From a virus (Duplodnaviria > Caudoviricetes): a DNA stretch of 42,230 bases. Below the pieces are notes generated by a model that was given only the letters and a program-made list of their open reading frames with translations, made no database searches and was not told the origin of the DNA. Made by a program: the position numbers and the translations under genes. The DNA lies in the IMG/VR virus record IMGVR_UViG_3300020045_003820, positions 1 to 42,230 of that record, one strand, 5' to 3'. Positions 1 to 42,230 of the stretch are shown here, piece after piece (position 1 is the stretch's first letter; the number at the start of each line of letters is the position of its first letter).

Positions 1-121
1 ACGCGGCCCAATCATAATACCAGTGCAAACGCCGAAGTCCCCGGCGGTTATTCCTGAGGTTACGACTGATAGCCCGATGACCGGCGTGCAAAACTCGGAT
101 CCGGGCGCCTATGGTTTTCAG
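1..121. repeat. Terminal direct repeat, left copy (identical to 42110-42230); probably an assembly overlap of a circular or circularly permuted genome
   Basis: The first 121 nt match the last 121 nt exactly, and the portal reading frame continues across the join. Confidence 0.95.
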
Positions 122-1822
122 CCGTCGATATTGGGCGGCGCCTTTCCCGGAAACTACCCGCCGTCCGCGAATATTGCTCAGCCAAATACCATTTTCCATA
201 ACATGCGCTGGTGGCTCGTCACCAATCTTCGGCAAATGCTCAGCGAGGCTTACGTTGAACTCGGCCTAGTCCAGACTATTTGCAAGGTGCCAGTAGAAGA
301 CGCACTGCGCGGTGGTATCACGATCAAATCAAAACAACTCGACGAAGATCAGATATCGGAACTTGCGGCGCTTATGGACGAGCAAGGCGATACGGAAACC
401 GCTGGCGAGGCCGCTGAGTGGGATCGGCTTTTCGGTGGCTCGGCCGTCCTGATCTTTACCGAAGATGATCCAAGCGAACCGCTCGTTATCGACGATATTT
501 ACGAAGGCGAGGATATCGAGTTCCGCGCGGTCGATCTTTGGGAACTGTTTTTCGATTTGGTGTCGGTCGGTAGTTACGAAGAGGCGCTATCGGATCCGAA
601 CGTCGAGTATTTCGATTATTACGGTGAGCGCATTCATAGGTCGCGCGTTCTTTTGTTGAAAGGTATCAAGGCACCGTCTTTCGTTCGCCCGCGCCTTCGC
701 GGTTGGGGCGTGTCGGTTGTTGAAACGCTCGTCACCGGCATAAACCAGTATTTGAAAGCCGCGAATCTAACCTATGAAGTGCTCGACGAATTTAAACTCG
801 ATATCTACCGTATCAATAACTTTGCATCGTCGGCATTTGCTCAAGGCGGCCTCGAAAGTTCTTCGGTACGCGACCGCGTGGAAATGGTGAACTTTCTAAA
901 GAACTTCCAAAACGCGATCGTGCTCGATAAAGAAGACGAATACGAAAATAAGCAGCTATCGTTTACGGGGCTTGCCGAGGCCCAAGCCGGTATCAGAATG
1001 CAAATCGCCAGCGATATGCGTATGCCGCTGACGAAACTATTCGGTATGAGCGCGCAGGGCTTTAATTCGGGTGAAGACGATATCGAAGTCTACAACGGAA
1101 TGATCGAGTCGTCGGTTCGCCGCAAACTAAAACGCCCGATACTTCAAATGGTAAAGATCAGGTGTCAGCAATTATGGGGTTTCGTACCCGACGATTTGCA
1201 GATAGCCTTCAAACCCCTACGCGTCATGAGTTCTACCGACGAGGAAACCGTAAAAACCTCACTCTTCAATCGGGCCCTGCAAGCGCGCCAGGCCGGGGAA
1301 CTCGATTCGGACGAGTTTGCAGATATCATGAATCGCGGCGAGCTATTTCCGATCCGGATCAAGTCGCAGAAAGCCGAATTGGGTCTCGACGATAACTTAG
1401 ACGACACCATCGAAGAGGACGATAGACCTGGGAAGGGCAAAGTGAATAAGACACGCGGTAAAGACACCAATACGAATGCGCCAGCGAATAACACGCGACA
1501 CCTACGCGTTATGAACTCGCGAGAAACACGCGAGCGAGCGCCCATTATCGTTTTGCCACCACCCTATACGACGGGTGAACGTATACGCCGGTCGGTATTC
1601 AATTCTACCGCTTTTGACCTCGCAAGCTACGAGGCGGACGGCGGCGATAATTGGATCGATCCGCAACGGGCAAAGCTTTTCGAGGATCCGCTAGGTGTCG
1701 ATCAAACGCTTTGGTCAAAAGCCCGTTTGGGTAGCAAGGACGCATTCAAGGGTGAAGTCCGTTGGCAATATACCGCTTGGTTATATCGTAAAATGGGCGG
1801 CCGTTTTTCAAACTTAAACTAG
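23..1822 (+). CDS. Portal protein (DUF1073-like); true start is probably ATG 42096 across the circular join
   Basis: Follows TerL. Motifs WDRLFGGS, RIHRSR, GWGVSV and MPLTKLFGMSAQGFNSGEDD are typical of this portal family. Confidence 0.9.
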   Translation: MQTPKSPAVIPEVTTDSPMTGVQNSDPGAYGFQPSILGGAFPGNYPPSANIAQPNTIFHNMRWWLVTNLRQMLSEAYVELGLVQTICKVPVEDALRGGITIKSKQLDEDQISELAALMDEQGDTETAGEAAEWDRLFGGSAVLIFTEDDPSEPLVIDDIYEGEDIEFRAVDLWELFFDLVSVGSYEEALSDPNVEYFDYYGERIHRSRVLLLKGIKAPSFVRPRLRGWGVSVVETLVTGINQYLKAANLTYEVLDEFKLDIYRINNFASSAFAQGGLESSSVRDRVEMVNFLKNFQNAIVLDKEDEYENKQLSFTGLAEAQAGIRMQIASDMRMPLTKLFGMSAQGFNSGEDDIEVYNGMIESSVRRKLKRPILQMVKIRCQQLWGFVPDDLQIAFKPLRVMSSTDEETVKTSLFNRALQARQAGELDSDEFADIMNRGELFPIRIKSQKAELGLDDNLDDTIEEDDRPGKGKVNKTRGKDTNTNAPANNTRHLRVMNSRETRERAPIIVLPPPYTTGERIRRSVFNSTAFDLASYEADGGDNWIDPQRAKLFEDPLGVDQTLWSKARLGSKDAFKGEVRWQYTAWLYRKMGGRFSNLN

Positions 1823-1834
1823 GGAGAATGACTT

Positions 1835-2203
1835 ATGCGTTGGATAGTTGGTATGACACTCGGAGAAATGGAAACTCAGGCGATTCGCGATGCGATGAAA
1901 CACCATGACGGTAACAAAACGCAGACCGCCCGTGCGCTCGGTATTTCCGAACGCACGCTTTACGATAAGCTGAAAGCGATCGAACTACTCGATTACAATA
2001 CGCGGCAAGCTATTATCGAGGATACGGAAACGCGCCGGGTTTGGCTCGCTCGTCAGCGCGGCGGCCGCGACACCTATCCGGGTGAGGCCGAAGGTGAGAA
2101 TAGAACCGTCGTGAAGGAAATAGAATCCGGTTTCAAAGAAGACGATCCGCATAATGAAAAATACGAACCAATGCCAGCCGCTAAGAGGAGTCGGGCAAAA
2201 TGA
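1835..2203 (+). CDS. Fis/NtrC-type (HTH_8) DNA-binding protein
   Basis: TLGEMETQAIRDAMKHHDGNKTQTARALGISERTLYDKLK closely follows the Fis-type HTH pattern; GGAG RBS upstream. Confidence 0.85.
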   Translation: MRWIVGMTLGEMETQAIRDAMKHHDGNKTQTARALGISERTLYDKLKAIELLDYNTRQAIIEDTETRRVWLARQRGGRDTYPGEAEGENRTVVKEIESGFKEDDPHNEKYEPMPAAKRSRAK

Positions 2204-2466
2204 AAACTCTGTTAGCTTTCATTTTTCTTCTCAGCGCGTGTCGATCGTCGTCACCAAGCGAGGGTCGATTAATTACTGACCCGGTTATGCAAGCGAAGGC
2301 TATTCGATACCAACAAAAGAAAGTCGATTGCCTAAAAACGTCAATGGGTGATGACGAGTATTTGAAATGCGTTGGTATGAAACGATTGAATGCAAATGAC
2401 CTTTACTGCGAAGGCCCGAATTGTTGGGAAGACTTAAAAAATGATCAGACAGGTCTTCGCGAATGA
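2200..2466 (+). CDS. Small putative lipoprotein
   Basis: MKTLLAFIFLLSAC signal peptide with lipobox; ATGA coupling at both ends. Confidence 0.7.
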   Translation: MKTLLAFIFLLSACRSSSPSEGRLITDPVMQAKAIRYQQKKVDCLKTSMGDDEYLKCVGMKRLNANDLYCEGPNCWEDLKNDQTGLRE

Positions 2467-3461
2467 CCGTCATCGTCCGCAAAGGTGTCAAGTATAAAGT
2501 CCTTCCGGTTATTCCGATAACGCAGGGTTATTGGGACGAGCTTATGGATCGGATCAAGGCCGAGTTTCGTAAAAAGCTCTATGGCCCTATGCTCAAGAAA
2601 ATTAAAAAACCCGTATCGAGCGTCCACAACGCGATTGACGATGCTTTGATCGCTGCAATCAAGTCAGGGCGCGTGGTCTACCATCGCGGGCGTATATCGG
2701 GGAAGTTTTCCGCGCAAATTTCTCGAGAAATTAAACGTATGGGCGGCACTTGGGATAAGAAAACCTCTTCCTTCCGATTGCCTAAGTCCCAAATGCCCGC
2801 CGCCGTCAAGCGAAACGTTGCGTCCGCTAACGAAAAATTTCAAAAACAAACGGCGTCCATATTAAAGGAACTGAATCGGAAGAAACTTCCGGAAGAAATT
2901 GCAAAAGGCATAAAAGCGAAAGATATTTTTGACCTTCAACTCGGAAAAGTTGACAATGACACCGATAAGTCTCTAAAGAATATTACAGTCCCAGCAAAGC
3001 TTACTTATTCCGAACGCGCTAAATTGTCACGAGAGTGGCAAAACAACTTGCGAATTTGGATAAAAGATTTTGCAAAAGAGGAAATTCAGTCTTTGCGGGA
3101 AACCGTTAAGCAGAATGTTTTCGAAGGCGGACGATACGAAGGTCTGATCGAGGGAATACAATCATCCTATGGTGTCACCTCGAGAAAAGCAAGGTTTCTT
3201 GCGCGGCAAGAATCAAATTTATTGCTCGCGAAGTTCAAAGAAACCAAATACCAATCGGCCGGGGTTTACGAATACGTTTGGGAATGCGTTGCGGGATCGC
3301 CCGCCCACCCAGTCCGCCCCTCGCACCTAGCGTTAAAGGGTACGGTTCAAAGATTCGATAAGCCGCCGATCACGACGGGCCCTGGCGAACCGGTTCGAAG
3401 AAATAACCCCGGTGAAGATTATGGTTGTCGCTGCAATGCGAGGCCGATTGTTAGATTTTAA
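2463..3461 (+). CDS. Head morphogenesis / minor head protein (SPP1 gp7 / Mu gpF-like)
   Basis: ARFLARQE, YVW, VRPSH and PGEDYGCRC motifs; position after the portal. Confidence 0.9.
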   Translation: MTVIVRKGVKYKVLPVIPITQGYWDELMDRIKAEFRKKLYGPMLKKIKKPVSSVHNAIDDALIAAIKSGRVVYHRGRISGKFSAQISREIKRMGGTWDKKTSSFRLPKSQMPAAVKRNVASANEKFQKQTASILKELNRKKLPEEIAKGIKAKDIFDLQLGKVDNDTDKSLKNITVPAKLTYSERAKLSREWQNNLRIWIKDFAKEEIQSLRETVKQNVFEGGRYEGLIEGIQSSYGVTSRKARFLARQESNLLLAKFKETKYQSAGVYEYVWECVAGSPAHPVRPSHLALKGTVQRFDKPPITTGPGEPVRRNNPGEDYGCRCNARPIVRF

Positions 3462-3473
3462 AACGGAGTAGGA

Positions 3474-4811
3474 ATGCGATTGCGTCGGAAAAAGAAAAAC
3501 CTTAGAATTTCCAACGCTGATTCGCATCCGTACGGCCTCGTCCTTTACGGCCTTCACATGACCCCAGGTGTCGCCGAATACGCTCTACCCGACGGCAAGT
3601 TCCGTCTATTCATATCCGAAGATACCATCCGAAACATGGGCATGACCGCCGCCGGCCGACCTATGTTTGTTGAGCATAACGAAGACTTCCCCAAAGACCG
3701 CGAATCACTAAAACAACTCGCCGATGGTTGGATCACCGAAAGCTTTTTTAACGAGGCTGACGGCAAGCATTGGTTCAAGTTTGTATTGGTATCGGATAAC
3801 GGCATACGCGCCTACCAGCAAGGTTACGGCCTATCGAATGCCTACGATTTTAAATCAATCGACGATAGAAAGGGCCGCGTAAATGGGATGGACTACGATT
3901 TTGAAGTTCTGGACGGTGAGTATACTCACGTCGCTCTTGAGAAAAATCCACGGTATGAGTCAATAATCTTCACGCCCGAAGAATTCAAATCCTACAACGA
4001 AGAACAACGAGCTGCTATCAGGCGCGTTGCCAATTCTAACGATAAAAAAGGGAAACCAATGAAACGACGCGTACCTGCTAAGAAAGCTCAATCGACCGTG
4101 AAACCGAAATTCTCGTTCTTCAAACGAGAAAAGGTAAAAAACAGTGACGACTTCATGGGCGTCAGCGTTTTGCTACCTGAATCGAACGTGGAAATGACGA
4201 TCGAGGAAGTGATCGCCGTCGCTGATCAAATCCAAGGTGTCACCAATGCCGACGGTAAATACGTTTGCAATGAAGACGACGTCGTAGTCACCGAGGGTGA
4301 AGATGGTGAAGACGAAGAAATCACGGTCGGTGAATTGCTCGATCGCGTCATGGAACTCGAGGCTAAAGTCTCCGAACTCATGGGCGACGAAGACGAGGAA
4401 GAACTTGACGAAGATGATATCGAAAATGAAGATGACGACGAAGACGACGTTGAGAATGAAGACGACGAATTCGAAGAAGACGATACGCCGCCCAAGGCTA
4501 AAGTAAAACCCAAAATGAAAAAAGCGAAAAACAGCGACGACTCACGCCGCGTCACTCGTAAACTCGAAAAACCCGAACCTCGTACACGCTCCAAAAACCA
4601 AAAAACCTCACCCCGTTCAGCGCGTAACCGTGATGACGATCGCCGTAAGTCGCGCAGCGAAATCAGTCAACAAAGAGCAAAAAGCATTCGGAACGCGGAC
4701 GATCGCTACATGAAAGAAGACGATAATTCAAACGTCTACACGATTGACACCATGCAATCGCAAGTCGAGCGCGGCATGAATCGTTATGGTCAGCCGGTGA
4801 ATAAAAAGTAA
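3474..4811 (+). CDS. Prohead protease (DUF2213-like) fused to an acidic scaffold region; possible internal scaffold start at ATG 4059
   Basis: GRPMFVEH, GLSNAY and YTHVALEKNPRY motifs; acidic C-terminal half; in-frame ATG 4059 preceded by AAGGGA. Confidence 0.8.
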   Translation: MRLRRKKKNLRISNADSHPYGLVLYGLHMTPGVAEYALPDGKFRLFISEDTIRNMGMTAAGRPMFVEHNEDFPKDRESLKQLADGWITESFFNEADGKHWFKFVLVSDNGIRAYQQGYGLSNAYDFKSIDDRKGRVNGMDYDFEVLDGEYTHVALEKNPRYESIIFTPEEFKSYNEEQRAAIRRVANSNDKKGKPMKRRVPAKKAQSTVKPKFSFFKREKVKNSDDFMGVSVLLPESNVEMTIEEVIAVADQIQGVTNADGKYVCNEDDVVVTEGEDGEDEEITVGELLDRVMELEAKVSELMGDEDEEELDEDDIENEDDDEDDVENEDDEFEEDDTPPKAKVKPKMKKAKNSDDSRRVTRKLEKPEPRTRSKNQKTSPRSARNRDDDRRKSRSEISQQRAKSIRNADDRYMKEDDNSNVYTIDTMQSQVERGMNRYGQPVNKK

Positions 4812-4870
4812 TTTGCCGTTTTTTGTTTGCGTTCTCGAATCCAACTTTTTCTCTTTAAAGGAAAATTAAA

Positions 4871-5635
4871 ATGACCGCTCCAGTAATAAGCGTCTTAGCA
4901 ACAACTACTACCACTGCAAAACTCGTAGGAACTGCCGCTACAGGTGTCGGCCCGTTCACCTACCAATGGTACCGATCTACAACCGCTGGTTTTACACCAG
5001 GCGGCGGAAACATTCTTGCGGGTAAGACGAGCCTTTCGCTTACCGATACCGGCCTCACGCCGAACGTCGCCTACTATTATAAATTGGTGGCAACGGACAC
5101 TGGCGATTCGAATACGACGCAAACTTCTAACCAAGCGGCCGTTGTATCCGAGCCTCAAGGTCTTACCGAAAACCCTAACCAGTTTGCTCAAAACGCGATT
5201 CTCGGTCAGCCTACTGATCAAGTCCAGCCGAATACTCAAAACATGCAAATCGACGTTTCCGAAACCGCCACTCTTCGCGCCGGTCAGGCCGTGAAGTTTA
5301 TCGGTACCGGAAAAGGCGGCATTCCGAAAGTGGTCGCATGTACAGCGGATACTGATCAAGTTTGCGGTTATATCAATTTTAACCCGCAAAAGAACGTCTA
5401 TGTAGCTGGCGACCGCGTACAGGTGTCAGGCATGCTCAACGTGCTCTTCCTATCCTGCAGCTCGGCCGTAGCGCGCGGCGGTCAGGTTTGCCTTGAGACT
5501 GACGCCTACGGCTCGGTAAAGGCAACAACCGGATCCTCAGGCGCCCGTATCGTCGGATACGCCCTGGACGTTGCGGCGGCCGGTGACACTATTCCGATCT
5601 TCCTACTGACACCATCGTTCCGATTGGATGCGTAA
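4871..5635 (+). CDS. Capsid decoration/cement protein with an N-terminal FN3/Ig-like domain
   Basis: Lies between protease and MCP; YQWYRS...TDTGLTPNVAYYYKLVATD is FN3-like; C-terminal part is beta-rich. Confidence 0.7.
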   Translation: MTAPVISVLATTTTTAKLVGTAATGVGPFTYQWYRSTTAGFTPGGGNILAGKTSLSLTDTGLTPNVAYYYKLVATDTGDSNTTQTSNQAAVVSEPQGLTENPNQFAQNAILGQPTDQVQPNTQNMQIDVSETATLRAGQAVKFIGTGKGGIPKVVACTADTDQVCGYINFNPQKNVYVAGDRVQVSGMLNVLFLSCSSAVARGGQVCLETDAYGSVKATTGSSGARIVGYALDVAAAGDTIPIFLLTPSFRLDA

Positions 5636-5693
5636 TACCCGGACGGTTTTTAGCTAACTCTTTTTGAAACAAAATATTATCGGAGATGTATAT

Positions 5694-6794
5694 ATGACAC
5701 GCCGCCCCCAAGTTCTCGGAGTCGATGGTAAGCCAGTAAAACTCACGCCGGCCGAGCGATATCATGCGCAGCACCTTGAGCGACGAATCGATCAAGAATG
5801 CGCTCATATTTTCATGGCTCGTAACATCAAGAAAGTCTCGAACGCCCTTGGGTATCAAGTCGATATCACAACGCTCACGACGATTTTGAAATCGATCACC
5901 GAGCAAAAATTTTACACCATCCCTTTCGCAACGTATCTTCCCGTTAAAGTCGGTGAAGGCGCATGGTCGAATTTCCTTTTGAACTACCGTTCGTTTGATG
6001 GTGCCTCACCATTCGAAGACGGTATTTTGCAAACAGGTGCCGACAACGCGCGCCTTGCGACGGCAACGTCAGCGGTCGACTCAGTAACAACCGAGGTCTT
6101 CAATTGGGCAAAGGGTATCGGTTGGAATATTATCGAACTTTTCCAAGCCTCGAAATCCGGTAACTGGGATATCGTGACGAGCAAAGAAAAGGCTCGTAAG
6201 CGTAACTGGGATCTAGGTATGCAATCAGTCGCATTCCTCGGTACAAAGGGCAATAGCACGCGTTGCCGCGGTTTGCTTAACCAGCCTTCGGCAAACGTCG
6301 ACACGACGACTATTACCGAGGCGATCAGCGGTATGACGTCAACGGAGCTTAACACCTTCGCTAAAAACATCGTCCAGGCGTATCGTGCTAACTCCGCATA
6401 CACCACTTACCCGACTCACTTCATTATCCCAGAATCAGACTTCAACGGTTTGGGCTCGCAAATGAGCGAAGACTTCCCACTCCGTACGAAAATGTCGATC
6501 CTATTGGAAGTCTTCCAATTGATCACGATGAATCAAAACTTCAAAATCCTTCCGCTTGCGTACGCGGACGCCCCTCAACATATCGGCGTAACAGGTATCG
6601 ACGGTTTGCAAGTTTACACCTTGCTCAACTACGACGAAGATTCATTGCGCATGAATATTCCGGTCGACTACACCAATACCATGCAAAACACGATCGATGG
6701 TTTCAACTTCCAAAGCGCGGGCTACGGTCAGTTTACAGGTGTCACCTTGCTGCGTCCGTTGGAACTTTTGTACTTCACGTACACGGCTTCATAA
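5694..6794 (+). CDS. Major capsid protein (DUF2184 / HK97-fold); start placed at ATG 5694
   Basis: GGAG RBS precedes 5694; size and position; AFLG...GLLNQP motif and C-terminal TGVTLLRP. Confidence 0.88.
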   Translation: MTRRPQVLGVDGKPVKLTPAERYHAQHLERRIDQECAHIFMARNIKKVSNALGYQVDITTLTTILKSITEQKFYTIPFATYLPVKVGEGAWSNFLLNYRSFDGASPFEDGILQTGADNARLATATSAVDSVTTEVFNWAKGIGWNIIELFQASKSGNWDIVTSKEKARKRNWDLGMQSVAFLGTKGNSTRCRGLLNQPSANVDTTTITEAISGMTSTELNTFAKNIVQAYRANSAYTTYPTHFIIPESDFNGLGSQMSEDFPLRTKMSILLEVFQLITMNQNFKILPLAYADAPQHIGVTGIDGLQVYTLLNYDEDSLRMNIPVDYTNTMQNTIDGFNFQSAGYGQFTGVTLLRPLELLYFTYTAS

Positions 6795-6870
6795 CAAATT
6801 CACCGTTTCCCCGGTGGGTAGTGGCCTCTAAGACTTTGCGATGATCTTTTTCTGAATTCGTTTTCAGAGT

Positions 6871-6902
6871 GGGCGGGTGGTTTCTACCACTCGTCCTATT
6901 TA
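6871..6902 (+). terminator. GC-rich hairpin after the MCP gene; possible weak terminator or RNA-stabilising stem
   Basis: GGGCGGGTGG-TTTCTA-CCACTCGTCC stem with G:U pairs, followed by TATTTA. Confidence 0.45.
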
Positions 6903-6918
6903 CCTAGAAGAGAAATGA

Positions 6919-7350
6919 ATGGCTTTTGTAAATCCTACCGTCGACGAGTTCAAAACGTTCTTTGCAAGGGACTTCCCTTACGGAGATACGCCCGAATTTG
7001 TTATGGATCAGGATATAACGAAAGCTTTCATTCAAACCAACGTATCGATTTTCAGCCGTTTTCCCGCGCAGGACGTTTATACGCTTGGGTACGATTACCT
7101 CGCCGCGCATTACCTTACGCTTAATCTACAGGCGTCATCGCAAGGTGTCGCTGGTACTGGGACGCCAGGTCTTACGGCCTCGAAAAGTGTAGGGTCAGTA
7201 TCGGAAGGTTATCAGATACCAGAAATCTACATGAAGAATCCGACCTTCGCGTCGTTTTCAAAAACGAAATACGGTCAAATGTATTTTGAAATGATCTACC
7301 CCTACCTCGTCGGAAGTATGACCGTCGTAAGAGGGAGCACGCGCCCATGA
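6919..7350 (+). CDS. Head-tail adaptor (DUF4054-like)
   Basis: YLAAHYL, SKSVGSVS and TKYGQMY motifs; position after MCP. Confidence 0.8.
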   Translation: MAFVNPTVDEFKTFFARDFPYGDTPEFVMDQDITKAFIQTNVSIFSRFPAQDVYTLGYDYLAAHYLTLNLQASSQGVAGTGTPGLTASKSVGSVSEGYQIPEIYMKNPTFASFSKTKYGQMYFEMIYPYLVGSMTVVRGSTRP

Positions 7351-7862
7351 CCGTTAAAATGGACACTAAAGGTCTGGACGGTCTACTGAAATTGCTCAAA
7401 ACGAGCAAAGAGAAAGCGCGCGTAGGTATCATGGGTTCGGGCGCCGCTGAAATGCATATGAATGCCGACGGTTCTTCCTCAGGTGCCACCAATGTAACTA
7501 TCGGTGCTGCGCATGAGTTTGGTATCGATATCATTCAATCGCGCGGCGATAAGACGGTAACAATATCTTTGCCGGAACGATCTTTCCTTCGCATCCCTTT
7601 GCAGGATCTTTGGTACTCGCGTATAAAAGCGGCGGGTGGTTTTGGGAAATCGGTTCTAACAGAAATCATAAAGACGAAAAGTTTTACGCCGTGGCTTACC
7701 AAGGCCGGGCTCGTAGGCGTTGAAATCGTGCAAGGTGCTTTTGATTCGGGCGGCTATGGGAAATGGAAAGTTTCCAATATGCGCTATAAGAAAAATCATC
7801 AAACGCTCGTAGAAACTCAACAACTTCGAAACTCCGTAATTTCGGAGGTCGTAGCGAAATGA
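7347..7862 (+). CDS. Neck / virion morphogenesis protein
   Basis: AAHEFG, PERSFLR and LVETQQLRNSV motifs. Confidence 0.75.
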   Translation: MTVKMDTKGLDGLLKLLKTSKEKARVGIMGSGAAEMHMNADGSSSGATNVTIGAAHEFGIDIIQSRGDKTVTISLPERSFLRIPLQDLWYSRIKAAGGFGKSVLTEIIKTKSFTPWLTKAGLVGVEIVQGAFDSGGYGKWKVSNMRYKKNHQTLVETQQLRNSVISEVVAK

Positions 7863-8275
7863 GCAACGGCATTCTCATAAACGCCTCGAGCGTTCCACTG
7901 GGTACGATCAATCCAAACCTTCCGCAAATGACGGGCACCTTAAACGATTGGCTTATGCCTATGAAGTTTAACCGCGTGACAAAAACCGTTATTGCGGGTG
8001 AAGTCGTCGAGACGATGATCGAAGTCAATTTCCGTGGTGTCATTCAGCCGCTCAAAAATCGCGACCTCATGCTTAAACCCGAAGGCCAGCGTTCCTGGAC
8101 TTATCAGTGGTTACACGCCGAGCCGGGCCTTGATTTGAATACCGATGACGTCATCGTATTCCAAGGGAAACAAACCCGCGTCGTCGCGCTTAAAGATTAT
8201 CGCCTGTACGGGTATATCGAATATCAGCTTTGCCAGGACTATACCGGTGCCGGGCCCACGGTGGTGACACCATGA
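7859..8275 (+). CDS. Head closure / head-tail joining protein
   Basis: GVIQPL...L.PEGQR motif; gene order. Confidence 0.7.
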   Translation: MSNGILINASSVPLGTINPNLPQMTGTLNDWLMPMKFNRVTKTVIAGEVVETMIEVNFRGVIQPLKNRDLMLKPEGQRSWTYQWLHAEPGLDLNTDDVIVFQGKQTRVVALKDYRLYGYIEYQLCQDYTGAGPTVVTP

Positions 8276-9018
8276 GTATCGTTATCGGTCAATCAGCTTA
8301 CGCAGTCGGCCCGGGTATCAAAGCATCGTTTTTAGCGTCGGGCGGTACGGGCCCTTACGTCTATTCCCTATCGACGGTAAACGCGGCGGGCGGATCGATC
8401 AATTCGAGTTCGGGCGCCTATACCGCCCCGGCCGTTTGGAACGAAAACCCAAAGAATACCTACGACACCATAATCGCTACCGACTCGCTCGGTGCTACGG
8501 CCGAAGTCCGGATCGAAGTAGGCAACGCGATAAAGCTCTTTATGGAAATCATCCGAAGAGAAATGGGCCTTGCCGAAGATCGCGTTAGGCTTTATCAGCA
8601 AAAGATTTTTGAGCCGAGCGATGACGGTCTTTGGATCGCCGTCATGGTGTCTCGAGCAAAAGCTTTCGGGAACTCGAATAAGTTTAACCCCGCAACGCAA
8701 AAATCAGATCAGTACGTTTCTATGCAAGCCTCGCTCGAGGTTAGCGTATACTCGCGATCGACGGCCGCGTTGTGGCGAAAAGAGGACGTGCTTATCGCGC
8801 TGGCCTCGGACTATTCAAAGTACCAACAAAACGCAAACTCGTTTTCAATCGGTACGCTACCGGCGGGCGGTCACATGACTAACCTCGGTGTTATTGATGG
8901 TGCTGCGATACCTTATAATTTTCGCATACCGATCAATATCCAATACGCATATCCGAAAAGATCGGACGTTCCATATTTTGACGAGTTTCAGCAAACGCAA
9001 ATCATTACTGATTCATGA
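8272..9018 (+). CDS. Tail completion/terminator protein with an N-terminal Ig-like domain (start ATG 8272)
   Basis: ATGA overlap with the upstream stop; lies directly before the sheath gene; ASGGTGPYVYS...GGSINSSSGAYTAP Ig-like motif. Confidence 0.65.
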   Translation: MSIVIGQSAYAVGPGIKASFLASGGTGPYVYSLSTVNAAGGSINSSSGAYTAPAVWNENPKNTYDTIIATDSLGATAEVRIEVGNAIKLFMEIIRREMGLAEDRVRLYQQKIFEPSDDGLWIAVMVSRAKAFGNSNKFNPATQKSDQYVSMQASLEVSVYSRSTAALWRKEDVLIALASDYSKYQQNANSFSIGTLPAGGHMTNLGVIDGAAIPYNFRIPINIQYAYPKRSDVPYFDEFQQTQIITDS

Positions 9019-9030
9019 GAGGGCTATTGC

Positions 9031-10164
9031 ATGACTGATCTTTCGATATCAAACGTAATTCAGATTTCCGTTGCTGAGGCACCTGCAGGATTGAACGCGT
9101 TCAATACGGGCAATATCCTACTGATTACATCGGGGACACCTGATCCGGTTTTTGAAGATGACTACAAAATCTATAAAGAGCCGAACGAAGTCGGTACTGA
9201 TTTCGGAACGGCGTCGGTTACGTTTAAGATGGCCGCGAAGATTTTCGCTCAATCGCCGAACTTGCTCACGCCTGGCGGAAGTCTGATCATCGCGCCTTTC
9301 GAGCCGTCGGAAACTCTGGACGAGGCAATCATTCGTTTAGCTGATCAAGTCCAGTTCTTCGGGATTCTTTGCAGCGATATCCAAGCTCAGGACGCCGCGA
9401 TCGACGCCGCTACCGTCGTCCAAGCTCAACAATCACCGAAGATTCTCGCATTGCCGCAAAAGGCGTCGGCCTCGATCGAGCCGGGCGGATTGCTCGACGA
9501 TCTTCGCACTGGCGGTTTCACCCGTACGCGCGGCCTTTACTACGGATCGTCGGCTGACGTCGATTGCGTTTGTATGGCGGCGGCCTACCTTAGCCGTGGC
9601 TTTGGTGTCGACTTCTCAGGATCGCGCACCGTGCTTAACATGAATCTAAAGGACTTGCTCACGGTCTCGCCGGATCCGAGCATGACGCAGACCCTTCGCG
9701 ATAAAGCAAAGGTCGCGGGCGCTGATATTTACGCGAGCATTCAAGGTGTCAGCAAGGTACTCGCATCGGGAACGAATAAGTTTTTCGATCAAGTGCAAAA
9801 CCTTTCTTGGTTTGTAGCGGCCGTTCAAGTCGCCGTCTTCAATTACCTCGCGACGACGTCTACCAAAATACCTCAGACCGAGGAAGGTATGGACGGCCTC
9901 AAAAATGCTATTCGCCAGGTTTGTAAACAGGCCGTGACGAATGGTTATTGCGCGCCGGGTGTATGGACGAGTTCCGACGTCTTCGGCGACCCGCAAGATC
10001 TTCGCGCTCAAATTCAGCAATTTGGCTTTTACATTTATTCCGGCCCTATCGCCGAGCAATCCGTTGCCGATCGCGACGAGCGAAAAGCCCCGCTTTGCCA
10101 GGTGGCATTGAAAGAGGCTGGTGGTATCGATTCGGCAAGTGCCGTGCTCTACATTAACGCGTAA
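9031..10164 (+). CDS. Tail sheath protein (DUF3383-like)
   Basis: ISNVIQISV, IFAQSP, FFDQV...W, KIPQTEEG, NGYCAPGVW and GFYIYS motifs. Confidence 0.88.
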   Translation: MTDLSISNVIQISVAEAPAGLNAFNTGNILLITSGTPDPVFEDDYKIYKEPNEVGTDFGTASVTFKMAAKIFAQSPNLLTPGGSLIIAPFEPSETLDEAIIRLADQVQFFGILCSDIQAQDAAIDAATVVQAQQSPKILALPQKASASIEPGGLLDDLRTGGFTRTRGLYYGSSADVDCVCMAAAYLSRGFGVDFSGSRTVLNMNLKDLLTVSPDPSMTQTLRDKAKVAGADIYASIQGVSKVLASGTNKFFDQVQNLSWFVAAVQVAVFNYLATTSTKIPQTEEGMDGLKNAIRQVCKQAVTNGYCAPGVWTSSDVFGDPQDLRAQIQQFGFYIYSGPIAEQSVADRDERKAPLCQVALKEAGGIDSASAVLYINA

Positions 10165-10191
10165 CCGAAACAAACGATTGGAGGGTAGAGC

Positions 10192-10647
10192 ATGACTACT
10201 GTAGCAATGAGTGGAAACGACGGCCTCGTAATCAATAACCGAATCTTCTCGGATTTCGGTACAGCGACTTGGGGCGAAATCACGTTCCCCAATCAGGTCG
10301 CAACTATGAAGACCGGCAAAAACGGAAATACAATTTACAGTCAAAACCAAACTGGTTTTAACGCAAACATGACCGTCATGCTTATTCGCGGATCGGACGA
10401 CGATAAGTTTTTGAACGGTCTTCTAGCAAACCAAAACAACAACTTTCCGGGTACGCCTTTACTCCAAGGCAGCTACACCAAAAATATCGGAAAGGGTGAC
10501 GGGAAGATCATCAAAGACACCTACTCACTTAGCGGTGGCCTCATCGTGAATATGGTGGAAGGAAAGTCTAACGCGGAAGGTGACACCGATCAGTCGCTCG
10601 CAATCTATAAACTCGGTTGGGCCGCGGCGCCACGCGCGATAGGGTAA
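10192..10647 (+). CDS. Tail tube protein
   Basis: 151 aa beta-rich protein directly after the sheath; GGAGG RBS. Confidence 0.75.
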   Translation: MTTVAMSGNDGLVINNRIFSDFGTATWGEITFPNQVATMKTGKNGNTIYSQNQTGFNANMTVMLIRGSDDDKFLNGLLANQNNNFPGTPLLQGSYTKNIGKGDGKIIKDTYSLSGGLIVNMVEGKSNAEGDTDQSLAIYKLGWAAAPRAIG

Positions 10648-10653
10648 TCAGTT

Positions 10654-11124
10654 ATGGAACTCAAAAAGATAAGATTGCCTTCGGGCGCCGAACTTTCGCT
10701 TAACCTAGCGCCCTTTGCTGACGCCTTAAATTTAAAGCAGGTGTTAGCATCGGAAGCGATTGGGATACCAATTTCAAAAGACCTCGATCATTTCGAGCTG
10801 ATAAAATTGCTCGCATGCACTGGGTTTTCCTCGAAAGCGATCGAGGCCGCGCTACAGCCTTGCCTTAAGGTTTGCCTCTACAATGGTACTCGAATCGATT
10901 CAAAAACGTTCGAGCCGGTCGACGCTCGTCAGGATTACTTGCCAATCCTGATCGCCGTGATAAAGGAAAACGTCGAGCCTTTTATGAAGGGCCTCTTATC
11001 CGAGTACGGAAGTCTGGTTTCGTTAGCCTTAGCGAAATTGAGAAGTACCCAAGAATCGACACCGACGACCACTACCTCGTCTACCTCCTCCGGGTCTGTC
11101 GAGCCGGGTACGCCAGTTCAATAA
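10654..11124 (+). CDS. Tail assembly chaperone (gpG-like)
   Basis: Lies between tail tube and tape measure genes. Confidence 0.65.
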   Translation: MELKKIRLPSGAELSLNLAPFADALNLKQVLASEAIGIPISKDLDHFELIKLLACTGFSSKAIEAALQPCLKVCLYNGTRIDSKTFEPVDARQDYLPILIAVIKENVEPFMKGLLSEYGSLVSLALAKLRSTQESTPTTTTSSTSSGSVEPGTPVQ

Positions 11125-11228
11125 AAGAGGCCGAAACTTTTTCTGCGCGCGAAGTCATGCAGGCATTACACTACGAGGTTTTTTGTGGTGACTACGAGCG
11201 AGAATACTATGACTTGAATAAACAATAA
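10872..11228 (+). CDS. Probable -1 frameshift extension of the chaperone (gpGT-like); only the 3' part is likely translated
   Basis: Open -1 frame overlaps the chaperone, has no convincing RBS or start, and fills the gap to the tape measure gene. Confidence 0.55.
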   Translation: MPLQWYSNRFKNVRAGRRSSGLLANPDRRDKGKRRAFYEGPLIRVRKSGFVSLSEIEKYPRIDTDDHYLVYLLRVCRAGYASSIKEAETFSAREVMQALHYEVFCGDYEREYYDLNKQ

Positions 11229-11242
11229 GGGAGCGTCTACAA

Positions 11243-12523
11243 ATGAAGTTAGGTGATTTATTTGTAGACTTGGGCGTCACCGGTAATGAAAAAACCGTGG
11301 GCGCGCTCACTGGCATGCGAAAGGGCATGAGTGAAGTCAGCTCGGTCTCATTAGAGGCTAAAGCGGCTATCCTCGGTGCCCTTTATGCATTGCAGAGAAT
11401 GTTTTCCGAAAGCGGAAAGCAGGGGCAAAGTCTCAATCAGTTCAATCAGCTTTTGGGCGTCAGTGCTCAAACCCTCCAAGAATACCAATACGCCGCCCGC
11501 CAGGTAGGTGTCAGCAACGCGGAAATGGAAAACAGTTTTAAGGGTATTCAGTCGCAAATGACGAAGACCCTTTTAAACGGTGACGCTCCGAAGGGACTCG
11601 CTCGCGTGGCTGAGCTGACGGGAAAGATCGGCAAAAACGAAATACTCGAGTGGCAAAAGGCACCTGAAAAGCTTTTGCAGCGTCTTCAACAATACGCGCA
11701 GCTCGAGAAAAACCCCGGCCTTAGAAACGAAACCCTAAAATCATTCAGCGGTATCACTGACGGCATTATCGCGGGTATGAAACAAAACATATTCCGCCCG
11801 GACGTATTTGCAAAAGCTCCGAAGTATACCGATAAAGAAATTCAATCGCTGCAGCGCGCGGATACCGCGTGGTCAAACCTCGGCACTACGATTGAAATGG
11901 CTTTCGGGAAGTTCAACGCAAAGCACGGCGAAAAACTCGTATCCGATATTTCTAAATTGGTGCCAGAAGTTTTAAAACTCGTCACGGCATTTACTCAGCT
12001 TGCAGAAAAAGCGAAAGCCTTCGAACTTCTATCTACCATCTTTAAAGGGTGGTCGATGATTTTCAAAGAAATAGGCGACGTCATAAACGACGTCAACGCT
12101 CTTATGGATGCAATGGATCACCCGCAAAAACCGGGTGAGGGTAATTTGCCGAAAAAGATCGAATTTAAAGACCCTTCGAAAGCTACCCTCGGTTCGGATT
12201 TTGCAGCTATCGTAGATCTTTTATCGCTCGTTTTCACCGGTCATAAATCGACACCTAATCCGAACGCACCTACCGTAGTCCCTGGCGCTAACGGTCAGCC
12301 CTATCGGATTTTGGCACCGACGTTGCCACGCGGGCCAGGCTCGGACGCTAAAGCCCCTCAAGGTGCCGGCACCGATGCGAGCGGAAACACCTATAACACC
12401 GTCGTCAATCAAACCCAAACCTTTACCGGTAGCGGGGCCACGCCAGCGGACGCGGCTAAAGCCCAATCGCGAGCCGCTAAAGACGCCTTCCAAACTTCAC
12501 CCGCGCGCGGAAGGGGCAATTAA
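11243..12523 (+). CDS. Tape measure protein (short, 426 aa)
   Basis: N-terminal LGDLFVDLGV; LQEYQYAARQVGVS; helical composition; position. Confidence 0.75.
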   Translation: MKLGDLFVDLGVTGNEKTVGALTGMRKGMSEVSSVSLEAKAAILGALYALQRMFSESGKQGQSLNQFNQLLGVSAQTLQEYQYAARQVGVSNAEMENSFKGIQSQMTKTLLNGDAPKGLARVAELTGKIGKNEILEWQKAPEKLLQRLQQYAQLEKNPGLRNETLKSFSGITDGIIAGMKQNIFRPDVFAKAPKYTDKEIQSLQRADTAWSNLGTTIEMAFGKFNAKHGEKLVSDISKLVPEVLKLVTAFTQLAEKAKAFELLSTIFKGWSMIFKEIGDVINDVNALMDAMDHPQKPGEGNLPKKIEFKDPSKATLGSDFAAIVDLLSLVFTGHKSTPNPNAPTVVPGANGQPYRILAPTLPRGPGSDAKAPQGAGTDASGNTYNTVVNQTQTFTGSGATPADAAKAQSRAAKDAFQTSPARGRGN

Positions 12524-13402
12524 GTGGCAATTAACCTTGGATCGATTTCAGCGAAAACGACAAAGGCCCTGGCCTTATCAAACCTCGTTTTGGTGTCACC
12601 TCAAAGCGTGGTTGGCTATCAGCCGCAAAACCCGCCGAACGACGATGGTTCGCCGTCGACCGCAGAACAGCCGCCCGCTCTTCTTTTCAATTATGAAGGC
12701 GAGCAATCGATTCTACTCGAGTCGGATATTACCGATCATTACGTTGAAGACAATACGAGTCGCCAGGATCAAATCGCGCTGAAACCCGAAGTCGTTCAAA
12801 CCCAAGGTTTCATCGGCGAGCTAAACAACGTGCCGCCGCCCGGCCTTGGGCTTTTGAAAACGATAACCGATCGCCTAACCGTGCTCACCGCCTTTGCCCC
12901 GGGCCTCACGTCGACCGCGCAGAATGTTTATAACCAAGCGGCGGCCGGCTATGCGCTTGCAAAGAACGTCGCAAACACGGCCGTATCTGCGTGGTCTTCA
13001 ATTAAGAACGCGACCGAGGATTCAAACGGGCAAAGCGTAATCGGTGCCAACGGTTTGACGGTCGCCGGATCGCAGAATAAGCAGCAAACGGCCTTCCAAC
13101 AATTTTATGGGTATTGGGCCGCCCGAACGCTTTTCACCGTCCAGACCCCTTGGTGCGTAATCGAGGATATGGCTATTCAAAGGGTTCGCCCCGTCCAGGA
13201 CGCCGATGCTACTGACTTCACCACTTTTGAAGTCACCTTTAAACGGATCCGGACGGCAAAGACCCAATTGACTGTACAAAACGGCGTAGGGTTTCTCGAC
13301 GGTCGCGCGGCGTCTCAGGCGGCCGGCATAACGGACTTGGGCGTCAATACGCCAGTTTCATCAAAGAGCCTATCGTCGGGCCTTTCGTCCATGTTTAGTT
13401 GA
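12524..13402 (+). CDS. Tail tube initiator / Dit-like baseplate protein
   Basis: SDITDHYVED...DQIALKP and FTVQTPW motifs; follows the tape measure. Confidence 0.7.
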   Translation: MAINLGSISAKTTKALALSNLVLVSPQSVVGYQPQNPPNDDGSPSTAEQPPALLFNYEGEQSILLESDITDHYVEDNTSRQDQIALKPEVVQTQGFIGELNNVPPPGLGLLKTITDRLTVLTAFAPGLTSTAQNVYNQAAAGYALAKNVANTAVSAWSSIKNATEDSNGQSVIGANGLTVAGSQNKQQTAFQQFYGYWAARTLFTVQTPWCVIEDMAIQRVRPVQDADATDFTTFEVTFKRIRTAKTQLTVQNGVGFLDGRAASQAAGITDLGVNTPVSSKSLSSGLSSMFS

Positions 13403-13412
13403 GGCGTACCTT

Positions 13413-13757
13413 ATGTACAGTATCCAACAAATAAGCCAGGCACCTTACCAGCAACAGGTTCTAGTTTTACCCGACGGGTCTCAGGCGACGATCGTTCTTT
13501 ACTTTATGCCCCTGCAGCAAAGCTGGTTTTTGCAAAAGCTTACTTGGGGTTCTTTCGTTTTGAATAACGTGCGAATCACAACTCAGCCAAACATTCTTTA
13601 CCAGTGGAAGAATTTGTTGCCGTTCGGAATATTCTGCGAGACTGTAGGGAATCGCGAACCGAGTTTTCAAGAAGATTTTGCCAGCGGGGCAAGCAAGCTC
13701 TATATCCTCGACGCGGCCGAGGTCGACGCATTTTCGGAGTACATACGATTTGGATAA
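13413..13757 (+). CDS. Small baseplate protein
   Basis: Gene order; GAGG RBS. Confidence 0.6.
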   Translation: MYSIQQISQAPYQQQVLVLPDGSQATIVLYFMPLQQSWFLQKLTWGSFVLNNVRITTQPNILYQWKNLLPFGIFCETVGNREPSFQEDFASGASKLYILDAAEVDAFSEYIRFG

Positions 13758-14607
13758 GTTCGGACGAAATTACGAGTTAGAAGTTGAAACGCCTTCGGGC
13801 GGTATTCTAACCATTCGTCCGCCGTTTACGCTGCAGTTCGATATCACCCGCAACGCGCTCACCTCGGCAAATATTTGCCAGCTCCGAATCTACAATTTGA
13901 ACGAATTGAATCGCGGACGTCTCAGGTTCAATATTTCTGATTATGGTACGTTCCGAGGTGTCAGGCTTAGCGCCGGTTACGGAAAAAACATATCCGAAGT
14001 TTTCAGCGGCAATATTTCTCAGGCGTGGAGTCAACGCGAGAAAACTGATTTCATTACTACGATCGAATGCTACGACGGCGGATTTGCTTTTGTAAATGGT
14101 ATTACCAGTAAACAGTTTGGAAAAGGTACGAGCCAAAAAGATATTATCAAAGACCTCGGATCTTCTTTGCCAGGGGTTTCCCTTGGGGCGGTCGGTGAGT
14201 TCGAAGGTGTCACCAAAAGGTCAAATTCATACGACGGCCCTACAATGGAAATTCTCGGCGGCCTTACGGGCGGCGCCGCTTTTATAGATAACGGGAAATT
14301 TCACGCGCTACTTGCGAATGAGTATATCGAGAATGATAAGACCGTCGTCATAAACGCTGACACCGGTCTACTCGCGACACCTGTACTCGAGCAAACCATC
14401 GTCCGCTTTTCCATGATATTCGAGCCGTCGCTTGCCGTCGGTTCTCGGATCAAACTCGAATCGCAAACCGAAAAGAACTTCAACGGGTTTTATAAGACGG
14501 TCGCCGTAAAGCATCGGGGTATTATTTCGGACGCCGTCGCCGGAAACCTTGAGACGACGGGCGAGTTCTTTTATTCGAAAATCCTAACCGGCGTGCGGGA
14601 GGATTGA
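13750..14607 (+). CDS. Baseplate hub protein (probable start TTG 13750)
   Basis: FGRNYEL, LRIYNLN, LSAGY, FSGNI and TGLLATP motifs; GGAG RBS at 13736. Confidence 0.75.
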   Translation: MDKFGRNYELEVETPSGGILTIRPPFTLQFDITRNALTSANICQLRIYNLNELNRGRLRFNISDYGTFRGVRLSAGYGKNISEVFSGNISQAWSQREKTDFITTIECYDGGFAFVNGITSKQFGKGTSQKDIIKDLGSSLPGVSLGAVGEFEGVTKRSNSYDGPTMEILGGLTGGAAFIDNGKFHALLANEYIENDKTVVINADTGLLATPVLEQTIVRFSMIFEPSLAVGSRIKLESQTEKNFNGFYKTVAVKHRGIISDAVAGNLETTGEFFYSKILTGVRED

Positions 14608-15422
14608 TGGAATCTTTACAGCAAAACCAACAACCGGTAGAGCCTCAGCTTAAAGACGCTTTGCTGCAAATGAAAAAAGAAATCTTCCTCGATCTACATA
14701 CAAAGCATATTGCAGTGATCGAGGAATTTGACGCCGCGACTCAAACCGCTACCATCCGGATTGCGTATAAGAAAACATTCTTTGAACTCGTCGACGGTAC
14801 TCTAAAGCCGATTCTTAAAGAGTACCCAAAGATTGCCGACGTCCCTTGCATATTCCTTCGCGGCGGCACGGCCTCGCTGCGTCTTCCGGTAAAGCCTGGC
14901 GACGAATGCCTGTACTTCGTAAATGACCGCGATATCGACGGCTGGTACGAATCAGGTGACACCGAAAGCGCGCCGCCTACCCTTCGTCTTCATAACATAA
15001 CCGATGGTTTTGCACTCGTCGGTATTGGAAACTTAGAAACGGCCCTTGAGAACTTTAACCCGGATCAGGCCGAACTCTATTACGACGAAAATAAAAAAGT
15101 TAGCGTAGGCGCGGATCAGACTGCAATCGAAAACGAAGACACGGTTGTAGGTGTCGGCGGTAATAAGGTCACGTTTAAAAATTCTGACACCACTCTTAAG
15201 ACCGAGCTGCAGGCGCTCATAACTCAACTCACAACGCTCAACGGGTATCTGCAAAACCTTAATACCGGTATCACGCTACTGACGGTTACTTGCGCGGGGC
15301 CCGGTTCACCCAGTTCGCCACCAATAAATGCCGCGACCTTCACGGCGATCAGTACCAATATCGGAAACGTATCGACGTCGCTCAACAATATAAAAACCAA
15401 TTTGGGGAACTTACTCGCATGA
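14607..15422 (+). CDS. Baseplate spike protein (Gp138/gpV-like N-terminal domain)
   Basis: DVPCIFLRGG...LPVKPGDECL...DRDIDGW and RLHNITDGFALVG motifs. Confidence 0.85.
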   Translation: MESLQQNQQPVEPQLKDALLQMKKEIFLDLHTKHIAVIEEFDAATQTATIRIAYKKTFFELVDGTLKPILKEYPKIADVPCIFLRGGTASLRLPVKPGDECLYFVNDRDIDGWYESGDTESAPPTLRLHNITDGFALVGIGNLETALENFNPDQAELYYDENKKVSVGADQTAIENEDTVVGVGGNKVTFKNSDTTLKTELQALITQLTTLNGYLQNLNTGITLLTVTCAGPGSPSSPPINAATFTAISTNIGNVSTSLNNIKTNLGNLLA

Positions 15423-15787
15423 TAGTACGCGAATTGGATGAAAATAGTGACTGGACGTATGGGCGAGGAAAAAACAATTATCTAAAGGATAAAAAAGCAC
15501 TCGCTCAAACCCTTAGCACGCGTCTCAAGTCTTTTTTGGGCGATTGTTTCTTTGCGCTGCAGGACGGTATCGACTGGTATAACCTTTTGAGTTCGCCAGG
15601 TAGCGAGCTGCAATTGAGGCTATCGATATCGGCGACGATTCTCAATACGGTAGGTGTCACTAGCCTACAGGAAATTGGTTTTTCGATCGACGAGCGAACA
15701 CGGGCCGCTACGATTACATATAGAGTGGCCACCATTTACGGGCTGGTTTCAAATCAATTCATATTCGATAGCAATCCGATAGGGTGA
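15419..15787 (+). CDS. Baseplate wedge / sheath initiator (gp25-like); start ATG 15419
   Basis: RELDENSDWTYGRG, RLKSFLGDCFF and TIYG motifs; ATGA coupling. Confidence 0.75.
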   Translation: MIVRELDENSDWTYGRGKNNYLKDKKALAQTLSTRLKSFLGDCFFALQDGIDWYNLLSSPGSELQLRLSISATILNTVGVTSLQEIGFSIDERTRAATITYRVATIYGLVSNQFIFDSNPIG

Positions 15788-15791
15788 TCTT

Positions 15792-17492
15792 ATGCCAAAC
15801 GTATTTGGCCCGCTTGGGCTCGAAGTAAAAACTCGGCAAGAAATCGTAGACGAATTGACGGTCGCGTTCCAAGCGATTTACGGGGCGGATATAAACCTCG
15901 GATCCGATACGCCCGACGGTCAAATGATGCAAATCATTACTCAATTCATGGTCGATCAAAGCGATTTGCTCGTCGCGATAAATGCGAGTTTTGACCCCGA
16001 TCAGGCGTTCGGTATCACCCTCGATCAGCGCGTTGCGATAAACGGTATTCAGCGTCAGGGCGGAACGTACACGACCACCAATATCACGCTGGTAAATTCG
16101 CGCAGCTTAAACCTTTACGGTCTCGATCAAGCTGACGATGAAGACGCCGAAGACGTTTACACCATCGCCGATAACGCAGGAAACCGCTGGTTTTTGATGG
16201 TGTCAGAATTGGGTCTTACGGCCGGTACTCACGTCCTAGTCTTCCGGGCGGAAAACCCCGGCGCGCAGCTCACGACACCTAACACCATTACCGTACCCAC
16301 AACCATCGTGCTCGGCGTTGTGAGCGTTAACAACCCGACGAGCTACCTTACCCTTGGTGTCAATGAAGAGACTGACCCAGTGCTCAAACTACGCCGTCAG
16401 CGATCGGTCTCGCTCGGTTCGCAGGGCTATCGCCAGGCGCTCAAGGCCGCCCTTCAAAACCTCGAAGGGATCACCTCGGCCGAGGTTTACGAAAACAACT
16501 CGGATAGCACCGATTCGGACGGTATCCCCTCGCATTCGATTTGGGTCATCGTCGCCGGATCCGCGTTGCCGGCCGATATTGGTACGACTATTTGGCTATA
16601 TAGAAACGCCGGTTGTGGAATGAAAGGCGACGAAACCTATACCGTGACTGAGGCCGGCGGCGGCCCGGCAATCATGAAATGGGATGACGTCGTTATACAA
16701 AACCTCTTCCTCCTGTTTACGCTCGGCTCGCTCGACGCTGACGTGCCACCTGACGTTGCAAAGATCCGAACCGATCTACCCCTATTGCTACTCCCAGGTG
16801 TCAATGAAAGCGTGAATACCACCTACCTTGGGACGCTCATTCAGCAAATCGATCCGAACGCTTACGTCCTTAGCGCGGGTCTATCCGACGGTACCGATCA
16901 AATCATCCGAAGTGACGATACGCCGGTCAGCGGAAACTACCGACTAAACTACGGAAGTCAACAAACGCCTAACATTGCCTGGAATGCGAACGCCGCGGCC
17001 GTTCAAGTCCAATTGAGGCTTTTAACTGGCCTTGAAAATATCGTAGTGACGACTGGCTTTTTAGCTGGCGAGGTTTTGTTTTTAGATTTATCAAACGTGC
17101 CGTCGATTGATTATCTTATCTTCGTAAGCAATAGCACGATGGTAAACGGCTCGGCCGCGCCGCTCGTATTTTCTTACGACGAGCAAGAAATGCAAAATAT
17201 CGCCACGCTATCAAAGCAAAATCAATTTACGGTTCTATCGCAAAACGTCGTGATCACCGATATGATTCTTTTGCCGACGACTACATCGCTCGCAAGCGGT
17301 GAGCAAATCACGTTCTCGGCTTACGGCGGATATGGTAGCTACACGTATTCAATTTCAAATAACAACTCGGGCGGTTCGATAAACGCTACGACGGGTGCCT
17401 ACACTGCAGGGCCTACCGATGGGACGACTGACACCATTCACGTCGTCGACGCGCTTGGAAACGTTCAAAATTCAACGGTGAGTGTTACATGA
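15792..17492 (+). CDS. Baseplate J-like protein with extra C-terminal domains
   Basis: DTPDGQ, FDPDQAFGITLD, GVNEETD..L..RR, VYEN and GIPSHSIWVIV motifs. Confidence 0.88.
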   Translation: MPNVFGPLGLEVKTRQEIVDELTVAFQAIYGADINLGSDTPDGQMMQIITQFMVDQSDLLVAINASFDPDQAFGITLDQRVAINGIQRQGGTYTTTNITLVNSRSLNLYGLDQADDEDAEDVYTIADNAGNRWFLMVSELGLTAGTHVLVFRAENPGAQLTTPNTITVPTTIVLGVVSVNNPTSYLTLGVNEETDPVLKLRRQRSVSLGSQGYRQALKAALQNLEGITSAEVYENNSDSTDSDGIPSHSIWVIVAGSALPADIGTTIWLYRNAGCGMKGDETYTVTEAGGGPAIMKWDDVVIQNLFLLFTLGSLDADVPPDVAKIRTDLPLLLLPGVNESVNTTYLGTLIQQIDPNAYVLSAGLSDGTDQIIRSDDTPVSGNYRLNYGSQQTPNIAWNANAAAVQVQLRLLTGLENIVVTTGFLAGEVLFLDLSNVPSIDYLIFVSNSTMVNGSAAPLVFSYDEQEMQNIATLSKQNQFTVLSQNVVITDMILLPTTTSLASGEQITFSAYGGYGSYTYSISNNNSGGSINATTGAYTAGPTDGTTDTIHVVDALGNVQNSTVSVT

Positions 17493-18253
17493 GTCGGGGA
17501 CTAGGGGTTACGATAAACCCAAAAATAGGCGTAGGCGATACCGTGCAGTTCAGCTCGGTACCGGAAAATTATTTCCTCGCAACCGGCGAAATGATTATCG
17601 ATGAATCGCGTTCTTGGATTTTTGACCATAACCCTTACGTCGATCGCAGCTCGCGCGCAAAAGAGACGATCGAACTTTGGAACTTTGGGCACCATAATAA
17701 GTGGCGCTTTAAGTGCCCGCGCACCGAAGGGCCGCAAGTCTACACTTCAAACGCCGAGATTTGGGCGAACGCCCTCGGTGTCAAGAATCCAAAGCTTAAT
17801 CGCCCAAAACTGTACGTGCATGAGAATTTCCCTTTCGAGGCTCGGAAGAAAATCCTTTTGCACGTCGACGGGAAATCGCATGGGACTATGCCCGATCACG
17901 TAGTCGATCACGTCCTGAAAAAGTACGGGCCTACAGGCGAACTTTTCCAAATAGGTAGGGGTTTTGATATAGGCATTCCGCGAATACATACGGAAACGCT
18001 TTGGGATTTGGCTAAAGTCATATCCGAATCGCGCATGCTTATCGGAATGGATTCGGGCCCAAGTTGGATCGCGGCCTGTTATCCGGACGTCGTCGTGAAA
18101 AAGATACGGACGCGTCAGTCAGAGGAAGATCTACAAAACTGGATACCGCTCGACGTAAAAAATATCCATGCTCACTGGGACGATAGGTGCCACCAAGTTT
18201 TTAACCAAACGGATTTTGACGTAGGTTTCACCTCGTCATATCGAAGGATATAA
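17489..18253 (+). CDS. Glycosyltransferase family 9-like protein (heptosyltransferase-type fold)
   Basis: GVGDTV near the N-terminus and TLWDLAKVISESRMLIGMDSGPSWIAAC resemble GT9 signatures. Confidence 0.75.
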   Translation: MSRGLGVTINPKIGVGDTVQFSSVPENYFLATGEMIIDESRSWIFDHNPYVDRSSRAKETIELWNFGHHNKWRFKCPRTEGPQVYTSNAEIWANALGVKNPKLNRPKLYVHENFPFEARKKILLHVDGKSHGTMPDHVVDHVLKKYGPTGELFQIGRGFDIGIPRIHTETLWDLAKVISESRMLIGMDSGPSWIAACYPDVVVKKIRTRQSEEDLQNWIPLDVKNIHAHWDDRCHQVFNQTDFDVGFTSSYRRI

Positions 18254-18254
18254 A

Positions 18255-19193
18255 TTGAATACCATCGATACCGTAAATTACTATCCGAATCTTTTGATCA
18301 TGCAATACCGATCGAAAGATAAAGCCTATGCGACGATGCGCGCTTGGGCGGCGGCCGGCCTCATGCTACAGGTGTCAACGCAGGTCATTACCTTTTCCCT
18401 GACACCTACATCGGGTAGCGTTGTTTTTAGTTATGCCGACGAGGCGATTGCATCGCTCGGATTTGCGGCGACGGCGGGTAACTTTCAAACCGCTCTTCGG
18501 GCGATAGACGGGCTCGAAGATGTAACAGTCACTGGGTCTTTTGCCGACGGGTTTACCGTGATCTTTGTAGGCGTTCCGGCGCCCGCTGATCTTATCGAAG
18601 TGGTATCGACTACCCTTACGGCCGCCGGGCCTACGGTAGTTTCCATTTTGATCGAGGAAACGGATAAGACCCTACCCCTTGCCGTCCAGGACGGTTACAA
18701 CTTATCGGGTAGCAATCTGGCGACCGGCGCGCAGCTCGATAAGATCGCAAAATACGCAGGTGTCACGCGTTCGGGTTTAGGTTTTGACGCACCGATTACG
18801 CTTAACGATACCGACTTCCTACAACTCATTCGCATGTCGATTGTAAAGAATAATTCGGGTAGCTCGCTCGGCGATATTCAGACGCTTTTATCGACGTTTT
18901 TCCCTGGCCAGGTGACTATCTTTGATACTCAGTCGATGGAAATTTACTATTTCATTTCTTCCGACGTCGGTTCTCAAGAACTGATTCAAATGTTTGTTAC
19001 GCAGGGCCTACTACCAAAGCCTATGGGCGTAAGCCTATCGGTTATCCTATACGTTCCCGATATCGAAAACTTCTTTGGGTTTAGGACTTACGCCTCGGCT
19101 AACCCAAGCGTTAAACCATTCAACTCGTACACCAATTTTGACGCTGATTGGAACTTCCTTTCGTATCACGACGTTTTATCTATTCCGACTTAA
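18255..19193 (+). CDS. Baseplate wedge protein (DUF2612 / gpI-like)
   Basis: YYPNLLIMQY, ATGAQLDKIAKYAGVTR, LNDTDF and LLPKPMGV motifs. Confidence 0.8.
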   Translation: MNTIDTVNYYPNLLIMQYRSKDKAYATMRAWAAAGLMLQVSTQVITFSLTPTSGSVVFSYADEAIASLGFAATAGNFQTALRAIDGLEDVTVTGSFADGFTVIFVGVPAPADLIEVVSTTLTAAGPTVVSILIEETDKTLPLAVQDGYNLSGSNLATGAQLDKIAKYAGVTRSGLGFDAPITLNDTDFLQLIRMSIVKNNSGSSLGDIQTLLSTFFPGQVTIFDTQSMEIYYFISSDVGSQELIQMFVTQGLLPKPMGVSLSVILYVPDIENFFGFRTYASANPSVKPFNSYTNFDADWNFLSYHDVLSIPT

Positions 19194-19211
19194 GCAAAAG
19201 GGGTTTTTGAT

Positions 19212-20633
19212 ATGGTAAGAAAAGCGCGAAAAACGCAATTGCAATTTGGATCTACAGCGGGTTCTCAGGAAATAGCCGAGTTTGGATCGCTTGCCGCCGG
19301 ATCCGCCGCGTACAGCACTAACCCTACCAATATTCAATCGCGCGCCCAATTCTTACAGGGGTGGGTAGCGGCGGCCGTAGGCTCGTCGCCAGCGATCGAG
19401 GATGAAAACGCCCTTCACTTTCTTTGGGCCTACCAGCTTTTCTATCTTCTCGAGACGGGCATACCTGAGTGGGATGCTGGCACCACCTATTACGTCGGCG
19501 ACGTGGTGTCATCCGGTGATCAATATGGGCGAATATATGTTTCAGTAGCCGACGGTCAAACTAACCACGCCGTGACCGACGCCGCCTATTGGAGACTTCA
19601 ATCAGGCCAGCCCGCTACCACCATAACGAGTGGGAAAACGCTCGCCGCGGCCGACAACGGAACGATCATACCGTGCAATACGTCGGGCGGCGCTTTCAGT
19701 ATAACGCTGGTTTTAGGCGGGGCACCGAAAGGCTATTTCTTTACGATCAAAGACGTCAACGGCACCTTCGGGTCAAATCCGGTTTCGATCGTGCGTATCG
19801 CATCGGAAACGATCGAAGGCGTAGCGGCGACCTACGTTTGCAACAAACCAAACCGCGCTTACACGTTCTATTCGGACGGGACGAATTGGTGGGTTAAGGC
19901 TACATCTTTCGATACGAAACCGGGCGTAGGTGATTTCATAGGTGAGGCCGGGGCGGTAACGGTGGGCACGTCCGCCACCGGTTTAAACGTTGTAGGTAAC
20001 ACGGCAAGCCGCTACGCCTCGTACGTTCAACAAAAGATCACGGCCGCCGGTACCAGTTTTGGGCAACGCACCATCGGCGGATCGAACGCGAGTGATTATT
20101 GCTCGCTATTCACGACGGCCGCCGGAAGTGATATCGCCGGAATGCGCGGCGATAAAATTCTCGAAATGATCGGCGGTGGTATTAAGTTCCCCGCAACGCA
20201 GGTGTCGAGCGCGGATGCGAATACACTTGACGATTATGAAGAGGGTGGGTTTACACCTTCTATTTCATATCCAACGCCGGGTACTTCTAGTTTTGGTTTC
20301 GCTATTCGTGACGCGGCATACGTTAAAATTGGTCGATACGTTTTCGTCAGCGGGGTTATCGTTCTCAATGCTTTTACGAAAGGCTCGGCCGCTGGTACAC
20401 TTCGCATAACCGGCTTACCTTTTGCAAACTCAGGTGGTGTAGCGAATATCGTTATCTCAAGTATTTCACTGGTAAACTGGACGTTCTCAGTCGTTCCCCA
20501 AGCGAGCCTTGGGCCAAGTGCCACAACCCTTGATTTAATTGTGCAGCAATCAGGCGGGGCCGTTTCAAATATAAACGATCCGGCGTCAAACTCTTCGATC
20601 TATTTCAACTGTTATTATCTGGCAGCGTCTTAA
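19212..20633 (+). CDS. Tail fibre / receptor-binding protein
   Basis: GIPEWDAGTTY anchor region, YSDGTNW module, C-terminal ANTLDDYEEG.FTP...YVKIGRYV...ITGLPF tip domain. Confidence 0.85.
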   Translation: MVRKARKTQLQFGSTAGSQEIAEFGSLAAGSAAYSTNPTNIQSRAQFLQGWVAAAVGSSPAIEDENALHFLWAYQLFYLLETGIPEWDAGTTYYVGDVVSSGDQYGRIYVSVADGQTNHAVTDAAYWRLQSGQPATTITSGKTLAAADNGTIIPCNTSGGAFSITLVLGGAPKGYFFTIKDVNGTFGSNPVSIVRIASETIEGVAATYVCNKPNRAYTFYSDGTNWWVKATSFDTKPGVGDFIGEAGAVTVGTSATGLNVVGNTASRYASYVQQKITAAGTSFGQRTIGGSNASDYCSLFTTAAGSDIAGMRGDKILEMIGGGIKFPATQVSSADANTLDDYEEGGFTPSISYPTPGTSSFGFAIRDAAYVKIGRYVFVSGVIVLNAFTKGSAAGTLRITGLPFANSGGVANIVISSISLVNWTFSVVPQASLGPSATTLDLIVQQSGGAVSNINDPASNSSIYFNCYYLAAS

Positions 20634-20650
20634 CATAAAGGAAAAAACAG

Positions 20651-21106
20651 ATGGCGGTTTTTACGGAAGAAACAAAAGTAAGTCAGATAGAAATTCTTGC
20701 AAGCGGACGCATTCAGTTCCGCGAAGACACTCAACTATATAAAGACGGCGTTCCACTCGGAAACCCCACCCTACATCGATCGGCCGTCGATGTAGGCTAC
20801 CTAAACGAATCGGACGAACTCGTACTTTACCCGATTGATTATGGTGTCACTAAAGGATTGAATACGACCCTCGATCTACCAAAATTATTGGAGGCCGTCC
20901 GTACACCTGCAGTGCAAACCGCGTGGAAACAAAAGCTACTTGCTGATAAAGCCGATGCTATAGAAAAGCAAAAGCTACAGGATCAAGTAAATGCCGAACT
21001 GAAAAAAGCCGACGAAGAAAAAGCGCGAGCTGAGGCCAAAGCAAAGGCCGAGGAAGAAAATCGCATAGCGGAACTCGTCGCGCAAAAGATGCAAACGCCT
21101 GGGTAA
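20651..21106 (+). CDS. Tail fibre-associated protein with a C-terminal coiled coil
   Basis: Follows the fibre gene; AAGGA RBS; charged helical tail. Confidence 0.5.
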   Translation: MAVFTEETKVSQIEILASGRIQFREDTQLYKDGVPLGNPTLHRSAVDVGYLNESDELVLYPIDYGVTKGLNTTLDLPKLLEAVRTPAVQTAWKQKLLADKADAIEKQKLQDQVNAELKKADEEKARAEAKAKAEEENRIAELVAQKMQTPG

Positions 21107-21168
21107 TTTCTTCCCGTTTACTCCGATGGTGTCATCGCCGATAATTGACACCATACGGAGCTACATCT

Positions 21169-21687
21169 ATGCCTAGTCCTGAAACCATCGAAGCCATTGG
21201 GCGTGCGATAGCCTCGGTTATCGCCGCCCTTGCTACGTTTATCGTAGCGATCACGGGCGCCGGTCGGTTCTTCCTAAACTGGCAAAGAAAACAAAAAAGA
21301 TTCAAACATTCACAGAGAAGGACGGCTATGTTTTTTACGCCTCAAGGCTACGGCGAGCCTGAAAAATGCACTTGCGGACCTCATGATAGCGGCCCCTATG
21401 ATATCGTGCCGGATAAGCTTTGGGGGCTTTCAATAAAGCGCGCGTGCTGCGTTCACGATTGGATGTACGTCAACGGTCAAACTCAAAGAGATAAAGAATT
21501 TGCCGACCGAATGTTTCTTGAAAACATGCTGGTACTGATCGAAGAATCGAAACCAAATCGTTTCATGCGTTGGATCCGCCGCAAATCGGCCTGGACGTAT
21601 TACGAGGCTGTACACCGTTTTGGTGGTCTGGTATTTTGGAATAAACAAAAAACCGAGTACCAGCACGTAGTATTAAAGGGGGCGTAA
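21169..21687 (+). CDS. Membrane-anchored phospholipase A2-like protein (second in-frame start at 21328)
   Basis: N-terminal hydrophobic helix; CGP...ACCVHDWMY...ADRMF PLA2-like His-Asp motif; GGAG RBS. Confidence 0.6.
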   Translation: MPSPETIEAIGRAIASVIAALATFIVAITGAGRFFLNWQRKQKRFKHSQRRTAMFFTPQGYGEPEKCTCGPHDSGPYDIVPDKLWGLSIKRACCVHDWMYVNGQTQRDKEFADRMFLENMLVLIEESKPNRFMRWIRRKSAWTYYEAVHRFGGLVFWNKQKTEYQHVVLKGA

Positions 21688-22295
21688 TGCCGGCTGACGC
21701 GTCTATCGAAACGGGAATAAGACGCGGAGCGAATACCGACCTTCACGACGATTTCTTCCTCGGTGCCCTTACCTACACCCTTCAAAATGAAATTGGATCC
21801 GATTGGGCCCGCGGCGGTTTTAGCGCGAATCCTAACGATAGCGGCGGCGCTACAAAATGGGGTGTCACGGCTAAAACGCTCGGGGAATATCGAGGCGTGG
21901 AAGTGAGTGAAGGCGACGTTCGGGCCCTGACGATCGAAGAGGCTCGCGAGGTATACCTAGATCTTTTCTGGGATCACCTCGGACTTTCGTCGGTGAATCA
22001 TCCGGGAATAGCTACAGCGGTTTTTGACGCATCGGTTTTATTCGGGGTATACTTGGTAGGACGCCTTTGTCAAAAAGCTATTAAAAGTTCGGGGTTTGAA
22101 AGTCTCGTCATTGACGGCATAATCGGGCCCCGGACAATTGAGGCTATGAATCACGTTCGTATTGCCCGGTGGAATGAAGAGTTTAGGTGTCTACTGCAGA
22201 ATCGAATCAGTTCTATCATCGAGCAATATCCTAAAAATATCGAATACGAAAAGGGCTGGCGCGCCCGCGTCGAGCGCCTTAAATCACTTGTTTAA
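21687..22295 (+). CDS. Endolysin, glycoside hydrolase 108-like with a peptidoglycan-binding region
   Basis: GGFSANPNDSGGATKWGVT, VFDASV, DGIIGPRT and KGWRARV motifs. Confidence 0.88.
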   Translation: MPADASIETGIRRGANTDLHDDFFLGALTYTLQNEIGSDWARGGFSANPNDSGGATKWGVTAKTLGEYRGVEVSEGDVRALTIEEAREVYLDLFWDHLGLSSVNHPGIATAVFDASVLFGVYLVGRLCQKAIKSSGFESLVIDGIIGPRTIEAMNHVRIARWNEEFRCLLQNRISSIIEQYPKNIEYEKGWRARVERLKSLV

Positions 22296-23147
22296 AGCCT
22301 CATTCCAAAGGCCGGCCGCCACCTTCAAACCGTCACCATTGAAATGACAATTAATTTCGTCGCGAAGTTCCGGGCCGAGCACGTCGGTATCGGGGCCGAG
22401 GCGGATATCAAGGCCAGCGTCTACCGAGCGCGTGATAGCGTCGCGGATTTCCGCCGAAGGGCCTCGCGTTTCGCATACTGTAGAAAACGCGGCGTAGAAT
22501 GGTGACGATATGTTTTCGCCCCTCAAGGCCGAGACGATCGTAGTAAGGTGCCCGTAATATTCATCGCTCGTCGTCGGACGAAGTGTCCCTGCGTTATTCG
22601 CCTCGCCTTGGGCCCAAAGAATTGCAGTCGGTGTCATGCCCAAGTCTCGCATTGATTTTGCAGTTTCCATAAGAGACGTAAGCCAACGGCCGCCCGCTGA
22701 CCAATCCTGAATCGGGCTACCACCGACCGCGATATTGATCAAAATAATTTGATCAGTTTTTCCCGATGCAATTCTTTCGTCAGCGAAGAAATTCCAAACC
22801 GATCCGCCTACGCCACCGTTATGACTTTTTACCCAAGGCATAGCATCTTTCGATGTAAAACAATTGATCGCATCTTCACTCATAAGAACGCGATCACTAT
22901 ATGCCGTGCGCGAAAGATATGGTGCGAAAAAACCAGCATTCGATTGGCCAGCGATAAGATATATTTCACGACGCTCAAATTTATTCAGTTCCGCGCAAGT
23001 TCCCGACACCTCAACGGCCGAGGTCTCAGGCGGGGTATGGACGATCGCCGCTGACTCTTCTACGACGGCCGGGGCGGCGTCGGTTGCCGAGTCATCCGAC
23101 GAGCAACCATACGCGAGGAATGAAAGAGCGAGTAAGAGGTGTTTCAT
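22284..23147 (-). CDS. SGNH hydrolase (sialate O-acetylesterase/SASA-like) lipoprotein; start ATG 23147
   Basis: MKHLLLALSFLAYGC lipobox; IAGQSNA, AVGGS, WAQGEAN and terminal D...HF catalytic blocks. Confidence 0.85.
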   Translation of the reverse strand: MKHLLLALSFLAYGCSSDDSATDAAPAVVEESAAIVHTPPETSAVEVSGTCAELNKFERREIYLIAGQSNAGFFAPYLSRTAYSDRVLMSEDAINCFTSKDAMPWVKSHNGGVGGSVWNFFADERIASGKTDQIILINIAVGGSPIQDWSAGGRWLTSLMETAKSMRDLGMTPTAILWAQGEANNAGTLRPTTSDEYYGHLTTIVSALRGENISSPFYAAFSTVCETRGPSAEIRDAITRSVDAGLDIRLGPDTDVLGPELRDEINCHFNGDGLKVAAGLWNEALNK

Positions 23148-23227
23148 AGTGGTTTTTCCCTTTGTTTTTATCTCATTCACAAAATACTTATCGGAGTATA
23201 TCAAAGGGAACTTGAGCGAAAAGAGCA

Positions 23228-25300
23228 TTATTTTTTGTACCGGGGGCCCTCAAATCCTTCGACCGCAATGGGTAAGGTTTTCGCCCAATCAGGCCGTATT
23301 TCCATGAGGCGCTTACACTCTTTGAAGGAAAATTGATCTTTACCAAACCCGGGCAATGGTGTCTCGAATACGGCCTCGTCGTGTACCATAAGGATAGTCC
23401 GCCAGCCTTGATCTTCGCAACGCCCGATACTCGACACCATTACGTCCCGCGCGACCGCCTGAGTAATGTTTTCTACCAGCTTGCCCCCGTAGGTCGATTC
23501 AAAGCGCCACTTGCCGCCACGCGTGTTATCCGCGCCCCAGTGGTGAAGTTTCGGGTAAACATTACCCCACTTCTTTTCGTATCGGACTTCGGGCTTATGG
23601 TAGGCCAGGCGCCGGCCGCTCGGAAGTTCGCAAAAAAGGAAATCACCGTCGACGTAGAAAATGTATTTATCGGTCGTGCCGTACATGCGTCCGGGGTTTT
23701 TCACGGCAAGTATCGCGTGGTCTTGAACCTTACGCCAAAGCTTTACGATAAGCGGATGATTACTGCGATAGGTGTCGATCGCCTTTTTAGCGATTTCATC
23801 CGATACCGGCTGACCGAATTGCTCGCATTGTTGCTGAAATCTTTCCCAGCCCATTTGAAAGCCAGCCCCAAGTTCCGAGGTCTTTCCGACGAAACGCGGG
23901 TAAGAATCTTTCCCAAGCGCGATCACGTCCGCCACGCTCATATTGAAGATCGACGCGCCAGCCTCTTCATAGATCGGTTGTTTAGCGGCGAATCGCTCAA
24001 GGTATTCCTCGTCATCGGCAAGCCAGTTTACAACGCGCGCCTCGATTTGAGCGAAGTCGAGCACCTGCAAACGGTGGTCTTTTTTCGCGACGATCGTACT
24101 TCGGACACAACCGCCGAGCACCTGCAGTGGATCACCCCAAAGAAGTCGCAACATTTCGGTGTCGCCCGTCGACGCGATTTCGGCCGCCAGAGCTTGCTGG
24201 CCTAAAAGCCAGATAGGCGGCTTTGATAGGTTTTGCGGCTGTACCCCGTTGGCTGACCATCGGCCGGTACTGGCACCATGATAGTTTAGGCCGCCGCGCA
24301 CGCGGCCCGTAGATCGACTCATGCGCTCGAATACCGCGTACTTTGCAAGTGAGGTAAGTCCTACCGATTGCCGAGCCTTAAGCACGCGCAGGGCCACGCT
24401 ATCGAGGTCTAAGGTGCCGGCCGATATCGCATCTTCCACGGTTTTCTTTTGGAGGTTCGGCAAATAGACGCCTTCCTCTTCGAGAAGTTTCCGGACGGCC
24501 GCGACCTGGGTAAGCGAGACGACTTGACCACCGGTATCAAATAGGGCTTTGTTATTGAGTTCGTTCTTTTCTACTTCGGTGATTTCGCTTGCCGCAATTG
24601 CAAGTTTTCGGTCGACTTCATAACCCCGGAAATTGATGCGCTGATCGAGACACCATACCGCTTGCTCTTCGTCGGGGAGCATGGGTAGCGTCGTGAAAAG
24701 TTCCACCTCGGATCCGATATCGGTTTCGCAATACTCGAGTAGACGCATGAAATCAGTATGATCATCGTGACGAGTCGCCGGATCGTCTTTGGTAGGTTTG
24801 CGCGGTTTCATGAATTTCTTTAAGATTGCCGCGCCTTCCATATCCTTTTTCGTTGTCAAATCAAGGGCTTCCCCAATGTACTCGAGTCGACGCGGAAACC
24901 CGTAGGATTGTGCCTGGGCAATTGTGCATCGCCAGCGTTCCGGATCGCGAACGGCGTCCATGATCTTCTTTTTCATCGAGTACATATCTTTTCGAGCAAA
25001 AACATTGCGCGTGATGCATTGCTCGAAAAATGCGTTATGGGCTACGAGTACGATATCGGTGTCAAGAATGAGGCTGAGGAAATCGGAAAGCGAATATGGG
25101 CTATCCGAACCAAGTCGCGGCGCCCATATCTTTGTATCTTTCCTCTTTGATTTTTTGAGCTGCTTACGCGTACCCGTCCGCCACGCTACGCAAAGGATTT
25201 CCGTTGAGTCGTGCATCGAGTATTCGTAGGCGCCCACCTTTTTTAGATCAGCCTCGCTATACGTTTCAAAGTCGATAACCGAATAGACTTGGGCACTCAT
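23228..25300 (-). CDS. DNA polymerase family A with 3'-5' exonuclease (APSE-like phage type)
   Basis: DFETYS, AHNAFFE, TGRWS...QPQNL, DFAQIEARV, LVENITQAVARD and VHDE motifs. Confidence 0.95.
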   Translation of the reverse strand: MSAQVYSVIDFETYSEADLKKVGAYEYSMHDSTEILCVAWRTGTRKQLKKSKRKDTKIWAPRLGSDSPYSLSDFLSLILDTDIVLVAHNAFFEQCITRNVFARKDMYSMKKKIMDAVRDPERWRCTIAQAQSYGFPRRLEYIGEALDLTTKKDMEGAAILKKFMKPRKPTKDDPATRHDDHTDFMRLLEYCETDIGSEVELFTTLPMLPDEEQAVWCLDQRINFRGYEVDRKLAIAASEITEVEKNELNNKALFDTGGQVVSLTQVAAVRKLLEEEGVYLPNLQKKTVEDAISAGTLDLDSVALRVLKARQSVGLTSLAKYAVFERMSRSTGRVRGGLNYHGASTGRWSANGVQPQNLSKPPIWLLGQQALAAEIASTGDTEMLRLLWGDPLQVLGGCVRSTIVAKKDHRLQVLDFAQIEARVVNWLADDEEYLERFAAKQPIYEEAGASIFNMSVADVIALGKDSYPRFVGKTSELGAGFQMGWERFQQQCEQFGQPVSDEIAKKAIDTYRSNHPLIVKLWRKVQDHAILAVKNPGRMYGTTDKYIFYVDGDFLFCELPSGRRLAYHKPEVRYEKKWGNVYPKLHHWGADNTRGGKWRFESTYGGKLVENITQAVARDVMVSSIGRCEDQGWRTILMVHDEAVFETPLPGFGKDQFSFKECKRLMEIRPDWAKTLPIAVEGFEGPRYKK

Positions 25301-25968
25301 TGCATGACACCTCTATACTCGCTATCGATGAAAAAGCAGTTCTCACCCATACGGCAATAGAAAAAATAGCCTTGCTTTGATAGCGTTTCGGTAGCAAGCG
25401 TCCTATCGGGTTTCCGAACTTCTACCACGATAAGCTTTGGGCGTGACTTCGAGAAATCCGCTTGCGCGAGTACGTCCAGGTCAAGGCCCTCGATATCTAT
25501 ATTCAGAAAATCAGGAAAGGCGCCGCCGCAATAAGTGTCGACTACCTGATTGAGCGTTATGCAATCAATTTGTTTTTCCTCGGTACATATCCGAAGGCCC
25601 CTACCGCCTGGCCAGTTCGTTTGAGCTGAGTCATGGGAAAAGGTATTAAGCCCGCTCAGGCTATCGAGCATATAAAATGTAGCCCGGCCCGCTACGGGGC
25701 TGACGCCTACGTTTAAAAACATATCGCGAGGCCGATGCTTTGCGAATAAGTGGGTGACGTTCGGGTTTGCGTCAATGCTAACGCCGATCGATCCGCGTAG
25801 GTAAAGCGCATAAGTATTCGAAATATTGATCGGGTGGTGCGCGCCTACATCGAGGTAACTCGGTTTATCGATACCCAGTTCTTCAAAGATACTCATAATC
25901 ATAAAGTCGTCGCCGTGCTGCGCATAGCTCACGCCGCCCCAACGCTGATCCGGATGCGATTGATTCAT
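25297..25968 (-). CDS. FkbM-family SAM-dependent methyltransferase
   Basis: SYAQHGDD, YLDVGAHHPINISNT, DANP, FLNIDIEGLD and RPKLIVVE motifs. Confidence 0.88.
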   Translation of the reverse strand: MNQSHPDQRWGGVSYAQHGDDFMIMSIFEELGIDKPSYLDVGAHHPINISNTYALYLRGSIGVSIDANPNVTHLFAKHRPRDMFLNVGVSPVAGRATFYMLDSLSGLNTFSHDSAQTNWPGGRGLRICTEEKQIDCITLNQVVDTYCGGAFPDFLNIDIEGLDLDVLAQADFSKSRPKLIVVEVRKPDRTLATETLSKQGYFFYCRMGENCFFIDSEYRGVMQ

Positions 25969-25982
25969 CGTAGCGCCCTATG

Positions 25983-26002
25983 AAAAAGGCGCCGAAGCGC
26001 CT
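25983..26002 (-). terminator. Rho-independent terminator after the SSB gene
   Basis: Minus strand reads AGGCGC-TTCG-GCGCCT-TTTT, a C(UUCG)G tetraloop hairpin with a U tract. Confidence 0.75.
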
Positions 26003-26019
26003 ATGGTGTCAGTTATCAA

Positions 26020-26814
26020 TCAATCGTCGTCATCGTCTATTGCTGACTTCTTTTTTGATTTCTTCGGTGGCGGCGGCGTGTCGTCATCGTCATCGTCATC
26101 TTTTGGTTTCTTCGATTTCTTCGGTGGTACATAGGTATCATCGTCGTCATCGTCGTCTTTTTTCTTTTTCGATTTTTTAGGCGGCGTATCATCGTCCAAA
26201 TCGTCGTCATCGTCTTTCGGTTTTTTCTTGACGGCACTCGCACCGAAGATTTCATCGGCCGATCGGTTTCCGCCACCACCCATAGGCTCGCCGTCTTCTA
26301 CGAAACGGATTGATTTTAGTTTGAGTAGGACGCCGTTCGATTCGGTATCGTATGCGCAAGCTAAGATTTCCGCCTGACACCAACAACCGTTATAGAAATC
26401 CGTTTTTCTATTGGTGCGCTCGCCGTCGCCGTCAAATATATTGATGACTTCATTTTCTTTAGCCGTAGCCTTTGCGTAGATTGCATCTTCAAAGCCTTCC
26501 CAATCGGGCTTATCGTTCCCCTTGCGTAAAGTCGGATGCTCGAACTCAGGCCAGTCTTCTTTATCAGGGCCCCACTTTTCAATCTTCGCATTCTTGATAA
26601 TGCGCTTTAGTGAGAACTGAGTACCGACGGCCGCCTTACCCAAGTCGGTGTCTTCCGGAAACACCATAGTAATCGAGTATTGCGGATCGCCCGTAGGCTG
26701 GCCTTTTTTATTGGTGCGGGCCTTTGGTTCCCATAGGTTTGCAAACGCGAGGCGGAAGGGGTGGGTGATACAGGTTCTTTCCGCGAATCCAATACCGTGT
26801 TTCTTTTTAGCCAT
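26020..26814 (-). CDS. Single-stranded DNA-binding protein (DUF2815-like) with a long Asp/Lys tail
   Basis: RLAFANLWEP, YSIT, FYNGCW and FVEDGEPMGG motifs; lies between nuclease and polymerase. Confidence 0.85.
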   Translation of the reverse strand: MAKKKHGIGFAERTCITHPFRLAFANLWEPKARTNKKGQPTGDPQYSITMVFPEDTDLGKAAVGTQFSLKRIIKNAKIEKWGPDKEDWPEFEHPTLRKGNDKPDWEGFEDAIYAKATAKENEVINIFDGDGERTNRKTDFYNGCWCQAEILACAYDTESNGVLLKLKSIRFVEDGEPMGGGGNRSADEIFGASAVKKKPKDDDDDLDDDTPPKKSKKKKDDDDDDDTYVPPKKSKKPKDDDDDDDTPPPPKKSKKKSAIDDDDD

Positions 26815-26819
26815 GATAC

Positions 26820-28061
26820 TCAGTTCCCTTTTTTCTTTGTTATTTTTGGTTTAACACCGAATATAGCCTCAGCGCCGCGGCGTTCCGCAGTACGCTTATC
26901 CTCTTCTTTTACGAGCGTAAGGCCGCTCGACTCTTTCACCGTAGCCAGTTCCATAAGCCACTGACCGTTTTTCTTATTATCAAACATCTTCTCGAAGGCG
27001 GCGGGCGTCTTCATTTTCTGTTCGTAAAGCCAGTCCTCATAACCATGCTCGGCAAGTATTTCTTCCGCTTTGGGCGCCCACTTTCGCACGGCCTTTTTAT
27101 TGACGAGTTTGTACCCGTCTACCTCGCCGCCACTCATGAGCACGGCAAAGGCTTTACTGCGCACTTTCTCGATCCAAAGTTCCAAGCGGTCGACGGCGTC
27201 GAGCATGACGGCGAGTTCTTTACCGGCCTTGACCTCAGGTGTCACCAATTTACCGAGGGGCGAAATGACGACACCTGCTTTTTTACCTGGCGCGTTGAAC
27301 TTCGGGCATACGAGCGCGGCTTTACAAAACTTGCACCACGGCCCGTCATTGATCCAATCGGGGTGTACCTTACCCGTCGATTCAAATTCTTCCTCGCAGG
27401 TCGTGACGTCCATTGCCGCCGTCTTAAACCGCTGATCCCAAGCCCTCAGCTCTTTCATGCTCATGACGAATCGGCGAATGGTGTTACCCGATTCATGATA
27501 GGCGCGCGGCTGAATGACGACGAGTTCCACTTCCGAAAAGGCAAAGTCGTACTGGTACGCGACGGCAAGCGCATAGTAGGCAAGTTGGGGGTTTCCCTTC
27601 CCGTCTTTGCCTTCCGGGTTTACCGCGTAACCAGCACCGTACTTGAAGTCGATCACCGTCAGCCGATCAAAGAGCGAGACGATCGCCGCGTCGAGCGTTC
27701 CGAACTGACCCGGTCGGGTGAAGGGCGACGAGTCGACCCGTTGCTCGCAAAAGAACTCAGGATTACCGACGGCCTCTTTTCTCATCGAATCGATGATCTT
27801 CACCGTGTCGACGACGTGCTCTACCATATCCAAAGGATATTTCTTTTCATGCCGGCGGCGGATATCCGGGCGTTCCTTGCGCGGCGCCTGTAGCATTTCC
27901 TCGAGCAAACCATGCGCGGTGGTGCCTTCGATCGCATACGGGCTATCAGGCCCGTCAGGCATTGACCGCTCGAGTATGATCGAGCCGGGGCATTCCATCC
28001 AACGCTCGGATTTGCTGGCCCCTAACTCGGCATGCGCTTTTTCGGGCTCTACAGTACCCAT
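26820..28061 (-). CDS. Cas4-like PD-(D/E)XK exonuclease (DUF2800); start ATG 28061
   Basis: HAELGASKSERWMECPGS, AIEGTTAH, FGTLD, IDFKYG, NPQL, IQPR and WCKFCKA motifs. Confidence 0.9.
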   Translation of the reverse strand: MGTVEPEKAHAELGASKSERWMECPGSIILERSMPDGPDSPYAIEGTTAHGLLEEMLQAPRKERPDIRRRHEKKYPLDMVEHVVDTVKIIDSMRKEAVGNPEFFCEQRVDSSPFTRPGQFGTLDAAIVSLFDRLTVIDFKYGAGYAVNPEGKDGKGNPQLAYYALAVAYQYDFAFSEVELVVIQPRAYHESGNTIRRFVMSMKELRAWDQRFKTAAMDVTTCEEEFESTGKVHPDWINDGPWCKFCKAALVCPKFNAPGKKAGVVISPLGKLVTPEVKAGKELAVMLDAVDRLELWIEKVRSKAFAVLMSGGEVDGYKLVNKKAVRKWAPKAEEILAEHGYEDWLYEQKMKTPAAFEKMFDNKKNGQWLMELATVKESSGLTLVKEEDKRTAERRGAEAIFGVKPKITKKKGN

Positions 28062-28534
28062 TGTTTCGCCTTCAACGCCTTGATAAAGGTGTCGTGGTGC
28101 TGATTGCATTTTTGTATTTCTGCAAGCAACGCGTCACGCTTTTTGAAAAACTCTTTTGATACCGCCGTCAGTTCTTTTTGAGCTGCTTTGGTACGTGCAT
28201 CGATATCCTTTAGATACCGTGACTTCGAGTCGGCAAAACTATCATTTTCATACTTCTCGACGATCGTCATAGTCACGTCACCCTTCGGAGAAAACTCATA
28301 ATGAGTCGATGCAATTTCTGATAGCTTTTCTACGACTACCGTTTTCATATCAAACTCAACAACGGCAAACTCTTTAGCCTCGGCGTTGCTATCGAAAATC
28401 ATAAGTTCTCGAGGGGGTGCGATATTAAGCCTACGAAAACCCGACCGGCCGTAATACTGATCATTCCTCCGTATCACGTACTTTCCGCGAGTCAGTGACG
28501 GGGGTATAGCTTTACGTTTCTTATCCTTAGTCAT
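28049..28534 (-). CDS. Hypothetical protein
   Basis: 161 aa ORF with AGGA RBS, in the direction of the operon. Confidence 0.65.
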   Translation of the reverse strand: MTKDKKRKAIPPSLTRGKYVIRRNDQYYGRSGFRRLNIAPPRELMIFDSNAEAKEFAVVEFDMKTVVVEKLSEIASTHYEFSPKGDVTMTIVEKYENDSFADSKSRYLKDIDARTKAAQKELTAVSKEFFKKRDALLAEIQKCNQHHDTFIKALKAKQWVL

Positions 28535-28721
28535 TGTCTTCCTAAAACCCCGAAGGTGTCATCCAAAGGCAATCATGTACGCTGAAAATTTCAGTATGCC
28601 AAATCGCCTTTTTACCTGACACCTTTTATGAAACACCGTAAAACATAGTCTCGGTTTTGTCTCTAACGCGGCCGTGCGCATCGATGATCCGGATCCGGCC
28701 GCCGGATAGTGTACGCTGAGA

Positions 28722-29405
28722 TTAGGCTATCTTTTTAAGGCCAGCAATCGCGTCGGGCCAAAGCTTTTTCTTGAGGTCTTTAACCGAATCCGCCCCAAGT
28801 TTTTTGAGTACCTTCGTCGCGGCTTTACGTCGGTCTGCAGTCGTCGCAGCGGCTTGGAAAGCTTTGATTACGTGCTCAAACGTTAGCTCTTCCGGCTCGT
28901 CGTCATCGTCGGATTTAGACTTGCTGGCCTTTGCCTTTTTCGGTGGCGGGGTTTCTTCCTCGTCGTCTTCGTCTTCCTCGTCTTCCGATTCTTGGGCCTT
29001 CGCTTTGGCTAGGGCTACGGCTTTCTTTGCCGCCTCTTCCTTGGTAGGACGACCACCTTTATTTTTCTTAGGCGCCTCTTCCTCGTCATCGTCGTCAGAA
29101 TCATCGTCTTCGGGTGGTGGCGATTTTTTCGATTTCTTAGGCGCCGGGGTTTCTTCCTCGTCGTCTTCGTCTACAGGTTTTTTCTTTGCCTTTTTCGGTG
29201 GCGGGGTTTCTTCCTCGTCGTCTTCGTCTTCCTCAACGGCCTTTGGTGCTTTCAGTGCTTTAGCTGCTGCAGGGGCTACGGCTTTAGTTTTGGTGTCAAT
29301 CGTCACCGCGTCGTCAAACCATACGTTTGCAATATGGGAAACAACCCTTGCCAGTTTACGCATTTCTTCGTCGCTACTTGCCGTGATCTTAAATTCGATA
29401 CCCAT
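28722..29405 (-). CDS. Acidic, Lys/Pro-rich low-complexity protein with a small C-terminal helical domain
   Basis: C-terminal VLKKLGADSVKDL resembles the domain often encoded upstream of DUF2800 nucleases; AGGA RBS. Confidence 0.75.
   Translation of the reverse strand: MGIEFKITASSDEEMRKLARVVSHIANVWFDDAVTIDTKTKAVAPAAAKALKAPKAVEEDEDDEEETPPPKKAKKKPVDEDDEEETPAPKKSKKSPPPEDDDSDDDDEEEAPKKNKGGRPTKEEAAKKAVALAKAKAQESEDEEDEDDEEETPPPKKAKASKSKSDDDDEPEELTFEHVIKAFQAAATTADRRKAATKVLKKLGADSVKDLKKKLWPDAIAGLKKIA
28929..29234. repeat. 51-bp perfect direct repeat (28929-28979 and 29184-29234) plus a partial copy at 29146-29172, inside a CDS
   Basis: CTTTGCCTTTTTCGGTGGCGGGGTTTCTTCCTCGTCGTCTTCGTCTTCCTC occurs twice. 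Confidence 0.9.
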
Positions 29406-29452
29406 TTCCCTAGTCCTTTTTCTATATGTGATTGAGAAAAATTCTCAAGTTG

Positions 29453-29746
29453 TTACCACTCTGATTCTATTTCTCGAGGCGTTAAACCGCTCATGCGCTT
29501 ACGCAAACACTCCGGGCATATATCGTATATGTATTCCGTTTTGCTACCAGAATCCGGATACTTTAAACCTTCCGTTATTACCGCCGAGCACTCTAAAAAA
29601 TTAAAGTTAGCTCGATCGTTTTTCCATTTTGCATAATACGGATTAGGCCCCGGATCTTCCGCCTTTACCCCGCAATCGTCGCAAGTCAGTTCTAAAACGC
29701 GTGTACGTTCTTCAGGTTTCGAAAAATACTTTTCAGTTTTAATCAT
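29453..29746 (-). CDS. Small putative Zn-binding protein
   Basis: CDDC and CPEC pairs. Confidence 0.65.
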   Translation of the reverse strand: MIKTEKYFSKPEERTRVLELTCDDCGVKAEDPGPNPYYAKWKNDRANFNFLECSAVITEGLKYPDSGSKTEYIYDICPECLRKRMSGLTPREIESEW

Positions 29747-29749
29747 GAC

Positions 29750-31381
29750 TCAGGCACCTTTTTCTAGTATCGCGATCGACTCGCGCTTATCGGTAAATGA
29801 TTCGACCACGCGTTTATCAAGGCTATCCTGAAACACCACGTATTGAACGAGTACGGTTTCGTCTCGCCCTAGCCTATGCGCGCGGTCTATAGCTTGCCCG
29901 TTGACGCTTGGGTTCCATGAGTATTCCCCGAAGATAACCCGATCGGCCGCCGTCATGTTTAGACCTACACCCATTGATTGATAATTTCCTAAAAACAACC
30001 GCCGGATCTTTTTCTGAAACTCATTCACCTGGCGCTGACGATTCGGAATATTGGTGCCGCCCATGATTACGAAAGGTTTCCATTTCGCAAGTTGTCGCTC
30101 GAGTTCTTCGATCACTTCCCTATGAAACGCAAAGAGGATGATCGATTCTTTCGTTTCACTCAAAAGCGCGTCGACGTACTTTACGAGAAAAGGAACTTTA
30201 TCGATACCAAGTAATCGCCTATATTCCGCGACGTGAAGATCGTCACCGCCTGACTTTGCCGCAAGTAGTTTTTTGACGAGGTCATCGTCAGACTTATAGC
30301 GTTTCCCTAAGGTGTCATCAATTGATTTAAGCCGGGGACTCATTCGCCCCGACACCATAAGTAGCTCTTCTATTTTCGGCGGAAAGTTTATACCGCTATC
30401 CTTTTTGAGAACGCGAAACATAAACTTTCCTGTAGGCGCGATAACCTTAGACCTTAGTTCTCGAACGCGATCGGGCGGCGATTTACCGTTAAGCGTCCAC
30501 CCGAATTGTCCCCGGTACGCTCCGCAATAGTATTGGGCGAATTTCAGTCTAGTCATAAACTGAATCGTCTCAGGCGCCGCGTTAAAGAGCGTCGTATGCA
30601 AATCAAGAATACCGTTATCGGCTGGCGATCCGCTCATGTAGACGACGCGATCAAAACTCGATTGAAGGCCGCGCGGTATAATGAGTTTCCCGGCGTCCTT
30701 ACGCTTTTTCATAGCGCCCTCACTCGTACCGTATAAAGCCTCAGACCGAGCGGCGTCCCAGTTTTTAAAGAAATGGGCCTCGTCGATAATAAGCAGCGAA
30801 TCGTATTCGGCCCAAGTCCGGATGAAATCGCGCACGGTATCAAGTATTCCCGGCCGGCTTAGTAAACTCATGGGTACGAGCATGACGTCGGTTTTTAAAA
30901 AGTCGGGAAGTTTCTTTCCGTACACCGATACCTTTAAGTGCCCCGCCCACTTTCTAAACTCGTTCTTTACGTTCTCGATTAGGAAAGGTGGCAAGATGTA
31001 GACCACCGGCTTTCGGTGACGCTCGGCGACGAGCACGGCGACCGGCGTTTTCCCAAGCCCCATATCGAGCGCAAGGTATGAGCGGTTTCTTTGCATGCAA
31101 AAATCGAAACCCGTTCGCTGTATGCTATGAAGGGCAAAGCCTTTAGGCACGTTCGGGGGCGCTGGTTTTTCAAAGAGCCTGATATAGATACGATCGAGTT
31201 CCCGCCGCGCATCGTGATCGCAAAACTGATAGAGGCGATTCGCCGTTTGGCATGACCTCGTCACGTATTGCCCGTCGTGGTCGCGATAAAAACCGCCCGG
31301 TAGTTTTAACTCCCGATCGGCCGAGAAAATATATCGTCCGTTTTCATATGTAATCGTAGCGCCGGTCATACCGCTTGCCAC
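29750..31381 (-). CDS. SNF2-family (SF2) helicase
   Basis: DMGLGKT, IIDEAH, MSGSP, MGVGLNMT and QAIDRAHRLG motifs. Confidence 0.92.
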   Translation of the reverse strand: MASGMTGATITYENGRYIFSADRELKLPGGFYRDHDGQYVTRSCQTANRLYQFCDHDARRELDRIYIRLFEKPAPPNVPKGFALHSIQRTGFDFCMQRNRSYLALDMGLGKTPVAVLVAERHRKPVVYILPPFLIENVKNEFRKWAGHLKVSVYGKKLPDFLKTDVMLVPMSLLSRPGILDTVRDFIRTWAEYDSLLIIDEAHFFKNWDAARSEALYGTSEGAMKKRKDAGKLIIPRGLQSSFDRVVYMSGSPADNGILDLHTTLFNAAPETIQFMTRLKFAQYYCGAYRGQFGWTLNGKSPPDRVRELRSKVIAPTGKFMFRVLKKDSGINFPPKIEELLMVSGRMSPRLKSIDDTLGKRYKSDDDLVKKLLAAKSGGDDLHVAEYRRLLGIDKVPFLVKYVDALLSETKESIILFAFHREVIEELERQLAKWKPFVIMGGTNIPNRQRQVNEFQKKIRRLFLGNYQSMGVGLNMTAADRVIFGEYSWNPSVNGQAIDRAHRLGRDETVLVQYVVFQDSLDKRVVESFTDKRESIAILEKGA

Positions 31382-31782
31382 CTTTTTATGATTTCAAGGT
31401 CTCGCATAAACACGTAGCTATCAATGTAAGCGTGTACGCGCGGTAAAGCAGTGGTGACGTGAGGATTGAAAGCGTAGTCGTCGACGCGAAAATCATCGAG
31501 TTCTTTGCGGAGTTTCCAAAAGCCTTGAAAGGCCGAGGCGTCGGGCGTCTCTTCTTTGATAACCCTCAAGGTGCCCTCGAGGAAATAATCTTCTACTGAA
31601 AACCTCGCGAAGAACGTTTTGAGCGGGTAGACTTTCCAATAGGCGGAAACCCTTTTCAACGCGGCCGACGCAGATACTTCGCTGAGTTCCCCAAGGTATT
31701 TATGAGTGACGTGAAGGCGGTTAGGATCCGGCTCGGCCCTAAACGTAAACGCCGTCCAGTAAAGACCTTTGGTGTCAGTCAT
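31366..31782 (-). CDS. 2H phosphoesterase (LigT/Acb1-like)
   Basis: Two HxT motifs, LHVTHKYLG and FNPHVTT, about 80 aa apart in a 138-aa protein. Confidence 0.8.
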   Translation of the reverse strand: MTDTKGLYWTAFTFRAEPDPNRLHVTHKYLGELSEVSASAALKRVSAYWKVYPLKTFFARFSVEDYFLEGTLRVIKEETPDASAFQGFWKLRKELDDFRVDDYAFNPHVTTALPRVHAYIDSYVFMRDLEIIKRWQAV

Positions 31783-31996
31783 AAATCAGTTGTTCCAATT
31801 TATTGTATATTTCAGCGATCAGATCGATCGGATCCTGTTTCACGTACTCATGCTCGCAAAGATCACCGCTACCGTCAGCATAAGCTACAGCCCCGTCGCT
31901 GGTCTTTATTAGGACTTCGATATTTCCGGTGCCCTTGATAAAGGCCAAAAACCTTTGGGGCCTACTCTTTCTAGGCGAAGGGGTTTCGATATTCAT
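31775..31996 (-). CDS. Small hypothetical early protein (start ATG 31996)
   Basis: ATG overlaps the upstream TGA within the junction repeat. Confidence 0.6.
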   Translation of the reverse strand: MNIETPSPRKSRPQRFLAFIKGTGNIEVLIKTSDGAVAYADGSGDLCEHEYVKQDPIDLIAEIYNKLEQLIYD

Positions 31997-32226
31997 TTCG
32001 GTTTCTCTTCGCATTCGTCTTCGTCCGGAAAATCGTACATAGCTAACCGCTTAACGCCTTCCCCGAAAGCCCGCCACCGAAGGTAATGTTTTTTCGGGTC
32101 ATAACTTCTACTCAAGACCCCTCGGTCTTTCAAAAGGGATATCGCATCTAAAACATTTTCAGGTAAACCAACCATAGCTGATCGTCTGAGTTCTATAAGC
32201 CTCGCGCGTTCTTCCTCGATATTCAT
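31993..32226 (-). CDS. Small hypothetical early protein ending DEDECEEKPK
   Basis: Bounded by junction repeats; ATGA coupling. Confidence 0.6.
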   Translation of the reverse strand: MNIEEERARLIELRRSAMVGLPENVLDAISLLKDRGVLSRSYDPKKHYLRWRAFGEGVKRLAMYDFPDEDECEEKPK

Positions 32227-32537
32227 TTCGGTTTCTCGCCGCATTCGTCGTCTTCGTCTTTGAATTTTTCGCGATTGGATTTAAGTCGTTTACTCATTGC
32301 ATTTGCTGCAGCACGATAAGTAGGTGCCGTTTCCGCAAGTCGTGCTTCAATATACGCGGTGACGTGAGTTATATCGTGAAGTAATTCACCGTCGCGCCTT
32401 GTTTCAGTTTTCCGATTTAAACTCCGTAGCATATCAGTAGTCCATTCTTTAAGGACTTCTTGCACGTTATTCAAATAAGATCGCGGTATTTCTAAGTGAA
32501 CCAAACCGATCAAATCTATTTCAATTTGTTTTTTCAT
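32223..32537 (-). CDS. Small hypothetical early protein ending DEDDECGEKPK
   Basis: Bounded by junction repeats; ATGA coupling. Confidence 0.6.
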   Translation of the reverse strand: MKKQIEIDLIGLVHLEIPRSYLNNVQEVLKEWTTDMLRSLNRKTETRRDGELLHDITHVTAYIEARLAETAPTYRAAANAMSKRLKSNREKFKDEDDECGEKPK

Positions 32538-32848
32538 TTCGGTTTGCTCGCGCACTCGTCGACGTGAAAGTCTTTTCTGCAGGGTTTACACTTTACCCAG
32601 CCGTAGCCGAGAAGTTTTCCTTGCACGATTTCCACTTTAATTTCCGCGCCACAACCCGGGCAATTTACGAGCCTTGACGAATCCTCTTCGGAGAATTGCC
32701 TACGCTGATTACCCTCGGCCTCGGCCCTCTTAATTTGAACGCCCTTAACCATTTCGAGTTGTTGCTGAAAGGTGAGTTTCACGCGTGGGCGTTTCGGATC
32801 GAGGTTTTTATTTTTAGGTGTCACTACCGTAATGTTTTTCAGGTCCAT
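32534..32848 (-). CDS. Small Zn-ribbon protein ending VDECASKPK
   Basis: CPGC...CKPC; GAGG RBS; first gene of the leftward arm. Confidence 0.7.
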   Translation of the reverse strand: MDLKNITVVTPKNKNLDPKRPRVKLTFQQQLEMVKGVQIKRAEAEGNQRRQFSEEDSSRLVNCPGCGAEIKVEIVQGKLLGYGWVKCKPCRKDFHVDECASKPK

Positions 32849-33050
32849 ATATTATGGCCTCACCGTGGGAAACAAAGTTTTTAGACTTCACCTCCTTTAC
32901 ACGCGTTCCTTTGGAGCTGTAAACAAAATTAATAGAAACTTCAAAAAATAAATTTTCACACTTGATCTTTCATTGGCTTAAGGTCTTTACTCGCTCTTAC
33001 AAATAAAAACTAAGTGCAATGCACCTTGAACTTAAGGCGGAGTAAAATAC
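32849..33050. promoter_or_regulatory. AT-rich divergent promoter region
   Basis: Non-coding gap between oppositely oriented gene blocks; individual promoter boxes not confidently assigned. Confidence 0.6.
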
Positions 33051-33272
33051 ATGACACCGGATAGGAAAGAGTTTCAATCCTGGGTGATAGAGCAAGGCGG
33101 GCCGAGCAATGTCGCTGCGATGATAGGCGCGAGCGTTGGTGCTGTGAACCGTTGGTACTATCAATACAGTATCCCAAGCGTCTCGAGCATGACGAAGCTG
33201 ATCGAGGTTTCAAACGGAAGACTTTGCTACAACAAAATTATTGATTCATTGTTACCACTCGTAAAAAACTAG
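33051..33272 (+). CDS. Cro-like HTH protein
   Basis: GGPSNVAAMIGASVGAVNRW...PS pattern; 73 aa; GGAG RBS. Confidence 0.75.
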   Translation: MTPDRKEFQSWVIEQGGPSNVAAMIGASVGAVNRWYYQYSIPSVSSMTKLIEVSNGRLCYNKIIDSLLPLVKN

Positions 33273-33304
33273 CGCGACCGAAAAACGAAAGGATTCGTTG
33301 AACG

Positions 33305-35722
33305 ATGAACGATAAAGTTTTCCTAGAGGCTAAGCGCCTATACGATCTAGGTTTTCCCGTGCTTTGGATAAAGAAAAATTCTAAAGCACCGGCCGGCGGT
33401 AGCGGCTGGCAAGAACGCCGTGACGATTGGGCAACGCTCGCGAAGACCTACCAAAAAGGCTTTGGTGTCGGTTGTCAAACGGGCAAGAACGCCGAGCTAC
33501 CATCGGGCCGTTTCCTCGCTATGATCGACCTCGATTTAAAGTCGCGTGATATGACCCACCGAAACGAGGCTAAGGCGGCTTTCATCGCAGCGTTTGGCGA
33601 GGATATCCTGAAAGCCCCTTGCGTTGAATCAGGCAACGGTAGGCGCTACCTACTGACGACACGCGAGCCGGTCGATGCTTTCAAAGGCCCAAAGTCTGAG
33701 GCCCGGGTCAGAGTATTTATGCCGTCCCTCGTAGGCCGAGCCGATAAGGGCAAAGTAGACCCGTCGGTAGAGTCGGGCGAAATTACCCAAGCCGAATATG
33801 ATAAGGGCTGGCGGATCAGACCGGCATGGGAAATCGATATCATGGGCACCGGGCGTCAAGGTGTCCTACCCCCTTCCCTTCACCCTGACACTGATTCTTT
33901 ATATGTATGGAAAAATAAGCTGGCCAGTGAGGACGATCTACCGCGTCTAAAACCCTCCATGCTTAAAGCACTAGGCGCGGTCACGTCTAAGTCAACTGGC
34001 GGTAGCGATAAGGTGCGATCGGACGCGCCAGCATTCGAGCCGGTGCCCTATAACCTCTTTGGAAACGCAAACCTTTCAGACGAAATGATCGAACTTATTC
34101 AGTCGGGTCAAGAACGTGACGAAAACGGTAAGCTATTCCACGTAAATAAAAGCGATAAGCTTTATTCGGCGTGCATGGCTCTTATGCGCGCGGGGTTTTC
34201 CGATATGGAAATCCTGACGATTCTAACTGATAAAGATAATGTATTGGGGGCTACGGCCTACGCGCCAGAGCATAGAAATACGAAGAATCGAAGGAATGCC
34301 GCGCAATGGGTGTATCAATACACGCTACTCAGGGCGAGGAAAGAAGTATCGGGCGATAGGGTTTTTGAAGGGATACCGATCGGCCCGACACCAAAACTTA
34401 ATAAAGAAAAAACTAGGGAACAGCTTAATGAAGTAACAGCACGGCCTTGGAAAAACCAGCTAAAACGTAAAGCTCCGCCCAAAGGTGCCGAGGATTTCGT
34501 CCAAGGCCCTATACTTCCCCTTATCGAGAACATAACTCTCATTATAGAAAACGCCGTTTCGCCACTTGCCCTTAAGCGTAATGAGTTTAAAAACTGCGAT
34601 AACCTTGGTGCGCTCGTGCCTTGGGATGAAAACGCGAGGATAGGGGACGAGGTAAAAGATGACGATATACCGAGAATCCAACGGTGGCTATCGACTACAT
34701 GGGGTTTTGAACCAACAAAAACAACCGTAGAGGCGGCGCTTACCTGTATCGCTACCGACAATAAATTTCATCCGATCAAAGATTACTACGATAATCTTCC
34801 CGCTTGGGACGGCAAGCCCAGGCTCGACACCTTTCTTGCGGATTATTTTGGTTGTGAAGAGGATGCGTCCTATCTATCCGCCCTATTCCGTAAATGGATG
34901 CTCGCCGCGGTCTGGCGGATCTACGAGCCCGGCACGCAGTTTGACCATATGCTCGTCCTTCAAGGTAGAAAGGGACTTCGTAAGTCGACCTTCGGCCGCG
35001 TGCTCTTTGGTGACGAGTATTTCACCGACGATATTCCGGAACTTAAGAAAGGTGCCGACGCTGCGCTCGCACTCGGCGGAAACCACTGCGTAGAATTTTC
35101 GGAACTATCGCACCTTCGTCGTGATCAGATAGATATCGTTAAAGCCTTTATTACCCGAAGAATCGATAAGGTTCGGCCGCCCTACGGAAGACGTTTCGTC
35201 ACTCGTATGCGATCGAATGTTTTGCTCGGTACGGTGAACGACGATAACTTTCTCGTTAAAGATAGCGAAGACGATCGCCGCTTTCAAGTGGTGGTGGCGC
35301 TCAAACTACTTAATATAAAGCGTCTAAAGCGTGAGCGTGATCAGCTTTGGGCCGAGGCGCTGCAGCTCTACCGTTTCTCAGACGAGAAAATTTTCCTATC
35401 GCGTAAGCATGAAGACTATGCGTCGTCGAGACGAAAATCCCACCTCATAGAAAACGAATCCGATGCGATGATTTTTGCGATTTTAGATGCTGTCAAAACT
35501 GACTACTTGAATAACCATTTTGACGCTATACTGAGTGGGCATTTTTCAGTGCATGACCTCTTCCGAGAGGGGTGGCCACTCCAAAAATGGAGAGGTTTAA
35601 GTGGAAGAGAAATAGGTTTCGCCACCGCGTCCTTGAGAAAAATAGGTTTTGAAAACGTCCGAACTAAAAACGCCCGATACTGGAAACTCCCAAAAGAACT
35701 CATCGACGCGATAGTTAAATAG
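33305..35722 (+). CDS. Primase-helicase: N-terminal Prim-Pol (AEP) domain and C-terminal VirE/VapE-like helicase
   Basis: MIDLDLK and VLPPSLHPDT; FHPIKDY, WDGKPRL, Walker A QGRKGLRKST, RPPYGR, GTVN and RDQLWAEA. Confidence 0.9.
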   Translation: MNDKVFLEAKRLYDLGFPVLWIKKNSKAPAGGSGWQERRDDWATLAKTYQKGFGVGCQTGKNAELPSGRFLAMIDLDLKSRDMTHRNEAKAAFIAAFGEDILKAPCVESGNGRRYLLTTREPVDAFKGPKSEARVRVFMPSLVGRADKGKVDPSVESGEITQAEYDKGWRIRPAWEIDIMGTGRQGVLPPSLHPDTDSLYVWKNKLASEDDLPRLKPSMLKALGAVTSKSTGGSDKVRSDAPAFEPVPYNLFGNANLSDEMIELIQSGQERDENGKLFHVNKSDKLYSACMALMRAGFSDMEILTILTDKDNVLGATAYAPEHRNTKNRRNAAQWVYQYTLLRARKEVSGDRVFEGIPIGPTPKLNKEKTREQLNEVTARPWKNQLKRKAPPKGAEDFVQGPILPLIENITLIIENAVSPLALKRNEFKNCDNLGALVPWDENARIGDEVKDDDIPRIQRWLSTTWGFEPTKTTVEAALTCIATDNKFHPIKDYYDNLPAWDGKPRLDTFLADYFGCEEDASYLSALFRKWMLAAVWRIYEPGTQFDHMLVLQGRKGLRKSTFGRVLFGDEYFTDDIPELKKGADAALALGGNHCVEFSELSHLRRDQIDIVKAFITRRIDKVRPPYGRRFVTRMRSNVLLGTVNDDNFLVKDSEDDRRFQVVVALKLLNIKRLKRERDQLWAEALQLYRFSDEKIFLSRKHEDYASSRRKSHLIENESDAMIFAILDAVKTDYLNNHFDAILSGHFSVHDLFREGWPLQKWRGLSGREIGFATASLRKIGFENVRTKNARYWKLPKELIDAIVK

Positions 35723-35731
35723 GTTTTAAAA

Positions 35732-36212
35732 CCCAAAAGGTGACGGGGTGGTGACGGGGTCAGAGGTTATTTTGAGGTTTTCGGGTAGGTTTCTCAAAAG
35801 GGTTTTTCAGTCTATAAAAATAGATATAAAAACCCTTTCCTCGAAAACCTCGGGTGACGGGGTGGTGACGGGGTCTGATTTCCCGGTAACTGGCACCATA
35901 TAAGGGTTTGAGGGTTATTGGTGACGGTGACGGGGTCTTTCTTTGAGAGACTATAGAATTTTTAATAGGGTAAAATAACCCCCCGACACCATACCCCGAA
36001 ACCTAGTTTCTATAGAAATCCTGTAGGAAGTCTTCTAGGCGGACGGTGTCACCCCCGTCACCAATAACCCTCAAACCCTTGGTGTTCTAAGGTTATAGCG
36101 GGTGACGGGGTACCCTTAGACCCCGTCACCTTTTGGGCCCTACCCCGTCACCGGCCTTGGTGCTCTAGGCGTTGCGGACTTTAGGTACCCCGTCACCCGT
36201 AAAAGCACCAAG
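35732..36212. repeat. Putative replication origin: ten GGTGACGGGG iterons and nested inverted repeats
   Basis: + copies at 35739, 35750, 35853, 35864, 35926, 36101; - copies at 36053, 36121, 36143, 36188; non-coding, directly after the primase-helicase gene. Confidence 0.8.
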
Positions 36213-36308
36213 TTTTTATGACACGACAACTAAGTTTTTTCTGCATAGATTGGTGTCGATAAAAAAGAGCCAAAAAATGATCAAAAATCGTGTTGAATTT
36301 TCAAAGGA

Positions 36309-36731
36309 TTGAAGATGCGAATTACGAGTAAGAAAAAAACAAAACGTGAGCGTGACGATGATAGCGACGAAAAAAAATTGAAGAGACGACGGTCGCGCGC
36401 CGCTCGAGCGAAGGGTCATACTTTCGAAAGAGAATGCGCGATCATGCTCCGTGAGTTTTACCCCGACGCACGCCGCCTTTTGGAAAACCATCGAGACGAC
36501 GCAAGAGGTGTCGACTTACTCCATACTGGCCGGTTACGAATTCAATGCAAGCGTCGAATTGACTACTCGCCCGTTTCCACCATCGCCGAGATCCAATGCG
36601 ACGAGCTGATAGCCGGGGAAATACCCCTGTTAGTCACGTCAGGCGACGGTAAGCGCCCGATGGTGGTATTGAGCCTTTCAGACTTCATCGCGTTCTTGCG
36701 CGATCTACAGGCCGCTGGTACGCTTCCGTAA
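36309..36731 (+). CDS. Holliday junction resolvase-like PD-(D/E)XK nuclease (start uncertain)
   Basis: KGHTFERECA...GVDL...IQCK pattern. Confidence 0.7.
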   Translation: MKMRITSKKKTKRERDDDSDEKKLKRRRSRAARAKGHTFERECAIMLREFYPDARRLLENHRDDARGVDLLHTGRLRIQCKRRIDYSPVSTIAEIQCDELIAGEIPLLVTSGDGKRPMVVLSLSDFIAFLRDLQAAGTLP

Positions 36732-36744
36732 ATTTTGACTTAAC

Positions 36745-36753
36745 TGCTATAAT
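36745..36753 (+). promoter_or_regulatory. Extended -10 element (TGCTATAAT) before the ParB-like gene
   Basis: Perfect TGnTATAAT 12 nt before the ATG; would give a very short leader. Confidence 0.4.
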
Positions 36754-36765
36754 GAGGTACGTCAT

Positions 36766-37440
36766 ATGGTGGCGCATGTAAAAGAGCTGGCCCCTAGCCC
36801 TACGAACCCGCGAGTCGTGACTGAGGAAAAGCTTAAACAACTCGGAAAGGCTATCGATGCTTTCGGTGATTTATCCGGTATCGTTTTCAATCGAACTACT
36901 AAAACCATTGTTAGCGGTCATCAGCGTGCTAAGGTCTTTGGGCCCGATGCTAAAATCACGATCGAGAAGAATTACCAAAAACCGTCAAGAACGGGAACAG
37001 TTGCGGAAGGTTTTGTCCTGGTATCAGGGGAACGCTACAAGTATCGTGAAGTATCATGGGATAGCGTTACAGAAAAAGCAGCGCGCCTGGCGGCGAATAG
37101 AAATGCTGGCGATTGGAATAACTCTTTGCTCGCTAACGACCTTCGCGATATCGCAGATATTGGTTTAGATTCTGATCTTTCCATGTTCTCGAAAAAAGAA
37201 CGCGATAAGATCTTTGCCGGCCTTGATAAAAAGCCAAAAACTGAAAAATCACGCTCAGCATCCGGTGACGTGAAAGAAATCAAATTGTCCTTTACCGCAG
37301 AAAATTATGAAACCTTTTTAGAAAACATTGAATATTTCCAAAAAATATTGGAAGTTGATTCTATAACCGACACCATTATTGAGGTTTTGCAAAGCGCCCG
37401 GGCGGCCCAGGAAGGTGACGTGAGTGACGAAGAAGAGTAG
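36766..37440 (+). CDS. ParB/Srx-like N-terminal domain protein
   Basis: LAPSPTNPR...FGDLSGIVFN...IVSGHQR and ANRNAGDW motifs. Confidence 0.8.
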   Translation: MVAHVKELAPSPTNPRVVTEEKLKQLGKAIDAFGDLSGIVFNRTTKTIVSGHQRAKVFGPDAKITIEKNYQKPSRTGTVAEGFVLVSGERYKYREVSWDSVTEKAARLAANRNAGDWNNSLLANDLRDIADIGLDSDLSMFSKKERDKIFAGLDKKPKTEKSRSASGDVKEIKLSFTAENYETFLENIEYFQKILEVDSITDTIIEVLQSARAAQEGDVSDEEE

Positions 37441-38662
37441 TTTAAAACTAAAGCCCTCGTTCAAAGACGATATCGCCAGTAAAAAGCGTGAGCGTTTTGA
37501 GCTAAGGCACGGTGATAGTTTAAAGGTTTTGAAAGATATTAATCCTAACACCTTCGATTCTATCGTAACCGATCCGCCCTACGGTCTTTCCTTTATGGGA
37601 AACCGTTGGGACTATGACGTCCCAAGCGTTGAGCTTTGGCAGGAATGCCTTCGCGTGCTTAAGCCAGGCGGTTATCTACTGGCGTTTAGCGGGACGCGCA
37701 CATATCATCGAATGGTTGTTGCGATTGAAGACGCAGGGTTTGAGATTTGCGATCAAATGCAATGGTTATACGGTAGGGGTTTTCCAAAATCGCACGATAT
37801 TAGCAAGGCTATTGATAAACAATTTGGTGTCGAGCGTGAGGTTATTGGTACTCGTGAAGTTGTCGATATGCGTGGCGGAAATTATAACGCACTAGAAATA
37901 AAAAAGATGCAGATGAAAGTTTTAGGCGACCCTGTAACCGCCGCCGCCGCCGCTAAGTGGGACGGTTGGGGAACTGCTTTAAAACCTGCAAATGAGCCTA
38001 TATGCGTGGCTCAAAAGCCTATCTCTGAAGACACGATAGCAAAGAATGTTTTGATGCATGGAACGGGTGGGCTGAATATTGATGCGAGTCGAATTGGGGA
38101 TAGTGGCGGCGTAGGTAATGTAATTGGGCAAGGTGAATTGCAATCGGATGGCTGGGGGACAAGAAAACCTATTTTTGATGATTCAACTAGAGGCCGCTTC
38201 CCAGCCAACATTTTGTTCGACGAATACGCGGCTGGGGTTTTGGATGAGCAGAGTGGGATTTTAAAGTCAGGGGCAAACCCAACTAGACGATCCTCTGATA
38301 AATTTAGAAGCGCTTACGGAGAATTTAAAGGTGAGGAGGAGTGTATCCCAGCCCGCGGTGCCGACTCAGGCGGCGCCTCACGCTTTTTTTACGTCTCTAA
38401 ACCTTCGGCCGATGAAAAGCATAGTGGTCTCGATGAAAGTAACTTTCATCCAACCGTGAAACCTATAAACCTTATGCATTATCTTATACGGCTCGTAACG
38501 AGGCCAGGCGGAACGGTGTTAGACCCTTTTATGGGTAGCGGCTCGACGGGTATTGCCGCTATCAAAAACGATTTTAAGTTCTTTGGTATTGATCAGGATA
38601 AAGAGTTCTTCGAGTTAGCGAAGGCACGCATCCAAGGTGTCTATAGGATTAAAAGGAAATAG
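37424..38662 (+). CDS. DNA methyltransferase (N6A/N4C, beta class)
   Basis: VTDPPY, GFPKS, GRFPAN, HPTVKP and VLDPFMGSGSTG motifs. Confidence 0.93.
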   Translation: MTKKSSLKLKPSFKDDIASKKRERFELRHGDSLKVLKDINPNTFDSIVTDPPYGLSFMGNRWDYDVPSVELWQECLRVLKPGGYLLAFSGTRTYHRMVVAIEDAGFEICDQMQWLYGRGFPKSHDISKAIDKQFGVEREVIGTREVVDMRGGNYNALEIKKMQMKVLGDPVTAAAAAKWDGWGTALKPANEPICVAQKPISEDTIAKNVLMHGTGGLNIDASRIGDSGGVGNVIGQGELQSDGWGTRKPIFDDSTRGRFPANILFDEYAAGVLDEQSGILKSGANPTRRSSDKFRSAYGEFKGEEECIPARGADSGGASRFFYVSKPSADEKHSGLDESNFHPTVKPINLMHYLIRLVTRPGGTVLDPFMGSGSTGIAAIKNDFKFFGIDQDKEFFELAKARIQGVYRIKRK

Positions 38663-38665
38663 CTA

Positions 38666-38779
38666 ATGCCAGAAATCCCATCGACTTTCGTCAGCGGTTT
38701 AGTCTACGGTTTCGGTTTTTGGATCGCCGCCGTGGTAGTTATTTTAATCTTCAAAAGCGTTGGTATCACTGCTTTTTGA
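38666..38779 (+). CDS. 37-aa hydrophobic membrane peptide (not in the ORF track)
   Basis: AAGGA RBS; MPEIPSTFVSGLVYGFGFWIAAVVVILIFKSVGITAF. Confidence 0.6.
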   Translation: MPEIPSTFVSGLVYGFGFWIAAVVVILIFKSVGITAF

Positions 38780-38830
38780 GTTTCCCAAAAATTCAATGAG
38801 TTTATCAGAGATTGGAGGTTTAATAGGTTT

Positions 38831-39499
38831 ATGGGCAGACCAAAAGGATCGAAAGATTCATCACCAAGAAAAAGTCCAGGCACTCGAAAAATGACGAATA
38901 AACAAAAACGCGATCGTGCAAAACTAAAAGCCGAGCGCGCGGAGTTAGATGCGCGAAAAGAAAAGGTGTCTGCTAAAAAGCCTATAAAACAAGCGGAAAA
39001 AACAACCCTCGGTGATCGTGCTAAGGGTTTGTTTGATGGTGAAACTGAAAAACCATTGAGCGGTAAACAGAAAAGTTTGCTCAATCTAAAAAAATTCAAT
39101 AAAGGCATAAGTCCTAATCCTGGCGGCGTTCCAAAATCACCGGAAGCGATCGAAAACAGGGAAACTCGTAAGCGCTTTAAGACCCTTACGAATAAGGACT
39201 TTAAAGAGCTTACGAATCTTTTGATCGATGGTGACGTTGAAGAGCTAAAAGTCGTCGCGAACGAAAGATTGAACGGCGTAAAGTCTTCCGGAAAATACTC
39301 GGCGTTGCAAGTTATGACGGCGACCGTTGCGCTCAATATCATGAGCAAGGGATCAGCTCACGATTGGGATATATTTCTGAATCGATTGATTGGCAAAGTG
39401 AAAGAGACTGTAAAAATAGAGGATTCAGCGCATGCAAGCTTACGTGGTGTCGTGCATGTAATGATCCCTTCCAACGGACGCGAGGCAAAACCAGCATGA
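38831..39499 (+). CDS. Probable terminase small subunit
   Basis: NLKKFNKGISPNPGGVPK and FLNRLIGKVKE motifs; upstream of TerL. Confidence 0.65.
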   Translation: MGRPKGSKDSSPRKSPGTRKMTNKQKRDRAKLKAERAELDARKEKVSAKKPIKQAEKTTLGDRAKGLFDGETEKPLSGKQKSLLNLKKFNKGISPNPGGVPKSPEAIENRETRKRFKTLTNKDFKELTNLLIDGDVEELKVVANERLNGVKSSGKYSALQVMTATVALNIMSKGSAHDWDIFLNRLIGKVKETVKIEDSAHASLRGVVHVMIPSNGREAKPA

Positions 39500-39849
39500 A
39501 ATACTTGGTTTTAACTGATAACCATAACGAAAAAGTACGAATCAATTTTGATTTGGTTCGCGAGTATCACCGTGAATCAGATAGTAGGCTTACAACGGTG
39601 ATAATCGTCACGCCGTTTACCTCAAATCAAGTTTACGTCCAGGAAACGCCCGAAGATATCGATTGGATGCTTTCCAAAGAGGGGAACGTCGTCTCGATAG
39701 GCGTGATCGCAAAACCGTCGACACCTGGCGGGGGCGGCGGATCCGGTGCGACGGCCGAGAACCATGAAAACCTTACTGATACGCTCGATGAAATCGATAA
39801 GGTGTCAGCTAGAAATTACGAAGAGACTTCAAACCCCTTGCACTTCTAA
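39496..39849 (+). CDS. FlbD/SwrD-like small beta protein (start ATG 39496)
   Basis: ATGA coupling; LVLTD...VRINFDLV...TTVII...VYVQETPEDI pattern. Confidence 0.55.
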   Translation: MKYLVLTDNHNEKVRINFDLVREYHRESDSRLTTVIIVTPFTSNQVYVQETPEDIDWMLSKEGNVVSIGVIAKPSTPGGGGGSGATAENHENLTDTLDEIDKVSARNYEETSNPLHF

Positions 39850-39860
39850 GGATTGACACC

Positions 39861-40187
39861 ATGTTTATCGACACCATCGACCTCAATTGTAATCGTCCTA
39901 TCCGCCTTAACCTCACGATGAAATCAAAGATTCTCTATATCGAATCTTTCGGCCCAATGCTTTCAAAGATCATTTACGAAAACAAAGAATCGCTGAAAGT
40001 GCCTATCGGGGCTGAGCGCCTCGAGGAACTGTTTAACGAATACGATCCGCAATCGTCGGTATCGTTTGCGTCCGATAAGTTCTCGCCGCGCAATATACTC
40101 GATAGCCAATCGATCAGCCCGCGGTCTACGAAACCAATCGAAGAGCATCCGAATCGTAAACATAAAAAACATAACGAAGAGTCGTGA
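39861..40187 (+). CDS. Hypothetical protein, possibly a distant paralogue of the preceding gene
   Basis: AAGGA RBS; similar beta pattern (IRLN...ILYIE...SKII...LKV). Confidence 0.55.
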   Translation: MFIDTIDLNCNRPIRLNLTMKSKILYIESFGPMLSKIIYENKESLKVPIGAERLEELFNEYDPQSSVSFASDKFSPRNILDSQSISPRSTKPIEEHPNRKHKKHNEES

Positions 40188-40190
40188 GCA

Positions 40191-40667
40191 ATGGGTATCG
40201 AAGAAAACCCGAATGACCTCGTCACCGCAATAAAAATTCTAGCTGAGGAAGTCGAGTACAAACGTAAAAAACTCGACTTCGATGCGTTGCTCGCAGTACG
40301 CAAAGCCGCGGCCGAAGTAAGCAGGTGCTTTGCTGAGTTTAACGACGGGAATATGAATCAAGTGGCATTCGGTGCGATAGGTGAGGCAATCGATTACCTT
40401 GACAACGCGCTTTACCATACGCGCATGATCGAGCCGAAACTAACCGAGTATTTTACTGGCGATGAAATTGACGAGTACATGCAAATCGATTGGGCAAAAC
40501 CGGGTGAGGATAGATCGATGAATATAGCAGTCGTTTATTGCGAGGCGTGTAAGCACAACCACCAAATAGAATTGCCCGAAGGCGCTTTGCAGCTCGACGA
40601 TGAATCAGTCATGGAAGGGATCAAACGCTTTCACGATGCAAACAACGTTAAGGTGTCACCTACGTGA
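40191..40667 (+). CDS. Hypothetical protein with a CxxC motif
   Basis: 158-aa ORF coupled to TerL by GTGA overlap. Confidence 0.6.
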   Translation: MGIEENPNDLVTAIKILAEEVEYKRKKLDFDALLAVRKAAAEVSRCFAEFNDGNMNQVAFGAIGEAIDYLDNALYHTRMIEPKLTEYFTGDEIDEYMQIDWAKPGEDRSMNIAVVYCEACKHNHQIELPEGALQLDDESVMEGIKRFHDANNVKVSPT

Positions 40668-42166
40668 GTAATCCGGCTGAGGAAATATTCGAAGAACCGA
40701 TTATAACCATAGCGCCTCAGCCCGGGCCGCAAACTCAATTTTTAGAAACCGTTGCTGATATTGCAATCTTCGGCGGCGCGGCCGGTGGTGGGAAAACGTT
40801 TTCACTTTTGCTCGAACCACTTCGTCATGTAAATAACCCAAAGTTTTCCGGCCTTATCTTTCGTAGATCATCGGTACAAATCCGAAACATCGGTGGTCTA
40901 TGGACTGAATCGACTCAACTCTACCCGATTCTTAACGGCGAACCGCGTACTGCGATGCTCGACTGGACGTTTCCGAATCCGATCGATCCGGAACTCGGCG
41001 GCATGATCATGAAATTCGCTTACCTCGAGCGTGACGCGGACGTTTATAACTTCCAAGGCGCGCAAACACCCTACATCGCATTCGATGAGCTGACCCACTT
41101 TTCCGAGTTTCAATTCTTCTACATGCTATCGCGCCTTCGATCGACTTCGGGCGTTCCCGGTTACGTGCGCGCGACGACTAACCCCGACGCTGATTCTTGG
41201 ATTCGTCAGTTTATCGATTGGTGGATTGACGAAGACGGTTACGCAATACCTGAAAGAAGTGGTGTCATCCGTTGGTTTATTCGGATGAATGACGAAACGC
41301 TTTGGGGTGATTCGGCCGAAGAATTGAAAATGCTCTACGGATCAAAGCAAGTTCCAAAGTCGTTTACTTTCATCGCTGCAAAGTTGAGCGATAACAAAAT
41401 ACTCATGGAAAAAGATCCGAGTTATTTCGGTTCGCTCATGACTCTTCCGCAAATCGAACGTGAGCGATTGTTAGGCGACGAAATAAAAGGCGGTAATTGG
41501 AACGTACGCCTTGCGTCGGGCATGCTATTTAAGCGCGACTGGTTTACCTTGCTCGATACCATTCCTGAGGGGTGGGTAGAATGCGTTCGCTTTTGGGATC
41601 GCGCAGCTACCAAGCCAAACCCCAAAAACACTGACCCCGACTGGACACGCGGGGTAAAGCTTTATCGCTACAGGGACGGCAATTACGTTGTCGGGGACGT
41701 CAAGTCAATTAGGGACACTCCCGGTCAAGTTGAGCTATTTATGAAAGAAGTGGCGGAAATGGACGGCCGCCGCGTGAAAATCGTTTGCCAGCAAGACCCA
41801 GGATCGGCCGGTGTTTCCGAGGCCGAGTATATGGTTAGACGCCTTGGTGCGTTTGAGGTTCGCGTTAAGATATTGAGCAAAGACAAGGTCACGCGCGCAA
41901 AGCCCGTCTCAGCTCAATCAGAATTCGGGTTTATCAAGGTATTGCGGGCACCGTGGAACCAGCCCTTCTTTTCCGAATTGATAAGCTTTCCTGACGGCAA
42001 ACACGATGATATCGTCGATGCACTATCAGGTGCCTATAACGAAATGCCAAACACGGTGTCGACGCTCGACGCTTACCGGACGCAAGGAAAAAACTATGGG
42101 AAAAAAGAAACGCGGCCCAATCATAATACCAGTGCAAACGCCGAAGTCCCCGGCGGTTATTCCTGA
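40664..42166 (+). CDS. terL: Terminase large subunit
   Basis: PQPGPQ, Walker A GGAAGGGKT, Walker B FDELTHF, RATTNP, WDRAA and FPDGKHDDIVDA. Confidence 0.95.
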   Translation: MSNPAEEIFEEPIITIAPQPGPQTQFLETVADIAIFGGAAGGGKTFSLLLEPLRHVNNPKFSGLIFRRSSVQIRNIGGLWTESTQLYPILNGEPRTAMLDWTFPNPIDPELGGMIMKFAYLERDADVYNFQGAQTPYIAFDELTHFSEFQFFYMLSRLRSTSGVPGYVRATTNPDADSWIRQFIDWWIDEDGYAIPERSGVIRWFIRMNDETLWGDSAEELKMLYGSKQVPKSFTFIAAKLSDNKILMEKDPSYFGSLMTLPQIERERLLGDEIKGGNWNVRLASGMLFKRDWFTLLDTIPEGWVECVRFWDRAATKPNPKNTDPDWTRGVKLYRYRDGNYVVGDVKSIRDTPGQVELFMKEVAEMDGRRVKIVCQQDPGSAGVSEAEYMVRRLGAFEVRVKILSKDKVTRAKPVSAQSEFGFIKVLRAPWNQPFFSELISFPDGKHDDIVDALSGAYNEMPNTVSTLDAYRTQGKNYGKKETRPNHNTSANAEVPGGYS

Positions 42167-42230
42167 GGTTACGACTGATAGCCCGATGACCGGCGTGCAA
42201 AACTCGGATCCGGGCGCCTATGGTTTTCAG
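42096..42230 (+). CDS. N-terminus of the portal protein (MGKKKRGPIIIPVQTPK...), continuing across the join
   Basis: AAGGA RBS; ATG 42096 is in frame with ORF 23..1822. Confidence 0.8.
   Translation, partial: MGKKKRGPIIIPVQTPKSPAVIPEVTTDSPMTGVQNSDPGAYGFQ
42110..42230. repeat. Terminal direct repeat, right copy
   Basis: Identical to 1-121. Confidence 0.95.

Follow-up and report, generated by a model that had tools for sequence, protein, structure and literature searches.

In the accessible text of the reports, the pRN1 primase (PMC13469122) and the NrS-1 primase (PMC8718748) recognize GTG or GTGG as template words and begin synthesis on the 5' side of them, the sites of the NrS-1 primase-polymerase being given as 5'-TTTGGTTA-3' and 5'-GTG(G/A)-3' (PMC8718748). 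The T7 gp4 protein has priming sites of the form 5'-(G/T)2GTC-3', with strong sites at 1-6 kb intervals along the genome, according to the available part of that source (PMC12839067). The origins of SaPI/PICI Rep and PriRep, as far as the accessible account goes, consist of short iterons behind the gene, and neither priming-site polarity nor a dispersed array is described in that account (PMC9371898).

Here we analyze a window of 42,230 nucleotides (the whole stretch of DNA examined), a complete 42.1-kb myophage in which the word GGTGTC recurs on both strands. Judging from sequence and comparison, we put at roughly 0.78 the probability that these words mark, on single-stranded template, the places where the Prim-Pol/helix-bundle/VapE primase-helicase encoded by the phage itself begins priming. 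The proteins that bear on this reading are:

33305..35722, + strand: primase-helicase, 805 aa (Prim-Pol PF09250, helix bundle and VapE-like ATPase PF05272), likely reader of GGTGTC
33332..33934, + strand: AEP catalytic domain, residues about 10-210; D75, D77 and H193 invariant or nearly so in 43 homologues
34022..34372, + strand: helix-bundle domain, residues 240-356; closest in structure to pRN1 HBD, RepB' HBD and PriX
34802..35443, + strand: VapE-like P-loop helicase domain
23228..25300, − strand: family A DNA polymerase, which would extend primers
26020..26814, − strand: Enc34-type ssDNA-binding protein
26820..28109, − strand: DUF2800 PD-(D/E)XK exonuclease, a rival candidate reader
29750..31381, − strand: SNF2-like helicase, a rival candidate reader

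Like the window protein, pRN1 ORF904 (PDB 3M1M, 6GT7) joins an AEP domain, a helix bundle and a helicase in one chain. It is the top structural match for both N-terminal domains (Foldseek for the primase-helicase: 3M1M, E 1.9e-5), and the D-R-S motif of the window's primase family aligns with that of pRN1. When the helical domain was compared alone with 48,161 chains, the top four were all primase ancillary domains (pRN1 HBD, Z 6.3, rmsd 3.7, 95 aligned; free HBD, 6.1; RepB', 6.0; PriX, 5.3), a match that is middling at Z 6.3; searched alone, this domain gave no Foldseek or HMM match, and one comparison gave a conditional E of 0.0012 but an independent E of 210. It carries a lineage-specific β-hairpin insertion at residues about 268-280 (34106-34144) and a 2-residue insertion. 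The pRN1 site GTG sits inside GGTGTC, and the family words described below carry TT just 5' of the core. However, pRN1 is an archaeal plasmid with a 3-base site, whereas the phage has a word of 5-6 bases, a VapE-like helicase and a separate Pol A, and the accessible pRN1 report describes no genome-wide spaced array (PMC13469122). NrS-1 likewise offers a phage AEP and helix bundle starting 5' of a GTG-type word, but its Pfam domains have no match in the window primase-helicase and its genome, despite a site-specific primase, has no enriched or even array. The GTGTC within the word fits the T7 gp4 pattern letter for letter, a parallel drawn in the preliminary description. The T7 primase, however, is of the TOPRIM/zinc-finger type, none of which is encoded in the window, and the relatives keep GGTG and not GTC; since the likely reader is a pRN1-type AEP whose helix bundle reads the GGTG core, the T7 match is probably incidental.

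Enrichment, spacing and conservation of GGTGTC

The preliminary description had listed GGTGTCA at 36 positions on the + strand and 16 on the − strand, and every coordinate proved exact on recount; GGTGTCG, said to be frequent as well, has 17/18 copies. The actual core is the hexamer GGTGTC, with 60 + and 38 − sites:

559..42060, + strand: 60 GGTGTC sites starting at 559, 1161, 1694, 2484, 3171, 3567, 4236, 4943, 5422, 6738, 7144, 8036, 8646, 9604, 9745, 11507, 12592, 13957, 14206, 15150, 15653, 16199, 16356, 16797, 17777, 18371, 18759, 19505, 20201, 20843, 21128, 21861, 22186, 22630, 23358, 23771, 24158, 25058, 26005, 26647, 27238, 28088, 28555, 29292, 30311, 31771, 32817, 33464, 33860, 36045, 36252, 36507, 37826, 38636, 38965, 39446, 39801, 40652, 41261 and 42055; mean gap 704
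1403..39875, − strand: 38 GGTGTC sites (GACACC on +) at 1403, 1463, 1497, 2069, 2958, 4746, 5608, 8266, 8464, 9135, 10516, 10582, 11058, 12250, 14359, 14376, 14958, 15186, 16274, 17430, 18401, 21147, 23005, 23433, 24649, 25306, 26376, 27270, 28618, 30351, 33053, 34387, 34826, 35985, 37369, 39720, 39855 and 39870; mean gap 1111

Position +1 is A/G in 87 of the 98 sites, and position −1 is A/T in 84 and G once. The A found at −1 in 46 of the 98 is unlike the pyrimidine templates preferred by primases and counts against the primase reading. As the preliminary description had noted, the word falls in different reading frames (Gly-Val 31, Asp-Thr 22, x-Thr-Pro 16, x-Val-Ser 15, other frames 6), with 8 sites intergenic.

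In 200 within-gene synonymous shuffles, 22.4±3.7 + and 15.4±2.9 − copies are expected (maximum 32 and 23), and GGTGTC is the top-ranked hexamer (z 12.5). TGTG, GACAT, GACAG, GGWCC and other words are strongly avoided on both strands of the window, and under a null further constrained to match the avoidance of 112 5-mer and 141 6-mer entries in the genome, the expectation becomes 27.6±3.2 and 17.8±3.2 (25 samples). GGTGTC thus stands at 2-2.7x its codon-preserving nulls, and the enrichment does not vanish. For GGTGTCA the synonymous shuffles give 10.3/7.2, so that the uniform expectation of about 2.6 per strand used earlier overstated the excess. The ratios 60:38 and 36:16 are skewed when measured against 50:50 (p 0.033 and 0.008) yet unremarkable under the codon-preserving null (p 0.36 and 0.12), and with that the strand bias is lost as a signal. 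Both strands are enriched, to a similar fold. The persistence of the + orientation through the minus-strand arm, earlier held against codon preference, is predicted by the codon null itself (14 vs 8 seen, 6.4 vs 3.9 expected).

The property specific to the + strand in the window genome is evenness, not enrichment. Its gaps have a CV of 0.54, with the shortest at 141, and none of 20,000 random placements was as low; on the − strand evenness is not significant (CV 0.80, p 0.10). No other hexamer of the 533 present 20 times or more is spaced as regularly as GGTGTC. In the close relatives L001, L097 and L098, 30 of the 35 GGTGTC sites whose encoded amino acids are unchanged retain the word, against a background of 44-46% (p 1.3e-6). 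L097 has 17/12 sites with CVs of 0.57/0.53, and L001, whose methylase differs (39% identity over 159 residues) while its neighbors are 78-94% identical, still carries the word at 10x expectation. Enrichment over both nulls and synonymous-site conservation bear out the earlier proposal of a cis signal under selection and superimposed on genes: GGTGTC is maintained as a DNA signal at even intervals along the genome, within genes too.

The word and the primase in distant phages

The family set comprised 35 relatives with 27-39% identity in the N-terminal region and a GC content of 0.37-0.58. There, of 920 5-mers ranked by evenness, TGGTG comes first and its complement second (combined z −7.2 and −4.2), compared with rank 646 of 739 for TGGTG in 46 control loci. 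Of the 21 family sequences that reach 15 kb, 12 have significantly even TGGTG, compared with 1 among 55 controls (Fisher p 1e-7); the remaining nine are not significantly even (G001, G005, G017, G007c258, L271, L100, L105, L117, L192). All 11 near-complete relatives have Prim-Pol, Pol A, exonuclease and SNF2 genes and nine have an even array, with window homologues of the portal in only 3 and of the capsid, Fis-like, ParB-like and methylase genes in 1 each. The GGTG core co-occurs with the primase clade, and the TGGTG array is present in primase-bearing phages irrespective of which head genes they carry. It is absent (TGGTG CV 1.38/1.29) from Bdellovibrio phage phi1422, which shares head, Fis-like and ParB-like genes with the window at 41-48% but has a TOPRIM primase, and also from AMA1, AchV4 and RcCWillis, whose Prim-Pol instead carries a PriCT-2 domain. 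Several of the named controls encode an integrase, so that lifestyle is a confounder in the comparison.

Four relatives whose helix bundle has diverged carry TTGTGG, which contains the GTGG of NrS-1, at 5.5, 6.8, 5.4 and 2.7x expectation and have lost TTGGTG (0.7, 1.2, 0.6 and 0.0x). This switch counts as one evolutionary event, the tree covering L026 and L120, which form one clade, but not L084 and L121; the contigs are 2.7-12 kb, and the host may also have changed.

Polarity around the candidate origin

Directly behind the primase-helicase gene lies a predicted replication origin:

35737..36199, no strand assigned: predicted replication origin, GGTGACGG repeats and AT-rich stretches; repeats + oriented at 35739, 35750, 35853, 35864, 35920, 35926 and 36101, inverted at 36055, 36123, 36145 and 36190
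35985..35990, − strand: GGTGTC inside the candidate origin, would prime rightward synthesis; kept in L098
36045..36050, + strand: GGTGTC inside the candidate origin, would prime leftward synthesis; overlaps an inverted iteron-like half-site; not kept in L098

The arrangement resembles that of SaPI/PICI, with 6-12 short iterons directly behind the gene, opposed around an AT-rich center. Oppositely placed priming sites are also known at the P4 ori and at ssiA/ssiB of RSF1010, where the ssi signals are long hairpins used once, unlike the dispersed GGTGTC.

In 32 relatives, TGGTG within 300 bp to the right of the AT-rich center is + in 22 and − in 3, and to the left + in 11 and − in 23; the nearest site is + on the right in 27 of 32 and − on the left in 25 of 32. 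TGGTG flips strand around the candidate origin as bidirectional priming predicts, and its polarity ranks 1 of 1,024 words, compared with 995 in 66 VapE-only controls, although the polarity score of other words reaches 37 in the 66 control loci against 31 for the family in 32. In the window, both origin GGTGTC sites fall to the right of the automatic center (35,807) and straddle only the iteron inversion point. The geometry seen in the relatives is the one demonstrated at yeast origins (PMC6344338).

Alternative readings and the proposed mechanism

The main rival to the primase reading, an unlikely one, is a host Chi-like word, also raised earlier, that would stop or temper RecBCD/AddAB on phage ends arising from restriction cuts or rolling-circle replication, even spacing limiting DNA loss. 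Chi of RecBCD/AddAB is, as GGTGTC is, a short asymmetric G-rich word laid over genes, and its polarity about an origin is that of a lagging-strand priming site; TGGTG lies within E. coli Chi and has the same polarity about an origin. The heavy both-strand word avoidance is typical of restriction pressure, and family members may share one host group. TGGTG is mildly enriched and skewed in candidate hosts G006, G073 and G143 (1.4-1.6x expectation), and among leading-strand hexamers in a 100-kb stretch of G073, TGGTGG ranks first (54/15), with the E. coli Chi octamer at 8/1. GGTGTC itself, however, stands at 0.8-1.2x in candidate-host stretches, an indirect comparison; GGTGTCA reaches at most about 0.13 per kb (hand-read densities) across 121 genomes of G006's phylum vs 1.24 per kb in the phage. 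Neither cultured Bdellovibrio phage, phi1422 or phi1402, has the array, and Chi leaves the sites within 300 bp on each side of the origin unexplained. The Chi-like candidate is weakened but keeps a small probability.

It is very improbable that the word is a dispersed weak iteron, a double-strand loading or reloading site for the origin-binding C-terminal part of the same protein. The iteron core GGTGAC is one base from GGTGTC, two iteron positions read GGTGTC in L098, and the + site at 36045 overlaps a half-site; yet outside the origin GGTGAC shows no enrichment (17/18; GGTGACGG 1/1), and iteron words in relatives vary widely, mostly without TGGTG, while the dispersed word stays TGGTG. Even less probable is a self-signal for the DUF2800 exonuclease or SNF2 helicase, such as a phage-recombination stop site, for which we know of no precedent. 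The primase co-travels with Pol A, SSB, exonuclease and SNF2, the last two in 11/11 near-complete relatives, so co-occurrence cannot single out the primase. But homologues of Pol A, SSB and the exonuclease (24-33%) also occur in RpY1, BIP-1, AMA1 and ct8d5349, which lack both the primase N-terminus and a TGGTG array, and the word switches together with the helix bundle.

There is scarcely any chance that the excess is a by-product of restriction-site avoidance squeezing Gly-Val, Asp-Thr, Val-Ser and Thr-Pro into few allowed codon pairs. Avoidance lifts the + strand expectation from 22 to 28, but the 60/38 observed exceed, by 10 and 6 standard deviations, the constrained null, whose gap CV is 0.96±0.17 with a minimum of 0.69; nor can it account for the family word or the origin polarity. 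As main cause it is refuted by that null, unless long gapped avoided sites double the expectation. Finally, a site for the Fis-like or ParB-like protein, the DNA methylase or the packaging machinery, candidates of the preliminary description in part, can practically be set aside: all are encoded in the window, intergenic GGTGTC is 8/98 vs 4.5% non-coding DNA, and L271, whose methylase is 80% identical, has GGTGTC at 2.1x expectation, yet L001 keeps the word despite its different methylase, phi1422 has the Fis-like, ParB-like and head genes without the array, and most array-bearing relatives lack such homologues.

The primase candidate, by comparison, gains from family evenness, the word switch with the helix bundle and the origin polarity; GGTGTC is likely a primase start word because a related word follows the primase through distant phages and flips at the predicted origin. 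The primase-helicase would load at the iteron array behind its own gene and open the DNA; once template is exposed, its helix bundle would recognize 5'-GGTG(TC)-3' there, and the AEP domain would then begin a primer across from the nucleotides immediately 5' to that word, like pRN1 primase at GTG. The first site reached by each outgoing fork would prime the opposite fork's leading strand, which would put − sites on the left of the origin and + sites on its right. Later sites would start Okazaki fragments of 0.3-2 kb, extended by the phage Pol A, with selection against long site-free gaps evening the spacing. Sites would lie everywhere on both strands because every part of the genome would be traversed by forks running either way, in rolling-circle or recombination-dependent replication. 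Across the family the word is (T)TGGTG, from which the window lineage would have shifted to W-GGTGTC-R alongside its helix-bundle insertions.

The GGTGTC array and the genome that carries it

A complete circular phage genome of 42,109 bp, together with a 121-bp terminal repeat, makes up the window. Its features are as follows, with genes assigned from scans of 53 ORFs.

Plus strand: contractile-tail virion arm
Minus strand: arm encoding Pol A, an Enc34-type SSB, a DUF2800 exonuclease and an SNF2 helicase
22284-23228 and 25297-25968, minus strand: SASA-family acetylesterase and FkbM methyltransferase, either side of the polymerase gene, possibly surface- or DNA-modification genes
After the minus-strand arm: 805-aa Prim-Pol/VapE protein (33305-35722), RusA, ParB-like protein, N6/N4 methylase and TerL
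35737-36199: iteron-type origin candidate that follows the primase-helicase gene directly, with 7 forward and 4 inverted copies of GGTGACGG and AT-rich stretches

The head genes match those of the Bdellovibrio phage phi1422 at 41-48% in identical order, and of the best six full-length primase homologues listed, three come from bins carrying the name Bdellovibrionota, the remaining three from different phyla; on these sequence matches a Bdellovibrionota host is plausible. The methylase behind the ParB-like gene (window 37424-38662; 1229-2077 in the close relative L001) is swapped between close relatives, only an N-terminal stretch being retained, and that of the primase relative L271 is 80% identical to the window's version. 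Word avoidance is unusually heavy: TGTG is found at 0.17 and GGAG at 0.22 of the codon null, asymmetric 4-6-mers are rare on both strands, GGWCC, GACAT, GACAG, GAAGC, GGCAG, GAGAG and GAGAT are likewise avoided on both, and 57 hexamers are absent from the genome. The avoidance is common to the window and its close relatives (that of GGWCC being far weaker in the relatives) and is not seen in phi1422 or in G011, a distant relative, and it points to a host rich in restriction systems.

All 52 coordinates given for GGTGTCA in the preliminary description are exact, and the true unit is GGTGTC, with 60 plus-strand and 38 minus-strand copies. Synonymous shuffles yield 22.4 and 15.4, and a null fitted to the genome's own word avoidance yields 27.6 and 17.8 with a gap CV of 0.96 (25 samples; CV is a coefficient for gaps between successive sites on one strand, lower being more even). 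Even spacing had been claimed, and it holds for the plus-strand sites (CV 0.54, with 0 of 20,000 random sets as low) and is not significant for the minus-strand sites (0.80, p 0.10). The strand bias did not stand as a signal, the strand ratio being compatible with the codon null (p values 0.36 and 0.12); Gly-Val is written GGT GTC in 29/64 cases in plus-strand genes versus 2/16 in minus-strand genes. From these nulls, the spacing test and the strand-ratio test, enrichment and evenness are therefore real and the label "strand-biased" is not established. Across the window the sites show no replichore switch (plus, 30 left and 30 right; minus, 17 left and 21 right), and in 10 relatives only a weak trend appears, beyond 2 kb.

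Conservation at synonymous positions had been proposed as a check and is found in three close relatives (L001, L097 and L098), most of whose proteins are 76-94% identical and whose four-fold codon identity is 0.56. Aligned codons cover 42 window sites, of which these relatives keep 31; where the amino acids are unchanged 30 of 35 are kept, versus 44-46% for any hexamer. Sixteen sites are present in these relatives and missing from the window, despite which the sites of L097 are even on both strands (CV 0.57 and 0.53): individual sites turn over and spacing is retained.

Word and primase in distant phages

Primase homologues were gathered with alignments A1 and A2, the relatives being those among the matches listed, and the rest of 14 contigs was fetched. 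GGTGTC itself is mostly unenriched in the distant relatives among those matches (0-2.4 times expectation; 4.1 in L272). Since TGGTG had been noticed only after the first loci were viewed, all 5-mers were ranked for evenness. In 35 relatives among the matches listed, 33 of them with sufficient copies, TGGTG ranks first and CACCA second of 920 5-mers; when 46 control loci are ranked instead, TGGTG comes 646th of 739. It is significantly even in 12/21 family sequences 15 kb or longer among the matches listed versus 1/55 controls, and the median TTGGTG excess is 2.2 in the family versus 1.2 in controls, comparisons whose p-values overstate independence because family members are related.

In a primase tree built by a quick method the window lies on a long branch with G011 as sister, and G011 carries 44/37 copies of TTGGTG, even on both strands, and 24/14 of TTGGTGT. 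In four relatives (L026, L084, L120 and L121) the helix bundle is rewritten and TTGTGG replaces TTGGTG, a switch scored as one evolutionary event; their nearest tree relative with a long contig, G013, retains TTGGTG.

The replication module is common to all of 11 near-complete relatives, and virion, Fis-like, ParB-like and methylase genes mostly are not. Reciprocally, phi1422 (45,000 of 45,354 bp examined) has a TOPRIM primase, shares virion, Fis-like and ParB-like genes with the window and has no array. Arrays are also absent from 50 kb each of AchV4 and RcCWillis, which have a Prim-Pol with PriCT-2, and from NrS-1, taken as positive control. Among cultured phages none matches 80% of the window primase or of its helix bundle, and single-protein scans of viral contigs returned no relative for the primase query and one each for terminase and Pol A.

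Other words were met in these comparisons. Another word spread genome-wide, (G)GTAAAG(AC), is found at 3.5-7.4 times expectation on both strands of G014 (109/99 copies), L100, L194 and L277 and more weakly in L099, L102 and L029; as a hexamer it is mostly not evenly spaced, and it is separate from the TGGTG array. The locus L391 (MW202898), which has a different Prim-Pol, carries 13 copies of CGTCTCCG on one strand and 0 on the other, fairly evenly spaced (CV 0.50). The top word of the contig G003 is CGATCGC/GCGATC (48/48 copies), which we take to be HIP1-like.

The helix bundle and the origin candidate

The window primase has an AEP catalytic domain (PF09250, E 8e-9; Foldseek against 3M1M, E 1.9e-5), and a model of residues 1-360 (pLDDT 90) best matches the pRN1 primase, then RepB' and NrS-1. 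Residues 240-356 modelled alone (pLDDT 92) gave no significant match in PDB or Pfam by Foldseek, Pfam or HMM. In an exhaustive VIA search of 48,161 chains the top four were the pRN1 helix-bundle domain (twice), RepB' and PriX, all primase ancillary domains, with Z scores of 5.3-6.3 that the tool's own note rates as middling. In BFVD the helical domain significantly matches two proteins of viral origin (745 and 789 aa), one of them named VapE and the other carrying no name.

The D-R-S of the family aligns with that of pRN1, where D308-R311 bind nucleotide, S310 touches the final G of the GTG site, contacts extend to bases 3' of that site and priming begins just 5' of it (PMC13469122). GTG is present in all three words, GGTGTC, TGGTG and TTGTGG. 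Template sites of helix-bundle AEP primases (pRN1/NrS-1/RepB' type) would carry pyrimidines at both positions preceding the core on its 5' side; the family words have TT there, and in the window position -1 is A in 46, T in 38, C in 13 and G in 1. The window bundle has N-K-S where the family has D-R-S, together with a beta-hairpin insertion and a two-residue insertion, and our guess is that these features might read the extra TC of GGTGTC; yet L271 has the two-residue insertion and a GGTGTC excess of just 2.1-fold, unevenly spaced.

The origin candidate contains a perfect 26-bp inverted repeat (35902-35927/36055-36080). SaPI/P4-type iteron origins have 6-12 short opposed repeats around AT-rich DNA behind the gene, a layout that the 7 + 4 repeats of the window fit and that a SaPI study also describes (PMC9371898). 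In origins of that type the repeats would be bound by a C-terminal winged-helix domain. Many relatives have similar arrays behind the gene, with differing repeat words. In the window the repeat inversion point is flanked by a minus-strand GGTGTC site at 35,985 on the left and a plus-strand site at 36,045 on the right. The same arrangement is found for TGGTG, plus to the right and minus to the left of the AT-richest window, in 32 relatives among the matches listed (those combining a canonical bundle with sufficient flanking sequence), where its polarity is the strongest of 1,024 words; its rank drops to 995 in 66 control loci of the VapE-only kind. The automatic origin centre was misplaced for the window, L098 keeps only the minus-strand origin site, and in the four TTGTGG relatives the right-hand site is plus and the nearest left-hand site is also plus. 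Chi has the same polarity about the origin. With the GTG-bearing strand as template, primers from these sites would cross the origin, each turning into the leading strand of the opposite fork, as a yeast study has demonstrated (PMC6344338).

In the same 66 control loci (among L025-L096), TCGCC, GCTCC and AGAAC are distributed with a strand polarity about the origin candidate; primases of other types may use them as priming words, or coding effects may account for them.

Alternative readers and implications

We conclude that the GGTGTC words are real, selected and most likely primase start sites, with a probability of about 0.78. The Chi-like host signal raised in the preliminary description is an unlikely alternative. 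G073, a candidate host sequence, shows mild enrichment and skew of TGGTG(G) (a plus-strand run of matches in G073 and G143 looked like a listing-order effect and was left out), but GGTGTC was not enriched in any candidate host sequence tested, GGTGTC(A) being unenriched in 121 genomes of the candidate phylum and 300 kb of oriented sequence. Moreover, the cultured Bdellovibrio phages phi1422 and phi1402 lack arrays, an argument that assumes a Bdellovibrionota host. That the sites are dispersed iterons is less probable by about half: GGTGAC resembles GGTGTC, but away from the origin GGTGAC is unenriched, and most iterons of the family bear no relation to TGGTG. Slightly less probable again is a signal for the exonuclease or the SNF2 helicase; RpY1, BIP-1, AMA1 and ct8d5349, with Pol A, SSB and exonuclease homologues, have no array. 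A by-product of word avoidance is hardly credible, being rejected on the null that reproduces the genome's avoided words. Practically no weight goes to Fis-like, ParB-like, methylase or packaging readers, which are rejected on gene swaps between phages; the L001 methylase, for one, differs from the window's.

A T7-type primase site was rejected, with no TOPRIM or zinc-binding primase among the 53 ORFs scanned, and GTC was rejected as an invariant core, since relatives keep GGTG and drop TC; in the window GTGTC without a preceding G occurs only 6 times on the plus and 16 on the minus strand.

As primase start sites, the window words would work like the template sites of pRN1 and NrS-1, a predicted membership, and like the dispersed strong priming sites of T7 (PMC12839067; related work in PMC5862659 and bioRxiv 10.64898/2026.10.17.759575). 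In the phage literature searched, which left subscription papers mostly outside, no genome-wide, evenly spaced primase-site array was found described.

Somewhat better than even, in our estimate, are the chances that a large group of uncultured phages has its entire priming map written in the genome, with a 5-6 base word read by the helix bundle, spacing that sets Okazaki length and an origin flip that starts both leading strands. Word and domain would co-evolve (TTGGTG, TTGTGG, WGGTGTCR), the bundle being a swappable specificity module, and therefore, on that same reading, primase specificity and replication origins would be readable from sequence alone. Site-specific AEP priming is known from a few purified enzymes rather than from the layout of sites in genomes. 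If the reading is true, fragment-length selection imprints coding DNA with an evenly spaced word that can be measured, and the polarity of the word marks the origin; the three natural word/domain pairs would then be a direct test of how a helix bundle encodes specificity, and the group a source of site-specific primases with 5-6 base sites.
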